DNA of 64,000 nt from positions 2,914,001 through 2,978,000 of the forward strand of contig JANJGN010000052.1 of the NCBI GenBank assembly GCA_026770705.1, read 5' to 3'. The position numbers were made by a program, and so were the translations under genes. This document shows positions 1 through 64,000 of the stretch, one piece after another; within the stretch, counting starts at the first letter, position 1; the number at the start of each line of letters is the position of its first letter. The stretch comes from Isurus oxyrinchus (lineage: Eukaryota). The notes under the pieces were generated by a model. It saw nothing but the letters and a program-made list of their open reading frames with translations. It was not told the origin of the DNA and searched no databases.

Positions 1-718
1 CACACACGCACACACAAACACTAGCACACACACACACTCACACATGCACACATACTCTCAAACACACACTCTTTTGCACAAACACTCTTTCACGCACACA
101 CATGCACACACACACGCACACAAACGCACAAACTCACTCACACACAAACCCTCACACACACACAGACACAAACATTAGCACACACACACACACACTCACA
201 CATGCACACATACTCTCAAACACACACTGTTTTGCACAAACACTTTCTCTTTCACACACACACATACACACACACTCTCTCTCTCACACACATGTTCTCT
301 CTCACTCCCTGTCTCAAACACCCAATCTCCCCCTCCCTCAAACACTCACACCATCTCTTTCTCGCACACTCCCTCTCTCAAACACACACACCCTCTTTCT
401 CAAACACACACACACACATGATCTCACACACACACTCTCACATACACAAACACTCTCTCACAGACACACACTCTCTTTTGCACACACACTATCTCACACG
501 CACATTCTCTCTATCTTTCTCTCTCACACATAAATTCTCTCTCACTCTCACAGACGTTCTCTTTCTCTCACACACACTCTCTCTCTCACACACACAAGCT
601 ACCTCCCTCTCTCATGCACACACACTCTACCTCTCTTTTGCTCTCTCACACATACACACTCTCAGTCTCTCACACATACATTGTCTCTCTCTCTCACATA
701 AACGCACTCTCTCTCTCT
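1..718. repeat. Degenerate (CA)n/(CT)n low-complexity tract
   Basis: Direct inspection; inverted homologue at about 14995-15470. Confidence 0.9.
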
Positions 719-1334
719 GAGATGGAAGGTTGGGATTTTGAGACCGTCTCAAGGTTTCAGCTTAAAATGCGGACGGACTCCTCCCAGTGAGGGAGTGCTG
801 CACTGTTGGAGGGTCAGTACTGAGGGAGTGCTGCACTGTCAGAGGGTCAGTACTGTGAGAGTGCTGCACTGTTGGAGGGTTAGCACTGAGGGAGTGCTGC
901 ACTTCCAGAGGGTCGGTACTGAGGGAGAGCTGCACTCCCAGAGGGTCAGTGCTGAGGGAGTGCTGCACTCCCAGAGGGTCAATACTGAAGGAGTGCTGCA
1001 CTCTCAAAGGGTCAATGCTGAGGGAGTGCTGCACTGTCAGAGGGTGGGCACTGAGGGAATGCTGCTCTGTCAGACCTGCCATATTTCAGATGACATTTGA
1101 AATTAGCAACATGCCTCATGTATAATTATATATCATCAGCTCAAAATAAATAGATTATTCCTGTACGTTTCACTTTACTGTAAATTGTTTGCAGTTTCAT
1201 TTCCTTAGAAACCAGGCTTGTGTGATCACTATTTTTAAATAACGTTAATAATAAAGATGCAACAATCCACACGCACACATGTACACACACACACACATTC
1301 ACTCACAAGGGTACATAGACAGACACACACTCAC

Positions 1335-4017
1335 NNNNNNNNNNNNNNNNNNNNNNNNNNNNNNNNNNNNNNNNNNNNNNNNNNNNNNNNNNNNNNNNNN
1401 NNNNNNNNNNNNNNNNNNNNNNNNNNNNNNNNNNNNNNNNNNNNNNNNNNNNNNNNNNNNNNNNNNNNNNNNNNAAGTTAGAGTCCAATAAAAATTTAAA
1501 AGAATATATGATTAATACAATTGCTTGTCTTTGAGGTGTAGATTGTTGACGTTTGCAGCTGTTCAAGGTTAATTGGTTTCCTGTGGCATCCTGGTGGTGA
1601 TTTGATTCAGATTTGCACTTTGTTGAAGATGCGCTGTTAGCTTCAGAAAGAGAGAGAGAGAGAGGGAGAATTTCTGCTCTTTTCCAGCAGTGTTTTTGAG
1701 TGACTGCCATCTTTCTTTTTCCTCCTACTTTCTCTTATATCTGCTTGACAGAACCTGTTGTTAAACTCCTGTCTGTATATTCCCAAAGGGAATTCGATCA
1801 GCATGTCTTGCATTCATTGTCGCAGACCAAGTAATCCCTTTTTTGATCTTTGCATCTCTGAAACATTTGATGCATTTCAAGATATAAATCAACAGGAGAT
1901 AGAGGCATTTCATCCTCCACAAGGGGTTTTGAATGACTGATGAATATCTGCATGGTGAGCAGTTCCCATTAGCTTGATAGACCTACAGTGATCAGAGTCC
2001 AGCGCTTTGCATTTTTAATGGAGCCCCTGTTTCAAGTGGACCCTGACACACCTCAGTGAGAACTTTCATGCAACATGTCTGTAGTGCAATTCATTTGAAG
2101 CTTTCCAGAGAAGTGATCAAGTTTGCAGTATCAGCAATCAGGTGACTCGTGACAGCCATTTTTGATCAATGCCTAATCTTGTACTTTTGAAAAGCAGGTC
2201 TCCTTTAAACAGTTCAATACGTTTTTGGCTCGTTGGTTAAGTTGAAGGAAGCTCTGTTATGACATAACAGATGGTAAATGCTGAGCTGTTCAAATCCTGG
2301 AGGGAAACTTGAAACAACTGTCACAACTAATTTCCAACTTGTATGTTTTGAGATGTGGGCTTTGAATTCAGTAGTAATGAGATTAAGATGTTTAAGAGGT
2401 AATTATGGTTGGTTGAAAAAAAGGGTTTAAAATATATTTTCCCCCAAATGCAATTTCCAAAGCAAGTCTCTTTGATTGTTAAGAATGAACCAATTAAACC
2501 ACGTTTGGTGGAGTCAAAGAAAGAGTAAGTTTATTAGTTACATAACATGAGGAAAAATAATNNNNNNNNNNNNNNNNNNNNNNNNNNNNNNNNNNNNNNN
2601 NNNNNNNNNNNNNNNNNNNNNNNNNNNNNNNNNNNNNNNNNNNNNNNNNNNNNNNNNNNNNNNNNNNNNNNNNNNNNNNNNNNNNNNNNNNNNNNNGACA
2701 GACAAATGCACANNNNNNNNNNNNNNNNNNNNNNNNNNNNNNNNNNNNNNNNNNNNNNNNNNNNNNNNNNNNNNNNNNNNNNNNNNNNNNNNNNNNNNNN
2801 NNNNNNNNNNNNNNNNNNNNNNNNNNNNNNNNNNNNNNNNNNNNNNNNNNNNNNNNNNNNNNNNNNNNNNNNNATTATAGAGTCCAATAAAAAATTAAAA
2901 GAGTCGTTTGCTTGTACTACAGCGTAGGCTGTGAAGTTTGAAGCTGTTTTAAATTAGTTGGTTTTCTGTAGATTCCTGTATTTTATCTGGCTCAGACTTG
3001 CACATTGTTGAAGACATTCTGTTAGCTTCAGACAGAGAGAGAGAGAGGGAGAAATCATTTCTGCTCTTTTCCAGCAGTGTTTGTGGAAGACTGCCATATT
3101 TCTTTTTCCCCTCCTTTCTCTTATATCTGCTTGGCAGAACCATTTGTTAAACTCCTGTCTGTATATCCCTGAAGTCAATTCGATCAGCATGTTTTGCATT
3201 CATTGTTATAGACCAAGTATTCCCATTTTTTTATCTTTGCATCTCTGAAACCTTTGATGCATTTCAAGATATAAATCAACAGGAGACGGGGGTATTGTAT
3301 CCTCCACAGAGGGTTTTGAATGGTTAATGATTATCCGCTTGGTGAGCAGTTCCCTATGTTTTGATTGAACTACAGCTGATCAAAGTCCAGCACTTTACAT
3401 TTTAATGCCTTCCTTTTAAGAGTGTCTCTATTTGAAGTGGACCCTGACACACCCCAGGCGTGAACTTCCATGCAACAGGTCTGCAGTGCAATTCATTTGA
3501 ACCTTTCCAGAGAAGTGATCAACTTCACAGTATCAGCAATCAGGTGACTTGTGTCAGCCATTTTTGATCTGTGTACAATCTTGTATTTCTTTGAAAAACA
3601 GGTCGCTTTTAGACAGTTCAATATGTCTTTGGTCTCTTAGTTAAGTTGTAGGAAGCTCTTAATCGCAGTTTGTTGTCATTGGGATATTGTCTTTGTGTGT
3701 GTGTTTGTGTGTGTGAGTGAGTGTGTGAGTGAATGTGTGTGTGTGTGTGAATGTGTGTGTTTGTGTCTGNNNNNNNNNNNNNNNNNNNNNNNNNNNNNNN
3801 NNNNNNNNNNNNNNNNNNNNNNNNNNNNNNNNNNNNNNNNNNNNNNNNNNNNNNNNNNNNNNNNNNNNNNNNNNNNNNNNNNNNNNNNNNNNNNNNNNNN
3901 NNNNNNNNNNNNNNNNNNNNNNNNNNNNNNNNNNNNNNNNNNNNNNNNNNNNNNNNNNNNNNNNNNNNNNNNNNNNNNNNNNNNNNNNNNNNNNNNNNNN
4001 NNNNNNNNNNNNNNNNN
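1335..4017. other. Assembly gaps or masked runs of N (1335-1474, 2562-2696, 2713-2873, 3770-4017; also 17401-17540)
   Basis: N runs, mostly adjacent to microsatellites. Confidence 0.98.
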
Positions 4018-4739
4018 ACAGAGTGAAACCTCCTTGAGTCTGGCCACTGTGTTTAACATTTAAGCCACACAGACAGGATGTGGTTAAAAGGTGAAACCAC
4101 AAGGAGTGAGTGACTTTCTCAGTGACTGTCTCTCTGTGGGTTTCCTGTGGGTTTCTGTGAACTGCCTGTGGTTTTAAAAAGAATCTTCCAACCCCACATG
4201 CACGGCATCAAATAAGGATTTGGAAGCTGCAGCTCAGAGAGTAACTAGTCCCCCGAGAATTCACAGCCCCTCAAACACAGATTAACAGCATTAATCCTGA
4301 CCGTCAGCCCACTCACTCATTGCCTCTTGTCTCAGACACTAGAAAGTGGAAGTTAAGGCCGGATTTTCACTCCCGGGTCGGGGGACACAGAGACGGCAGG
4401 AAAAAATAACAAAATATGTCTCGAGCACACAGAGCTCCAAGGGAAGGGTCGTGCTGCAGCTAAGGTGTGAGACATGGTACACTCCCCGGATGCAGCATTG
4501 AGGCTTGTATGTCTACACAGCTGATGTAGGTGCACATGGAACACATGTGAATGAGCACTGTGATGCACACACACCCTGGAGAATAATATCCCTCCATGCA
4601 CTACATATCAGGCTAACATCAACTCATGTTGTCATTGCTGACTCACAGGGTTGAAGCAGGTCACAGAGACGGCTGCGTCTGGGGTTGGGCCAGCCTCCCT
4701 GAGACTCACCGTCCTAACATTTGATTGGATCACGTCCGA

Positions 4740-5225
4740 TCTGTATCTTAACCCCATCCACCCGCCTCGGTTCTGTAACCCTTAACCCCCCGACCCAACA
4801 AACATCTCCCAATCTCAGTTTTGAAATTTACAATTGACCCCTCCCAGTCTCGACAGCTTTTTCTGGGGGAGAGAGTTCCAGATTTCCACCCCCGCTTTGT
4901 GTGAAGAAGTGCTTCCTGACATCACCCCCTGAACGGCCTGGCTCCAATGTTAATGTTCTGCCCCATTGTTCTGAACCCTCCTCACCTCAACCCCATCAGA
5001 GGAAATAGTTTCTCTCTATTGCCCGTAACAAAGCCTTTAATCATCTTAAACCCCTCGATTAGATCACCCCTTAATCTTCGAGACTCGAGGGAACACAAGC
5101 CTGGTCTGTGCAACCTGTCCTCGGGATTTAACCCTTTCAGCCCCGGGATCGTTCTGGTGACTCTGCACAGCAGCCCCTCCAAGGACAATATATCCTTCCT
5201 AAGCTGCTGGACCCAGAACTGAAAT
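4740..5225 (-). mobile_element. CR1 LINE 3' fragment
   Basis: IPGLKGL..SLESRRLRGDLIEGFKMIKG, the CR1 ORF2 C-terminal motif. Confidence 0.85.
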
Positions 5226-5669
5226 CAGTGACACCAGATTGGTTGTGAGGGGATCTTAATAAAACTGTGCCAGACACTTCAAAAATCTCTTCAATTCAAC
5301 CTTGTAAACGCAGTAGGAAAAATCCCACGGGGCCATTGTATCTTAGCAACATCGTAAACTTGGCCAAAAGAATCCCCCTGGTCACTCCTGAGTGTTACTT
5401 ATATTGTAAACACGTTTCCAGCTCCTCCAGTCTCTGAGAAGCAAAACTAGGACACTAAAGCACCACCACTGGTAGGAGGCTGTAATTACAGTGTGACATG
5501 TTTACATGGGAATGTTCCATTACCAATGACACAGGAATTTAAATAATCAGAAGGACATGTGACAACAGGAAGTGGTGCCTTGGAGAATGGAATTATTCAC
5601 TACAGTACGTATTTAATTTGATAAAAATGTACAGAAATGTCAGGGCATTTTAATTGCTTCTTTTTTGTA

Positions 5670-7730
5670 TTCATTCACTGACACTGGCTAGGCCAGAATT
5701 TATTGCCCATCCCTAATTGTCCTTGAGAATATGGGGGTGAGCTGTCTTCTTGAGCTGCTGCAGTCCCTGTGGTGTAGGTACACCCACAGAACTGTTTGGG
5801 AGGGTGTTGCAGGATTCTGACCCAGCGACAGTGAAGGAACGGTGATATATTTCCAAGTCAGGATGGTGAGTGACTTGGAGGGGAACTTCCAGGTGGTGGT
5901 GTTCCCATGTGTCTGCTGCCCTTGTCCTTCGAGATGGTAGTGATCATGTGTTTGGAAGGTGCTGTCTAAGGAGGCTTGGTGACTCCCTGCATTGCATCTT
6001 GTAGATGGTACACACACTGCTGCCACTGTGCGTCAGTTGTAGAGGGAGAGAATGTTTGTGGACGGGGCGCAAATCAAGCGGGGCTGCTTTGTCCTGGACG
6101 GTGTCGAGCTTCTTGAGTGTTGTTGGAGCTGCACTCATCTAGGAAAGTGGAGAGTATTCCATCACTTGTGACCTGTGCCTTGAGGTTGGTGGACAGGCTT
6201 TGGGGAGTCAGGAGGTGAGTTACTCACCACAGGATTCCCAGGCTCTGGCCTGCTCTTATAGTCACAGTGTTTATATGGCTAGTACAGTTCAGTTTCTAGT
6301 CATTGGTAACCCCCAGAGTGTTGATAGTGTGGGATTCAGCAATGGTGATGCTATTGGACATTAAGGGGAGATGGATATATTCTCTCTGGTCGGAAATGGT
6401 CATTGCCTGGCACTTGTGTGGCATGAATGTTACTTGCCACTTGTCAGGCCAAGCCTGGATATTGTCCAGGTCTTGCTGCATTTGGACATGGACTGCTTCA
6501 GCATCTGATGAGTCATGAATGATGTTGAACGTTGTGCAATCATCAGCGACCTTCCATAATTCTGACCATCTGATAGAATGAATGTCATTGATGAAGCAGC
6601 TGAAGATGGTTGGGCCTAGGACACTACACTGAGCAACTCCTGCAGTGATGTCCTGGAACTGAGATGACTGACCTCCAACAACCACAACCACCTTCCTTTG
6701 TACTTGGTATGAATCCAACGAGTGGAGAGTTTTCCCTGTGACATGACATGGCAGATGATGTGTGCTTGGTGCTCCAAATCCACAAGGGAAAATTGGTCAT
6801 GCTATCACAATAGTTTTGCAATTTGTATTTATTACAAGAAGTGTGCACTGAATTCAGGAGTAATGAGTTGACCACAACCTTTAGAGATTTTAAAAATTCA
6901 ATTAAGATATTTATTAACAAAATAAAAGATTTCAAGCACAGACATAATACCACGGTTAGTTACAGCTAAAATATATTCTCAAATTCCTAATTAACCTGAC
7001 TCCCAGTTACAGAGCCTGTTTAAGGCAACAGTCCAAAATAAGATTTTAGATTAAAAACAAACCCAGCGAGTTAACACAGCACACACTTGACACTGGAATT
7101 CTAAATGGATTTCTCCAACTTTATTTACTGAACATAACAGACTTATGCACAAATGCCTGGAGGCTTCTTCAAGCCTGTTTCACACACTCCTGTTAGATCT
7201 TACATGGCCCCCAACATAGCCTTTCATTCTCCTTTATACATGTTTCTCTCTCTTTGATGTGTAAATTCTTTGGAACTGTACCTTTCCCATAATATAAACT
7301 TTCATGTTGCCAATATTGTCAATGAAGTTTGGGTAAAATTAAAAAAAAAACTCCTTAGCTTTGCTTATTGGGCTTGTCCTAAACAGACCAACATCCCTTT
7401 GAAATCTAAACAGCCCCTTCACACCTTACATGCTAAGGCAGCCTCCATGTGTTCTCATTAGCATTTCAAGTACATTTCTACATCTAGCTTCTTTTGATAA
7501 TCTCAAACTTGCAGTGTACCTGTCTCCAGATGTAATTAAACTACACAGACAGACCCATCTACACTCACACCCATAAACCTAGTTTACAACAAACCAGGAA
7601 AATATTAAGCAAATTATTATACTTTCGTACCACCCCTGATTCACATTGACTCCAGTTTTACTCGGGATCCTAGATGCCACACTCGGTCAAATGCAGACTT
7701 GATGTCAAAGGCAGTCACTGTCACCTCACC
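5670..7730 (-). mobile_element. CR1/L2-group LINE RT fragment split by an LTR-like insertion
   Basis: VVVGGQSS..AGVAQCSVLGP..FINDI and LKKLDTVQDKAA; RT sequence resumes at 7633-7730; same family as 29920-31890. Confidence 0.85.
6737..7632 (-). mobile_element. Probable solo LTR (about 896 bp)
   Basis: TG...CA termini, interrupts the LINE at a C-run (imperfect TSD), minus-strand TATAAA (about 7233) upstream of AATAAA (7120-7125). Confidence 0.6.
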
Positions 7731-7923
7731 TTGTATTAACAGATGTAAAATTATACATAATTCATAAGCTTCTCACAATCTTTTACAGCATGGAAAAAGG
7801 TGCAGCATTCAGAAAGCTCAGTTAAAACCAAGAAAAAAAAGTTGAGCAACATCATATTTGTGTTCATTACTATTTGGCCATGTTGGCTGCACACACCCCA
7901 CAGCCCCGCTCCCTGTTTCACAC

Positions 7924-8172
7924 TCAGTTTTTCTGGAACCTGATCTGTGTGTATTCCGTGTCCTCGCTCCTGTGCACAGTCCTGTCACCGCCGGGCAGCT
8001 TTGAAAAGTTGATGTTGGCGTAGAAAAGCTCGTCGGGTTTGTCGGGGTTTCCATGTCCAACATCGCCTCCCACTGGACCTTCAGAGAGACCCCGGGGAGC
8101 TGGGGTCTCCCCCTCACTAGTTGTGTCTCTGGTTGTGTTCTGGGGCTCAGTAATCAGCACGTTCTGTTTGCC
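7924..8172 (-). CDS. Gene C terminal exon with ITIM (LFYANI) and ITSM-like motif (TEYTQI)
   Basis: Acceptor tctctgtag, phase 0, 83 codons to TGA. Motifs at 8011-8028 and 7942-7959 parallel the ELHYASL/TEYSEI tail of CD33-related Siglecs. Confidence 0.9.
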   Translation of the reverse strand, partial: GKQNVLITEPQNTTRDTTSEGETPAPRGLSEGPVGGDVGHGNPDKPDELFYANINFSKLPGGDRTVHRSEDTEYTQIRFQKN

Positions 8173-9008
8173 CTACAGAGAAATAGAAACAGAAGACATC
8201 CTCACATCATTTACTGGCACTGATAGGGTTAAGTTATTCTGCAGCCTCGTTACTGTCAGTCATGTCTCAATGGGTTTAATCCTCTTTTTCACTCTCTTTC
8301 TCTGTCTCCTTTTTTTCAATCTCTTTCTCTGTCTCTCTTTCTCTCTCTCTCTCTTGCTTTCTCTCTCTATTTATCATGTAATCTCTCTCGCTATCGCAGA
8401 CCTGAGTCTTGAAGTCCTATGTTACCATCCCAATCATGAGATTTGTGCCCCATTATTCACAAACACAGACACACAAAGAACCTCACGCCAATGAAGGAAT
8501 TTTATTGAAGGGCGACACTGCTACAGTGTTGGAAATGTGGCCATGGGACCAGATAAGATGGTAAACATGGTCAGCATTATACAACTATTCTGAAAGAGGC
8601 ATCTCGAACACTGCAATGTTCTCTCAGTGCTCTCTGCTGACAGTGCAGCACTCCCTCGGAACTGCCCCTTCAAGAGGGCAGCACCCCTTGAAAATGGACT
8701 CTTTGACAGTGCAGCACTCACTCAGTACTGTCCTCAGTACTGACCATCCGACAGTGCAGCACTCCCTCAGTACTGGCCCTCCGACAGTGCAGCACTCCCT
8801 CAGTACTGACCATCCGACAGTCCAGCACTCCCTCAGTACTGACCCTATGACAGCGCAGCACTCCCTCAGTACTGACCCTCTGACAGTCTAGCTCTCCCTC
8901 AGTACAGACCCTCTGACAGTGCAACACTCCCTCAGTACTGACCTTCTGACACTCCAGCACTCCCTCAGCACAGGCCCTAGGACAGTGCAGCACTCCCTCA
9001 CTACTGAC

Positions 9009-9041
9009 ATCTGGTGCCTTGTCATTATTGCGTTCAGGTTT
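9009..9041 (-). CDS. Gene C putative 33-nt cytoplasmic exon KPERNNDKAPD
   Basis: Long pyrimidine tract ending gaccag, phase 0-0, donor GTCAGT at the edge of a minisatellite. Confidence 0.5.
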
Positions 9042-9220
9042 CTGGTCAAAGAGCGAGTGATGGAGGGAAGAGGGGGAGGGAGCGAGAGACAATGCTACCT
9101 ACTGAGCCATATCTGACTCCACAGGTAGATATCTGTGGGTAACCTGGCTGGGAATCTGGGACATGTGTTGTCTACACACTGAGATTGAAGCTTGGGAGTG
9201 AGTGTAAACAGCTCCTGTAC

Positions 9221-9302
9221 CTGGTGCTTCACAGAGAGTGGACTGGGGGTCAATACAATGTCACTGGTCCCTGAAACTCTCTCCTCCATCGCTGTCTTTC
9301 TC
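9221..9302 (-). CDS. Gene C cytoplasmic exon 1 RKTAMEERVSGTSDIVLTPSPLSVKHQ
   Basis: 82 nt, ttgcag|...CAG|gtacag, phase 2-0, matching the TM exon phase. Confidence 0.75.
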
Positions 9303-9839
9303 CTGCAATAACACAATATCACACTGTGGTTATCATATAGCAGAGAGTCAGTGCAGCACAGACACAGAGCCCAGTGTAACCTTACACCAACGAATGGACT
9401 GTCTCTAGTTCCAATAAGGGATATCAGCGTGACATCACTATAATGGAAGTGTGTCATGTGATCCAATCTTAGTTTGACTTTTGCTTTGAGCAGAACACAC
9501 ACTCACAGCTCTGATACCTTCAATCTTTCTCCATATGTATAACTGTTCTCGTGCCGAGTCTTGATAAACAAATCATTAACATTCTCACCCAATCCCTGTG
9601 AGCGATTGGTGCTTTGTTTCTTGTACAATAAATAAGCCTAAGGTATAATATCATTATAATGACATGCCATATCTTTGACCCCCCCTCCACCCCTGCTCTT
9701 CCCCCCATAGCCCTTCAAATGTTCCCCCTTCAAGTATTTATCCAATTCCCCTTTTGAAAGATCCTATTAAATCTGCTTCCAGCGCCCTTTCAGGCAGCAC
9801 CTTCCAGATCACAGCAACTGATTATTATTCATCTGGATA

Positions 9840-10330
9840 ACGGGCAATGAAAAACACTGTCTGGATCGTAAGGGACAAAAGAGACCAGTTACGGAGAGGC
9901 ATCTAGCGCTTAACACAAGGGAAACAATCACCGACTTCAGGAAAGAACATTGAAGCAAATATTTATCCAGGAGTAATCGTGCAGAGTGAGGAATCTCTGG
10001 GTCTCGTGATTGTTTACTGGATACAGGACAATGAAAGGTTCTCTCCGGATCATAGTGGACACAGGGACCAGTTACGGAGAGGGACCTGGTGCTGATCCCA
10101 AGGGAAACAATCACCGACTTAAGGAAAGAACATTGAAGCAAATATTTATCCCGGAGTAATCGTGCAGAGTGAGGAATCTCTGGGTCTCGTGATGGTTTAC
10201 CTGGATACAGGACATTGAAAGGTTCTCTCCGGATCAGAGTGGACACAGGGATCACTTACAGAGAGGGACCTGGTGCTGATCCCAAGGGAAACAATCACCG
10301 ACTTAAGGAAAGAACATTGAAGCAAATGTT
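9840..10330. repeat. About 183-bp tandem repeat, about 2.7 copies, in a gene C intron
   Basis: caagggaaacaatcaccgactt..gaaagaacattgaagcaaat recurs at about 9917, 10098 and 10283. Confidence 0.9.
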
Positions 10331-10363
10331 TATATTAAAATCAAGTTAAATCTTCAGACTTAC

Positions 10364-10460
10364 TTTCTCACACAGATGAAGATGAAGATTCCAGCCAGGA
10401 AAACACTCAACATGATCCCAGCCGTGAACAATCCTACTGTCCATTTACTGGAGTCTCTAC
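10364..10460 (-). CDS. Gene C transmembrane exon RDSSKWTVGLFTAGIMLSVFLAGIFIFICVRK
   Basis: 97 nt, ttttacag|...|gtaagt, phase 1-2, uncharged hydrophobic helix. Confidence 0.9.
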
Positions 10461-11274
10461 CTGTAAAAACAGCCATTAATTACTGCACTACAGGTTTACA
10501 ATGATGCTCCGATGTATCTCGAGAAGCGATACACTCACTCAGTGTTTAAATACTCATTCTCGGGCAATGCTGACATTTATTTTCCATCCCTAGTTTCCCC
10601 TTGAGAAGGTGGTGGGGGGTCTTCCTCCTGAACTACTGGTTTGTCCCAAACTGGGAGACCAGTTCAGAGGGCAGGTAAGAGTTAACCATGTTGGTGTCTG
10701 AGACTGGAGTCACATCCACATCGAGACATGCTTCCCTCCCTAAAGGGTATGTAGTCTCTACACATGTAACAACCAACCTCACTGAAATAATCGACTATCA
10801 GGTCATTATCACACGGTGGTTTGCGGGATCTTGCTGTGCACAAATCAGTACCTGTGTTTCCTACATTACAACAGTGAGCTCACTTCGATAATGCTTCACT
10901 GGCTGTTGAATGTTTAGTAATTTCTAAGCAATTTATGAATACAAGTGTTGCATTTCAAAGTAATCCATGTAACATTTATATATATTTATCAATTAAAGAA
11001 TGAGAAGTTCAGCAATTAAAAGGGTTGTTCAGGACAGTTAGAGAGAGAAAGGTCGTCAAGTACGGAGATTGGAAACGAAGACCTGACAGCCTTGTCCTCA
11101 CAACCATTGAAGGAGAAACTGAGAGCAAAAACAGAAAGGGAGAGGAAAAATTGGATGTGTGGATAACGTGGACTGAGCGAGGATTGAAGAAAACTGGATT
11201 AAAAACAACACGATCCCAATGGCTCCACGGAGACCACGGAGACAACAAACAAACAAATGTATCTCCACACTCAC

Positions 11275-11556
11275 GTTCCACAGTGATGGTTATGAACCCC
11301 TCCACTGCTCCATGTTCATTCTCTACCACACACTGATAGTCTCCAGTGTCCCTGGATGTAACGTGAGGAATCACCAACCACAGCTCATTGTTGGAACTTG
11401 TTCTGTTCATTGGGACATTAAGATGTCGCCACGTCAGGTTAGAAGCTGGGAAGCTCTCGACAGAGCAGATTATCACTGCAGAATTCCCCTCAATTATATT
11501 GATCGATGAAGCGTTAATCATACCAAGTGAAGTAAATGAGAGATCCTGTGGTGCAT
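11275..11556 (-). CDS. Gene C C2/I-set exon, membrane-proximal copy (intact)
   Basis: 282 nt, tttttag|...|gtgagt, phase 1-1. Confidence 0.88.
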
Positions 11557-12247
11557 CTAAAAACAAATCAAGTGTTTAATGTGAGCAAACCTATTGCACA
11601 GCAAGACTCCATGCATCATATCTCTGTATCTGATGTCTGAATGCATTTCCAGGTAACTTCCCTCAGGATAACGTCTTATGCCACATTTTTAATGGACACT
11701 GCCTATGTAAACTGTCACACTGCAGTTGCATTCTCCCACCAGTAGAGTTGCTGTCCATCTAGAATGAAAGAAACATCCTTTAACACTCTCAAGATGCCCC
11801 CAAGGGATTGAAAGCCATTGAATTGTATTTGATTGATGGAGCACTGAGGGGTAAATCTACCATTCTCTGTTCAGGAGGTTGCTCATCCAATTCAGGGTCT
11901 TGTTGATCTGGAGTTTACCTTCCTTCAACACAGAATCGGAGCTGATACCAAGACTCCAGTGCGGCACTGAGAGAGGAGAGGGAACTCACGTGTGTGTATC
12001 TGTGTGTTTGTGTTTCTGCACATGTGAGTGTGTTTGTGTGTGTATGCACACATGTGTCTGTGTGTGTGCATGCGCGTGTGTCTGTGTGTCTAGGTCTGTC
12101 CATGAGTGAGAGTATGTGCATGTGTGTGTCTATGTGTGGGCATGAATGTGTGTGTGTGTTTGAGATGGGTGTGTATTTTCCTGTGTATGTGCTTGTATGT
12201 GTATGACTGTGTGTGGATAATTATGCATGTGTGTGCCTACAGGTTTC

Positions 12248-12278
<31 letters not shown>

Positions 12279-12337
12279 CTGTGTGTGTGTGTGCGTGTGT
12301 GTGTGTGTGAGTGATGTTGGAGTTTGCAGTAACTCAC

Positions 12338-12618
12338 GTTCCACAGTGATGGTTATGAACCCCTCCACTGCTCCATGTTCATTCTCTGCCACACACTGAT
12401 AGTCTCCAGTGTCCCTGGATGTAACGTGAGGAATCACCAACCACAGCTCATTGTTGGAACTTGTTCTGTTCATTGGGACATTAAGATGTCGCCACATCAG
12501 GTTAGAAGCTGGGAAGCTCTCGACAGAGCAGATTATCACTGCAGAATTCCCCTCAATTATATTGATCGATGAAGCGTTAATCATATCAAGAGAATTAACT
12601 AAGAGATTCTGGGTGCGT
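12338..12618 (-). pseudogene. Gene C C2/I-set exon, middle copy, 1-nt frameshift
   Basis: 281 nt; CCACAG has become CCCAG, giving an in-phase TAG at 12599-12601. Both splice sites are intact. Confidence 0.8.
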
Positions 12619-13368
12619 CTAAAAGAAATAAAGATTTTAATGTGAGCAAGCATAGTGCACAGCAAGACTCCATGCATCATTTCTCTGTATCTGATGTTGG
12701 AATGCTTTTCCAGGTACCTTCCCTCATGAAAAATTACTGTCATATTTATAATGGTCACTTCCTATGTAAACTGTCACACTGCAGTTGCTTCCTCCCACCA
12801 GTAGAGTTGCTAACCCTCTAGAATGAAAGAAACATCCTTTAACACTCTCAAGATGTCCCCAAGGGCTTGATAGGCAATGAATTGTATTTGATCGATGGAG
12901 CACTGAGGGCTAAATCTACATTTCTCTGTTCAGGAGGTTGCTCATCCAATTCAGGGTCTTGCTGATCTGGAGTTTACCTTCCTTCAGCACAGAATGGGAG
13001 CTGATACCATGACTCCAGTGCAGCACTGAGAGAGGAGAGGGAGCTCACACTTGTGTGTGTACTTCTGCACGTGAGTTTGTATTTGTGTGTATGCGCGTGT
13101 CTGTCAGCACATGTGTGGACGCGTGTGTGTGTGTGTGTGTGTGTCTGTGTGTGTATGTCTGTATGTCTGTGCTTGAGGGAGTGTGTGTGCATGTGTGTGT
13201 CTTTGTGTGCGCATGAATGTTTGTATGTGTGAGTTGAGTTTGTGTGTGTTTCTGTGTATGTGTTTGAACGTATGTTTGTGTGTAAGTGTGCATGTTTGTG
13301 TCTACACATGAGTGTTTTTGCATGTGTGAGTGTGTGTGTGAGAGATGTTGAAGTCTGTGTACACTCAC

Positions 13369-13650
13369 ATTCCACAGTGATGGTGATGAATCCCTCCACT
13401 GCTCCATGTTCATTCTCTACCACACACTGATAGTCTCCAGTGTCCCTGGATGTAACGTGAGGAATCACCAACCACAGCTCATTGTTGGAACTTGTTCTGT
13501 TCATTGGGACATTAAGATGTCGCCACGTCAGGTTAGAAGCTGGGAAGCTCTCGACAGAGCAGATTATCACTGCAGAATTCCCCTCAATTATATTGATCGA
13601 TGAAGCATTAATCATTTCAAGCGAAGTAAATGTGAGATTCTGTGGAGCAT
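13369..13650 (-). CDS. Gene C C2/I-set exon, first tandem copy in transcription order (intact)
   Basis: 282 nt, ttcttag|...|gtgagt, phase 1-1, APQNLTFTSLEMINASS..TITVE. Confidence 0.88.
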
Positions 13651-14353
13651 CTAAGAACAAATCAAGTGTTTAATGTGAGCAAGCAGCGTGCACAGCAAGA
13701 CTCCATGCATCATCTCTCTGTATCTGATGTCTGTATGCATTTCCAGATACCTTCCCTCCATATAACTTCCACTGTCAAATTTATAATGGGCACTGCCTAT
13801 GTAAACAGTCAAACTACAGTTACATTCTCCCACCAGTAGAGGTGCTGTTCACCTAGAATGAAAGAAACTTTCACATCCTCAGGATTTTGCCAAGGGATTT
13901 ACTGGAATGAATTGTATTTGATCGATGGAGCACTGAGGGGTAAATCTACAATTCTCTGTTCAGGAGGTTGCTCATCCAGTTCAGGGTCTTGTTGATCTGG
14001 AGTTTACCTTCCTTCAACACAGAATCGGAGCTGACACCGAGACTCCAGTGCAGCCCTGAGAGAGGAGAGGGACCTCGCGCGTGTTTATGTGTATGTGTTT
14101 GTGTTTCTACATATGTGAGTATGTTTGTGTGAGTATGCATGCATGTGTCTGTGTGTGCATGTGTGTATGTGTTTGCGCAAATGTGCGTGTGTCTTTGTGT
14201 ATATTTCTGTGCATAAGTGAACGTGTGTACATGTGTATGTGTATGTGTGTGCACGTGTGAGTGTGTGTGTGTGAGTTGAGTGTGTGTATGTTTCTGTGTA
14301 GGTTTTTGCACGTGTATGACTGTGTGTAAATGTGCATGTATGTGCCTACACAT

Positions 14354-14387
<34 letters not shown>

Positions 14388-15974
14388 ATGTGTGCATGTG
14401 GATTGTCGCATCTTTATTATTAACGTTATTTAAAAATAGTGATCACACAAGCCTGGCTTCTAAGGAGATGAAACTGCAAACAATTTACAGTATAGTGAAA
14501 TGTACAGGAATAATCTATTTATTTTGAGTTGATGATATATAATTATACATGAGGCATGTTGCTAATTTCAAACATCATCTGAAATATGGCAGGTCTGACA
14601 GAGCAGCATTCGCTCAGTGTCCACCCTCTGACAGTGCAGCACTCCCTCAGCATTGACGCTTTGAGAGTGCAGCACTCCTTCAGTATTGACCCTCTGGAAG
14701 TGCAGCACTCCCTCAGTGTTAACCCTCCAACAGTGCAGCACTCCCTGAGTACTGACCCTCTGACAGTTCAGCACTGCCTCAGTACTGACCCTTTGATAGA
14801 GCAGGGTTTCCCTCAGTACTGACCTCCTGACAGTGCAGCACTCCCTCAGTACTGACCCTCTGACAGTGCAGCACTCCCTCAATATTGACCCTCCAACAGT
14901 GCAGCACTCCCTCAGCACTCCCTCACTGGGGAGAGTCCATCTGGGTTTTGAGCTGAAACCTTGAGACGGTTTGAAAACCCCAACCTGCTGTCTTGGAGAG
15001 AGAGAGAGAGAGAGTGCGTGCGTGTGTGAGAAAGAGAGACAATGTGTGTGTGAGAGAGTGACAGTGCGTATGTGTGCGAGAGAGAAGGATAGAGAGAAAG
15101 AGAAAATGTGTGAGAGAGCAAAAGAGAGGTAGAGTGTGTACGCATGAGAGAGTGAGGTAGCTGAATTGTGTGAGAGAGAGAGTGTGTGTGAGAGAAAGGG
15201 AATGTCTGTGTTAGAGAGAGAGCTTATGTGTGAGAGAGAAAGAAAGAGAGAGAATCTGCGTGTGTTAGATAGTGTGTGTGTGAAAGAGAGAGTGTGTATG
15301 TGAGAGAGCGTGTGCGTGAGAGCGTGTGTGTGTGTGTGTTTGAGAGAGAGGGTGTATGTGTTTGAGAGAAGGAGTGTGCGAGAGAGGGTGTGCGTGTTTG
15401 AGAGGGAGTGTGTGTGTTTAAAAGAATGAACAAGGGAAAATGTGTGTATGTGTGTGTGTGTGTCTGCGTGTGCATTCTGAATGAGCTGAGTTCACAGTTT
15501 CACACGTTGCTAGGGACCACTTTTCCGCCTCTCTGTCAGACTGTGTGTATCTGACAGCAGGTCAGGCAGGAATAGTCCAGAATGCGCTGTGGTTTTGTAG
15601 CATTGAAACAACGACATAAACTAAATGAGTGCTGCACCAAATAAAGACATGGAGTGACCACACCAAAAAACCACGTGACTTCCCCAGTTTCACATCTCCC
15701 TCAAACACAGAAAAACTGGGTTAACACTGACCCTCCTCCCAGAGCCAGTTCACCTCGTGTCCGATGCAGTCAGGAGAGGAAGATCATCTCTCCTCCGATC
15801 CTGCTAAACTGAACATTTCCAGAATTAGATCAGCTCCCTGAAGTGTCTCCAGTTAGACATTCATCTGACAGGATTGACTCTACAACCCTGGGGACTCATT
15901 CTCCTGTAAGTAAAACACTTGCTGCTCCTGTCAAATCTCTTCTGTACAGCATGGTCTCTGGATGTCCCAGAACA

Positions 15975-16225
15975 CTTTACAGTTGAGTACACCCTTTTTT
16001 CGAAGTGTAGTTACTGTTGTAATGTAGGAAACGCAGCAGCCAATTAGCGCACAGCAAGCTCCCACAAACAGCAATGTGATCATCTGTTTTTAGTGATGTT
16101 GGTTGAGGGATAAATATTGGTCCCAGGACACCGGGGAGATCTCCCCCCTGCTCTTCCTCCAAATAGTGGTTGTGGGATCTTTCACACCCGTCCGAGAGGG
16201 CAGACGGGGGACTCGGTTTAGTGTC
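15975..16225 (-). mobile_element. DeuSINE fragment
   Basis: Reverse complement of the Deu-domain-like sequence at 24590-24830. Confidence 0.75.
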
Positions 16226-17540
16226 TAATATTGGACTAATCTCCAGGCGAGGTTGGCTGGATGGATTATTGACAAGGTCCATTCACCCTGTAAAGAGTTT
16301 CTCTGGTTTGAAATACCCAATCAAACATCGAGTTCTGTGTCTAAACCTTGTGTTGAAAAGACACCTTTCCAGCTCTTCACCTGCCATTAGCTTGTTGAGT
16401 CTTCACACGCTCCGTCTGTCCGTGACCAACCCCTCTTAGCTCATCCTTTCCTTGTCGTACATCGAGCTGTTCATCCTGATGGGTTCCATCCTTCCCAGTA
16501 ACACTCCATCTCCGACATCAAACTAACTCCCAACACGTTGATGAATTGTATGGATTCCAGCGTCAGTTGGTTCTGTCTGAGGCTGTTTCTCTGATCGGGG
16601 ACCGAGCTGTTCTGAATAGACATTGTGTTCAGCAGTTCTAATTGCAGATCAGACTGTTCAACCAATGCTGCTGTTCACTGAGGTGACTCCGATTCTACAT
16701 TCACACATTAATGATCTCATGTCCAGCAGCAAACATCTGAATGAAGCCAGGTTCAAGAAAAATCCCAGCTGCTTGATCCGACAGTTATCTGTTCAGGCAT
16801 GGCCCCTTGTTCCAAATAACAAACATTATTTAAAAATAGTCATCACATGAGCCTGGTTAACAAGGAAATGAAACCATGAACAATTTGCAGTGAAGTGAAA
16901 CGTACAGGACTAATCTATTTATATTGAGCTGATGATATAGAATGTTACACGAGGCATGTTGCTAATTTCAAACATCATCTGAATTACGACAGTTCTGACA
17001 GTGCAGCACTCCCTCAGTACTGACCCTCCGACAGTGCAGCACTCCCTCAGTACTGACCCTCTGACAGTGCAGCACTCCCTCAGTACTGACCCTCCGACAG
17101 TGCAGCACTCCCTCAGTACTGACCCTCTGACAGTGCAGCACTCCCTCACTACTGACCCTCTGACAGCGCAGCACTACCTCAGTACTGACCCTCTGACAGT
17201 GCAGCACTCCCTCAGTACTGACCCTCTGACAGTGCAGCACACCCTCAGTACTCCCTTACTGGGGAGAATCTGCCTGGGTTTTGAGCAGAAATCATGAGCA
17301 CGTCTTAAAACCACAACCTTCCGTATTAAAGAGAGTGTGTCTGAGAGAGAGAGAGAGCGAGAGAGACAGAGAGAGTCTGTGAGAGAGAAAAAGAATTAGA
17401 NNNNNNNNNNNNNNNNNNNNNNNNNNNNNNNNNNNNNNNNNNNNNNNNNNNNNNNNNNNNNNNNNNNNNNNNNNNNNNNNNNNNNNNNNNNNNNNNNNNN
17501 NNNNNNNNNNNNNNNNNNNNNNNNNNNNNNNNNNNNNNNN

Positions 17541-18935
17541 GGGAGAGAGTGTGTGTGTGTGTGAGGGAGAGATTGTGCGTATCAGAGAGAGTGTGTGTGT
17601 GTGTGAGGGAGGATGTGTGTGTGAGGGAGAGTGTGTGTGTGTGAGGGAGATTCTGTGTGTGTGAGGGAGAGAGTGCATGAGAGTGAGAAAGAGGGAGACA
17701 GCAGAAGAGAAAGATAGAGAGAGATGGTAAATGTTTGAGAGAGAGAGAATGTGAGTGTCTGAGAGAGAGAGAGAATGTGAGTGTTAGAGAGAGAATGTAT
17801 GTGTGTGTGAGAGAGATAGAGCAGAAGAGTGCGATAGAGAGAGATTGTGAGTGCTGACAGAGAGAATGTGTGTGTGTGAGAGAGAGAGAGAGAGCAGAAG
17901 AGTGTGATAGAGAGAGATTGTGAGTGTTAGAGAGAGAATGTGTGTGAGAGAGAGAGAGATAGAGCAGAAGAGTGTGATAGAGAGAGATTGTGAGTGTTAG
18001 AGAGAGAATGTGTGTGTGTGAGAGAGAGAGAGATAGAGCAGAAGAGTGCGATAGAGAGAGATTGTGAGTGTTGGAGAGAGAATGTGTGTGTGTGTGTGAG
18101 AGAGATAGAGCAGAAGAGTGTGATAGAGAGAGATTGTGAGTGTTAGAGAGAGAATGTGTGTGTGTGAGAGAGAGAGAGATAGAGCAGAAGAGTGCGATAG
18201 AGAGAGATTGTGAGTGTTAGAGAGGGAATGTGTGTGTGAGAGAGAGAGAGAGAGAGCAGAAGAGTGCGATAGAGAGAGATTGTGAGTGTTAGAGAGAGAA
18301 TGTGTGTGTGTGAGAGAGAGAGATAGAGCAGAAGAGTGCGATAGAGAGAGATTGTGAGTGTTAGAGAGAGAATGTGTGTGTGAGAGAGAGAGAGATAGAG
18401 CAGAAGAGTGTGATAGAGAGAGATTGTGAGTGTTAGAGAGAGAATGTGTGTGTGAGAGAGAGAGAGATAGAGCAGACGAGTGTGATAGAGAGAGATTGTG
18501 AGTGTTAGAGAGAGAATGTGTGTGTGTGTGAGAGAGAGAGCAGAAGAGTGTGATAGAGAGAGATTGTGAGTGTTAGAGAGAGAATGTGTTTGTGTGTGAG
18601 AGAGAGAGAGCAGAAGAGTGTGATAGAGACAGATTGTGAGTGTTAGAGAGAGAATGTGTGTGTGAGAGAGAGAGAGAGAGATAGAGCAGAAGAGTGTGAT
18701 AGAGACAGATTGTGAGTGTTGGAGAGAGAATGTGTGTGAGAGAGAGAGAGATAGAGCAGAATAGTGTGATAGATAGAGATTGTGAGTGTTAGAGAGAGAA
18801 TGTGTGTGTGTGTGAGAGAGAGAGATAGAGCAGAAGAGTGTGATAGAGAGAGATTGTGAATGTTAGAGAGAGAATGTGTGTGTGTGAGAGAGAGAGATAG
18901 AGCAGAAGAGTGTGATAGATAGAGATTGTGAGGAC
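17541..18935. repeat. About 60-bp higher-order (GA)n/(GT)n compound tandem repeat
   Basis: Recurring atagagcagaagagtgtgatagagagagattgtgagtgttagagagagaatgtgtg with variable microsatellite lengths. Confidence 0.92.
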
Positions 18936-19200
18936 TAAACTCACTGAGAGAAAAAGCTGGACACCCAGCACAGGGAGTGAGGGAACAATGAATTTTTGCC
19001 ATCTTTGGTGAATCGGTTTGCGATGTCCCTTCTCAATCTCTCCTTCCTTGTCTTGACATTAGATAATTCCCTGGGGCTGTTTAATTCCCTGAAAGGTGCC
19101 ATTTAAACACAAGTTGTTGTTGTTTGAGGAAGAAACACTGGGGACAATTTCTGAAAAAGTCTCTGTCTTTATCATTTTCCATTTAGATGAGGAACTGAAG

Positions 19201-19246
19201 ATGGGAGAGGTCGGTCTGATATTGATCTGCATCAGCTTGCTGCAAG
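19201..19246 (+). CDS. Gene D signal-peptide exon MGEVGLILICISLLQ
   Basis: Acceptor atttag (exon start 19187), 46 coding nt, CAAG|gtac phase 1; same SLLQ ending as the other leaders. Confidence 0.75.
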
Positions 19247-19574
19247 GTACAAATTCATTACTGATCGGAACTCAGGGAATTGGATTCTTTCCTGGAGTGA
19301 GGAAGTGAACATTTAATTTTAGAGAACAGGGTTAGTGATCACACAGAGAGTGAGTGATTAGCGAGTCAGAGAATGTAGCAAAAGAAAAAGCCTCATACGG
19401 ACTCGAAACACCAACTCTGTTTCTCTCTCCACAGATGCTGTCAGACCTGCTGAGTTTTTCCAGCATTTTCTGTTTGTGCATCAGAGAGCTTGTTTCAATA
19501 GGAATGACAGTGCATTTATATAGCACCTTTAATGCAGTAAAACATCCTTATTGCGTCACAGGATTCCCCCACAA

Positions 19575-20035
19575 GGGGTAACATCCCCTCAGCATCCACC
19601 CTGTCAAACCCCCCACCACCTCAGAATCTTATATGTTTCAATAAGATCACCTCTCATTCTTCTAAACTCCAATGGATACAGGGCCCAACCTGCTCAACAT
19701 TTCCTCACAGGACAAGTCCCCTTCATCCCAGGAATCAGCCCAGTGAACCTCCTCTGAACTGCCTCCAATGCAGAGTCTATCCCTCCCTAAGTAAGGAGAC
19801 CAGAACTGTACACACTGCTCCTGATACAATCTCACCAACGCCCTGTACAGTTGTAGCAAGACTCCCCTCCTTTTATACTCCATCCCTTTGCAATAAAGGC
19901 CAACATTCCACTTGCCTTCCTCATTCCGTGCTGTTCCTGAATGCTGACTTTCTGTGATTCATGTACAAGGACACACAGATCCCTCTGTACCGCATTCTGT
20001 AGACTCTCTCCATTGAAGTAATATTCTGCTTTTTG
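19575..20035 (-). mobile_element. CR1 LINE fragment
   Basis: MEYK..LLQLYRALVR..CVQFWSPYL. Confidence 0.85.
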
Positions 20036-20066
20036 ATGTCCAGTCCCCTCCCTTGTTGCCTTTCAG

Positions 20067-20353
20067 GAGTGACGTCAGAGGGATGGTCTATGAAGGCGCT
20101 GCCTCGGAGGGCCATCAGCAGCTCTTGTGTGGTTATTCCGTGTAGCTTTGACTTTCCTTCCCACTCTTACACAGCACTGCACGGAGCTTGGTATAAATAT
20201 TGGTATAGATGGAAATATACCATCACATACACCAAAGATCCCAATTATGGGATGGCCACATTCGTGGGACGTGCTAAAATAATCGGCGACTTGGAAGGGA
20301 AGAATTGTTCAGTGAGGATTGACAGTCTCAGAGCTGAAGACAGTGACGTGTAT
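20067..20353 (+). pseudogene. Gene D Siglec/MAG-like V-set exon truncated in the F strand
   Basis: Acceptor tttcag, phase 1; W..SSCVVIPCSFDFP..HGAWY..GRAKIIGDLEGKNCSVRIDSLRAEDSDVY, then retrotransposon sequence and a stop. Confidence 0.85.
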
Positions 20354-21485
20354 TGCACCCAATTCTAAATCTTTTCACCAATTAGTCGACCTCATGAAGA
20401 TGTGTTTTCAGCTGAAGCCGTGGGTAATAATGCAGAGGTTTAAGTTTAACTCCAGAGTAAGGGCCCAGGGAGAGTCCATCGCAACCTATACAGTGAAGTG
20501 GAAGCAGGTGACTGAACACTGGGACCTCGGAGACACACTCAATGACATGTTGCGGGGCCGATTGGTTTGTGTCGTTCACCCCAACGCCATTCAGAGCCGT
20601 TTACTCGCAGAAGCCGACATCGATTTGAAGCGCACCATGGAAATAGCGCCAGGCATGGAAAGTGCTGGGAGAGACTGGCGGGATCTACAGGAATATGCAA
20701 CATGGCGCCAGTCCTCAGCTGGGACAGGAACCAACCACCGGGCGTGAGGCTCAAACTGGAGAGAGAGAGAGAGAGAGGGAGAGAGAGAGAGAGACAGCCG
20801 CCAAGCGAGAGACAGTCTCTGCCGCTCCAGAAACTAAAAGCCTTCGTGGGAGTATTTCAGCAGCAACTCCGAAGTTGGCCTGTTCTCGATGTGGGGGGGA
20901 GTGAGCTCGTACCGGACACCTGCAGGTTCAAGGGGGCAGAATGCCATCACTGCCACAAGAAAGGGGCGGGTAATAAAGCAATGCAGGGTGAAATCGAGAC
21001 AGCCCATCAGGCAGTGCACCAACATGATGGAAGTGAATAATATCACAGAGCCTGAAGCTGCTGATACCGATGTCTATTCCCTGTCCAATGTCACAGTGGT
21101 AAAAACTGAACCTATAACCATCACAACCCAAGTGAATGGGCAGCCACTAGTAATGGGGCAGATACGGGAGCCTCAGACACAGTGGTGGAAGAGCCCACAT
21201 TTAAACAGCTAAATGAAGGAACCCAGACGCTGAATTTAGAGCCAACAATGGATCAGCTGAAGACACACACTGGAGAATCCATACAGGGAAAGGACCTCAT
21301 CCCAGTACCTGTGTCCTACAGGCAGCAGACAGCCCAGCTTCCAGTGATCATAGCGACAGGTGAGGGCCCTAGTCTTCTGGGCCGAGACTGGTTCCAGAAA
21401 ACCAAGCTCAGCTGCTCTGAAATGTTTCACTGGAGGAGTTGCTGAGTTGCTGGGGGAATATGAGAGTGTATCTCGGAATGAGTTT
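20354..21485 (+). mobile_element. Ty3/Gypsy LTR retrotransposon internal fragment (gag, zinc knuckle, protease), decayed
   Basis: QRFKFNSRVRAQGESIATY..LNDMLRGRLVC (gag), CRFKGAECHHCHKKG (knuckle), VNGQPL..DTGA and SLLGRDW (aspartic protease), with frameshifts. Confidence 0.85.
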
Positions 21486-21739
21486 GAAGAATTGAAGCAT
21501 CCTCACAGGCTGCAAGTGTCCCTCAGGTCAGAGTTGGTTCCACTGGAAAATCCTGAAGAGAAAGAAAGCGAATTCTGTGCCGCTCTGAGCAAACTGAAGA
21601 AACAGTTGGCAGGGAAGACCCAACCATGTCCAATGTTCCAGGAGGAAGGCAAGAGATACAAGGAAGAGACTGAAGAGCTGAAGATTCAGCTGAATGAAAC
21701 CAAAGAGGCAGTTACAGTATCACAACAAGTTTACAGTGC

Positions 21740-22020
21740 AGAAGGAGGCCATTCAGCCCCTTGAGCCTGTTACACAGGAACAGGAGGAGGCCATTCAGCC
21801 CCCTCAAGCCTGTTACACAGGAACAGGAGGAGGCCATTCAGTCCCCTCGAGCCTGTTACACAGGAACAGGAAGAGGCCCATTCAGCCCCCTCAAGACTGT
21901 TACACAGAAACAGGAGGAGGCCATTCTGCCACTTATGTCCGTTACACAGGAACAAGAGGAGGCCATTCTGCCACTTATGTCCGTTATACAGGAACAGGAG
22001 GAGGCCATTCAGCCCCTTGT
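21740..22020 (+). repeat. About 41-bp minisatellite (GAGCCTGTTACACAGGAACAGGAGGAGGCCATTCAGCCCCTC)
   Basis: About 7 units. Confidence 0.9.
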
Positions 22021-23257
22021 AGGGTGTGGTGGTGTGTGTCAGCTTCACCTGCGACTTCTGAGCCGTCTGAATCGCTCCCAATCCCTGGGTTCTAGACCTT
22101 GGACTTATTCGGGGCTTGTCACAAAGTGCAGCAGACAACTGGTTTTGGTGCAAGACAAAAACTGAGTTTACTGAAGTCACAAATGAACTTCTAACATTAG
22201 GATGACACTGAGATTATACAGACTTACAAAGTACACTGAGTTAAGAATGGGGAACACACGGCATAACGAGGGAGAATCACGCTACTAATGCCCTTACCCT
22301 TGTCCCACCCCCAAACCCTAACTAAATTGCACTAGGAGAGGTCAGGGGTCACGCTCACCAACCCAGGGTTCCTTGACAGTTGGAAATTTTGAGAACCCTT
22401 CAACAGATGGGGAGGGTTACAGGGGCTGGAGGAGGTTACAGAGATAGGGAGGGTTGTAGGGGCTGGAGGAGGTTACAGAGATAAGGAGTGTTGTAGGGGC
22501 TGGAGGAGGTTACAAATTGTAAATCAGTTCCCCCTCGAGGCCCCTTGTCCAAAATAAAAGCAACGCACACAATTTGTAAAATAGTAAGTGTAGCAATGAG
22601 AGGAGTAAGGGGTTAGGGGGCGTGCGGTTCACCTGATTTGCCGACATAAGAACCAGCCCCTATGTTTTTGCTATGTTGTGTTGCATCAATATGAACACAT
22701 ATTTGCACAAGGTGAAGGGCGTTGCGGAGGGACTGATAGTTCTCGGCGCCAGACAGTCAATGTCCCAGTGACCTTACTGCTGGTCCCAGGCCAGTGGGAC
22801 AGGGAACATCGACACTGCAATATCCAGAAATGGGTGTGATACCACACAGCTACCCACCCGCGGCTGTCCCCTTCAAGTGTTTCAGGTATAAGAGCAGGAA
22901 GCTCCTCTAGTTACAAACCAAAGCATCAAAGCAGAGCCAGAAGATCAGAAGAGACAGGCAGAGATGGGAAGCTCCCAGATGAAATGGCGACTTGTCTTGT
23001 TCACTCTGACTTTGCTGCTCTCCCTGCAGCTGAGTCACTTCTTCTCCTTGTCGAGGGTAAGCTAAGAGATGTCCCTCTGGGTGAGGTGTTTCTTGCACAT
23101 GACTCTACGTCTACCACCCAGATAGACTGGTCTCTTCCGCAGTTTGATATTATTATGTTCGTGCCTTTAATATTGTCGCCCTCTATGAATTTAACATCAT
23201 TTCCTTCTGTCGTTTCCCCTGAAATTCTCATTCTTGTTTTCAATCCCTCCTCAGCCA

Positions 23258-24225
23258 CTCCCTATCTCTGTAACCTCCACCAGGCCTTACAACCCTCCCT
23301 ATCTCTGTAAACTCCTCCAGCCCCTACACCCCTCCCTATCTCTGTAACCTCCTCCAGCCCCTACACCGCTCCCTATCTCTGTAACCTCCTCGAGCCGCTA
23401 CAACCCTCCCTATATCTGTAACTTCCTCCAGCCCCTACAACTGTCCCTATCTCTGTAACTTCCTCCAGCCCCTACAACTGTCCCTATCTCTGTTACCTCC
23501 TCCAGCCCCTACAACACTCCCTATCTCCGTAACCTCCTCAAGCCCCTACAACACTCCCTATCTCTGTAACCTCCTCCAGCCCCTACAACCCTCCCTATCT
23601 CTGTAACCTCCTCCAGCCCCTATAAACCTCCCTATCTCTGTAACCTCCTCCAGCCCCTACAACCCTACCTATCTCTGTAACCTCCCCCAGGCCCCACAAC
23701 CCTCATGATCACTGTAACCTCCTCTAGACCCTACAACCCTCCCTATCTCTGTAACCTGCTCCAGACCCTACAACCCTCCCTATCTCTGTAACCTTCTCCA
23801 GACCCTACAACCCTCCCTATCTCTGTAACCTCCTCCAGGCCCCACGACCCTCAGAATCACTGTAACCTCCTCCAGCCCCTACAATGCTCATGAACTCTAT
23901 AACGTCCTCTCCACACTATAACTCTCCCTATCTCTGTAACCTACTGTGGCCCCTACAACAGTATCTATTTTGGTAACCTCCTCCAGCCTCTACAACCGTC
24001 CCTACCTCTGTAACCTCCTCCACCCCCCACAACCACCCCATCTCTTTAACCTCCTACAGCCCCTACTCACCTCCCTATCTCTGTAACCTCCTACAGCCCC
24101 TACAACCCTCCCTATCTCTGTAACCTCCTACAGCCTCTAGAATCCTCCCTATCTCTGTTACCTCCTACAGCCTCTACAACCCTCCCTATCTCTGTAACCT
24201 CCTCCAGCCGGAACAACCCTACCTA
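23258..24225 (+). repeat. About 32-bp minisatellite CCTCCAGCCCCTACAACCCTCCCTATCTCTGTAA
   Basis: About 27-30 units; short inverted array at 22410-22515. Confidence 0.92.
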
Positions 24226-24274
24226 AATCTCTGGTCTGAGTCTCACTCCAGGGAATTCAGTCCCATAACGTCGG

Positions 24275-24880
24275 TCAACACTCCGTGCTGAGGGAGTGCT
24301 GCACTGTCAGAGGGTCAGTAGTGTGGAAGTGTTGCACTATTGGAGGGACGGTACTGAGTGAGTGCTATACTGTCGGAGGTCAGTACTGAGGAAGTGCTGC
24401 ATTGTTACAGGGTCAGTACTGTGGAAGTGTTGCACTGTCGGAGGGTCAGTACTGAGGGAGCGCTGCACTGACGGAGGGACAATACTGTGGGAGTGCAGCA
24501 CTATCGAGGGGTTAGTACTGAGGGCGGGCTGCAGTGTCAAAGGGTTAGTACTGAGGGAGCACAACAATGTTGAATGAGACATTAAACTGAGTCCCCCGTC
24601 TGCCCTCTCGGGCGGGTGTGAAAGATCCCACAGCCACTATTTGGAGGAAGAGCAGGGGGAGTTCTCCCCGGTGTCCTGGGACCAATATTTATCCCTCACC
24701 CAACATCACCAAAAACAGATGATCTAGGCCATGATCACATTGCTATTTGTGGGATCTTGCTGTGCACAAATCAGCTGCCACATTTCCTACAGTGTGAGTG
24801 CACTTCAAAAACATCCTTCAGTGGCTGTGAAATGCTTTGGGATGTGGTGAAAGGCGTTAGAGAAATGCAAGTCTGTCTTC
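24275..24880 (+). mobile_element. DeuSINE (SacSINE1/AmnSINE1-like) with internally amplified 30-bp unit
   Basis: 30-mer array runs directly into Deu-domain-like sequence (ccccgtctgccctctc..gatccca..gaagagcagggggagttctccccggtgtcctgg..aatatttatccctca) and the 3' tail. Family recognised from memory. Confidence 0.75.
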
Positions 24881-25734
24881 CTCCCCCTCTCTCTCCTGTA
24901 CCTCTCTCTCTCTCTCTCCCTCTCCCTCAATCCTCCTCTCACTTTCTCCCTGATAAATTCTTTCTTTTTGCAGGTTGACACTGCTTTAGGTTCTTCGACG
25001 ATTGAGAAATCTGTGGATTCCCCGGACACGGTAGGTGGAAATTCATTCCTTATTTTAAGGTTTCTCCCTGCTCGTTTCTTCCACAGAAAGTTTTCTGATT
25101 TCAAGCTGATTTCAGTGGCAGTCTGTCTCGGTTATACTCAAGAGGCATGTTTGAAATCGAGCCCCCTCCCCCCCCACTTTTTTTGCAAAGCTGGGAATTT
25201 TAAATGTAACCCACGCCGGGAATAGTGAGAGGGAGACTGATCCAGCCTGGGAGTGGGTTAAAGAGAGGCTGGGAGTCGAGAGTCGGAGAGAGGGATGGAA
25301 TGGGGGAGGGAGGGATTGGAAGAGAGAGACAGAGAGTGGGACGGGGAGGGGTGAAAGGGAAAGAACATAGGTGGGAGAGAGTGACAGAGGGAGAAATTAA
25401 AGAAGAGATGCGGAGTGAGGGAAAGTGAAAAGGGAAGAGAGATTGTCCAAGAGAGAGAAATTAACAGGAAAGGGAGAGTTACAGAGTGAGCGAAAGTTAC
25501 AAAAATAGTGTGAGAGAGAGGGAGAGATACAGAGTGGGAGAAGGAGACAGGGGAGAGAGAGAGGGGGAGAGACAGGAAAAGGGAGAGAGGAGAGAAAGAT
25601 TGGGAGAGAGGGCAATTGAGAGGAAGAGTAGGAGAGAGAGACAGGGAGAGGAGGAGTGGATGAGAGGAAGAGAGAGAGAGATATGGAGCAGGAGAACACC
25701 TCCTCCGGTCCCGATGTTCCTCCAAAATCTCTGA

Positions 25735-26030
25735 CATTACTGCATCTCCCGGGTCCCCCTGATTCCCATCGCTCCACCATTGGTGGCCGTGCCTTCAGCT
25801 GCCTGGGGCCCTGAGCTCCGGAATACCCTCCCTTAACCTCTCTGCCTCTCTCTCTCTCTCTCCTTTAAGACGCTCCTTAAAAACTGACATCTTTGACTAA
25901 GCTTTTGGTCACCTATCCCTACTATCTCCATATGTGACTCAGTGTTAGACTTCTCGCTGATTTACGCTCCGGTAATGTGGGCTGGGACATTTTGCAATGC
26001 CATAGGCGCTGTGTAAATGCAAGTTGTGAG
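25735..26030 (+). mobile_element. L2-type LINE 3' end
   Basis: ccaccattggtggccgtgccttcagctgcctgggg (TIGGRAFSCLG); related pieces at 37770-37940 (-) and 59670-59780 (+). Confidence 0.7.
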
Positions 26031-26689
26031 TGTTATGTGGAAGGGAGACCCCAGGCGGCAGTCAGTGCCAGAGACTGGAGTCATTGTGCGCAGACCGTAT
26101 CTAATCTCTCCGAATGCACAATCGGTTTGACTGTCAGCCAAAGCACTTTTGATATTTGATCCTTCTAACTGTTTATAACCAGGCCTACATCATACACCGA
26201 GAGGCTGGTTAATCAACAGACACCTTAGAGGATCGAGTGAAAGACAAAGAGGACTTGCATTTCTCTATAAAAACAAAGAAAACTGCGGATGCTGGAAATC
26301 CAAAACAAAAACAGAATTACCTGAAAAAACTCAGCAGGTCTGGCAGCATTGGCGGAGAAGAAAAGAGTTGACGTTTCGAGTCCTCAGAAGGGTCATGAGG
26401 ACTCGAAACGTCAACTCTTGCATTTCTCTAGCGCCTTCCAACACATCAGGACGTCCCAAACTGTTTCGCAGACAATCAAGTGCTTTTTTTCTTTCATGTG
26501 AGGTCACTGATGTACTGTGGGAAAAGAATCAGCCATTGGCGCACAGTAAGATCCCACAGACAGCAGCATGATAATGTCCAGCGCGCTCCCAGTACTTGCA
26601 CTGCAAGTGTCAGTTCAGGGTGTCTGCTCGATTCTCTGCAACTCTCAGCTCTGAGTTAAAAGGACCACCAGGCGTAATTGAGAAATTAC

Positions 26690-27240
26690 CGAGCTGTCGG
26701 AGGGTCAGTACCGGCGGGGGGGCAGGACAGTCGGAGGGTCAGTACTGAGGGGGTGCTGCATTGTCAGACGGTCAGTCTTGGAGTGCTGCATTGTCAGACG
26801 GTCAGTACTGAGGGAGTGCTGCACAGTCGGAGGGTCAGTACTGAGGGGGTGCTGCACTGTTGAAGGCGCTGTCTTTCAGATGAGATATTAAACTGAGACA
26901 ACATCTGCCCTCTCAGATGGATGTAGAGGATTCCATGGCCACAATTTAAATGAAGTGCGTCAGGAGTTGGGGGTATGTGTGGAGGGGGTGGTGGGGGGTG
27001 GATGGGATGCAGTTATGTCCGCTTTCCTGGGGCAAACATTTATCCCTCAACTGACATTGGTAAAAAACTGAAAATCGGGGCCATTATCACATTTCTGTTT
27101 GTGGGATCTTGCTGTGCGTGAATTGCCTGCTGCGTTTCCTACATTACAGCGGTGAGCTCACTTCAGAAAAAGTCCTTCCTTCAGCTGTGGAACACTTTGG
27201 GCCATCCTGAGGAGGGGAAAGGCGCTATAGAAATGCGCCA
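26690..27240 (+). mobile_element. DeuSINE with amplified 30-bp unit
   Basis: Same layout as 24275-24880. Confidence 0.75.
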
Positions 27241-27771
27241 TCCTCCTTCCAATGACGCGCCTGATTGAAATGATGCCTTCTTTCTTTCCGGAATGTTCTC
27301 ACCTATTGTCCTCCTGCTTTTCCAGGGCTCCTTGCTGCAGCGCCAGAACAGAATGGGCAGACAGCAGCTCTGCAGATTCTGCTGTAACTGCTGTAATTGG
27401 AGAGAACCAAATGAGACTTGTGGTCTCTGCTGTAGATATTAGACCCTGGCCTCATTCACGCAAGGTCATCCTGCACCATGCCACAGCCTCTCCCCTCCTT
27501 ATCTACTGCTTAGCAATCTATTTCACACAGGCCCTGTTCATTAATTCCAACTGAAACTTTACCTGCGTTTTACAGCAGGGAAAGAAGCCATTCGGCCCAT
27601 CTGTTCCATGCTGGAGTTTCTGCTCCACACGAGTCTCCGCCCACCCCTTCTCCATCTCACCCCATCACCATATCCTTCTATTCATTTCTCCCTCGTGTGT
27701 TAATCCAGCTTCCCCCTTAAATACATCGACACTATTCACCTCACGTGACTGTGTTTGTGCCTGTCTTTATG

Positions 27772-27803
<32 letters not shown>

Positions 27804-29919
27804 ACTGTCAATATGTGTGTGTCAATGTGAATGTGTGTGATTGTGTCAGCGTGTGTGTGTGTTTGTGTGACTGTCAGTGCGTGTCAATGTGAATGTGTGT
27901 GATTGTGTCAGCGTGTGTGTGTGTGTGTGTGTGACTGTGTCAGTGTGTGTCAATGTGAATGAGTGAGTGTGTCAGTGTGTCTGTGTGGGTGTGTGTGACT
28001 GTGTCAGTGTGTGTCAATGTGAATGAGTGAGTGTGTCAGTGTGTCTGTGTGGGTGTGGGTGTGTGAGTGTGCAAGTGAATGTGTGAGGAATCTTATGACT
28101 AAGTCATTTGAATGGATGTTACTGGGGTTAATGATAGTTAAAATTCAGAGAGATGTAAAGCGGGCTCCTGATTTTGCTGCTTTATGCTCCCGGGCACAGA
28201 TTCACCCCGACAATGTGTTCATGATTCACCATCATCTTGTCGGGACTTTAATTGTAAAGATTATGATTTGTGAAAAAAAATGAATAAACAACTTTTGTCT
28301 TCACAAAGTGTCTGGCTTGGTATTTCAGGCTACTTGTCTCTCCCTCACCCTCCCCCCCCACCATGCCCCCCACACCAGGGAACAATTGTCCCCCCTTCCT
28401 CTGAAGTTCTGGGTAAAGATCAGCTTTGTTCAATGCAAACTGTTCCGACATCGAGAACGTTGTTACAAATATCACACAAAGGGCACACGCCATGATAGCC
28501 CACTTTCAACAGATTTTACCAGTTGACCAGGTTGAAAACCTTTTCATAAACCACGACGTAGGTGTTCAATTCTTGCTGCTGTTTGCTTAATGTTCTCATA
28601 ACTGCTATAACCTCTCTAGTTCCACTACATAACAACACCAACATAAATAAACAGAAGCAGGAGTAGGCCTTTTGGCCCCCCAAGCCAGCTTGTCCATTCA
28701 ATTTGAACCTGGCTCCTGCTGAAAGTTATTTAAGTTGAAGCGATAAAGCCATCAGGTGCAGGGATTAAAATGTAAGCAAAGGAAAAATAATACTTAGACA
28801 TGAGATTTAAAATCAGTTTCTGTGAAGAATCATACTGAGGCCATTGCTCTGGATTCCTTCTTTCCAGAGTTATGGGTTTAAAACTAGGAGTCACATTCAG
28901 CAGCTGCGTTGTCTTCTCTAGTTGACTATTTGGAGGTTGCCTGTAGATGTGAATCAGCAGGTGAGCAGCTTTGGGGAGTGAGTGAAGGTCCCTTTTATTT
29001 ACAGGATCTGCCACAGGGTGTGCAGGAATATTCTTGCTGAATTCTCCATCCTTGCACTCATGAAGGGTTTGAAACTGGAAGTCATATTCAGCAGCTGCAA
29101 TGGCCTTTGTAGTCAACTGTCTGGAGGTTGCCTGTACAGGTGGACTCGGCATGTCAACAGCTTTGTTGGGCGGGGGACACGGGTAGTAAAGGTCCCTTTA
29201 CTTTAAAGGCTCTGCCAGTGCAAAACTTGATGATCCTGGGTCAAAATCATGTATCACCCTCCCCAACAGCACTGTGGATGTGCCCTATGGAGGTTCCTTG
29301 GCTTCGACAAGCAGCCTACCAGCTCTGCTCTCAATTCCTCTTCGCACTTGCTTCCTTCCTCCTCTGGTCTTTACTTTGTTATAGTGTTAGTGTCCGCTCT
29401 GCCTTTTTTGTAGCTTTCCCAATTCTTCCCACCAACTCTCTCTGGCTTGATCCTTCTCTGTGCTCATCTCATTGGTTTGAGTTTCTATCCGTTCATTGAC
29501 CTGGTGTAATCTGAAACTGGTGCAATCAGGTAGGGTTGGGGGGGTTGGCGCTGGCCGTGGGTGGTGATACACGGCTACCTTTTTACCAAAATTCTTTCAC
29601 GGGATGTGGACAGCGTTTGTTACCTGTTCCTGACTGACCCCTTGAGAAGGGGGTGCTGAGCTGCCTTTTCGAAGTGCTGCAGTTCACCTGGTTTGACTGG
29701 TCTGTGGCGGGTTTTGATATAACTCAGTGGCTTGCTCGGCCATTTCAGGGGCCAGTTAAGAGTCAACCACATTGCTGTGGGTCAGGAGTCACACGTAGGC
29801 CAGAATGGGTAAGGACGGCAGGTTTCCTTCCCCAAAGGGCATTAGTGACCCAGATGGGTTTTTGCAACAATTGGCGTTAGTTTCATGGTCACCATTACTG
29901 AGACTAGCTTCGCATTCCA

Positions 29920-31890
29920 GATGTCACATCCATGTGGACAATTAAACAACTCACTGGAGGAGGAGTCTCCACAAATATCCCCATCCTCAATGATGGAGGA
30001 GCCCAGCACGCCAGTGCAAAAGACAAGACTGAAGCATGCGCAACAATCTTCAGCCAGAAGTGCTGAGTGGGTGATCCATCTCGGCCTCCTCCGGAGGTCC
30101 CCAGCATCAGAGATGCCAATCTTTAGCCAATTCGATTAATTCCACGTGATATCAAGGAAGGGCTGAAGGCACTGGATATTGCAAATGCTCCAGACCCTGA
30201 CATTATTCCGGCAATAGTACTGAAGACTTGTGCTCCAGAACTTGCTGCGCCCCTAGCCAAGCTTTTCTGGAATTTTCTAGTACAGCTGCAACACTGGCAA
30301 CTACCCGGCTATGGGGTACGTCCTGTACACAAAAAGCAGGACAAATCCAACCCAGCCAATTCCCCAGCAGTCTATTCTTGATCATTACTAAAGTGATGGA
30401 AGGGGTCATCAACAGCGCTTGCAAGCAGCACCTGCTTACCAAGAACCTGCTCACTGACGCTCAGTTTGTGTTCCACCAGGATCATTCAGCTCCTGGCCTC
30501 ATTACAGCCTTGGTTCAAACATGCACAAATGAGCTGAACTCCAGAGGTGAGGTGAGAGTGACTGCCCTTGACATCAAGGCAGCATTTGACTGAGTGTGGC
30601 AAAACAAGGAGCCCGAGCAAAACTGGAGTCAATGGGAATCGGGGGAAAACTCTCCGCTGCTTGGAGTCATACCCAGCACAAAGGACGATGGTTGTGATTA
30701 TTGGGGGTCAATCATCTCAGTTCCAGGACATCACTGCAGGAGTTACTCAGGGTAGTGTCCTAGGCTCAAACATCTTCAACTGCTTCATCAATGACCTTCC
30801 TTCCATCATAAGGTCAGAAGTGGGGATGTTTGCTGATGTTTGCACAATGTTCAGCATCATTCATGGCTCCTCAGATACTGAAGCAAGTTATGTCCAAATG
30901 CAGCAAGACCTGGACAACATCCAGGCTTGGGCTGACAGGTGACAAGTAACATTCATGCCACACAAGTGCCTGGCAATGACCAGCTCCAACAAGAGAGAAT
31001 CTAACTGAAGGCGCAGAAAATTTGGATTTATTTTAAAGAGCCAGCCAGGACCAGCAGCTAGGGTGACAAAGCGTACACAGACAATCACATCCTTACGTGA
31101 AAGCTAAAAACCTGTACAAAGGGCTCAGCTGGAAATTTGCAATGAGGAAATGGGAGACACACACACAAGGACACAGGGTGACTCAATCAAGAATTGGGGA
31201 AGGTTATTTCACACCGTCCGATGGCCTTGAACCACATCCAGTCAGCCTCCGGAAACCTTTTGTATCGAACAAACATAGATTCTTTGCTGTCTCAAAAGGA
31301 CAATAGCCAGTCTCTGCCCTGTAATTACTGTACAAGAACACAATTATCAGCCCACCGGAGGGTCATTGTGCTGTGGCCTTTGTCTAACTAATACCATTAC
31401 CTTGTAACTGAGAGTAAAAAATATATAAACTGTGCTCATTTGAACTTCGGTGGAGAAGCGCCTGGACTGCTCAGCGTTTGCTCCCCACATGCCTAATAAA
31501 GGAACCACTTGAATATTGCATCTGGAGTCCGAGTGTTGACATTTTGTACCAGAATATCCCACAGACCATTCATAACCATCGCCCCTTGGCATTCAATGGC
31601 ATTACCATCACTGAATCCCCCAATATCAACATCCTGGGAGTTACCATTGAGCAGAAACTGAACTGGACCAGCCATATAAACACTGTGGCTGCAAGAGCAG
31701 GTCAGAGGCTGGGAACCCTGCAGACAGTAACTCACCTCCTGACTCCCCAAATCCTGTCCACCATCTACAACGCACAAGTCAGGAGTGTGATGGAATACTC
31801 TCCACATGCCTGGATGAGTGCAGCTCCAACAACACTCAAGAAGCTTGACACCATCCAGGACAAAGCAGCCCGATTGATTGGCTCCCCTTC
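29920..31890 (+). mobile_element. CR1/L2-group LINE ORF2 fragment
   Basis: ALDIKAAFD, AGVTQGSVLG, GMFADV RT motifs; RSVMEYSPHAWMSAAPTTLKKLDTIQDKAARLI. Confidence 0.9.
31006..31572 (+). mobile_element. Solo LTR (567 bp) with 4-bp TSD TAAC
   Basis: TGAA...TTCA termini, TAAC at 31002-31005 and 31573-31576, TATATAAA at about 31422, AATAAA at 31495-31500. Removing it restores the LINE sequence. Confidence 0.85.
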
Positions 31891-33384
31891 CACAGAGCTA
31901 GATAGATTCTTGATTAACAATGGGGTGAAAGGTCATTGGGGGTAGGCAGGAATGTGAGGTTGAGGTGACAATCAGATCAGCCATGATCTTACTGAATGGC
32001 GGAGCAGGTTCGAGGGACTGAGTGACCTTCTCCTGATCCTAACTCAGATATCCATATGTTCTCAAAGGCAAATGGGGATGGGCAACAAATACTGGCCTAG
32101 TCAGCGACACCAACATCCCTGAAATGAATAAGAAAAAAATGTATCAATCAATTAAATTTATTGATTAATCGAATTGAAATTCCTCCAGCTGCCGTGGTGG
32201 GATTTGAACCCGTACCTCCAAAGCATTCACCTGGGCCTCTGGATCACTGGCCTAGTGCCATTCCCATTGTGCGACTGTCTGCTATCATCATGGCTCTTTC
32301 ACATCGATGTGGAAGTCCTGATAACAGAAGCATTGGACGAGGTACAGAAAGGTGTCAGATCAGGAGCTCCATTGCTCAATATGAACGGATAATAAAGATA
32401 AATGAACATAAACCTTCCAGTCGCTAATTAGGGAGTCACTGTGGAGCCCATGAGTCCCTCGCAGCGCTATTGCAACCTTCTGGATCCCCAGTAGGGGACT
32501 CGGGGTGCAGCTGTGTCTTCCTCATCATTTGGAAAAGCCGGAATTGTTCGGGTGCCCCTTCAAACAGGCCAAAGATGCAGTGGGTGATGTCTCCCACAGG
32601 CCCTGGGAGACCTCCCCTGCCAATTTGTTTTGTAGCTTATTCTTCAACTGCGACATTGGATCAGCTTGAAAAAGGGTGAGGCTGAGGCAATACCACCAGG
32701 TAAGCGTCTATCCCCTCCCACTTCACCCCCCCCACCCCCGTAACCATCACAGTCCCTCCCATCGTGCTGGAGGAGCATAATGTGCACATTCCCCTCCTTC
32801 CAATCAGTCTCCTCCCTTCCTCTCTAATCCTTGATCTTATTGTGTTCGGGGTTGACATCCCAGTCCTCCTCCCTAGACTGTCTGATGTTGACATCCCAAT
32901 GCCCCATGTAGACCTGACCTCTCTCCAACTAGAGGCCCATTGTACTGTGACTTACAGAGACCACCGGCCCCCCTCGATTCCCACCCCCACCCCTACCCTC
33001 TATATTACCTGCTCCCCACTGACAGGCTGCAGATGCCTCCCCTGACTGGGATTGTGCCACCTGCGGCCTAGTATCAAGCCACCCACCCCCAGGACCGACG
33101 TGTGTGAGCGACTGACCACGTCCTGCACACCATGCTGGGCACCACCAACCCAGGACTGCCAGGCTGTCCCCACCACACTGGACTGGGACTAGAATAGGCG
33201 TGCCAAGCACAGCTCTCTAAATCGTGGCGCAGACCCACAGCACTCGCAATGTTTTGTGGCCCGAATCCTTGCTGAGGAACTGGCCAGCACTAAAAGCAAA
33301 AAAACTGCAGATGCTGGAAATCCAAAACAGAAACAGAAACAGAAATACCTGGAAAAACTCAGCAGGTCTGGCAGCATCGGCTCT

Positions 33385-33709
33385 ATCTCTTACAATCTAT
33401 CGCAGCATGAAAAAGGTGCAGCATTCAGAAAGCACATTCCAATCAGAGAACAGAGTTTAGCAACGTCACATTTCTGTTCATTCCTATTTGACCATGTTGG
33501 CTGCACACAGCCAGACAATGCCGTGGTTATTATGTGTCCACACAGCAGGACTGGGGAGCACCAGGTATAAGGAGAAGTTTCAGCTTGCTGAGGAGAAGAA
33601 GGACAATCTCTCGTTCCAGGATTCTCTCCGTACATTAAGAAGCAGGCATGCCGATGTTTCATTGCACTCTGTCTGCTGATGGGAGTCCGCTTGGAAATTG
33701 CTGTTTGTG
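33385..33709 (-). other. Probable 3'-UTR exon of gene B
   Basis: Acceptor ctttccatcag; 33385-33510 is homologous to the gene C 3' UTR at about 7770-7900. Confidence 0.6.
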
Positions 33710-33719
33710 CTGATGGAAA

Positions 33720-34340
33720 GAATAAGCTTTTCATAAATCGAAGGATTGAGTACAAACACAGGGAGGTTATGCTGAACATTTATAAAGCTCTGGTTAGGTC
33801 ACAGCTAGAGCATTGTGTCCAGTTCTGGTCTCCTCACTTTGGGAAGGAAGTGAGGGTCCTTGAGAGGGTGGGGAGGAGATTGAGCAGAATGGGTCCAGGG
33901 ATGAGGGATTTTAGCTACAAGGTTGGGTTGGAGAAGCTGGGGTTGTTCTCCTTGGAGCAAAGGAGATTGAGGGGGGATCTGATCGAGGTGTACAAGATGA
34001 TGATGGGTTTAGATAAGGCAGACAAAGAGAAGCTGTTGCCATTAGCTGATGGGACAAGGACTGGGGGACACAGATTGAAGATTTTGGGCAGAGGGGGGAT
34101 GTGAGGAGGAACTTTTTTACACAGCGAGTGGTAATGAGCTGGAACTCGCTGCCTACGAGGATGGTGGAAGCGGAGACGATGAACAATTTCAAAAGGAAAT
34201 TGGATGGACACTTGAGGGGAAATAAACTTGCAGGGATACGGGGATAGAGCGGGGGAATGGGACTGAGTGGATTGCTCTACAGAGAGACAACATGGACTCA
34301 ATGGGCTGAATGGTCTCCCACTGTCCTGGAATGCCTCTCT
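33720..34340 (+). mobile_element. CR1 LINE 3' fragment
   Basis: YKALVRSQLEHCVQFWSPH..SLEQRRLRGDLIEVYK plus 3' tail. Confidence 0.9.
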
Positions 34341-34448
34341 GATACGAAGGTGATTCTAACCAGGACACTGACCAGTTTCATTACACTTAACCCAACATCA
34401 CACGTTATTTGTCCGCACTGACTGACCAGATTGTTGCTGTACAAAGCT

Positions 34449-34588
34449 TCAAACAGTCTGTCGACTTCCTTTCACTGTTTGTCTCTCCCAGACACAGACT
34501 CCAGCGATAGTGATAACCACAGCCACAAGGAATATCACAGCTCGTATTCCCAGGATCAGGATCACGTGCAGAATCTCTCCTCCACTGT
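34449..34588 (-). CDS. Activating-type TM exon SGGEILHVILILGIRAVIFLVAVVITIAGVCVWERQTVKGSRQTV* (gene B)
   Basis: Acceptor gttctctag, phase 1, long hydrophobic run with one Arg (CGA 34542-34544), 12-residue tail, TGA at 34449-34451, probable donor gtcagt after 34427. Confidence 0.82.
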
Positions 34589-34984
34589 CTAGAGAACACA
34601 CAGAAAGAAATCATCACTGACTCTCCGCTTTCAATCTCTCACTCTGGCTGAACAATCAAGCTTCATATCACTGCAACATTTGCTGTAATATTGACCCATC
34701 CACTGGGATTCAATGTGGAATGAATGTTTTCATTGTAAACACTCTAAGAGTGGACAATCGGAACTTTCCCCTTAGCGTGGAACATTGGTGAGAATGGATC
34801 ATTGTGCTGTTGGACTCCCAGTCCAATGTTTCTCTCCATCACTGTGTACAGGATTGTGCTGTAGAAAATTCTGGAAACGTTTAGTGCAGGGTTGAAATCC
34901 ATCTCGGACGTGTGTGCGAATCGGGCAGGATCGAGATGGACTCCCCCACGGACTTACACCCCCCGCTTAATAAACAGTTCCAAT

Positions 34985-35355
34985 CTTTACCCAGAGAGAG
35001 GGGAGAATGTGGAACTCGCTCCCACAGGGAGTGGTTGAGGTGAACAGTATCGATGTATTTAAGGGGCAGGAGGGTCGGTAACCAGAGGGACACAGATTGA
35101 CCAACTGGAGGGGGAGATGAGGAGAATTTGTTTTGACAGAGCGAGTTGTTGTCATCTGGAAGGTGCTGCCTGAAAGGGCAGCGGAAGCAGATTCAATAGG
35201 AACTTTCAAAAGGGAAATTGGATAAACACTTGAAGGAGGAAGATGGGGGCAAAGTGGAGTGGTGGTTAGTGGATCTGATTGGATAGAACATTGAAAGACC
35301 TGGCACAGGCATAATGGGCTGAATGGCCTCCTCCTGTGCTGTATCATTCTCCGCT
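34985..35355 (+). mobile_element. CR1 3' end fragments
   Basis: tggaactcgctcccacag and gggctgaatggcctcctcctgtgctgt tail motifs. Confidence 0.7.
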
Positions 35356-36251
35356 TCCATGATCTCTCCCCCAGTCAGTAACCACTCCAGATCCCTCTTG
35401 AAGGTGACAGAGAGACAGCAACGACCACACCCACTGACAGCACATTCCCGAGGATCCCTACTCTCTGGGAAAAGATGAACTCCCCAACATCCAGCCTATT
35501 CCTGCTTCCCGGAGAGTGTAAACCCTTCAGGGAGGCGCTGAGGAAGTTTTCAATAAAATGAATTATCAAATCTACCGTTTGAGAAATAATTGAATTCCGA
35601 TGAACTCCCAGCTTGTGTAGCAAACTGGGAAGTAGATTTGCTTGAAAAGCTGGGAAACACAAGGATTAAGTGCTACAATGCCACCACTGGTGGGAGGCTG
35701 TAACTACAGTGTGACGTTTACATAGGCAGTCATCACTATAAACAGGGGCTTTGGACATAATGGTCACGGAAATAGTGAGAACAGGATGTAAGCTTTTCAT
35801 CAGCAGGAATTCTCTTACTAAACCTCTCCACCTCTCTCTTACTCTCAGATTCACAAAAAAATCACATAATCAGATAAAGAGGAGTTGGGACTATTTATTC
35901 GTCAAAGGGTTAGGTTTCAGGTAGCTCCTTAAAGGGAGAGAGAGAGTTGGAGAAGCAAAGAGTATCTATGAGTGCCTCTATGCATCTGAGTGTTTGTACG
36001 AGTAATTTCCATATTCTTCCATAAATATGAATGGGAACACAAATCCCAGAATTCAGCCCACGCTCCAGTGCAGTACTGAGGGAGGTCAGGTAACCCATGA
36101 GGGAGTCTTGTGCTAGTGTGTTTGTTTGTGAGTGTGTCTTTGTGTGTGGTCATATATGTGTGTCTGCACGTGTCTATTTAGGTCTGTACGTTTGAGGGTG
36201 TTTGTGTAGTATTCGAATCTGAGAGAGATGTTGAAGTCTGTGTACACTCAC

Positions 36252-36404
36252 ATTCCACAGTAATGGTTATGAACCCCTCCACTGCTCCATGTTCATTCTC
36301 TGCCACACACTGATAGTCGCCAGTGTCCCTGGATGTAACGTGAGGAATCACCAACCACAGCTCATTGTTGGAACTTGTTCTGTTCATTGGGACATTAAGA
36401 TGTC
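36252..36404 (-). pseudogene. Gene B 3' half of the domain-3 C2 exon; 5' half and whole domain-2 exon missing
   Basis: Matches the other domain-3 copies from RHLNVPMNRT to TITVE with a GTGAGT donor; homology stops abruptly at about 36404. Confidence 0.88.
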
Positions 36405-36927
36405 AGGGAGGGAATCAAGAACCCCGTATGCACAATTACCAACAGAAAGTGAACAACAATTTATACTTAATGGGAAGACAGTGCTGATTGGTTGGCAAGT
36501 GGTCTCTGATAGGTGGAGGTGTTGCCGTGGAGAATGGTGTGTGCGAGATGTAAAGTTTAGACAGCTTGTCTCTTCATTCAGCAATAATCAAATAAAGATC
36601 AATTAACTTCTATCGACTGTGAAGCATTTTGAGAGGCATGAGAATGTGGACACTGAGAACGGGCTGCACTGTCAGAGGGTCAGCGCTGAGGGAGTGCTGA
36701 TGTAGAATGAAAGATGTCGGTACAGTTAATGCTTTTCATCATTGATATTAAAGTGATTTTTAGAGGTTGCTTTAGGACTGAACTGGAAGCTATCACCAGG
36801 TTATTGAGAATCAGACAGTGTGTTATAATAAGCTGTGTTTTGTGTTATTATGTAAACGTCACAGTTTGTGTTATTTCCCATTGAGTGTTGGATGTGAATT
36901 GTTGAGTAATTATAACACAGCACTTAC

Positions 36928-37301
36928 CAGAAACGTCAAGCTGGGTTACAGGATACTAGCTGTAACTATTCCTGCTGTCAAACTCTATTCTGAAAAAATA
37001 AGGTCCTGCATCTTCCCGTCTGATGTTGTTTATAATCAGGGAACAGTCGCCATCTTTCAGGTCTCCAGACAGCCGGGTCCGATGGCGGAATCTTTGATCC
37101 CTGTGACTGTGACCCTCGGAGTGAAAGGCTATAGACCATTTAGGCTGTGGGTTCCCATCTATTCCTTTCAACCAGATTCCGCACGTGATCTCCCTACGAA
37201 ATTTGATAAGTAACTGGAATGACATGGAATCGGTACACATGAACCTTCCTGTGCTGTCACCTCTCGTGGAGTGTCACCTTTCCACTCTTGTGACAGTCCA
37301 A
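36928..37301 (-). pseudogene. Gene B Siglec V-set exon, disrupted
   Basis: 374 nt (not a multiple of 3). Frameshift near 37180-37195 splits GSCVPIPC from GDCSL..YFFRIEF, and there is a TAG stop at 36956-36958. Splice sites are intact. Confidence 0.9.
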
Positions 37302-38004
37302 CTGGGGAGAGAAATATCAACATTTGACTCTGGATAGTTTGTAGATCCACTAGACTCGATATCCACCCCCTCCATCACTGGGGCACAGTGGCTGCAGTGT
37401 GGACCATCTACAGGACACACAAGGAACTCCCCAAGGTTTCACAAAGGATGGAACAGAATCCTGGACACAGGAGTGGACAATTTCATTCTACATTGGCTCA
37501 TGGTCCTCAGGACCCTGTTTAGTGAAGCCAGTCTTCCACCCAACACAGTGTCCACAAGATACACAGGGAAACTGTGTAAATATCTCATCTCTCAACACTG
37601 AATGGGCTGAGCTTCAGTTTAACTTTCAGTATTGTTAAATTTCCTTATTGTGGTTGCTATGGTGAAACTGTGCAGGAAGTGTGAGGGCTGGACTCTCTGT
37701 CTATTCTCACTGCAGCTGTGATGTGGTCGTGGTGATTCTCAGTAAAATGAAACCCTCTGAGCTCCTCCATCCCCGAGGTTTAGGGAGTGAATTCCAGAGC
37801 TCAGGCCCCAGGCAGCTGAAGGCACGGCCACCAGTATTGGAGTGATGGGAATTGGGGGATGGTCAAGAGGCCGGAATTGGAGTAACACAGAGATCTGGGA
37901 AGTTGTTTGGGTGAGTTGCAGGAGGTTACAGAGATAAAGAGATAAGAATGATCTTTTACAAAGACTGTTAAACATAAATCTGTCCAAGCTGACGATGATA
38001 TTAC

Positions 38005-38083
38005 CTTGGAGAAGTGACAAGAGGAAGTAGACTTCCCGATCATTGTCCACTCCCAGATATTCCATCCACTTCTCACTCTCAAG
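38005..38083 (-). pseudogene. Gene B leader exon with a 1-nt deletion relative to gene A
   Basis: ATG at 38043 to donor is 39 nt, versus 40 nt in gene A. An upstream ATG at 38065 gives in-phase MEYLGVDNDREVYFLLSLLQ. Confidence 0.8.
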
Positions 38084-38493
38084 CTGTGAAAGAGAAAGGA
38101 GTTAATGAGACCTCACCTCTTGTCCAGCACCTTTCGAGAGATCAGAACTGCTTTTAGACAATGTCTTCACAGACTAATTTGATTCTCTGTGGGATGATAG
38201 GTGCTCTGCAGAGAGTTACAAGGCTTTAAGAAAGACAAACAATGAAGGATTTGCATTTCTATAGCACCTTTCACCACCTCAGGACATCCCAAAGCTCATG
38301 TCTCTGCACTTCCCTCATCCCCTGAGCTAGAAAGATGTTCTGTACAACAGACTTGAGTCTCACACCCAGATCTCAATAACCAGTAGAAATCTTTCAAAGA
38401 CATCATTCATTGGAATCTCTCTTTATAAAGTCACAACATCAACAAAGGACGGTGTTGGTGGTGGAAGTGAATTCCAATCGTTCCGTTACTTAC

Positions 38494-38640
38494 CCAGGAC
38501 CTGTCCGACTGCTCGCCTGGGGAGGAACTGCCCACACGCTCTGCTTGGGCTGAATGACCTCTTCCTGTGCTGCTCCCTCTGTGTATTTAATGAGAAAGGG
38601 TTGATGTGTCTCTGTGAGACAAAATGAGGAAGTTGGATCA
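38494..38640 (-). promoter_or_regulatory. Putative promoter and non-coding first exon of gene B
   Basis: Donor acttac at 38488-38493; GAGGAAGT at 38626-38633; colinear with the gene A 5' region. Confidence 0.5.
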
Positions 38641-39119
38641 AAGTGACAGAGCAGCTCATGTTTTGAGATGTTGGTGAACTGTTAACCCTTTGTGTCCTGA
38701 CCCTGTGTTGATATTTCTGCTCACAGGTGGACAGTCATTGACCAGGAGTTTCTCCTGTGGGTCAGTGGGTTTCACAGCCAAATTCAGGGGGTCAGAATGT
38801 TGTGGGATTCAAGACCCCATTCAGGGGACGTCTGCCCCACAGACTAGACTGAAACTGCCCAGTGTCAGTACTGAGGGAGTGCTGCACTGTCGGATGGCCA
38901 TTACTGCACTATTGTAAGGTCAGTACTGAGGGAGATCTCCACTGTTTGAGGGTGAGTACTGAGGGAGTGCTGCACTGTCAGAGGGACATTAATCAGGGAG
39001 TGCCGCACTGTTAGAGGATCAGTACTGAGGGAGTGCCGCACTGTTGAAGGGTCAGTATTAAGGTGCTGATTTACAAGACAGGACAATGGATTAGGAGCCC
39101 TCAGAACTCCCCCCGTGAT

Positions 39120-39345
39120 TTCCAATCATTCCGTTACTTACCCCGGACCTGTCCGACTGCTCGTTGGGGAGGAACTACCCACACGCTCTGCTTGGGCTGA
39201 ATGACCTCTTCCTGTGCTGCTCCCTATTTGTGTTTAATTAAAAAGGGTGGATGTGTCACTGTGAGTCAAAATGAGGAAGTGCTTGGTACCAAGTGAGAAA
39301 GATGCTCTTTGCCTCGCACTGTTAGAAAACTGTTAACCCTTTGCG
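39120..39345 (-). promoter_or_regulatory. Second promoter/first-exon copy upstream of gene B (exon end 39142)
   Basis: Same exon and donor as at 60447; PU.1/ETS-type GAGGAAGT at 39273-39280. Confidence 0.45.
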
Positions 39346-39384
39346 TGCCAAGAATGTTTTTGAAGGGCCATTGACTGTTCACAT

Positions 39385-39870
39385 GCAACAAGCTCGAGGG
39401 GTTGACTGGGCCTCCTCCTGTTCCTGTGTAACAATCTCGAGGGGCTGAATGGGCCTCCTCCTGTTCCTGTGTAACAGGCTTGAGGGGCTGAATGGGCCTA
39501 CTCCTGTTCCTGTGTAACAGGCTCATGGGGCACAATGGGTCTCCTCCTGTTGCTGTGTAACAGGCTCGAGGGGCTGAATGGGCCTCCTCCTGTTCCTGTG
39601 TAACAGGCTTGAGGGGCTGAATGGGCCTCCTCCTGTTCCTGTGTAACAGGCTCGAGGGGCTGTATGGGCCTCCTCCTGTTCCTGTGTAACAGGCTCGAGG
39701 GGCTGAATGGGCCTCCTCCTGCTCCTGTGTAACAGGCTCGAGGGGCTGAATGGGCCTCCTCCTGTTCCTGTGTAGCAGACTCATGGGGCTGAATGGTCTC
39801 ATTCCCTCACTGTGTACCAGGCTCATGGGGCTGAGTGGGCCTCCTCCTGTTCCTGTGTAAAAGGCTCGAG
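39385..39870 (-). repeat. Same about 41-bp minisatellite, inverted
   Basis: About 12 units. Confidence 0.9.
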
Positions 39871-39884
39871 TACATTAGGAGCAT

Positions 39885-40495
39885 CATTGGGAGCAGCATT
39901 TCACTTGCACTTCCCTCAATTTAATCTACTGCCTTCACTGCTCCCAATGTGGTCTCCTCTACATGGGACAGACCAAACACAGACTGGGTGATCGCTCTCA
40001 TGAACACCTTCGGTCTGTCCGCAAGCATGACCCAGACCTCCCTGTCGCTTGCCATTTTAACACCCCACCCTGCTCTCATGCCCACATGTCCGTCCTTGGC
40101 CTGCTGCATTGTTCCAGTGAAGCCCAACACAAACTGGAGGAACAGCACCTCATCTTCCGACCTGGCACTTTACAGCCTTCCCGACTGAATATTGAGTTCA
40201 ACAATTTCAGATCATGAACTCTCTCCTCCATCCCCACCCCCTTTCCAATCTCCCTTTTTCCAATAATTGATCATTTTTAATATTTTTTTTTATTTATATA
40301 TTTTTCTTTTCCCACCTATTTCCATTATTTTTAAATGTTTTACATCTGTTGTATCTCTCCCTTTTAGCCTATTTCAATCCTTTCCCCCCACCCCACCCCC
40401 ACTAGGACTATCTGTCTCTTGCTCGTCCTGCTTTCTACCCTTAATGTCCCCATTAGCACATTCCTCAGATAATATCACCACCGTCAACACCCCTT
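39885..40495 (+). mobile_element. Penelope-like element fragment (GIY-YIG endonuclease C-terminus)
   Basis: YMGQTKHRLGDRSHEHLRSV..PVACHFN..KLEEQHLIFRPGTLQPSRLNIEF. Confidence 0.85.
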
Positions 40496-40926
40496 TGTTC
40501 CAATTATCCACCGATCCTGCATTTCCTGAAGTCTACACTGGCTGATGAATATTCTGTAAACACTGACAGACAGGAAGGTGAATAACACAATGAAAATTAA
40601 CTCATAATCACGGACACGGGATTGAATTTGTCCGTTCTGTCCTGGTACATCATCGAACAATATCTAAAGACATTTACAATCAGATTGGAGAGAAGGATGT
40701 TTCCAACAGTGAGGGACAATTCTGAAGGAGGATGTTCGAATTGAAACCCACAGACAATCATCCTGGATAGATCATTCCAAAGAAATTCCATCAGATTGTG
40801 ACAAGAGGTTTAAATCTATTTCCTGGGAGTGAGTTCCTGTGGATATTAGAAAGGTAAATTGGAGTTTTGAATGATTCTCCCGTTCTGTATTCTCCCCACA
40901 CTGTGTGTGTCTCATTCTTGCTCAGT

Positions 40927-41043
40927 TTATAAATTCCCATAAACAGAATCCTCAGCAAATTCACAGTTTGCGTAAAGATCATCATCTGTATCAGGATTGA
41001 CTCCGCGGTTAGATTTCATTTCCAGATCCTTCACATCTTTCTT
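40927..41043 (-). CDS. Gene A terminal coding exon KKDVKDLEMKSNRGVNPDTDDDLYANCEFAEDSVYGNL*
   Basis: Acceptor tttctattacag, phase 0, 39 codons ending in TAA, two tyrosine motifs in an acidic context. Confidence 0.8.
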   Translation of the reverse strand, partial: KKDVKDLEMKSNRGVNPDTDDDLYANCEFAEDSVYGNL

Positions 41044-41139
41044 CTGTAATAGAAACAGAAATGATCAGAGTGACAATCAGAGGATCAGTGTTTAGTATTA
41101 TTGATCCTAATCGAAAATTCCACCCACAATAGATACATT

Positions 41140-42143
41140 AATTATTGATACTGAACAGGGTTTGATTATTGATACTGAACAGGGTTTGATTATTGATACT
41201 GAACGGGGTTTGATTATTGATACTGAACGGGGTTTGATTATTGATTCTGAATGGGATTTGTTTATTGATTCTGAACGGGGTTTGATTATTGATACTGAAC
41301 GGGGTTTGATTATTGATACTGAATGGGGTTTGATTATTGATTCTGAACGGGGTTTGATTATTGTTACTGAACGGGGTTTGATTATTGATACTGATCGGGG
41401 GTTGATTATTGATACTGAATGGAGGTTGATTATTGATTCTGAATGGTGTTTGATTATTGATACTGAACGGGGTTTGATTATTGTTACTGAACGGGGTTTG
41501 ATTATTGACACTGAACGGGGTTTGATTATTGATTCTGAACGGGGTTTGATTATTGATACTGTACGGGGTTTGATTATTGATTATGAACGGGTTTTGATTA
41601 TTGATACTGAACGGGGTTTGATTATTGATTCTGAATGGGGTTTGATTATTGATACTGTATGGGGTTTGATTATTGATTATGAACGGGTTTTGATTATTGA
41701 CACTGAACAGGGTTTGATTATTTATACTGAACGGTGTTTGATTATTGATCCTGAACGGAGTTTGATTATTGATCCTGAAAGGGGTTTGATTATTGATACT
41801 GAACTGGGTTTGATTATTGATACTGAACTGGGTTTGATTATTGATTCTGAAAGGAGTTTGATTATTGATACTGAATGGGGTTTGATTATTGACATTGAAC
41901 GGGGTTTGATTATTGATTCTAAACGGTGTTTGATTATTGATACTGAACGGGGTTTGTTTATTGATTCTGAACAGTGTTTGATTATTGATTCTGAAAGGGG
42001 TTTGATTATTGATACTGTACGGGGTTTGATTATTGATTCTGAACGGGGTTTGATTATTGATACTGAACGGGGTTTGATTATTGATTCTGAACGGGGTTTG
42101 ATTATTGATACTGAACGGGGTTTGATTATTGATTCTGAACGGT
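41140..42143. repeat. 24-bp minisatellite TTATTGATACTGAACGGGGTTTGA, about 42 copies
   Basis: Direct inspection; 8-aa periodicity in overlapping ORFs. Confidence 0.95.
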
Positions 42144-42275
42144 GTTGGGTGTGAGTTTGGTTGGGTTTGGGAGTGACTGTATAAAACATTGCAGATACAG
42201 GACTGGAGCAGCCATATCAATAACCAGGCTACTGGAGCAGCTGAGAGGCTGGGGATCCTGTGGTGTGTGACTCAC

Positions 42276-42380
42276 CTGATTCCTCAAAGCCCAACCACGC
42301 TCACAGTTTTCATAAACAGGACCTCGATATTCATCAACATGATGGTTCGATTTGATTCCTGCTTTCCCCTCGCCTCTCTT
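42276..42380 (-). CDS. Gene A cytoplasmic exon, KRGEGKAGIKSNHHVDEYRGPVYENCE..; frame and 3' end ambiguous
   Basis: Strong acceptor ctctgttacag. The phase-0 translation aligns with the terminal exon (K..KSN...YxNCE). Two candidate donors: GTGAGC (exon end 42305) and GTGAGT (exon end 42276). Confidence 0.65.
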
Positions 42381-42727
42381 CTGTAACAGAGATGGAAATG
42401 GACAGAGAGAATATCAACATGATGTGTATTCGGTGTTGGGTTTGATTATTGGGGAGAGAGTTCCAGATTTCCACTCTCCTTTGTGTGAAGAAGTGCTTCC
42501 TGACATCACCCCTGAACGGCCTGTCTCCAATCTGAAGTTCCAGCCCCCTTGTTCTGGACTCCACCCGACCCCCACCACCCACCCCCACCCGAGGGAATAG
42601 CTTCTCTCTATCAACCCTATCGAGTGTTTAATTATTTTGAACCCCTCAGTTACATCACTCCTTTAATCTTCTAGACCTGAGGGAATATAATCGTAGACTG
42701 TGTGTAACCTGTCTGCATAATTTAACC

Positions 42728-43120
42728 AGAAAGATGTTCTGTACAACAGACTTGAGCCTCACACCCAGATCTCAATAATCAGTAGAAATCTTTCAAAGGC
42801 ATCAATCATTGGAATCTGTCTTTATTAAGTCACAACACTAACAAAGGACGGTGTTGATGGTGGAAGTGAATTCCAATCGTTCCGTTACTTACCCAGTACC
42901 TGTCCGACTGCTCGCCTGGGGAGGAACTGCCCACACGCTCTGCTTGGGCTGAATGACCTCTTCCTGTGCTGCTCCCTCTGTGTATTTAATGAGAAAGGGT
43001 GGATGTGTCACTGTGAATCAAATCAGGAATTGGGGAACAATTGTGAAAACCCTTTCACTGAAATGTAGGGCCTTAGTGTTGTGTTGTAAGCAAACTGTTA
43101 ACCCTTTGTGTCCTGACTCT
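42728..43120 (-). repeat. Extra copy of the promoter/first-exon block inside gene A (exon end 42893)
   Basis: Near-identical to 38330-38700 and 60280-60640. Confidence 0.85.
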
Positions 43121-43735
43121 GTGACGTGATTCCTGTGTAAAGCTGAGCAGTCGTTGAGCGAGTTTCAATTCACTGCTCAATCCAGCTGTTGAGCTGGATC
43201 TTCTGAAGGAGCAGATGTTGCTCAGCGCTCCTTAAAAATGTGAGAGACTGAACAACGTGTAGGAGAATGAGAGAGAGAATGAGAAGGAGAGCATTAGTGG
43301 AGATAAGAGAGAGAGTGAATGAGAGAGAGAATGAGAAGGAGAGCATTAGTGGAGATTGGAGAGAGAGGGAATGAGAGAAAAAATGAGAAGGCGTGCATTA
43401 GTGGAGATAAGAGAGAGAGTGAATGAAACATGGAAAAAGGAAAGAGATTGCATTCACTAACAAAAGAAACGTTTTCATTTATATAGCTCCTTTCACATCC
43501 TCAGTAGGTCACAAGGTATCTTATGGTCCAGGTCAACACTGCCTGTTACAGGACTGAGTTGTGAAACAGTGAGTGTTGGATGAGATGTTAAACAGTAGGT
43601 GAAAATCAAAACTCTTCAGGGGCTGTGAAGGGTTCTGGGTTGTGAAAGGTGCTATAGAAATGCAAGTTCTTTCTATAAGGAGAGAAGTTTGAAGAAAACA
43701 TTTTCAAAAACAACCAATTAAACCTTCACACTTAC

Positions 43736-43832
43736 TTTCTCACACACTTGAAGATGAAGAATCCACTCAGTCCAACACTCAAACAGATTCCAGCTCCAAG
43801 CAATCCTGCTTTCCATTCATTGGAATCTCGCC
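43736..43832 (-). CDS. Gene A transmembrane exon RDSNEWKAGLLGAGICLSVGLSGFFIFKCVRK
   Basis: 97 nt, ttttacag|...|gtaagt, phase 1-2. Same length as, and homologous to, the TM exon at 10364-10460. Confidence 0.88.
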
Positions 43833-44049
43833 CTGTAAAATCAGCCAATGAATGACTCCGGTACAGTTTGAGAATGGTTCCCTATGTACATGTAGTAATT
43901 CTGAATTTGTGAAGTGATATTGTCTATGCATGAAAGGTCTATACAAATAACATTTATCTATGTAATATTTATTGATAATATCCATGTACATGCAGGTTTC
44001 TATAAGGAGGATTCACATATAACAGAGGTGCCAAGCTGCTGAGGTGACA

Positions 44050-45060
44050 CACAGGACTACATACACACCAAACAGCGGAAACAACATGCTATAGACAGAG
44101 CAAAGCGATCCCACAACCAACGGGTCAGATCTAAGCTCTGCAGTCCTGCCACATCCAGTCATGAATGGTGATGGACAATTAAAGATCTAACAGGAGGAGG
44201 ATGTTCCACAAATATCCCCATCCTTAATGATGGGGGAGCTCAGCACATCAGTGCAAACGACAAGGCTGAAGCATTGGCAACCATGTTCAGCCAGAAGTGC
44301 TGAGTGGATGCTCCATCTCGGCCTCCTCCAGAGGGTCCCAGCATCACAGATGTCAGCTTTCAGACAATTCGATTGACTCCACGTGACATCAGCAATCAGC
44401 TGATGATACTGGATACAGCAAAGGCTATTGGCCCTGGCAACAACCCAGCAACAGGAAATAATGTGGCTACAACTGCGGGTAAGAGGCTGGGAACTCTGCG
44501 GTGAGTAACTCACCTCCTGACCCCCCAAAGCCTGTCCACCATCGACAAGGCACAAGTCAGGAGTGTGATGGAATAATCTCCAATTGCTTGAATAAGTGCA
44601 GCTCCAACAACACTCAAGAAGCTCGACACCATCCAGGAGCAGCTTGTTTGATCGACAGCCCATCCACCAGCATAAACATTCATACCCTCCACCACTGGCA
44701 CACAATGGCAGCAGTGTGTGCACCATCTACAAGATGCACTGCAGCAACTCACCAAGGCTCCTTCAACAGCACCTTCCAAACTCTTAACCTCTTCCACCAA
44801 GACAGTTCCAAGTCAGTGAGGTGTGTGATTTGGAAGCGAACTTGAGGTGGTGGTCTGCCCTGGGACTTGGAAATATATTGGCCGTTCTTTCACCATCACT
44901 GGGACAAAATCCTGGAACTCCCACCCTAACAGCACTGTGGGTGTACCTACACCACAGGGAATGTAGTGGTTAAAGAAGGCAGCTCACCACCACCTTCTCA
45001 AGGGGCAGTTACAGATGGGCAATAATTTCTGGTCTTGTCAACAATGCCCACATCCCATGA
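44050..45060 (+). mobile_element. Internally deleted LINE of the 29920-31890 family, with 3' end
   Basis: Nucleotide similarity to 29930-30200 and 31680-31860, and to the reverse complement of 5700-6100. Confidence 0.8.
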
Positions 45061-45098
45061 GCTAACAACAAGAGAACGTTCAATTCTGTGTAACTCAT

Positions 45099-45380
45099 GT
45101 TCCACAGTGATGGTTATGAACCCCTCCACTGCTCCATGTTCATTCTCTGCCACACACTGATAGTCTCCAGTGTCCCTGGATGTAAGGTGAGGAATCACCA
45201 ACCACAGCTCATTGTTGGAACTTGTTCTGTTCATTGGGACATTAAGATGTCGCCACGTCAGGTTAGAAGCTGGGAAGCTCTCGACAGAGCAGATTATCAC
45301 TGCAGAATTCCCCTCAATTATATTGATCGATGAAGCGTTAATCATATCAAGAGAATTAATTGAGAGATTCTGTGGTGTGT
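45099..45380 (-). CDS. Gene A domain-3 C2/I-set Ig exon with mutated splice donor
   Basis: 282 nt open frame (IICSVESFPASNLTW..DTGDYQCVAENEHG). Acceptor ttttcag is intact, but the donor reads ATGAGT where paralogous copies read GTGAGT. Confidence 0.8.
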
Positions 45381-46203
45381 CTGAAAACAAATAAAGATCA
45401 TTACTTACATTGACTGTGAAACGCTTTGAGAGACACTGAGAATGTGAAAGGTGTGATATCAATGTAGGTTCCTTCACCACAAAGCACTTAATTCAGGCAG
45501 ACACTTCAGTTCAGTACTGAGGGAGTGCTGTATTGTTGGAGAGTCAGTACTGATGGAGTGCTGCACTGTTGGAGGGTCAGTACTGAGGTAGTGCTGCACT
45601 GTGGGAGGGTCAGTACTGAGGGAGAGCTGCCCTCTTGGCGCGTGAGTACTGATGACCTGCTGCACTGTTGGAGGGCAGGTACTGTGAAAGCTGCACTGCC
45701 GCATAGTCAGTACTGAGCAAGTACTTCACTGTCAGAGAATCAGTACTGAGGGAGTGCTGAACTGTTGGAGGATCAGTACTGAGGGAGTGCTGCACTGTTG
45801 GAGGATCAGGACTGAGGGAGTGGTGCACTGTCAGAGGGTCAGTACTGAGGGAGTGCTGCACTGTTGGAGGGTCAGTACTGAGGGAGTGCTGCACTGTTGG
45901 AGGGTCAGTACTAGGGGAGTGTTGCACTGTTGGAGGGCCAGTACTGGAAGAGTGCTGCACTCTCGGAGGGTCAGTACTTAGGGAATGCTGCACTGTCGGA
46001 GGGTCAGTACTGAGGGAGTGCTGCACTGTCGGAGGGTCAGTAATTAGGGAGCTCTGCACTGTTGGAGGGTCAGTACTGAGGGAGTGCTGCACTGTTGGAG
46101 GGTCAATACTTAGGGAATGCTGCACTGCCAGAGGGTCAGTACTGAGGGAGTGCTGCACTGTTGGAGGGTCAGTAATTAGGGAGATCTGCACTGTCGGAGG
46201 GTG

Positions 46204-47090
46204 ATAAGACCATAAGACCACAGGACGTCAGAGCAGAAGGAGGCCATTCGGCCAATCAACTCTGCTCCACCATTCAATGACACCATGGCTGATCTGACAA
46301 TCCTCAACTCCACTTTCCTGCCTCTTCCCCATAGCCTTTGATTCCCTGACTGATTAAAAAACTGTGTATCTCAGCCTTGAATATAATTAATGACCCAGAC
46401 TCTGCAGCTCTCTGTAGTAAATAATTCCACACATTCACTACCCTCTGAGGGAAGAAACTCCTCATCTCTATCTTAAATGGGTGACCCCTTACTCTGAGAT
46501 TATGCCCTCTGGTCCTAGACTCTCCCACAAGGGGAAACAACCTCTCAGCATCTACCCTGTCAAGCACCCTAAGAATCTTATATGTTTCAATAAGGTCAGC
46601 TCTCATTCTCCTAAACTCCAATGAGTACAGGCCCATCCTACTCAACATCTCCTCATATGAAAATCCCTCCATTACTGGGATCAACCTAGTGAACCTTCTC
46701 TGGACTGCCTCCAATGCCAGTACATCTTTCCTTAGATAAGGGAACCAAAACTGCTCACAGTATTCTAGGTGTGGTCTAACTAGTGCCTTGTATAGTTTTA
46801 GCAAGGCTTCCCTATTTTTATACTCCATTCCCTTTGAAATAAAGGTCAGCATTCCAAATACTATGTGCATTTAAGTAAAGAGCCATTAATTTTGTCTTTT
46901 TATCATTTCCCCCCCTCTGACACTATTTGCTGATGTATTTTTATGTTTGGACACTGTGTCCCTTCCTGTCACACACTGGGTATCATTGCCAAAAAGCTAT
47001 CCTGCAATGCTGACAAATCCTTTTGGTTTGTAACTGTACATATACCCTCTCCAGAAACATTCGCCCCACACTCTATTTAGTTTAAAGCCA
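46204..47090 (-). mobile_element. Internally deleted copy of the same CR1
   Basis: 3' part joined to the endonuclease start at ttcca (about 46852). Confidence 0.9.
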
Positions 47091-47514
47091 ATAGTGAGGT
47101 AGTGCAGCACTGTCAAAGGGTCAGTACTGAGGGAGTGCTGCATGTGGGAGGGTCAGTACTGAGGGAGTGCTGCACTGTGGGAGGGACAGTACTGAGTGAG
47201 TGCTGCATGTGGGAGGGTCAGTACTGAGGGAGTGCTGCACTGTGGGAGGGTCAGTACTGAGTGAGTGCTGCATGTGGGAGGGTCAGTACTGAGGGAATGC
47301 TGCATGTGGGAGGGTCAGTACTGATGGAGTGGTGCACTGTCAGAGGGTCAGTACTGAGGGAGTGCTGCACTGTCGGAGGGTCAGTACTGAGGGAGTGCTG
47401 CACTGTCGGAGGGTCAGTAATTAGGGAGCTCTGCACTGCCAGAGTGTCAGTACTGAGGGTGTTCTGCACTGTTGGAGGGTCAGTAATTAGGGAGATCTGC
47501 ACTGTCGGAGGGTG

Positions 47515-48400
47515 ATAAGACCATAAGACCACAGGACGTCAGAGCAGAAGGAGGCCATTCGGCCAATCAACTCTGCTCCGCCATTCAATGACACCATGGC
47601 TGATCTGACAATCCTCAACTCCACTTTCCTGCCTCTTCCCCATAGCCTTTGATTCCCTGACTGATTAAAAAACTGTGTATCTCAGCCTTGAATATAATTA
47701 ATGACCCAGCCTCTGCAGCTCTCTGTAGTAAATAATTCCACACATTCACTACCCTCTGAGGGAAGAAACTCCTCATCTCTGTCTTAAATGGGTGACCCCT
47801 TACTCTGAGATTATGCCCTCTGGTCCTAGACTCTCCCACAAGGGGAAACAACCTCTCAGCATCTACCCTGTCAAGCACCCTAAGAATCTTATATGTTTCA
47901 ATAAGGTCAGCTCTCATTCTCCTAAACTCCAATGAGTACAGGCCCATCCTACTCAACCTCTCCTCATATGAAAATCCCTCATTACTGGGATCAACCTAGT
48001 GAACCTTCTCTGGACTGCCTCCAATGCCAGTACATCTTTCCTTAGATAAGGGAACCAAAACTGTTCACAGTATTCTAGGTGTGGTCTAACTAGTGCCTTG
48101 TATAGTTTTAGCAAGGCTTCCCTATTTTTATACTCCATTCCCTTTGAAATAAAGGTCAGCATTCCAAATACTATGTGCATTTAAGTAAAGAGCCATTAAT
48201 TTTGTCTTTTTATCATTTCCCCCCCTCTGACACTATTTGCTGATGTATTTTTATGTTTGGACACTGTGTCCCTTCCTGTCACACACTGGGTATCATTGCC
48301 AAAAAGCTATCCTGCAATGCTGACAAATCCTTTTGGTTTGTAACTGTACATATACCCTCTCCAGAAACATTCGCCCCACACTCTATTTAGTTTAAAGCCA
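47515..48400 (-). mobile_element. Second internally deleted CR1 copy
   Basis: Same deletion junction as 46204-47090. Confidence 0.9.
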
Positions 48401-49019
48401 ATAGTGAGGTAGTGCAGCACTGTCAAAGGGTCAGTACTGAGGGAGTGCTGCATGTGGGAGGGTCAGTACTGAGGGAGTGCTGCACTGTGGGAGGGACAGT
48501 ACTGAGTGAGTGCTGCATGTGGGAGGGTCAGTACTGAGGGAGTGCTGCACTGTGGGAGGGTCAGTACTGAGTGAGTGCTGCATGTGGGAGGGTCAGTACT
48601 GAGGGAATGCTGCATGTGGGAGGGTCAGTACTGAGGGAGTGCTGCACTGTGGGAGGGTCAGTACTGAGGGAGTGCTGCATGTGGGAGGGTCAGTACTGAG
48701 GGAGTGCTGCACTGTTGGAGGGTCAGTACTAGGGGAGTGTTGCACTGCTGGAGGGCCAGTACTGGAAGAGTGCTGCACTCTCGGAGGGTCAGTACTTAGG
48801 GAATGCTGCACTGTCGGAGGGTCAGTACTGAGGGAGTGCTGCATTGTCGGAGGGTCAGTAATTAGGGAGCTCTGCACTGTTGGAGGGTCAGTACTGAGGG
48901 AGTGCTGCACTGTTGGAGGGTCAATACTTAGGGAATGCTGCACTGCCAGAGGGTCAGTACTGAGGGAGTGCTGCACTGTTGGAGGGTCAGTAATTAGGGA
49001 GATCTGCACTGTCGGAGGG

Positions 49020-52000
49020 TGATAAGACCATAAGACCACAGGACGTCAGAGCAGAAGGAGGCCATTCGGCCAATCAACTCTGCTCCGCCATTCAATGACA
49101 CCATGGCTGATCTGACAATCCTCAACTCCACTTTCCTGCCTCTTCCCCATAGCCTTTGATTCCCTGACTGATTAAAAAACTGTGTATCTCAGCCTTGAAT
49201 ATAATTAATGACCCAGCCTCTGCAGCTCTCTGCAGTAAAGAATTCCACACATTCACTACCCTCTGAGAGAAGAAACTCCTCATCTCTGTCTTAAATGGGT
49301 GACCCCTTACTCTGAGATTATGCCCTCTGGTCCTAGACTCTCCCACAAGGGGAAACAACCTCTCAGCATCTACCCTGTCAAGCACCCTAAGAATCTTATA
49401 TGTTTCAGTAAGGTCAGCTCTCATTCTCGTAAACTCCAATGAGTACAGGCCCATCCTACTCAACATCTCCTCATATGAAAATCCCTCATTTCTGGGATCT
49501 ACCTAGTGAACCTTCTCTGGACTGCCTCCAATGCCAGTACATCTTTCCTTAGATAAGGGAACCAAAACTGCTCACAGTATTCTAGGTGTGGTCTAACTAG
49601 TGCCTTGTAAAGTTTTAGCAAGGCTTCCCTATTTTTATACTCCATTCCCTTTGAAATAAAGGCCAACATTCCACCTGCCTTCCCTATTAACTGTTGAACT
49701 TGTATGTTATCTTTCTGATGACCCCCAAATTCCTCTATGCTTCACCTTTCCAATGTCTTTCTCCATTGAAATAATATTCAGCTCCTCTATACATCCTGCC
49801 ACAGTGCAGCAGCTCACATTTTCCCACATTATATTCCATCTGCCAAGTTGATGTCCACTCACTGAACCTGTCTATGTCCCTCTGTAGACTCTTTGTGTCA
49901 CCCTCACCACTTGCCTTCCCATCTATTTTTGTGTCATCCACAAACTTGGCGATAGTACATTAATTTCCCTCATCCAAGTCATTAATTATATTTTGTAAAT
50001 AATTGTGGCCCCAGCACTGATCCCTGTGGCACTCCACAGGTTGCCATCTTGAAAATGCCCCCCTTATCCCAACTCTCTGACTTCTATTAGTTCGCCGATC
50101 CTCTATCCATGCTAATATACTGCCCCCAACACCATGGGCTCTTATCTTATTAAGTAGCCTTATATGTGGTACTTTACTGAACAACTTTTGGAAATCCAAA
50201 TATATTACATCTACTGGTTCCCCTTTATCTATCCTGTTTGTTACCTCCTCAAAGAATTCTAATAAATTTGTCATGCATGATTTCACCTTCATGAAGCCTG
50301 TGTGTGATTAAATTATGCATTTCTAAATAGTCTGCTATTACATCCTTTATAATGGACTCTAACATGTTCCCAATGACAGATGTTAAGCTAACTGGCCTAT
50401 AGTTACCTGTTTGTTGTCTCCCTCCCTTTTTGAATATGGGTGTTACATTGGCAGTTTTCCAATCCTCTGGGAGTTTCCCAGAATCTAAGGATTCTTGGAA
50501 GATTAAAACCAGTACATCCACTATCTCTGCATCTACTTCCTTTAATATCCTAAGATGCAACCTATCAGGTCCAGGGGACCTATCAGCCTTGAGACCCATT
50601 AATTTCGCTAGCGTTATTCTCTAGTGATAGTTACTGTATTTATTTCCTCTCCCCACCCCCCTTTTGCCCCTTGATTATTTAGTATTTTTGGAATGATATT
50701 AGTGTGTTCTACCGTGAAGACTGATGCAAAGTATTTATTCAACTCCTCTGTCATTTCCTGGTTCCTCATTATTATTTCCCCAGCCTAGTTCTCTAAGGGG
50801 CCCATGTTCACTTTGGTCTCTCTCTCCCTTTTTATATATTTAAAGAAGCTTTTATTGTCCTTTTTTATATCAATTACTAGTTTACCTAGTTTTCTCCCTC
50901 TTTATTTATTTTTTGGTCATCTTCTGTTGGTTTTTAAATCTCTCTCAATCCTCTGGCTTACCACTAATCTTTGTCGTGTTGCATGTTTTTTCTTTCAATT
51001 TGACACACACCTTAACTTCTTTGGGTAACCCAGGTTGGTTTATTCTCTTCCTACAATCCTTCTTCCTCACTGGGATATATCTTTGTTGTGAGTCATGAGC
51101 TATTTTCTTTAACATCTGCTTTTGTTCATCCAGCATCTTTTCTGCTAAACCCCTTTCCCAGTCCACTCCAGACAACCCTGTCCTTATTCCTTTGTAATTA
51201 CACTTATTTAAGTCCAGCACAGTTGTTTCCGACCCAGGTTTCTCAGTCTCAAACGGAATGCTAAATTCTACCATGTTATGGTCACTGTTTTCCAGGGGAT
51301 CATTTATTCTGAGATCATGTATGAAACCTGCCTCATTACACATTACCAGATCCAAAATAGCCTGATCCCTGGTTAGATCCACGACATATTATTCCAGGAA
51401 ACTGTCTTGAATACACTCTATGAATTCTTGCTCATGGCTACCTCTGCCAATTGGGTTTTCCCAATCTACATGAAGATTAATGTACTGCCTTTTTTACATG
51501 CCCTCATTATCTCATGATTTATTCTCTGTCCTACAGCCGAGCTACAGTCATGGGGCTGATAGACCACTCCCACCAGTTCCTTGTTCCCCTTGTTATTCAT
51601 TACCTCGAGCCATATGGATTCTATACCCTCCGATCCAAGATCATTTCTTGCTTTCGTACTTATTCCATCTCCTATTAACAAAGCTACCCCACCACCTTTC
51701 CTTCCTGCCTGTCTTTTTGAAAAGTCACATACCCCTGAATATTTATTTCAAAGCTTTGATCTCCTTGTAACCATGTCTCCATAATGGCTATAAGATCAAA
51801 CCCATTAACCTCTATTTGTACCTTTAATTCATTTATGTTGTTCCAAATACTATGTGCATTTAAGTCAACAGCCATTAATTTTGTCTTTTTATCATTTTCC
51901 TCCCTCTGACACTATTTGCTGATGTATTTTAATGTTTGGACACTGTGTACCCACCTGTCACACACTGGGTATCATCACCAAAACAGCTATCCTGCAATGC

Positions 52001-52075
52001 TGACAAATCCTTTTGCTTTGTAAGCCTACATATACCCTCTCCAGAACACTCTCCCCATCTATTTGGTTTAAGGCA
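49020..52075 (-). mobile_element. CR1 LINE, nearly full ORF2 (APE endonuclease + RT), frameshifted
   Basis: NAHSIWN..DLIAIMETWL (endonuclease), WKTANVTPIFKKG..NYRPVSLTS, VIYLDFQK, DDTK; short tandem repeat (TCTTATGG) at the 3' end. Confidence 0.93.
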
Positions 52076-53162
52076 ATACTGAGGGAGAGCAGCACTGTCA
52101 AAGGGTCATTACTGAGGGAGTGTTGCACAGTTGGAAGCTCTGGAACAAGGGACTGCAGCATTATCTGAGGGTCAGTCGGGAGGGAGGTATTCAATGTTGG
52201 ATTGCAAGTTCTGAGGGAGCGCTGCAGAGTTGGAGGTTCAGTAGTGAAGGAGTGCTGCACTGTCAGAGGGTCAGTACTGAGGGAGTGCTACACTGTCAGA
52301 GGGTCAGTACTGAGGGAGTGCTGCACTGTTGGAGGGTCAGTACTGTGGGAGTGCTGCAGTGACGGAGGATCAGTACGGAGAGATTTCTAAACTGTTGGAG
52401 GATCAGTACTGAGGGAGTGCTGCACTGTCAGAGGGTCAGTACTGAGGGAGTGCTGCACTGTCAGAGGGTCAGTACTGAGGGAGTGCTGCACTGTCAGAGG
52501 CTCAGTACTGAGAGAGTGTTGCACTATCAGAGGGACAGGACTGAGGGAGTGCTGCACTGTCAGAGGGACAGGACTGAGGGAGTGCTGCACTGTTAGAGGG
52601 TCAGTACTGAGGGAGTGCTGCACTGTCAGAGGGTCAGTACTGAGGGAGTGCTGCACTGTCGAAGGGTCAGTTCTGAGGGAGTGCTGCACTGTCAGAGGGT
52701 CAGTACTGAGGGAGTGCTGCACTGTCGCAGGGTCATTATTGAGGGAGTGCTGCGATGTCGGAGGATCAGTACTGAGGGAGTGCTGCACGATCAGGGGGTA
52801 AGTACTGAGGGAGTGCTACACTGTTGGAGGTTCAGTACTGAGTGAGTGCTGCACTGTTGGAGGGTCAGTACTAAGGGAGTGCTGCACTGTCAGAGGGTCA
52901 GTACTGAAGGAGTGCTGCACTGTCGGACAGTCAGTACTGAGGGAGTGCTGCACTGTCAGAGGATCAGAACTGAGGGAGTGCTGCACTGTCAGAGAGTCAG
53001 TACTGAGGCAGTGCTGCACTGTCAGAGGGTCAGTATTGAGGGAGTGCTGCACTGTTGGAGGGTCAATACTTAGGGAATGCTGCACTGCCAGAGGGTCAGT
53101 ACTGAGGGAGTTCTGCACTGTTGGAGGGTCAGTAATTAGGGAGATCTGCACTGTCGGAGGGT

Positions 53163-56100
53163 GATAAGACCATAAGACCACAGGACGTCAGAGCAGAAGG
53201 AGGCCATTCGGCCAATCAACTCTGCTCCGCCATTCAATGACACCATGGCTGATCTGACAATCCTCAACTCCACTTTCCTGCCTCTTCCCCATAGCCTTTG
53301 ATTCCCTGACTGATTAAAAAACTGTGTATCTCAGCCTTGAATATAATTAATGACCCAGCCTCTGCAGCTCTCTGTAGTAAATAATTCCACACATTCACTA
53401 CCCTCTGAGAGAAGAAACTCCTCATCTCTGTCTTAAATGGGTGACCCCTTACTCTGAGATTATGCCCTCTGGTCCTAGACTCTCCCACAAGGGGAAACAA
53501 CCTCTCAGCATCTACCCTGTCAAGCGCCCTAAGAATCTTATATGTTTCAATAAGGTCAGCTCTCATTCTCCTAAACTCCAATGAGTACAGGCCCATCCTA
53601 CTCAACCTCTCCTCATATGAAAATCCCTCCATTACTGGGATCAACCTAGTGAACCTTCTCTGGACTGCCTCCAATGCCAGTACATCTTTCCTTAGATAAG
53701 GGAACCAAAACTGCTCACAGTATTCTAGGTGTGGTCTAACTAGTGCCTTGTATAGTTTTAGCAAGGCTTCCCTATTTTTATACTCCATTCCTTTTGAAAT
53801 AAAGGCCAACATTCCACCTGCCTTCCCTATTAACTGTTGAACTTGTATGTTATCTTTCTGATGACCCCCAAATTCCTCTATGCTTCACCTTTCCAATGTC
53901 TTTCTCCATTGAAATAATATTCAGCTCCTCTATACATCCTGCCACAGTGCAGCAGCTCACATTTTCCCACATTATATTCCATCTGCCAAGTTGATGCCCA
54001 CTCACTGAACCTGTCTATGTCTCTCTGTAGACTCTTTGTGACACCCTCACCACTTGCCTTCCCATCTATTTTTGTGTCATCCACAAACTTGGCGAAAGTA
54101 CATTAATTTCCCTCATCCAAGTCATTAATTATATTTTGTAAATAATTGTGGCCCCAGCACTGATCCCTGTGGCACTCCACAGGTTGCCATCTTGAAAATG
54201 CCCCCCTTATCCCAACTCTCTGACTTCTATTAGTTAGCCGATCCTCTATCCATGCTAATATACTGCCCCCAACACCATGGGCTCTTATCTTATTAAGTAG
54301 CCTTATATGTGGTACTTTACTGAACAACTTTTGGAAATCCAAATATATTACATCTACTGGTTCCCCTTTATCTATCCTGTTTGTTACCTCCTCAAAGAAT
54401 TCTAATAAATTTGTCATGCATGATTTCACCTTCATGAAGCCTGTGTGTGATTAAATTATGCATTTCTAAATAGTCTGCTATTACATCCTTTATAATGGAC
54501 TCTAACATGTTCCCAATGACAGATGTTAAGCTAACTGGCCTATAGTTACCTGTTTGTTGTCTCCCTCCCTTTTTGAATATGGGTGTTACATTGGCAGTTT
54601 TCCAATCCTCTGGGAGTTTCCCAGAATCTAAGGATTCTTGGAAGATTAAAACCAGTACATCCACTATCTCTGCATCTACTTCCTTTAATATCCTAAGATG
54701 CAACCTATCAGGTCCAGGGGACCTATCAGCCTTGAGACCCATTAATTTCGCTAGCATTATTCTCTAGTGATAGTTACTGTATTTATTTCCTCTCCCCACC
54801 CCCCTTTTGCCCCTTGATTATTTAGTATTTTTGGAATGATATTAGTGTGTTCTACCGTGAAGACTGATGCAAAGTATTTATTCAACTCCTCTGTCATTTC
54901 CTGGTTCCTCATTATTATTTCCCCAGCCTAGTTCTCTAAGGGGCCCATGTTCACTTTGGTCTCTCTCTCCCTTTTTATATATTTAAAGAAGCTTTTATTG
55001 TCCTTTTTTATATCAATTACTAGTTTACCTAGTTTTCTCCCTCTTTATTTATTTTTTGGTCATCTTCTGTTGGTTTTTAAATCTCTCTCAATCCTCTGGC
55101 TTACCACTAATCTTTGTCGTGTTGCATGTTTTTTCTTTCAATTTGACACACACCTTAACTTCTTTGGGTAACCCAGGTTGGTTTATTCTCTTCCTACAAT
55201 CCTTCTTCCTCACTGGGATATATCTTTGTTGTGAGTCATGAGCTATTTTCTTTAACATCTGCTTTGTTCATCCAGCATCTTTTCTGCTAAACCCCTTTCC
55301 CAGTCCACTCCAGACAACCCTGTCCTTATTCCTTTGTCATTACACTTATTTAAGTCCAGCACAGTTGTTTCCGACCCAGGTTTCTCAGTCTCAAACGGAA
55401 TGCTAAATTCTACCATGTTATGGTCACTGTTTTCCAGGGGATCATTTATTCTGAGATCATGTATGAAACCTGCCTCATTACACATTACCAGATCCAAAAT
55501 AGCCTGATCCCTGGTTAGATCCACGACATATTATTCCAGGAAACTGTCTTGAATACACTCTATGAATTCTTGCTCATGGCTACCTCTGCCAATTGGGTTT
55601 TCCCAATCTACATGAAGATTAATGTACTGCCTTTTTTACATGCCCTCATTATCTCATGATTTATTCTCTGTCCTACAGCCGAGCTACAGTCATGGGGCTG
55701 ATAGACCACTCCCACCAGTTCCTTGTTCCCCTTGTTATTCATTACCTCGAGCCATATGGATTCTATACCCTCCGATCCAAGATCATTTCTTGCTTTCATA
55801 CTTATTCCGTCTCCTATTAACAAAGCTACCCCACCACCTTTCCTTCCTGCCTGTCTTTTTGAAAAGTCACATACCCCTGAATATTTATTTCAAAGCTTTG
55901 ATCTCCTTGTAACCATGTCTCCATAATGGCTATAAGATCAAACACATTAACCTCTATTTGTGCCATTAATTCATTTATTTTGTTCCAAATACTATGTGCA
56001 TTTAAGCCAAGAGCCATTAATTTTGTATTTTTATCATTTTCCTCCCTCTGACACTATTTGCTGATGTATTTTAATGTTTGGAAACTGTGTACCCACCTGT

Positions 56101-56215
56101 CACACACTGGGTATCATCACCAAAACAGCTATCCTGCAATGCTGACAAATCCTTTTGCTTTGTAAGCCTACATATACCCTCTCCAGAACACTCTCCCCAT
56201 CTATTTAGTTTAAAG
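53163..56215 (-). mobile_element. Duplicate of the CR1 at 49020-52075
   Basis: Near-identical sequence with the same ORF fragments and breakpoints. Confidence 0.93.
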
Positions 56216-56895
56216 GCAATACTGAGGGAGAGCAGCACTGTCAAAGGGTCATTACTGAGGGAGTGTTGCACAGTTGGAAGCTCTGGAACAAGGGACTGCA
56301 GCATTATCTGAGGGTCAGTCGGGAGGGAGGTATTCAATGTTGGATTGTAAGTTCTGAGGGAGCGCTGCAGAGTTGGAGGTTCAGTAGTGAAGGAGTGCTG
56401 CACTGTCAGAGGGTCAGTACTGAGGGAGTGCTGCACTGCCAGAGGATCAGTACTGAGGGAGTGCTGCACTGTTGGAGGGTCAGTACTGTGGGAGTGCTGC
56501 ACCGACGGAGGATCAGTACGGAGAGATTTCTAAACTGTTGGAGGCTCAGTACTGAGGGAGTGTTGCACTGTCATAGGGTCAGTACTGAGGGAGTGCTGCA
56601 TTGTCATAGGGTGAGTACTGAGGGAGTGCTGCCCTGTCAGAGGGTCAGTATTGAGTGAGTGCTGCACTGTCAGGGGGTGAGTACATTGTGATTCCTGCTC
56701 TGCTCTATCGGTCTCTTGGCTGGAAATAAAAGCCGCTGTGTTACTGTTCAGAAACTGTTATTAATTGTGTTCTGGTCACTATTTTCCCTAAAAAACAGAT
56801 TATCTGATTCTCATCAGAATACCTTTCTATGGGATCCTGCTGTGCATTATCTACACTGTTCCAGCTAATGTAGAATGAAAGGTGTCCGTACTTAC

Positions 56896-57192
56896 ATTGC
56901 ACAGTCAGTACGAGGGTCTGCTCCGATGAAACAGATGGATATCTCACTCTGCAGCTGAAAGTGTGTCCGTGGTGTTTGAGTGATGGGATCAGGGTCAGAA
57001 CAGAAGTATAGGTCAGAGTGACACCATGCTGAGTTACAGTGTTTGAGACTGATCCAGGTACGTCAGTGGGAGTGTCCCAGGTTAAGACAGGTGCTGCTGT
57101 TCCATTGCACGTTGTGTTGATGGTGCAGCTTACATCCACACGCTTTCCTGCAATAATTTCAGCAGGGAATATCGTGGGTTTATCTGTGAAAT
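56896..57192 (-). CDS. Gene A domain-2 C2-set Ig exon
   Basis: 297 nt, phase 1-1, ttag|...|gtaagt. DFTDKPTIFP..VSCTINTTCNGTAAPVLTW..TSVLTLIPSLKHHGHTFSCRV has the extra Cys and layout of Siglec domain 2. Confidence 0.92.
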
Positions 57193-58051
57193 CTAACACA
57201 CAGAGAATGGATCCTTTTAGAGAAATATAACGTGAAGCATTAGTTCAAATAGAAATCACAATCCCACAAGAGAAAGCACTTTTACAAGGATGATATCAGA
57301 ACTGAGAGGTTACAATGATCAGGAAAGATTTTCTTGCTCTTTGGCAGTAGTGTTTCTGTCTCTCAGCTTAATACACGTTCACTCTGAGACATGTGAATTG
57401 AGAACACTGGATGAGAGAAGAGGCTCAGACCAGAGATTGGAGTTAAAAGCAGAATACTGCGGATGCTGGAAATCTGAAACCAAAACAAAAATTGCTGGAA
57501 AGACTCAGCAGGTCTGACAGTATCAGTGGAGAGGAAGACAGGGTTAACGTTTCGAGTCCGTATGACTCTTCATCAGACCAGAGGTTTGAGTTCACTGGCT
57601 TCTCATTTCCTCATTGATCTGGGTGATTTATCACCTTGTTGTTTGTTGGATCTTGCTGTGCACAAACTGCCTGCTGTGTTTAACATCTGTGACTACAATT
57701 CAGGAATAATTTCATTGGCTGTGAAGGGATTTGGATCCTCCTGAGGTGGTAAATTGCGCTGCAGAAATGCACATCTTTCTTTTATCGATACGTCAGACTT
57801 TTAAACAGGACATGAGAGATTGATGGGAATGGATAACCTGATAATACAGTTAATGCTTTTCATCATTGATATTAAAGTGAATATTAGAGGTTGCTTTAGG
57901 ACTGAACCGGAAGCTATCACCAGGTTATTGAGAATCAGACAGTGTGTTATATTAAGCTGTGTTTTGTGTTAATATGTAAACGTCACAGTTTGTGTTATTT
58001 CCCATTGAGTGTTGAATGTGAATTGTTGAGTAATTATAACACAGCACTTAC

Positions 58052-58420
58052 CAGAAACCTGAAGCTGGGTTACAGGGTAATAGTTATGGCTCGGACCATT
58101 GTCAAATTCTTTCCTGAAAAAATAAGGTCCTGCATCTTCCCGTCTGATGCTGTTTGTAAGCAGGGAACAGTCGCCATCTTTCAAGTCTCCAGACAGCCGG
58201 GTCCGATGGTGGAACCGTGGTAACTCATGACTGTGATCCTTGGCGTGAAAGGCTATGGGAGCCCAGGGAATCTGTTCCTCATTATTAAACCAGACTCCAC
58301 CTCGCGGTTGGCTTTCCAAATGTGATGGATAACTGTAATGACATGGAATCTGTACACACGAACCTTCCTGCGCTGTCACCTCTCGGGGACTGTCACCTTT
58401 CCACTCTTGTGACTGTCCAA
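58052..58420 (-). CDS. Gene A Siglec V-set Ig exon (intact, essential Arg present)
   Basis: 369 nt, phase 1-1, ccccag|...|gtaagt. Contains GSCVQIPC, GDCSL and DAGPYFFR: the Siglec B/E-strand cysteines and the F-strand Arg (AGG at 58113-58115). Confidence 0.93.
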
Positions 58421-59955
58421 CTGGGGAGAGAAATATCAATATTTAACTCTGGAAAGTTTGTAGATCCACTAGACTCGATATCCACCCCCTCCATCACTGG
58501 GGCACAGTGGCTGCAGTGTGGAACATCTACAGGACACACAAGGAACTCCCCAAGGTTTCACAATGGATGGAAGAGAATCCTGGACACAGGAGTGGACAAG
58601 GTCATTCTACATTGGCTCACGGTCCTCAGGACCCTGTTTAGTGAAGCCAGTGAGACAGTGTCACTGTGCCTTGTATTATAATGCTCCTGTGTAGCCCCTT
58701 GGATTGTTTTTTTTTACAGTTAAGGCGCTATGTAAATATAATCTATTGCTCTCTGCTCATCTGGACCATTTGGATTGTTAATTTCAAGCGGCCTGGTGAC
58801 AGCTTCATGTTCAGTCCAAATGCAGCCTCTAATTATCACTTTAATGTCAATGATTAAATGTGACCCAACACACTGTCCACAAGACACACGAACTGAGATC
58901 CATTCAGTGCTGATTTACAAGACAGGACAATGGATTAGGAGCCCTCAGAACTCCCCCCATTATCACCGTCATGAATCACTAATTAGCCTAACATTCCTGT
59001 CTGCTCTTCAACACAGCTGATTGGCTAATCTGATTCAATCTGATTGGTGCACTTTGGACCTTCATTGTCTGAGGAATCTCTTTGGATCCTCATTGTTTTA
59101 GGAATATCTTTGGATCCTCATTGTTTAAGGAATCTCTTTGGATCCTCATTGTCTAAGGGATTATTTCTGATCCAAACCCCATATTGTTGTATTGTTGATT
59201 CCGATGCAGCATTGTAGACTGACTTGTCCCCAAGCTCAGCACTGACCCTACTCCAGCAGACACTGTGAAACACACTAACAAAGCGCCTCTAGCCTGAGCT
59301 CTGCATGTGTCGAGAGAAAGACAAATATACAAACTGTATATTGACCCATTTACACACGGACAGCTTTACCTTCCTTCTCTCTTTCAGTTATCTTGCTCCC
59401 TTATTGAAGTATCTAGCAAGGTGAGAATGGACAGGAAGTGTGACACTGAACAACCTGTCTATTCTAGGAGCTGCTGTGTTGTCTTCATGGGAAATCCTGA
59501 CTAAAATCAGCAAAAGACACATTTCAGGATATTGCTATCAGACACCTAACATAGGGAGAGACTTCATCCTCCAGTTTTTATCCCTGATTTTCTACTCAAC
59601 CTTTTACCACCCTTCCCCCCATCCACACTGACTTACATAGGCTCCCAGTCAAGCAGTGCCTCCATTTTAAGATTCTCATGCTCAATTCCCAATCCCCCCA
59701 ACCCCCTCTCCAGTCCCGACCTCTGTAACCTCATCCAGCCCCTTCACCCCTCTGAGATCTCTGCTCTCCTCCAATTCTGCTGTCAGACAGGGAGTCAGTG
59801 TATATCAGTGAGCACAGGGGTGATGGGTCAATGGGACTTGGTATGAGTTTGTACACTGGCTCACTGCTGAATCAGTTCGACAGTCACAGCTTAATAAGAA
59901 TGATCTTTTACAAAACTATTAATCATAAATCTGTCTGAGCTGACGATGGTATTAC

Positions 59956-59995
59956 CTTGGAGAAGTGACAGGAGGAAGTAAGATTTCCCGATCAT
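59956..59995 (-). CDS. Gene A signal-peptide exon, MIGKSYFLLSLLQ (exon 59956-60037)
   Basis: Pyrimidine-rich CAG acceptor, ATG at 59995, 40 coding nt, phase-1 donor CAAG|gtaata. Hydrophobic leader continues into the V exon. Confidence 0.85.
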
Positions 59996-60446
59996 TGTCC
60001 ACTCCCAGATATTTCCTCAGCTTCTAACTCTGAAGTTCTGAAAGAGAAAGGAGTTAATGAGACCTCACCTCTTGTCCGACAGCTCTCGAGAGATCAGAAC
60101 TGCTTTTAGACAATGTCTTCACGGATCTAATTTGATTCTCTGTGGGATGATAGGTGCTCTGCAGAGAGTTACAAGGCTTTAAGAAAGAAAAACATTGAAG
60201 GACTTGCATTTCTATAGCACCTTTCACCACCTCAGGATATCCCAAAGCTCATGTCCCTGCACTTCCCTCATCCCTTGAGCTAGAAAGATGTTCTGTACAA
60301 CAGACTTGAGCCTCACACCCAGATCTCAATAATTAGTAGAAATCTTTCAAAGACATCAATCATTGGAATCTGTCTTTATAAAGTCACAACATCAACATAG
60401 GACGGTGTTGGTCGTGGAAGTGAATTCCAATCGTTCCGTTACTTAC

Positions 60447-60590
60447 CCAGTACCTGTCCGACTGCTCGCCTGGGGAGGAACTGCCCACACGCTCTGCTTG
60501 GGCTGAATGACCTCTTCCTGTGCTGCTCCCTCTGTGTATTTAATTAGAAAGGGTTGATGTGTCTCTGTGAGTCAAAATGTGGAAGTGGTC
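60447..60590 (-). promoter_or_regulatory. Putative promoter and non-coding first exon of gene A
   Basis: GTAAGT donor (plus strand acttac 60441-60446), Inr-like TCATTC at about 60505-60510, TAAATA-like box about 34 nt upstream and an ETS core GGAAGTG at 60581-60587. The same block recurs three more times in the window. Confidence 0.5.
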
Positions 60591-62217
60591 ACTTTGTGAG
60601 AATGCAGCTCATGTTTAGAGTTTTTTGAAGCTGTTAACCCTTTGCGTTCTGGACTTGTGATGATATTTCTGCTCAAAAGTGGAAAGTCATTGACCAGGAA
60701 TTTCTCCTGTGGGTCATTGGGTTTCAAACCCTCTCTCGCTGTCTGAGTGAGAAGGTCGTCTGTTCGAGATTCATTTGGCAAAATTCAGACTGCCAAACCA
60801 GACCGGCACTCGCTGTCAGGACTGAGAGTCCTGCACTGTCAGAGGGTCATTCCTGAGGGCGTGCTGCACTGTTGCAGGGTCAGTACTGAAGCAGTGCTGC
60901 ACTGTCAGAGGCTCAGTATTGTGGTAGTGCTGCACTGCCAGAGGGTCAGTAGTGAGGGAATGCTGCACTGTCAGAGGCTCAGTATTGTGGGAGTGCTGCA
61001 CTGCCAGAGGGTCAGTACTGAGGGAGTGCTGCACTGTCAGAGGGTCATTCCTGAGGGCGTGCTGCACTGTTGGAGGGTCAGTATTGTGGGAGTGCTGCAC
61101 TGCCAGAGGGTCAGTACTGAGGGAGTGCTGCACTGTCAGAGGGTCAGTTCTGAGGGAGTGCTGCACTGTTGGAGAATCAGTACTGAGGGAGTGCTGCACT
61201 GTCAGAGGATCAAATTATTTCTGATCCAAACCCCATATTGTTGTATTGTTGATTCCGATGCAGCATTGTAGACTGACTTGTCCCCAAGCTCAGCACTGAC
61301 CCTACTCCAGCAGACCCTGTGAAACACACTAACAAAGTGCCTCTAGCCTGAGCTCTGCATGTGTCGGAGGTGCCACTGTGGTGGGTTCATGACCTTCACC
61401 ATCCGCTTCACTGAGTTTCGGTTAAAACTGAACTGGAACACACACTAAACGCTGATGGAAACCATCACTTCCTCTTCTCCAACATGAAGAGTTTCAGCAG
61501 AAGAGGTAAACTGTTGCTGAAAAGGAACTTTCTTCATCATATCACAGAATCACACAGAATAGCAGGAGGCCATTCATGCCATCTTGGCTGTGCTAGCTCT
61601 TAAAAAGAAGCACACAATTGGTTTCAATCCACCTCTCTTCCCCCATCGTCCTTCAAATTCTTCCTGTTCCAGATTGAATCCAAATTCATGAATATAAATC
61701 CCCTCAGACGGGAGTAACCATCACTGAGCAGGCAGGTTAGGTTTGATTGTACACAGCGAGTTGCTGTGATCTGGAAGGTGCTGCCTGAAAGGGCGGTGGA
61801 AGCAGATTCAATAGGATCTTTCAAAATACTTGCAGAGTGTGAGAGAATGGGAGATTGGGACCAATTGGATATCTGTCCCAGGAGACCAGGACAGGGACAA
61901 TGGGCTGAGTGGCCTCTTTCTGTGCTGTTTGATTCTGTGGTTTTCTAATATTTATCTGCGCTGCAGATCAGAGACAAACAGGAAACAATAAACTACTGAC
62001 CTTTCCACACAGGCTGAATTGTCATCTCTTTATTTTCAGCCAGTTTGCTTAATTCTTGTGGTTTGGTGGTGAAACTGTGCAGCAAGTGTGAGTGTTGGGT
62101 TGTAGATCTGTCTATTCTGACTGCTGCTGTGCTCATGGTGACTTCTCAATTACATGAGAGTCTCTGAGATCCTCCACACCCAAGGATTAAGGAGAGACTT
62201 CCAAAGATTCAGGACGC

Positions 62218-63020
62218 AGTACTGAAGAGGTGCTGCACTGTCAGAGGGTCAGTACTGAGGGAGTGCTGCACTGTCAGAGGGTCAGTACTGAGGGAGTGCT
62301 GCACTGTCAGAGGGTCAGTACTGAGGGAGTGCTGCACTGTCAGAGGGTCAGTACTGAGGGAGTGCTGCACTGTCAGAGGGTCAGTACTGAGGGAGTGCTG
62401 CACTGTCAGAGGGTCAGTACTGAGGGAGTGCTGCACTGTCAGAGGGTCAGTACTGAGGGAGTGCTGCACTGTCAGAGGGTCAGTACTGAGGGAGTGCTGC
62501 ACTGTCAGAGGGTCAGTACTGAGGGAGTGCTGCACTGTTGGAGGGTCAGTACTGAGGGAGTGCTGCACTGTCAGAGGGTCAGTACTGAGGGAGTGCTGCA
62601 CTCTCAGAGGGTCAGTACTGAGGGAGTACTGCACTGTCAGAGGGTCAGTACTGAGAGAGTGCTGCACTGTCAGAGGGTCAGTACTGAGGGAGTGCTGCAC
62701 TGTCAGAGGGTCAGTACTGAGGGAGTGCTGCACTGTCGGAGGGTCAGTACTGAGAGAGTGCTGCCTGTCAGAGGGTCAGTACTGAGGGAGTGCTGCACTG
62801 TCAGAGGGTCAGTACTGAGGGAGTGCTGCACTGTCAGAGGGTCAGTACTGAGGGAGTACTGCACTGTCAGAGGGTCAGTACTGAAGCAATGCTGCACTGT
62901 CAGAGGGTCAGTATTGAGGGAGTGCTGCACTGTCAGAGGGTCAGTACTGAGGGAGTGCTGCACTGTAAGAGAGTCAGTACTGAAGCAATGCTGCACTGTC
63001 AGAGGGTCAGTACTGAAGAG
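62218..63020 (+). repeat. 30-bp minisatellite (AGGGTCAGTACTGAGGGAGTGCTGCACTGTCAG family), purest array
   Basis: About 26 units. Other arrays at approximately 785-1075, 8620-9010(-), 14595-14925(-), 16995-17250(-), 38860-39065, 45510-46200, 47095-47512, 48405-49018, 52075-53160, 56218-56680, 60820-61210 and 63100-63890. Confidence 0.95.
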
Positions 63021-64000
63021 GGACCCTGAGAATGTGAAAGGTGTGATATCAATGTAGGTTCCATCACCACAAAGCACTTAATTCAGGCAGACACTTCAGT
63101 TCAGTACTGAGGGAGTGCTGTATTGTTGCAGGGTCAGTACTGATGGAGTGCTGCACTGTTGGAGGGTCAGTACTGAGGTAGTGCTGCACTGTGGGAGGGT
63201 CAGTACTGAGGGAGAGCTGCCCTCTTGGCGCGTGAGTACTGATGACCTGCTGCACTGTTGGAGGGCAGGTACTGTGAAAGCTGCACTGCCGCATAGTCAG
63301 TACTGAGCAAGTACTTCACTGTCAGAGAATCAGTACTGAGGGAGTGCTGAACTGTTGGAGGATCAGTACTGAGGGAGTGCTGCACTGTTGGAGGATCAGG
63401 ACTGTGGGAGTGGTGCACTGTCGGAGGGTCAGTACTGATGGACTGCTGCAATGTTGGAAGATCAGTACTGAGGGAGTGCTGCACTGTCGGAGGGTCAGTA
63501 CTGATGGAGTGGTGCACTGTCAGAGGGTCAGTACTGAGGGAGTGCTGCACTGTTGGAGGGTCAGTACTGAGGGAGTGCTGCACTGTTGGAGGGTCAGTAC
63601 TAGGGGAGTGTTGCACTGTTGGAGGGCCAGTACTGGAAGAGTGCTGCACTCTCGGAGGGTCAGTACTTAGGGAATGCTGCACTGTCGGAGGGTCAGTACT
63701 GAGGGAGTGCTGCACTGTCGGAGGGTCAGTAATTAGGGAGCTCTGCACTGTTGGAGGGTCAGTACTGAGGGAGTGCTGCACTGTTAGAGGGTCAATACTT
63801 AGGGAATGCTGCACTGCCAGAGGGTCAGTACTGAGGGAGTGCTGCACTGTTGGAGGGTCAGTAATTAGGGAGATCTGCACTGTCGGAGGGTGATAAGACC
63901 ATAAGACCACCGGACGTCAGAGCAGAAGGAGGCCATTCGGCCAATCAACTCTGCTCCGCCATTCAATGACACCATGGCTGATCTGACAATCCTCAACTCC

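What the first reader, a model, noticed from the sequence alone, without database searches (positions are those of the whole stretch)
7924..60037. Three-way Siglec receptor system: inhibitory, activating and YxN/ITAM-like tails attached to near-identical Ig exons
Seen: three different membrane/cytoplasmic modules on the same strand, each downstream of a copy of the same domain-3 Ig exon. (C) neutral TM + LFYANI/TEYTQI; (B) Arg-containing TM + 12-aa tyrosine-free tail; (A) neutral TM + VYENC/LYANC/VYGNL. Most of these exons are absent from the ORF track or appear in the wrong frame. Established: mammalian paired Siglecs (5/14, 11/16) combine near-identical ectodomains with ITIM versus charged-TM signalling. 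Inference: this is an independently expanded paired-receptor Siglec cluster in a cartilaginous fish, with a third signalling class. I cannot verify whether it has been described.
Basis: partly seen in the sequence, partly recalled or inferred. Interest (0 to 1): 0.9.

Follow-up and report, generated by a model that had tools for sequence, protein, structure and literature searches.

The report
Shark Siglec genes with three tails
This stretch of a shark genome holds Siglec-type immune receptor genes whose near-identical outer parts are joined to an inhibitory tail, an activating membrane anchor or a third tyrosine-rich tail. Only the third kind is a complete, expressed gene here, and gene databases already list the family, although I found no paper on it.

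Summary
On the minus strand, three different membrane/cytoplasmic cassettes each lie downstream of a 95-99% identical Ig "D3" exon, and every motif is at the stated place.

The V domain is a true Siglec V-set. All 18 best solved-structure matches are Siglecs, and the sialic-acid arginine (YFFR) is aligned.

The closest proteins are RefSeq models from great white and basking shark, named Siglec-12/13, CD33-like or MAG-like. Each of the three tails occurs on such models, and the window's V is 88-90% identical to V domains of Arg-anchor models.

Contigs from four studies, taken as RNA, carry the junction D3 to membrane exon. One run also shows cyt0 to c1 and c1 to c2.

The window itself is not an intact three-way system:
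- **Gene B** (Arg anchor) is a pseudogene.
- **Gene C** (ITIM tail) has no leader, V or C2 here, and one of its three D3 exons is frameshifted.

The assembly gap lies in simple repeats and touches no exon.

The third tail ends in YxNC-x7-YxN[V/I/L]-COOH and is conserved in sharks and rays. It is new for Siglecs but resembles CEACAM ITAM-like/YxN tails.

The scan has already found this family elsewhere in this genome.

The parts
59956..59995 (-). Gene A leader exon (MIGKSYFLLSLLQ, ends in phase 1)
   Evidence: ATG and donor GTAATA read; coordinates.
58052..58420 (-). Gene A V-set exon (369 nt) with the Siglec YFFR arginine and the three-Cys pattern
   Evidence: Pfam V-set and Ig_CD22. The 18 best PDB matches are all Siglecs, E 5e-14 to 7e-7, with the Arg aligned. 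88-90% identical to great white shark Arg-anchor models.
56896..57192 (-). Gene A C2-set exon (297 nt), the only C2 exon in the window
   Evidence: Pfam C2-set_2, 1.6e-9. No second copy by tblastn. 91-97% identical to lamniform models.
45099..45380 (-). Gene A D3 Ig exon (282 nt); the donor reads AT instead of GT
   Evidence: Junction 45099|43832 in contigs of 4 runs from 4 studies.
43736..43832 (-). Gene A membrane exon with no charged residue in the span (97 nt, phase 1 in, phase 2 out)
   Evidence: Contigs with 1 mismatch over the whole exon (records 13 and 20). 100% identical to great white shark P0251.
42893..42977 (-).
   Evidence: Matches shark models P0015, P0245 and P0158. A loose end at 42381 reads the end of cyt0 joined to c1.
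42276..42380 (-). Gene A cytoplasmic exon c1 (VYENC)
   Evidence: Whole exon in spliced contigs of X5 (1131 nt) and X7. 97% identical to P0245.
40927..41043 (-). Gene A last coding exon c2 (LYANC-x7-VYGNL, then stop)
   Evidence: The loose end at 42276 reads the start of c2. 87% identical to P0245.
38005..38065 (-). Gene B leader exon, intact through an upstream ATG
36928..37301 (-). Gene B V exon, disabled: 374 nt against 369 nt in gene A (frameshift near 37181) and a TAG stop near its end
36252..36402 (-). Gene B D3 remnant: 3' half only, no acceptor
34449..34588 (-). Arg-in-membrane exon with a 12-aa tyrosine-free tail and stop (cassette B); intact open frame and acceptor
   Evidence: 96% identical to the C-termini of great white shark Siglec-12 models P0164 and P0167.
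13369..13650 (-). Gene C D3 exon, copy 1 (282 nt, intact)
12338..12618 (-). Gene C D3 exon, copy 2 (281 nt; a 1-bp deletion gives TAG if entered in phase 1)
11275..11556 (-). Gene C D3 exon, copy 3 (282 nt, intact)
10364..10460 (-). Gene C membrane exon with no charged residue in the span (97 nt)
   Evidence: 90-97% identical to lamniform ITIM-type models.
9221..9302 (-). Gene C cytoplasmic exon (RKTAMEERVSGTSDIVLTPSPLSVKHQ)
   Evidence: The same segment is in P0002 and P0012.
7924..8172 (-). Gene C last coding exon with an ITIM (LFYANI) and an ITIM-like motif (TEYTQI), then stop
   Evidence: 84% identical to P0002 and P0195. Aligns with the C-termini of tree-shrew CD33 and a turtle Siglec-like protein.
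20066..20353 (+). Inverted remnant of a second V-set lineage, cut off after DSDVY, followed by retroelement-like ORFs
   Evidence: 93.75% identical to the V of great white shark P0245.
17401..17540 (.). Assembly gap inside GA/GT simple repeats; no exon adjoins it

Best explanation
The window is a piece of a large, elasmobranch-specific expansion of CD33-related-type Siglec genes. The genes are assembled from interchangeable exon cassettes: leader, V-set, C2-set, zero to several near-identical D3 Ig exons, and then one of three membrane/cytoplasmic cassettes.

- **Cassette C**: an uncharged membrane span plus an ITIM and an ITIM-like motif in the same order and terminal position as in amniote CD33-related Siglecs. 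Inferred function: recruits SHP-type phosphatases and inhibits.
- **Cassette B**: an arginine in the membrane span and a 12-residue tail. Inferred function: pairs with an acidic ITAM adaptor chain of the DAP12 or FcR-gamma kind and activates.
- **Cassette A**: an uncharged membrane span plus three cytoplasmic exons that end in YxNC-x7-YxN[L/V/I]-COOH, with a further YxN upstream. Inferred function: once phosphorylated by Src-family kinases, the pYxN sites bind Grb2-family SH2 domains, and the ITAM-like 11-residue Tyr-Tyr spacing may also admit Syk-family tandem SH2 domains.

In this window only gene A (cassette A) is a complete gene, and contigs taken as RNA show it spliced. The cassette B unit is a pseudogene. 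The cassette C unit lacks its 5' exons here.

Shown: the exon anatomy, Siglec membership of the V domain, the junctions of tail A, and the presence of all three tails on shark gene models. Inferred: sialic acid binding, the adaptor partner, and the sign of signalling of each tail.
For: - **Anatomy and phases:**
- **Siglec V domain:** (Pfam V-set and Ig_CD22; Siglec-5, MAG, Siglec-7, Siglec-8, CD33, Siglec-10, sialoadhesin, Siglec-15; YFFR aligned).
- **Family:** one search found 878 relatives. Every relative I looked up within the elasmobranch clade of the V tree was a shark or ray. NCBI names them Siglec, CD33-like or MAG-like.
- **All three tails on gene models:**. I counted 22 A-type models. 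By the species names they come from about 14 species of sharks and rays.
- **Same architecture in another species:** basking shark P0158 is colinear with gene A, exon by exon.
- **Splice junctions:** 45099|43832 in 4 runs from 4 studies; the cyt0-to-c1 and c1-to-c2 joins as loose ends in run X1; whole-exon spliced contigs.
- **Paired pattern:** the window's V_A groups with great white shark Arg-anchor V domains at 88-90% identity (SH-aLRT 92), and tail classes interleave in the tree.
- **D3 exons:** 95-99% identical, while the membrane exons are 75% identical or unrelated.
- **Tail C:** aligns with amniote CD33-type C-termini.
- **Pseudogene lesions:**
Against: - No ligand or signalling data exist. 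Calling the tails inhibitory or activating rests on motif analogy.
- The runs are only guessed to be RNA and are contigs, so expression level, strand and tissue are unknown. They may also come from a sister species or from paralogues, because the likeness threshold was 90%.
- Gene A's D3 donor reads AT in this assembly, so this allele may splice poorly.
- No junction from C2_A to D3_A (an 11.5-kb intron) was examined.
- One contig joins TM_A directly to c1. That shifts the frame and removes all the tyrosines.
- The lesions of gene B and of D3_C2 could be assembly errors.
- The first Tyr motif of tail A has Cys, not Leu or Ile, at +3, so it is not a canonical ITAM.
Confidence: 0.78

Rival explanations
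1. All three units in this window are working genes, forming an intact three-way paired system. On this view the frameshifts, the stop codon, the AT donor and the missing exons are assembly or consensus errors, or are hidden in the gap.
For: - The membrane and tail exons of B and C are intact with good splice sites.
- A gap lies upstream of gene C.
- Contigs use the D3_A|TM_A junction despite the AT donor in the assembly.
- Intact B-type and C-type models exist in the closest species.
Against: - Gene B has several independent defects: V is 374 nt against 369 nt, it carries a TAG, no C2 exon exists, and D3 has lost its 5' half and acceptor. Together these are hard to blame on base-calling.
- No third leader or promoter copy exists in the window.
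- No V or C2 lies on the minus strand between 13.7 and 34.4 kb.
Confidence: 0.1
2. Tail A is not a third, activating class. Its pYxN sites act as in CD22, where Grb2 binding helps to dampen signalling, or they act as endocytosis or sorting signals. Functionally the system would then stay two-way.
For: - CD22 carries a Grb2-binding YxN site within an inhibitory tail (PMC5302901, found).
- The first motif is not a canonical ITAM half.
- For CEACAM ITAM-like tails the authors left open whether they give internalisation or activation signals (PMC2832619).
Against: - Tail A has no ITIM or ITSM.
- The Tyr-Tyr spacing of 11 and the acidic residues before both tyrosines are kept in most of the 22 models from sharks and rays, as in ITAM-like tails of CEACAM3-type receptors.
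- Tail A sits on V domains close to those of both B-type and C-type genes.
Confidence: 0.3
3. The B and C cassettes are alternative 3' ends of one long transcription unit that starts at leader A or leader B, rather than separate genes.
For: - All exons lie on one strand in compatible phases.
- Gene C has no 5' exons of its own.
Against: - Gene A ends in a terminal exon whose 3' UTR is at least 830 nt in a spliced contig.
- Leader and promoter duplicates mark separate units.
- About 20 kb of transposon-rich DNA and an inverted V remnant separate B from C.
- Related species have separate gene models for each tail.
Confidence: 0.05
4. These proteins belong to the Siglec family by descent but do not bind sialic acid. 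They recognise another ligand instead, as arginine-mutated Siglecs do.
For: - The G-strand residues differ from mammalian CD33-related Siglecs (alignment).
- A sister ectodomain lineage that carries the same tail lacks the arginine: YYFYV in P0245.
- V_A and V_B differ most in one stretch of the V exon, which I take to be a loop.
Against: - V_A keeps YFFR, aligned with the essential Arg of Siglec-5.
- It also keeps the Siglec Cys pattern in V and C2.
Confidence: 0.2

Closest known systems
Mammalian CD33-related Siglecs, including the paired receptors Siglec-5/14 and Siglec-11/16
   Same: - V-set domain with the F-strand arginine, followed by C2-type domains.
- Tail with a membrane-proximal ITIM and a distal TEYxxI-type motif at the C-terminus.
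- Activating partners have a basic residue in the membrane span and a short tail.
- Very similar ectodomains are shared between partners in one cluster (PMC2832619 discussion).
   Different: - The shark genes form a separate clade in the V tree.
- The number of D3 exons varies from 0 to 4 or more.
- A third cassette carries an intrinsic YxN/ITAM-like tail, which I know of in no mammalian CD33-related Siglec (from my own knowledge and the reviews read).
- In this window the activating unit is a pseudogene.
CEACAM1-related paired receptors: CEACAM1 (ITIM/ITSM), CEACAM3-type ITAM-like tails, and marsupial and CEACAM20 tails with ITAM plus YxN
   Same: - Three kinds of tail on near-identical Ig ectodomains.
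- Tails are encoded by a membrane exon plus several short cytoplasmic exons.
- An ITAM-like motif is combined with a Grb2-type YxN motif (PMC2832619; PMC5112662).
   Different: - The ligand-binding domain belongs to a different family (CEACAM N domain, not a Siglec V-set).
- No sequence similarity between tail A and CEACAM tails was shown here; two searches found only shark relatives or nothing.
- Both C-terminal shark motifs carry Asn at +2, and the first carries Cys at +3.
CD22 (Siglec-2)
   Same: A Siglec whose tail has a Grb2-binding YxN site besides other tyrosine motifs (PMC5302901). Pfam Ig_CD22 matches the V domain.
   Different: CD22 has ITIMs and is inhibitory, has seven Ig domains, and matches V_A far less well than CD33-type Siglecs do (E 5e-4 against 5e-14).
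RefSeq gene models of great white shark and basking shark
   Same: - P0158 has the same exon order as gene A.
- P0245 has a tail 87-97% identical to tail A.
- P0164 and P0167 carry the Arg cassette at 96% identity.
- P0195 and P0002 carry the ITIM exon at 84% identity.
   Different: These are automatic predictions with borrowed mammalian names. I found no paper that describes them. The window's species was not identified.

Membership tests
Siglec family (I-type lectins) | N-terminal V-set Ig domain related to known Siglec V domains | tested here: met
   the 18 best solved-structure matches are all Siglecs (E 5e-14 to 7e-7). Pfam V-set and Ig_CD22 above cut-off.
Siglec family (I-type lectins) | Conserved F-strand arginine that binds the sialic acid carboxylate | tested here: met
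   the window's GPYFFRKE aligns with GSYFFRVE of Siglec-5. V_B also keeps it.
Siglec family (I-type lectins) | Three cysteines in V (intrasheet pair plus one for an interdomain bond) and an extra cysteine in the first C2 domain | tested here: met
   Read from the exon translations: V has C-x4-C and a later DCS; C2 has C-x5-C and a later SCRV. The bonds themselves are not shown.
Siglec family (I-type lectins) | Binding of sialylated glycans | not testable with these tools
   Needs recombinant protein and glycan binding assays.
CD33-related Siglec subgroup | Cytoplasmic ITIM followed by a distal ITIM-like motif at the C-terminus | tested here: met
   LFYANI and TEYTQI in the last exon of gene C. 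The exon aligns with the C-termini of tree-shrew CD33 (E 0.001) and a turtle homologue (E 0.002).
CD33-related Siglec subgroup | Orthology with, or nesting within, tetrapod CD33-related Siglecs | tested here: inconclusive
   quick tree: the elasmobranch clade (SH-aLRT 89) is sister to a weakly supported group (81) of amniote CD33-type, bowfin CD33-like and sevengill shark MAG/SMP-like V domains. Human reference Siglecs and synteny were not included.
Paired activating/inhibitory receptors | Highly similar ectodomains on genes with opposite signalling modules in one cluster | tested here: met
   D3 exons are 95-99% identical upstream of three different cassettes. V_A is 88-90% identical to V domains of great white shark Arg-anchor models and 84% to an ITIM model. 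Within this window only one unit is intact.
Paired activating/inhibitory receptors | Activating member with a basic residue in the membrane span and a short tail that associates with an ITAM adaptor | tested here: inconclusive
   The exon has the Arg and a 12-aa tail, but its gene is a pseudogene here. Adaptor association cannot be tested with these tools.
Canonical ITAM (D/ExxYxxL/I-x6-8-YxxL/I) | Leu or Ile at +3 of both tyrosines, with 6-8 residues between the motifs | tested here: not met
   Tail A reads DDLYANC-EFAEDSV-YGNL. The spacing (7) and the second motif fit, but the first has Cys at +3; so do most of the 22 models. It is ITAM-like, not a canonical ITAM.
Grb2-type SH2 docking site (pYxN) | Asn at +2 of a cytoplasmic tyrosine | tested here: met
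   YEN, YAN and YGN in exons c1 and c2; conserved in most shark and ray models. Phosphorylation and binding were not tested.

The most novel reading that the evidence does not exclude
Elasmobranch Siglecs carry a third, self-contained signalling module. This is a C-terminal double YxN motif with ITAM spacing (YxNC-x7-YxN[V/I/L]-COOH), conserved since before sharks and rays split. It is moved as an exon cassette between at least two ectodomain lineages, one with and one without the sialic acid arginine. It would couple Siglec engagement directly to Grb2- and/or Syk-family signalling without an adaptor chain. That would give one lectin family three signalling outputs, and the module would be missing from mammalian Siglecs.
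Probability: 0.3. Interest if true: 0.7.

Novelty: new variant of a known kind. Interest (0 to 1): 0.5.

Why it matters
Reviews describe CD33-related Siglecs mainly in mammals and treat only Siglec-1, -2, -4 and -15 as ancient (PMC9630641, PMC13358205).

A large shark and ray expansion with the same ITIM/ITIM-like tail, with Arg-anchor partners, and with a conserved intrinsic YxN/ITAM-like tail has three consequences:
- It would place paired Siglec signalling at the base of jawed vertebrates.
- It would show that sialic-acid sensing evolved decoy-type and counterbalancing receptors more than once.
- It would offer a natural three-output receptor set for testing how tail cassettes are shuffled among Ig receptors.

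A 2019 review of cartilaginous fish immunity does not mention Siglecs, ITIMs or paired receptors.

The value of this particular window is limited. Two of its three units are defective, and the family is already in RefSeq and in other windows of this scan.

Tried and rejected
- My first exon ends for TM_A and TM_C were one base too long. They made the 9302 exon look out of frame and hid exon cyt0. Shark models and the donor GTAAGT corrected this.
- I first took the leader of gene B to be broken by a 1-bp deletion. An upstream ATG at 38065 keeps it in frame, so I withdrew this.
- A word-based search with tail A found only lamniform and houndshark relatives. The protein atlas gave no usable hit. 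Pfam has no family for any tail or membrane exon. No link to CEACAM or other tails could therefore be shown by sequence.
- Paper searches for shark, elasmobranch or cartilaginous fish Siglecs and for DAP12 or FcR-gamma in cartilaginous fish found nothing specific. The 2018 Siglec evolution review by Bornhofft et al. is not in the library and was not read.
- No V or C2 exon for gene C was found with shark ITIM-type models as tblastn queries.
- The species was not identified. Run names are coded, and the best DNA holders share only about half of the sampled words.
- The exons were searched and translated one by one.

Full report
**Observation**

Reading the DNA and fixing exon ends by pattern search gives three units.

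Gene A:
- leader 59995-59956
- V 58420-58052
- C2 57192-56896
- D3 45380-45099
- membrane exon 43832-43736
- cyt0 42977-42893
- c1 42380-42276 (VYENC)
- c2 41043-40927 (LYANC-x7-VYGNL, then stop)

Gene B:
- leader 38065-38005
- V 37301-36928
- a 3' half of D3 at 36402-36252
- a terminal exon 34588-34449, with an arginine in the membrane span followed by ERQTVKGSRQTV and a stop

Gene C:
- three tandem D3 exons (13650-13369, 12618-12338, 11556-11275)
- membrane exon 10460-10364
- a short cytoplasmic exon 9302-9221
- the last exon 8172-7924 (LFYANI, TEYTQI)

All Ig exons are in phase 1-1, and all three membrane exons accept phase 1. The D3 copies are 94.7-98.7% identical in DNA. TM_A and TM_C are 75% identical, and TM_B is unrelated to both.

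Both TM_A and TM_C end in phase 2 (donor GTAAGT), so tail A needs cyt0, and tail C includes the 9302 exon.

**The assembly gap**

The gap at 17401-17540 lies between GA/GT-rich simple repeats on both sides. The nearest exons are 2.5 and 3.7 kb away, so no reading frame crosses it. It lies upstream of gene C and could hide sequence. I put nothing into it.

**What the domains are**

- The V exon of gene A scores above cut-off for Pfam V-set and Ig_CD22. C2 is C2-set_2. D3 is Ig_3/I-set.
- Against all solved structures, the 18 best matches are Siglecs: Siglec-5, MAG, Siglec-7, Siglec-8, CD33, Siglec-10, sialoadhesin and Siglec-15. E-values run from 5e-14 to 7e-7.
- GPYFFRKE aligns on GSYFFRVE of Siglec-5, which places the arginine that binds sialic acid.
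- The cysteine pattern of V and C2 is the Siglec one.

Family membership is therefore well supported. Ligand binding was not tested.

**Relatives**

A full HMMER scan of 1.84 billion representative proteins found 878 relatives.

- Every relative I looked up within the elasmobranch clade of the V tree came from a shark or ray. NCBI names them Siglec-7/8/10/12/13/14, CD33-like or MAG-like.
- The nearest relatives outside the elasmobranchs that I looked up are bowfin CD33-like and Siglec-14-like proteins.
- Exon by exon, the window is closest to great white shark and basking shark models. Identities are V 86-90%, C2 95-97%, D3 95-97%, TM_A 100%, c1 97%, c2 87%, TM_B 96%, TM_C 97% and the ITIM exon 84%.
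- The genome is therefore most likely from a lamniform shark. The species itself was not identified.

**Are the tails joined to Siglec Ig domains?**

In gene models, yes, for all three tails.

- Basking shark P0158 (463 aa) is colinear with gene A from V to c2.
- Great white shark P0164 and P0167 are V-C2 followed by the Arg cassette.
- P0012/P0151, P0195 and P0002 carry the ITIM cassette, including the short middle exon.
- In great white shark, an A-type and an ITIM-type gene have neighbouring accession numbers on one contig.

For tail A there is also read evidence. I laid contigs of four runs from four studies on 42230-45480. The runs are only guessed to be RNA, but they behave as spliced.

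- All four carry the junction 45099|43832 (D3 to membrane exon).
- Whole-exon contigs cover TM_A with one mismatch.
- Loose ends in run X1 read the end of cyt0 joined to c1, and the start of c2 joined to c1.
- One 1131-nt contig runs from c1 about 950 nt downstream.
- Run X1 also holds D3-to-D3 joints, which means transcripts with tandem D3 exons exist.
- One X1 contig joins TM_A directly to c1. That shifts the frame and gives a tyrosine-free tail.

These are contigs. They say nothing about expression level, tissue or strand, and they could come from a sister species.

**State of the three units in this window**

Gene A is complete. Its one blemish is that the D3 donor reads AT instead of GT, although the same junction is used in the contigs. 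This is unexplained. It could be an allele, an assembly error or rare AT-AG splicing.

Gene B is a pseudogene:
- Its V exon is 374 nt against 369 nt in gene A, which gives a frameshift.
- It has a TAG stop near its end.
- No C2 exon exists.
- D3 has lost its 5' half and acceptor.
- Its leader is intact through an upstream ATG, and its Arg exon is intact.

Gene C is incomplete:
- It has no leader, V or C2 on the minus strand between 13.7 and 34.4 kb.
- Its second D3 exon has a 1-bp deletion that gives a stop in phase 1.

The window thus shows the three cassettes side by side, but not three working genes.

**Evolution**

In a quick maximum-likelihood tree of V domains (62 rows), the 45 elasmobranch rows form one clade (SH-aLRT 89). 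Its sister is a weakly supported group of amniote CD33-type, bowfin CD33-like and sevengill shark MAG/SMP-like V domains.

Within the elasmobranch clade the three tail classes interleave. The window's V_A sits with great white shark Arg-anchor V domains (SH-aLRT 92). That is the pattern of paired receptors kept alike by exchange of ectodomain exons, and it fits a lineage-specific expansion.

The ITIM exon aligns with the C-termini of tree-shrew CD33 and a turtle homologue, with the same motif order and end position. This suggests the inhibitory tail itself is old.

Copies of the cyt0 exon lie just upstream of leaders A and B (60539-60447 and 38586-38494). They mark the duplication unit.

**The third tail**

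- I counted 22 gene models with this tail. By the species names they come from about 14 species of sharks and rays. Most end in [I/L/V]Y[A/E]NC-x7-Y[G/A]N[V/I/L]-COOH; the great white and basking shark models P0015 and P0153 end in YKSC-x7-YVN[V/L].
- The Tyr-Tyr distance of 11 and the acidic residues before each tyrosine are ITAM-like. The first motif has Cys, not Leu or Ile, at +3, so the canonical ITAM definition is not met.
- All three tyrosines in gene A are YxN, the Grb2-family SH2 consensus.
- The same tail, with D3 exons, also sits on a second ectodomain lineage in great white shark (P0245). That V lacks the arginine (YYFYV). An inverted, truncated copy of that V lies in this window at 20066-20353. 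The tail is therefore a mobile cassette.
- The nearest described parallel is the CEACAM family, where ITIM, ITAM-like and ITAM-plus-YxN tails sit on near-identical N domains (PMC2832619, PMC5112662). CD22 also has a Grb2 site, but within an inhibitory tail (PMC5302901).
- Whether tail A activates, inhibits or drives uptake cannot be read from sequence.

**Novelty**

The genes are in RefSeq under borrowed names. I found no paper on shark or ray CD33-type Siglecs, paired Siglecs or this tail. A broad 2019 review of fish immunity does not mention Siglecs or ITIMs.

The scan has already noted this family many times in this genome: 194 notes match "Siglec". Follow-ups on other pieces reached the paired-receptor reading and described the Arg cassette. 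Two unchecked notes describe the YxN tail elsewhere.

I rate it a new variant of a known kind. It is of moderate interest, and this window adds splice evidence for the third tail.

**Limits**

- One reads call of 3,251 letters was used.
- The junction C2_A to D3_A, and all of genes B and C, were not examined in reads.

Noticed in passing
45097-45098 (minus strand donor of D3_A): The intron after the D3 exon of gene A begins with AT, where every other D3 copy has GT. Contigs of four runs still carry the exact exon junction 45099|43832.
   Followed up: partly
12338-12618: The middle of the three tandem D3 exons of gene C is 281 nt. A 1-bp deletion 8 nt into the exon gives a TAG if the exon is entered in phase 1.
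   Followed up: yes
20066-20353 (+ strand), with retroelement-like ORFs from about 20319 to 22200: This is an inverted V-set exon of a second lineage. It is 31% identical to V_A and 93.75% identical to the V of great white shark P0245. It is cut off after DSDVY and is followed by retroelement-like ORFs (zinc-knuckle motif). P0245 has YYFYV where Siglecs have YFFR, yet it carries the A-type tail.
   Followed up: partly
60447-60539 and 38494-38586 (minus strand): Copies of the cyt0 cytoplasmic exon lie just upstream of the promoter and leader of genes A and B. In addition, 60500-60282 is 96% identical to 42946-42728. These are footprints of the tandem duplication unit.
   Followed up: partly
43736|42380 and about 43010 (minus strand): One contig (run X1) joins the membrane exon of gene A directly to c1 and skips cyt0. 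The frameshift gives a 32-aa tail without tyrosine. Another contig (run X6) extends cyt0 upstream to about 43010, where this window has an in-frame TAA.
   Followed up: partly
41110-42230: About 1.1 kb of a roughly 21-bp tandem repeat (about 50 copies) fills most of the intron between exons c1 and c2 of gene A.
   Followed up: no
46300-55530 (minus strand): The 11.5-kb intron between C2_A and D3_A holds repeated reverse-transcriptase ORFs. Two of them are near-identical tandem copies (49960-51382 and 54103-55524), separated by arrays of a 33-bp satellite.
   Followed up: no
many places, e.g. 738-1100, 8600-9010, 14594-14915, 16994-17252, 45510-46220, 52070-53180, 60815-61270, 62210-63910: A 33-bp satellite (consensus unit given) occurs in arrays on both strands throughout the window. 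It produces long spurious ORFs.
   Followed up: no
1335-1474, 2562-2696, 2713-2873, 3770-4017: Four further N runs lie outside the finding, among TG/CA-rich simple repeats.
   Followed up: no

What the first reader, a model, noticed from the sequence alone, without database searches (positions are those of the whole stretch)
34427..34588. Hidden activating TM exon uses an N-proximal Arg (FcR-gamma style)
Seen: phase-1 exon ILHVILILGI-R-AVIFLVAVVITIAGVCVW-ERQTVKGSRQTV*, intact although the gene B ectodomain is broken. It is unrelated in sequence to the two 97-nt TM exons. The stop is about 22 nt before the next junction, so it should escape NMD under the 50-nt rule. Established: an Arg in the outer part of the TM recruits FcR-gamma or CD3-zeta in LILRA, FcalphaRI, GPVI and NKp46; activating mammalian Siglecs couple through a basic TM residue to DAP12. 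Inference: an ITAM-adaptor-coupled shark Siglec module, possibly acquired by exon shuffling.
Basis: partly seen in the sequence, partly recalled or inferred. Interest (0 to 1): 0.82.

Follow-up and report, generated by a model that had tools for sequence, protein, structure and literature searches.

The report
Shark arginine membrane-anchor exon, relic copy
This is a real copy of a conserved shark exon that gives Siglec-like and other immune receptors a membrane anchor with a buried arginine and almost no tail (the usual build of an "activating" receptor), but here it sits behind a broken gene and is most likely a leftover.

Summary
Observation confirmed. On the minus strand, 34427-34588 is a phase-1 exon with a strong acceptor and a GT donor. 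It encodes a 29-residue hydrophobic span with one Arg, a 12-residue tyrosine-free tail and a stop 22 nt before the donor.

It is not a chance ORF. The same exon closes at least 16 automatic gene models in 9 shark species. Its 30-residue core is identical to a great white shark "CD33-like" model, and the motif ILGIRA is invariant.

Transcript-like contigs join an Ig exon to exactly 34588 and break at 34427. They differ from the window by 2-10%, so they show that the family is spliced, not this copy.

Gene B is decayed: its V exon has a frameshift and a stop, it has no C2 exon, and half of its Ig exon is replaced. This copy is most likely a pseudogene relic.

"FcR-gamma style" is only half supported. 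Arg in a type I chain fits the mammalian rule. Its position (7-8 of a 19-23-residue helix) is not N-proximal, and no adaptor could be tested.

The scan has already reported this exon type many times elsewhere in this genome. Ordinary; low interest.

The parts
34427..34588 (-). Arg-TM cassette exon. It holds a phase-1 start, stalk SGGE, a TM helix with the ILGIRA motif, the 12-residue tail ERQTVKGSRQTV, the stop at 34451-34449, and 22 nt of 3' UTR before the donor.
   Evidence: sequence, frame, hydrophobicity. (homologues; 30/30 core identity to great white P0021). (contig boundaries at 34427 and 34588/34590).
34589..34612 (-). Splice acceptor: the pyrimidine tract TTTCTTTCTGTGTGTTCTCT followed by AG (34590-34589).
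   Evidence: The X7 contig joins 36253 + G directly to 34588.
34421..34426 (-). Donor-like GTCAGT after the exon. It appears to be used in some transcripts of relatives and read through in others.
   Evidence: context. X5 record 12 and X6 record 20 stop fitting at 34427, while X7 record 29 and X5 record 11 run through it. No AATAAA or ATTAAA lies within 2.3 kb downstream.
36252..36404 (-). Remnant (3' half) of gene B's Ig exon, HLNVPMNRTSSNNELWLVIPHVTSRDTGDYQCVAENEHGAVEGFITITVE, with a GTGAGT donor. The 5' half is replaced by unrelated sequence at 36405-36585.
36928..37301 (-). Gene B V-set exon, broken by a 1-nt deletion, a 6-nt insertion and a TAG stop. It still carries the Siglec motif GPYFFRIE.
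38005..38065 (-). Gene B leader exon (MEYLGVDNDREVYFLLSLLQ, phase 1).
   Evidence: ORF 37739-38065. The joint 37301>38005 with GT..AG on the minus strand appears in X6 and X7 contigs.
34558..34905 (-). Intron just upstream of the cassette (the aligned range runs 31 nt into the exon). It is conserved with a cloudy catshark locus, so the cassette seems to have been copied with its flank.
   Evidence: residues 600-698 of the mis-modelled protein P0014 align here at 48% identity.

Best explanation
The stretch is a genuine copy of a conserved shark 'arginine membrane cassette'. This is a phase-1 last coding exon that supplies a short stalk, a TM helix with an invariant ILGIRA motif and a 5-12-residue tail without tyrosine. 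In intact relatives it closes Siglec-like (V-C2, V-V-C2, V-V-Ig-Ig), CD22-like, sialoadhesin-like and SLAM-like ectodomains.

By analogy with all well-studied receptors of this build, the buried Arg most likely pairs with the aspartate pair of a dimeric ITAM adaptor. That pairing would be needed for surface expression and signalling (inferred, not shown). In this window the cassette follows a decayed gene: leader intact, V exon frameshifted and stopped, C2 exon absent, Ig exon half replaced. This copy is therefore most likely a pseudogene relic that can make no working receptor, even if it is still transcribed.
For: - Exon anatomy.
- Homologues ending in this exon, by phmmer: E = 7e-14 to 4e-4.
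- Names and species: RefSeq/GenBank models of Scyliorhinus torazame, S. canicula, Chiloscyllium punctatum, C. plagiosum, Hemiscyllium ocellatum, Rhincodon typus, Mustelus asterias and Carcharodon carcharias.
- The Arg and the motif ILGIRA are invariant in 16 sequences. The core is 30/30 identical to great white P0021 and 29/30 to P0018/P0019.
- Tails are 5-12 residues long without an ITIM.
- Ectodomain families differ (Pfam). For CD22-like versus Siglec-like models the TM is the only significant similarity; for SLAM-like versus Siglec-like it is by far the best conserved part.
- The V-set of the neighbouring gene matches solved Siglec-5, MAG, Siglec-7, Siglec-8 and CD33 structures with the YFFR arginine aligned.
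- Splicing of relatives: X7 record 29 joins the Ig exon end to 34588. The X5 and X6 exon contigs have depth 183-231 against 2.6-7 for the flanking intron.
- Decay of gene B.
- Rule that a basic TM residue pairs with the adaptor's aspartates: PMC1440944.
Against: - No adaptor binding, surface dependence or signalling was tested, for this copy or for any shark relative.
- All runs were Logan contigs whose RNA nature is only guessed. They were laid at 90% likeness and differ from the window by 2-10%, so they may come from paralogues or a sister species.
- Contigs of the closest organism (X1) cover the whole region, intron included, so transcription of this copy is neither shown nor excluded.
- The exon and both splice sites are intact, so use by another transcript cannot be ruled out.
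- A 2014 survey found no FcR-gamma in sharks (PMC4016189). An unchecked note of this scan (s1-863553) says the gene is present in this genome.
Confidence: 0.78

Rival explanations
1. The exon is still in use here. It may serve as an alternative last coding exon for a neighbouring intact gene (for example read-through from gene A at 58439-40900), or for a gene B transcript that skips the broken exons. Either would yield an activating or tail-less isoform.
For: - The exon, acceptor and donor are intact.
- An X7 contig carries the same odd sequence upstream of the truncated Ig exon (36405-36510) spliced to 34588. A locus with this very arrangement is therefore transcribed and spliced in a close relative.
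- X1 contigs at about 99% identity cover all 30 bins of the region.
Against: - Gene A has its own TM exon (43735-43824) and tail exons further downstream (note s1-868789).
- Gene B's leader and broken V exon lie between gene A and the cassette.
- A transcript that starts in the Ig remnant has stops upstream in frame.
- No joint from an intact exon to 34588 was listed.
Confidence: 0.12
2. The cassette does not couple to an adaptor. The buried Arg would instead serve ER retention, regulated surface display, homo-oligomerisation or a signalling-dead decoy role.
For: No adaptor was tested. The Arg position (7-8 of about 21) fits neither the mammalian FcR-gamma class (position 3) nor the DAP12 Lys class (position 9) cleanly.
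Against: - ILGIRA is invariant across four ectodomain families and three shark orders.
- The same clusters hold ITIM-tailed paralogues.
- This build is general for adaptor-coupled receptors (PMC1440944).
Confidence: 0.08
3. It is a chance hydrophobic ORF in repeat-rich intergenic DNA.
For: The window is full of repeats and low-complexity ORFs.
Against: Identity to annotated shark exons is 80-96%. The splice sites and phase are correct. Contig boundaries fall exactly at the exon ends.
Confidence: 0.01

Closest known systems
[quoted passage not shown]
   Same: They use the same last coding exon. The core is 30/30 (P0021) or 29/30 identical. Over the 46 aligned residues identity is 96% for P0018/P0019 and 91% for P0021. 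P0018/P0019 carry the same 12-residue tail apart from one residue, and P0021's tail differs more. The ectodomain family is the same V-set plus C2-set.
   Different: Those models have open V and C2 exons. In the window the gene is broken and has no C2 exon. They are automatic predictions without experiments.
Mammalian activating Siglecs (Siglec-14, -15, -16, mouse Siglec-H) that pair with DAP12/DAP10
   Same: They have a Siglec-type V-set with the YFFR arginine in the family, a basic TM residue and a short tail without ITIM. They lie beside ITIM-bearing paralogues, as in paired receptors (PMC4042635, PMC7226832).
   Different: The TM exon shows no sequence relation, and the PDB sequence search with it was blank. 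Siglec-15 uses Lys. The shark expansion is independent. Bony fish are reported to lack CD33-related Siglecs (PMC7226832). The shark adaptor is unknown.
FcR-gamma-coupled type I receptors with a TM arginine (FcalphaRI as measured in PMC1440944; NKp46, LILRA and GPVI from general knowledge)
   Same: Arg rather than Lys in a type I chain, lying on the N-terminal side of the helix centre, with a very short tail.
   Different: In FcalphaRI the Arg is at TM position 3. Here ten hydrophobic residues precede it, which puts it at position 7-8 of the best helix. The flanking residues show no similarity.
Other copies of this exon reported by this scan in the same genome (s1-300793, s1-868598, s1-871670, s1-871938, s1-864012 and others)
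   Same: The exon type and the reading are the same. Several of those copies also sit in damaged genes.
   Different: They lie at other loci. I could not see their sequences.

Membership tests
Shark Arg-TM cassette exon (last coding exon of annotated shark Siglec-like, CD22-like and SLAM-like models) | Sequence homology across the exon, including the invariant ILGIRA motif | tested here: met
   phmmer E down to 7e-14. 96% identity to P0018/P0019 over 46 residues. Alignment and identity matrix.
Shark Arg-TM cassette exon (last coding exon of annotated shark Siglec-like, CD22-like and SLAM-like models) | Phase-1 acceptor that follows an Ig-type exon, with the stop inside the exon after a short tail | tested here: met
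   The relatives' models end at the same place. A contig joins an Ig exon end to 34588.
Shark Arg-TM cassette exon (last coding exon of annotated shark Siglec-like, CD22-like and SLAM-like models) | Belongs to an open, expressible receptor gene | tested here: not met
   Gene B has a V exon with a frameshift and a stop, no C2 exon, and an Ig exon half replaced.
Siglec family (for the gene cluster that the exon belongs to) | N-terminal V-set domain related to solved Siglec V-sets, with the essential arginine in the YFFR motif | tested here: met
   Gene A's V exon matches Siglec-5, MAG, Siglec-7, Siglec-8 and CD33 chains at E = 5e-14 to 1e-10, with GPYFFRKE aligned to GSYFFRVE. The gene B remnant keeps GPYFFRIE.
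Siglec family (for the gene cluster that the exon belongs to) | Binding of sialic acid | not testable with these tools
   Needs a glycan array or binding assay with an intact paralogue.
Adaptor-coupled activating immunoreceptors (basic TM residue paired with an Asp pair of an ITAM or YxxM adaptor dimer) | One basic residue inside the TM helix of a type I chain | tested here: met
   A single Arg at residue 7-8 of the best 19-23-residue hydrophobic window. It is invariant in 16 sequences.
Adaptor-coupled activating immunoreceptors (basic TM residue paired with an Asp pair of an ITAM or YxxM adaptor dimer) | Short cytoplasmic tail without signalling motifs | tested here: met
   The 12-residue tail ERQTVKGSRQTV has no Tyr. 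Relatives have tails of 5-12 residues and no ITIM.
Adaptor-coupled activating immunoreceptors (basic TM residue paired with an Asp pair of an ITAM or YxxM adaptor dimer) | Arg-dependent physical association with an adaptor, and adaptor-dependent surface expression | not testable with these tools
That a shark FcR-gamma gene exists rests on an unchecked scan note (s1-863553), against a negative 2014 survey (PMC4016189).
   The residue is Arg, which fits. Its position is 7-8 of 19-23, or 11th of the 29-residue hydrophobic run and 18 residues before the cytoplasmic W-E-R. That lies between the FcR-gamma and DAP12 classes of PMC1440944.

The most novel reading that the evidence does not exclude
At the level of the family, not of this copy: galeomorph sharks have a single portable Arg-TM exon. 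It has been placed behind at least four kinds of Ig ectodomain (Siglec-like, CD22-like, sialoadhesin-like, SLAM-like). For three of them it evolves in concert within each shark order rather than with its host gene: orectolobiform Siglec-like, CD22-like and Sn-like cassettes share 26-28 of 30 residues and the lineage mark IRAG. This points to exon exchange or gene conversion around one shared adaptor. It would mean that paired activating and inhibitory Siglec-type receptors arose in cartilaginous fish independently of the mammalian CD33-related Siglecs.
Probability: 0.4. Interest if true: 0.55.

Novelty: new member of a known kind. Interest (0 to 1): 0.22.

Why it matters
For this locus, little: it is one more decayed copy in a fast-turning immune gene cluster.

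For the family, there are two points. First, bony fish are reported to lack CD33-related Siglecs (PMC7226832), yet sharks and rays carry large clusters of Siglec-type receptors in both ITIM-tailed and Arg-anchored forms. These exist only in automatic annotation, and I found no paper that describes them. Second, one anchor exon shared among unrelated ectodomains would be a clear case of exon shuffling that builds activating receptors. It would also give a direct handle for asking which ITAM adaptor cartilaginous fish use.

Tried and rejected
I could not fetch the genomic loci of the shark homologues, so there is no DNA-level comparison of donor, intron or 3' exon, no dN/dS and no synteny.
- The PDB sequence search with the exon peptide was blank at E <= 10.
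- Region-restricted word searches with the cassette of P0001 and P0002 added only three models. The whole-protein search with P0013 was far more useful.
- Exon peptides were searched by reference only.
- Read laying gave only contigs at 90% likeness. It could not tell this copy from paralogues, nor show strand, ends or expression level.
- Paper searches for shark Siglecs, or for shark DAP12, FcR-gamma or CD247, found nothing specific.
- Chance ORF was rejected.
- A transposon-borne exon is not supported. The stretch has no other copy in the window and no high-copy depth, unlike 33285-33481.

Full report
**What is there**

Reading the minus strand, a pyrimidine tract ends in AG at 34590-34589. 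The exon begins at 34588 with two bases that complete a split codon (phase 1, as in Ig-superfamily genes). It then reads SGGEILHVILILGIRAVIFLVAVVITIAGVCVWERQTVKGSRQTV, with stop TGA at 34451-34449.

The hydrophobic run is 29 residues long and contains one Arg. The best 19-, 21- and 23-residue windows score 2.86-2.95 on the Kyte-Doolittle scale and put the Arg at position 7-8. Only 8 of 62,476 138-nt windows on this strand are both open and this hydrophobic. An open frame alone is common, at 19% of windows.

The exon has no second copy in the window. It is unrelated to the two conventional TM exons at about 10363-10479 and 43735-43824, which resemble the ITIM-tailed great white models.

**It is a known exon type**

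A full HMMER pass over 1.84 billion representative proteins returned ten hits. Nine are shark receptor models and eight of them carry this exon at the C-terminus (E = 7e-14 to 4e-4). The sources name them as follows:
- CD33-like and Siglec-12 in Scyliorhinus torazame
- Siglec-13 and CD22-like in Chiloscyllium punctatum
- CD22-like in Hemiscyllium ocellatum
- sialoadhesin-like in Rhincodon typus
- a hypothetical Ig protein in S. torazame
- SLAMF9-like in Mustelus asterias

Further searches added two S. canicula models, another S. torazame model and three great white shark models.

The window's 30-residue core is identical to great white 'CD33-like' P0021 and 29/30 identical to 'Siglec-12' P0018/P0019. 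P0018/P0019 also share the tail apart from one residue: 44 of 46 residues match. The window therefore comes from a lamniform shark or a close relative.

In all 16 sequences ILGIRA is invariant. The tails are 5-12 residues long and hold no ITIM.

**Shared between receptor families**

Pfam shows different ectodomains:
- V-set plus C2-set (Siglec-like)
- four to eight Ig_2/I-set repeats (CD22-like)
- a single CD22-type V-set
- an Ig_3 domain (SLAM-like)

Between CD22-like P0005 and Siglec-like P0021 the only significant similarity is the cassette, at 77% over 39 residues. SLAM-like P0007 aligns with P0021 at 26% identity overall, and the cassette is by far the best conserved part of that alignment.

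The cassette groups by shark order rather than by host family. Orectolobiform Siglec-like, CD22-like and sialoadhesin-like cassettes share 26-28 of 30 residues and a common IRAG variant. Catshark and lamniform Siglec cassettes form their own groups. The two SLAM-like cassettes stand apart, at 14-20 of 30.

The intron just upstream of the exon also matches a stretch wrongly included in a cloudy catshark model, so the exon seems to travel with its flank.

A stingray model (P0094) has a different Arg-bearing TM with a similar R-G-V-L-F-L stretch and an 11-residue tail. It may be a batoid counterpart.

**The cluster is Siglec-type**

The V exon of the neighbouring gene A matches solved Siglec-5, MAG, Siglec-7, Siglec-8, CD33, Siglec-10 and sialoadhesin chains (E = 5e-14 to 1e-10). 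Its GPYFFRKE aligns with the GSYFFRVE stretch of Siglec-5, which from general knowledge holds the sialic-acid-binding arginine. The gene B remnant keeps GPYFFRIE.

**Splicing**

All four runs laid were Logan contigs whose RNA nature is only guessed. They were laid at 90% likeness.
- One contig (X7 record 29) joins 36510-36253, one letter G, and 34588-34180. That is the Ig exon end spliced exactly to the predicted acceptor. It then reads through the stop and the proposed donor.
- Two other runs have contigs that fit only 34427-34590. One has 19 and 56 unmatched letters at its ends. Their depth is 183 and 231, against 2.6-7 for contigs of the flanking intron.
- Read-through contigs are weaker, at depth 34 and 8.6.
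- A leader-to-V joint (37301>38005, GT..AG on the minus strand) and a V-to-V joint also appear.

The exon borders are therefore real for the family, and a junction at 34427 is likely. No polyadenylation signal lies within 2.3 kb downstream, which fits a further 3' exon. However, these contigs differ from the window by 2-10%. They show that relatives are spliced, not that this copy is.

The X7 contig also carries the odd sequence that replaces the Ig exon's 5' half. A locus with this same damaged arrangement is therefore transcribed in a close relative.

**This copy**

Gene B has these parts:
- an intact leader at 38005-38065
- a V exon at 36928-37301 with a 1-nt deletion, a 6-nt insertion and a TAT>TAG stop relative to gene A
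- no C2 exon
- an Ig exon whose first 133 nt are replaced by 181 nt of unrelated sequence with in-frame stops

An intact 46-codon exon behind such a gene is expected by chance in a young pseudogene. I read this copy as a relic.

**Mechanism and adaptor**

From established work, receptors with one basic TM residue and a short tail assemble with dimeric adaptors through the adaptor's aspartate pair. In mammals, FcR-gamma partners carry an Arg in the N-terminal TM segment (position 3 in FcalphaRI). Type I DAP12 partners carry a Lys near the centre (position 9). Both points are from PMC1440944.

Here the residue is Arg, which fits FcR-gamma. It lies at position 7-8 of the best helix, with ten hydrophobic residues before it and 18 residues before the cytoplasmic W-E-R. 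The class cannot be read from the sequence.

A 2014 survey found no FcR-gamma in sharks (PMC4016189). Notes of this scan report an FcR-gamma gene in this genome (s1-863553, s1-869613), which I could not check.

Coupling to an adaptor is an inference for the family. It is moot for this copy.

**Known or new**

Activating Siglecs that pair with DAP12 are well known in mammals (PMC4042635, PMC7226832). Bony fish are reported to lack CD33-related Siglecs (PMC7226832). I found no paper on shark Siglec-type receptors of this build. RefSeq models already contain the exon, and this scan has reported the same exon type many times elsewhere in this genome, including dead copies.

**Limits of the work**

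**Verdict**

This is an ordinary relic copy of an already annotated exon family, of low interest. The modest family-level point is the shared cassette.

Noticed in passing
window 20033-20368 (+): A V-set exon lies on the opposite strand (…SSSCVVIPCSFDFPSHSYTALHGAWYKYW…). It is 30-36% identical to the shark Siglec-like V-sets. Retroelement-like ORFs follow directly at 20319-21764, including a CCHC-type stretch. It may be another, diverged Siglec or CD22-type gene or fragment.
   Followed up: partly
window 11269-11572, 12329-12635, 13347-13666 (-): Three tandem copies of the same Ig exon, 93-97% identical in DNA to gene A's Ig exon at 45049-45384. They lie upstream of the conventional TM exon at 10363-10479, which suggests exon-level tandem duplication in the downstream gene.
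   Followed up: partly
P0010 (C. plagiosum 'Siglec-11') and P0014 (S. torazame 'pIgR-like'): These public automatic models look chimeric. In P0010 the Arg cassette is internal and runs straight into a C2 exon of another gene. P0014 includes translated intron that matches window 34558-34905.
   Followed up: partly
P0094 (Hypanus sabinus 'Siglec-10', 292 aa): This stingray Siglec-like model has a different Arg-containing TM (LISLAVRGVLFLLATVAVIW) and an 11-residue tail. It shares R-[AG]-V-[IL]-F-L with the shark cassette and may be a batoid counterpart.
   Followed up: no
window 62209-63910, 52387-53181, 45610-46221, 48593-49039, 16968-17297, 60747-61271 and others: Many arrays of a 33-nt minisatellite read in frame as STDPLTVQHSL. 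They often lie next to reverse-transcriptase fragments and make up a large part of the window.
   Followed up: no
window 49960-51770 and 54103-55912: Two near-identical copies of a LINE-like block (reverse transcriptase and endonuclease ORFs) lie about 4.1 kb apart, together with their flanking ORFs. This looks like a recent local duplication.
   Followed up: no
window 33285-33481: Contig depth is extremely high in all four runs (38,000 to 377,000). The stretch is a very high-copy or highly expressed repeat about 1 kb downstream of the exon.
   Followed up: no
window 36928-37301, contig joint in run X1: A contig of the closest organism joins the V exon's end back to the V exon's start (37300>36928, with one letter between). 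This fits transcripts of paralogues with two V exons in tandem, as in great white P0018/P0019.
   Followed up: no

What the first reader, a model, noticed from the sequence alone, without database searches (positions are those of the whole stretch)
40927..42380. Gene A tail built from duplicated YxNCE exons, with an ITAM-spaced tyrosine pair
Seen: KRGEGKAGIKSNHHVDEYRGPVYENCE and KKDVKDLEMKSNRGVNPDTDDDLYANCEFAEDSVYGNL* align (K..KSN..YxNCE), suggesting exon duplication. All three motif tyrosines are YxN. The last pair reads DxxYANC-x7-YGNL. Established: pYxN is the Grb2-family SH2 consensus (CD22 has YENV); an ITAM is D/ExxYxxL/I-x6-8-YxxL/I; SxYxxL also fits a loose ITIM. Inference: an adaptor-like tail whose sign (activating or inhibitory) cannot be read from sequence alone.
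Basis: partly seen in the sequence, partly recalled or inferred. Interest (0 to 1): 0.75.

Follow-up and report, generated by a model that had tools for sequence, protein, structure and literature searches.

The report
Shark Siglec with triple Grb2-type tail
Sharks and rays share a conserved class of Siglec-like immune receptor whose tail, lengthened in many sharks by an old exon duplication, carries two or three YxN tyrosine sites but no true ITAM, and likely recruits Grb2-type adaptors, probably as the stimulating partner of inhibitory look-alike receptors.

Summary
Exons T1 (42380-42276) and T2 (41043-40927) have clean phase-0 splice sites and are old duplicates (0 of 2000 DNA shuffles). 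The membrane-to-link splice appears in contigs of 2 of 4 runs from relatives.

The tail is a conserved class in 13 shark and ray species. Of 19 distinct tails, Asn at +2 holds in 19 (last Tyr) and 17 (first Tyr). The ITAM Leu/Ile at +3 of the first Tyr holds in 0, and the ITIM consensus in 6. So it is not an ITAM and probably a Grb2-type (ITT-like) scaffold.

Its ectodomains mix with those of ITIM-tailed and Arg-membrane paralogues, while the membrane exon sorts by tail class: a paired-receptor pattern with three classes. Binding and sign are untested. One ectodomain donor is broken in this assembly (skipping keeps the frame). Eight paper searches listed no description of this class.

The parts
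40927..41043 (-). T2, last coding exon (YANC-x7-YGNL, stop)
   Evidence: AG acceptor, phase 0, open; counterpart in 18 other distinct tails
41141..42146 (.). 24-bp minisatellite (about 42 copies) in the T1-T2 intron
42276..42380 (-). T1, duplicate of T2 that kept the first YxN, lost the last Tyr and stop, and has a donor; 105 nt, skippable in frame
   Evidence: contigs lie on exactly 42276-42380 in runs X1 and X6
42893..42977 (-). Linking cytoplasmic exon (phase 2 to 0), needed for the reading frame
   Evidence: joint 43736-42977 in X6 and X7; coding in database proteins; 85 of 85 nt identical to 60531-60447
43736..43832 (-). Transmembrane exon, no charged residue in the hydrophobic core
   Evidence: a contig lies on exactly this exon in X7
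45099..45380 (-). Membrane-proximal Ig exon (C2b); donor reads AT instead of GT in this assembly
   Evidence: Pfam Ig_3; donors compared; joint 45099-43832 in X6 and X7
56896..57192 (-). C2-set exon (second domain)
   Evidence: PF08205; splice sites
58052..58420 (-). Siglec-type V-set exon, YFFR motif present
   Evidence: PF07686, PF24518; best solved relatives Siglec-5, MAG, Siglec-7
59956..59995 (-). Coding part of the leader exon (acceptor at 60037)
   Evidence: same leader in P0043
60447..60531 (-). Probable 5' non-coding exon of gene A, identical to the linking exon
   Evidence: basking-shark model P0042 reads such a copy spliced onto the leader exon
34449..34588 (-). Neighbour gene B: membrane exon with Arg and a short tail (second tail class; gene looks broken)
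   Evidence: 7 of 91 database proteins end this way
7924..8172 (-). Neighbour gene C: last exon with LFYANI and TEYTQI (inhibitory-type class)
   Evidence: 33 of 91 database proteins classed alike

Best explanation
T1 and T2 are the predicted last two exons of a shark Siglec-like receptor, T1 is an old duplicate of T2, and the tail they encode lacks a true ITAM and likely works, once phosphorylated, by recruiting Grb2-family adaptors to up to three YxN sites, probably as a co-stimulating partner of ITIM-bearing paralogues with near-identical ectodomains. Shown: exon anatomy, open frame, duplication, motif conservation across 13 species, ectodomain mixing among tail classes. Inferred: sialic-acid binding by the V domain; phosphorylation by Src- or Syk-family kinases (acidic residues and Leu/Ile/Val before each Tyr; substrate preference recalled); Grb2, Grap or Gads binding; a stimulatory outcome through Sos, Vav or Gab as in DNAM-1, DAP10 and the IgG tail; and that T1 raises adaptor valence from two to three, as in LAT.
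For: Open frame of 463 aa (369 skipping C2b); membrane-to-stop part 124 of 133 identical to P0097 and 112 of 133 to P0043. Membrane-to-link joint in 2 of 4 laid runs, T1-exact contig pieces in 2 of 4. Of 19 distinct tails picked by position, Asn at +2 in 19 (last Tyr) and 17 (first Tyr), while +1, +3 and -2 of the last Tyr vary. T1 keeps YENC in 6 species. Full ITAM 0 of 19; ITIM consensus 6 of 19. The ITIM class has a hydrophobic residue at -2 of its proximal Tyr in 26 of 27 tails; this class has Asp or Asn in 19 of 19. Tail class needs 2 changes on the membrane-exon tree (shark order 8) but 10 on the ectodomain tree (order 6). Gene A's C2b exon is 268-276 of about 282 nt identical to those of ITIM-type gene C. 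Literature passages: Grb2 SH2 prefers pYxNV and binds CD22 pYENV (PMC5302901); YxN core strictly conserved in Ig-tail motifs (PMC4263166); DNAM-1 and DAP10 activate through Grb2 (PMC7226588); YGNL occurs in SIT and TRIM and is called a potential Grb2 site in SIT (PMC2193021).
Against: No binding or signalling test. Grb2 sites also inhibit: TIGIT via SHIP-1, CD22 via PMCA, SIT. Asn at +2 is also present at the proximal Tyr of 23 of 27 ITIM-class tails, so part of its conservation may be inherited. An activating-type Arg-membrane class already exists in the family, which lessens the need for this one to activate. Cys at +3 (16 of 19) and the fixed 11-residue spacing are unexplained. T1's Tyr or Asn is lost in Chiloscyllium punctatum (P0027, P0037, P0096). 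The link-to-T1 and T1-to-T2 joints were not seen directly, and the laid runs are relatives whose RNA status is a guess. Database proteins are automatic gene models and can be chimeric in tandem arrays (P0042, P0044 are); 4 of the 19 tails were found with tail queries and one is the window's own. The membrane tree has only 29 columns. Gene A's C2b donor is broken here.
Confidence: 0.5

Rival explanations
1. The tail is inhibitory: it would bind Grb2 and bring SHIP-1 or a calcium pump, or bind SHP-1/2 at the C-terminal SxYxxL, as TIGIT, CD22 and SIT do.
For: The window's SVYGNL fits the ITIM consensus; Leu, Ile, Val or Met at +3 of the last Tyr in 17 of 19 tails; a Phe, Leu or Tyr at +5 of the first Tyr in 14 of 19; inhibitory Grb2 precedents; T2 weakly resembles the ITIM exon (13 columns, above 60 of 60 column shuffles).
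Against: Full ITIM consensus in only 6 of 19 tails; -2 of the last Tyr is Ala or Pro in 10 of 19; -2 of the first Tyr is never hydrophobic. A separate ITIM class with the same ectodomains already exists.
Confidence: 0.28
2. The Tyr pair is an atypical ITAM or hemITAM that would engage Syk's tandem SH2, with Cys tolerated at +3.
For: Tyr-to-Tyr distance 11 in 18 of 19 tails; Asp or Glu at -3 of the first Tyr in 13 of 19; the window's last site is DxxYxxL.
Against: Leu/Ile at +3 of the first Tyr in 0 of 19; D/ExxYxxL/I at the last Tyr in 4 of 19. Indels are rare in this short exon anyway, so fixed spacing is weak evidence.
Confidence: 0.1
3. The main job is trafficking: the C-terminal Yxx-hydrophobic motif would bind clathrin adaptors and make this an endocytic receptor, with little phospho-signalling.
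For: Yxx(L/I/V/M) at the very C-terminus in 17 of 19 tails; such motifs drive endocytosis (PMC5112662 legend).
Against: Does not explain invariant Asn at +2, the Cys-ending upstream sites, or retention of the T1 duplicate.
Confidence: 0.07
4. The class is real, but this copy is a disabled or secreted allele, because the C2b donor is mutated and the intron would read through to a stop. This rival is independent of the signalling question.
For: Donor reads C|ATGAGT against |GTGAGT in four paralogous exons; the site is a CpG, and two paralogues show the other decay product T|GT, so the change is plausibly real. Read-through stops after 33 residues. Neighbour gene B is broken.
Against: All other exons are open with intact sites; skipping C2b keeps the frame (369 aa); V-C2-membrane forms exist (P0080); relatives splice at this exact place.
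Confidence: 0.2

Closest known systems
CD22 and Siglec-10/G (Siglecs with a Grb2 site)
   Same: Siglec-type ectodomain; a YxN Grb2 site in the tail (CD22 YENV; Siglec-10/G one site; passages)
   Different: They have one Grb2 site among ITIMs; here two or three YxN sites stand without a conserved ITIM
ITT and ITT-like motifs (IgG/IgE tail, DNAM-1, TIGIT, DAP10, CD28)
   Same: Conserved YxN core predicted to bind Grb2; sign depends on context
   Different: Single motif per chain in those; here repeated by exon duplication, mostly with Cys at +3; YxNM only in the 2 ray tails
Transmembrane adaptors LAT, NTAL, SIT, TRIM
   Same: Several Grb2-type sites on one unstructured tail; LAT valence up to three (abstract); YGNL in SIT and TRIM
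   Different: They have almost no ectodomain; this tail is attached to a lectin-type receptor
Paired Siglecs 5/14 and 11/16; Xenopus paired CEACAMs
   Same: Ectodomains homogenised between genes with different tails (abstract; passages); Xenopus activating-type CEACAM tails also carry YxN sites
   Different: Activating human Siglecs signal through DAP10/DAP12 and Xenopus ones carry ITAM or ITAM-like motifs; the shark family has three classes, one with its own YxN tail

Membership tests
Siglec | N-terminal Siglec-type V-set domain followed by C2-set domains and one membrane span | tested here: met
   Pfam; best solved relatives Siglec-5, MAG, Siglec-7 at about 1e-13; exon map
Siglec | Essential Arg on the F strand | tested here: met
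   YFFR aligns with YFFR of Siglec-5; that this is the essential Arg is recalled
Siglec | Binds sialic acid | not testable with these tools
   needs a glycan array
CD33-related Siglecs | Orthology to the mammalian CD33-related cluster | not tested
   No tree with mammalian Siglecs was built; database names are automatic
ITAM | Two tyrosines with a 6-8 residue spacer | tested here: met
   spacer 7 in the window and in 18 of 19 tails
ITAM | Leu/Ile at +3 of both tyrosines | tested here: not met
   0 of 19
hemITAM | D/ExxYxxL/I at the last tyrosine (consensus recalled) | tested here: inconclusive
   window fits; 4 of 19 tails
ITIM | S/I/V/LxYxxI/V/L | tested here: inconclusive
   last Tyr: window fits, 6 of 19 tails; first Tyr: 0 of 19; consensus from PMC7226588 table
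ITT-like / Grb2 SH2 site | Asn at +2 | tested here: met
   19 of 19 and 17 of 19; background 115 of 1703
ITT-like / Grb2 SH2 site | Phosphorylation and Grb2 binding | not testable with these tools
   needs phosphopeptides or cells
Adaptor-coupled activating receptor (DAP12 or FcR-gamma type) | Charged residue in the membrane core | tested here: not met
   none in gene A's core; gene B's exon has Arg
Paired receptors | Near-identical ectodomains on different tails in linked genes | tested here: met
Paired receptors | Co-expression and opposite signalling | not testable with these tools
   no cell-level data

The most novel reading that the evidence does not exclude
Sharks run a three-way Siglec system in which a third class is a sialic-acid sensor fused to a LAT-like, ITIM-free, multivalent Grb2 scaffold. 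Its valence is switched between two and three by an optional duplicated exon. It was wired to the membrane exon by reusing the cluster's 5' non-coding exon as coding sequence, and that exon is still homogenised with its non-coding copies.
Probability: 0.25. Interest if true: 0.78.

Novelty: new variant of a known kind. Interest (0 to 1): 0.55.

Why it matters
Activating Siglecs known from mammals borrow an ITAM adaptor through a charged membrane residue. A class that keeps its own YxN-only tail across sharks and rays would be a third signalling mode for this family, in the oldest lineage with antibody-based immunity. It sits beside ITIM and Arg-membrane classes with shared ectodomains, so the paired-receptor arms race seen in primates would already be in place there. 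One teleost study states that fish genomes lack CD33-related inhibitory Siglecs (PMC7226832, passages; it does not mention sharks), so an expanded shark cluster bears on Siglec origins. The tails are short and directly testable with peptides and chimeras.

Tried and rejected
No whole genome is held for this window. A word-based search with T2 alone found nothing (4 candidates). The all-representatives search gave 4 hits, of which only P0003 (catshark) is a true relative; the other 3 are repetitive proteins and were dropped. Pfam has no family for the membrane, T1 or T2 pieces. The ESM Atlas gave only scores of 0.81 or less. Sequencing runs: no RNA holder listed on record. Runs X1 and X5 did not cover the membrane exon, and X5 and X7 did not cover T1; neither is evidence. 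Other link-exon candidates (acceptors at 43247, 43230, 43202, 43132, 43010) hit stops or lack a good donor. Descent of T2 from the ITIM exon is not established: DNA 108 and 126 of 1000 shuffles reach the score, HHalign probability 9.6%. Homology of the link exon to gene C's link exon is not supported (97 of 1000). The tail profile found no bony-fish or tetrapod protein (17 hits among 7010 candidates, all sharks or rays); that search is insensitive, so absence is not shown. No complex or structure prediction was run, since the interactions depend on phosphotyrosine. Earlier scan findings: none.

Full report
What is there. The window holds a tandem cluster of Siglec-like genes of a shark, mostly on the minus strand. 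The closest database proteins are from great white and basking shark. Gene A has a leader (59995-59956), a V-set exon (58420-58052), two Ig exons (57192-56896, 45380-45099), a membrane exon (43832-43736) and three cytoplasmic exons. The V domain's best solved relatives are Siglec-5, MAG and Siglec-7, with YFFR aligned.

The frame. The membrane exon ends in phase 2. Spliced straight to T1 it stops with no tail tyrosine. An 85-nt exon at 42977-42893 bridges phase 2 to 0, and with it the gene reads open for 463 aa, the length of basking-shark P0043. I laid 4 of the 21 listed runs on 42150-45450. They come from two coded organisms that differ from the window by a few letters per exon, and their RNA status is the tool's guess. 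The membrane-to-link joint appears in X6 and X7 (35 letters on the short side in X7, 18 in X6). The C2b-to-membrane joint appears in the same two runs (30 and 19 letters, under the tool's 31-letter bar). Contigs lie on exactly 42276-42380 in X1 and X6, and the listed differences spare the tyrosines. The link-to-T1 joint is not among the rows shown (33 were cut), and T1-to-T2 lay outside the stretch. For those two joints I rely on database gene models with the same joined sequence.

The duplication. T1 and T2 align at DNA level through about 60 nt of upstream intron (0 of 2000 shuffles; 0 of 1000), and as family profiles (probability 96%). T1 kept the first YxN and lost the last Tyr and the stop. 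It is old: T1 with intact YENC precedes T2 in basking, great white, smooth-hound, whale, zebra and epaulette sharks, which span three orders. It is degenerate in Chiloscyllium punctatum and absent from the Heptranchias and Pristiophorus models. T1 is 105 nt and skips in frame; whether it is ever skipped is untested.

The family. A search with the V exon gave 88 proteins, a tail profile added 3, and P0003 came. By my pattern rules the 91 split into 33 ITIM-type, 20 YxN-type, 7 Arg-membrane short-tail and 31 partial or chimeric models; the 31 were left out of the trees. Picking tails by position, with no Asn required, gives 19 distinct ones including the window, from 13 species. Last Tyr: Asn at +2 in 19, ITIM consensus in 6, D/ExxYxxL/I in 4. 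First Tyr: Asn in 17, Cys at +3 in 16, Leu/Ile in 0, Asp or Asn at -2 in 19. Spacing is 11 in 18. The background is 115 of 1703 tyrosines with Asn at +2. Four of the 19 were found with tail queries, a mild circularity. Against over-reading: the ITIM class also has Asn at +2 of its proximal Tyr in 23 of 27 tails, but never at its distal site. What marks the new class is the absence of ITIM determinants and Asn at the terminal Tyr. Descent from the ITIM exon is suggested but not shown.

Pairing. On a V plus C2 tree of 55 rows, tail class needs 15 changes and taxonomic order 6; gene A's nearest rows are great-white Arg-membrane and ITIM proteins. With only the YxN and ITIM classes, class needs 10 changes on the ectodomain tree (45 rows; strongly supported branches force at least 5) but 2 on the membrane-exon tree (51 rows, 29 columns, poorly resolved), where order needs 8. 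Both are quick trees that include isoform duplicates and automatic models. The window itself shows the pattern without models: the C2b exon is 95-98% identical between gene A (YxN) and gene C (ITIM-type), half of it recurs in gene B (49 of 50 residues), and gene B ends in an Arg-membrane exon. That this exon couples to FcR-gamma is inferred from recalled motifs.

How it likely works. Ligand clustering would lead to phosphorylation, and Grb2-family SH2 domains would bind up to three sites. I favour a co-stimulatory outcome, because ITIM determinants are not conserved and the ectodomains track inhibitory paralogues. The odds are only moderate, because Grb2 sites inhibit in TIGIT, CD22 and SIT. 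Confidence: about 0.75 for Grb2-family binding, 0.5 for the whole statement.

Caveat on this copy. The C2b donor reads AT. It sits on a CpG, and two paralogues show the complementary decay, so it may be a real mutation rather than an assembly error. Skipping gives an in-frame 369-aa receptor; read-through gives a stop after 33 residues.

The link exon. It is 85 of 85, 84 of 85 and 80 of 85 nt identical to copies at 60531, 38578 and 39225. The first two lie about 450 nt upstream of a leader start. A basking-shark model reads such a copy spliced onto the leader exon, and one X7 contig runs from 43012 across the acceptor to the donor. So the same sequence probably serves as 5' non-coding exon and as coding exon. 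Which use came first is unknown. Two rays and one catshark protein carry the T2-type end on unrelated membrane exons, which suggests T2 is the older module.

Literature. Eight full-text searches listed no paper on shark Siglec tails; I saw only the top 20 or fewer of each, and the library lacks most subscription journals. Passages seen: PMC4810170, PMC5112662, PMC4263166, PMC7226588, PMC3177817, PMC2193021, PMC6286995, PMC5302901, PMC13358205, PMC7226832, PMC8455134. Abstract and outline only: PMC3291652, PMC5701461. No supplements were read; Supplementary file 9 of PMC8455134 lists gene families that include Siglecs and could bear on novelty. In SIT, YGNL was named a potential Grb2 site with no direct interaction shown in the 1999 paper; a later paper states that SIT binds Grb2 inducibly.

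Verdict. A real, conserved and apparently undescribed tail class of a known receptor family. It is not an ITAM, works most likely like a multivalent ITT-type Grb2 scaffold, and its sign is open. New variant of a known kind; interest 0.55.

Noticed in passing
window 42977-42893 versus 60531-60447, 38578-38494, 39225-39142 (minus): The coding link exon is 85 of 85 nt identical to a probable 5' non-coding exon of the same gene, with further copies before gene B. The upstream flanks carry ACTTCC and TGACTCA-like motifs (PU.1 and AP-1 consensus recalled). Possible reuse of a UTR exon plus ongoing conversion.
   Followed up: partly
window 38043-34449 (minus): Gene B looks like a pseudogene of the Arg-membrane class: 1-nt deletion in the leader, frameshift and stop in V, no second domain found, half a C2 exon (36402-36253), intact membrane exon.
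   Followed up: partly
window 13650-7924 (minus): Gene C has three near-identical tandem C2 exons and an ITIM plus TEYTQI tail; no V exon on the same strand was found for it inside the window apart from gene B's.
   Followed up: no
window 20075-20368 (plus): A MAG-like V-set exon on the opposite strand that ends abruptly before the usual F-strand motif. Great-white model P0097 carries this V type on a tail 124 of 133 identical to gene A's, which may be domain shuffling or a model error.
   Followed up: no
window 45098: C2b donor GT is AT, at a CpG; two paralogous exons show the TG product of the same CpG.
   Followed up: partly
P0018, P0098, P0003: Rays and one catshark protein have the T2-type end on different membrane exons; the ray tails end in YANM (a YxNM motif as in DAP10 and CD28) and also carry three YxN sites.
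   Followed up: partly
window 43830-43738: The membrane span of the YxN class is Gly-rich and less hydrophobic than gene C's (mean 1.97 against 2.53), which might favour dimerisation.
   Followed up: no
window 46000-56700: The 11.5-kb intron between the two C2 exons is made of repeated blocks of LINE fragments and 33-bp minisatellite, apparently tandemly duplicated several times.
   Followed up: no
window 39879-40217: A fragment resembling a GIY-YIG (Penelope-type) endonuclease lies just downstream of gene A's putative poly(A) signals at 40294 and 40281; the identification is from recall.
   Followed up: no
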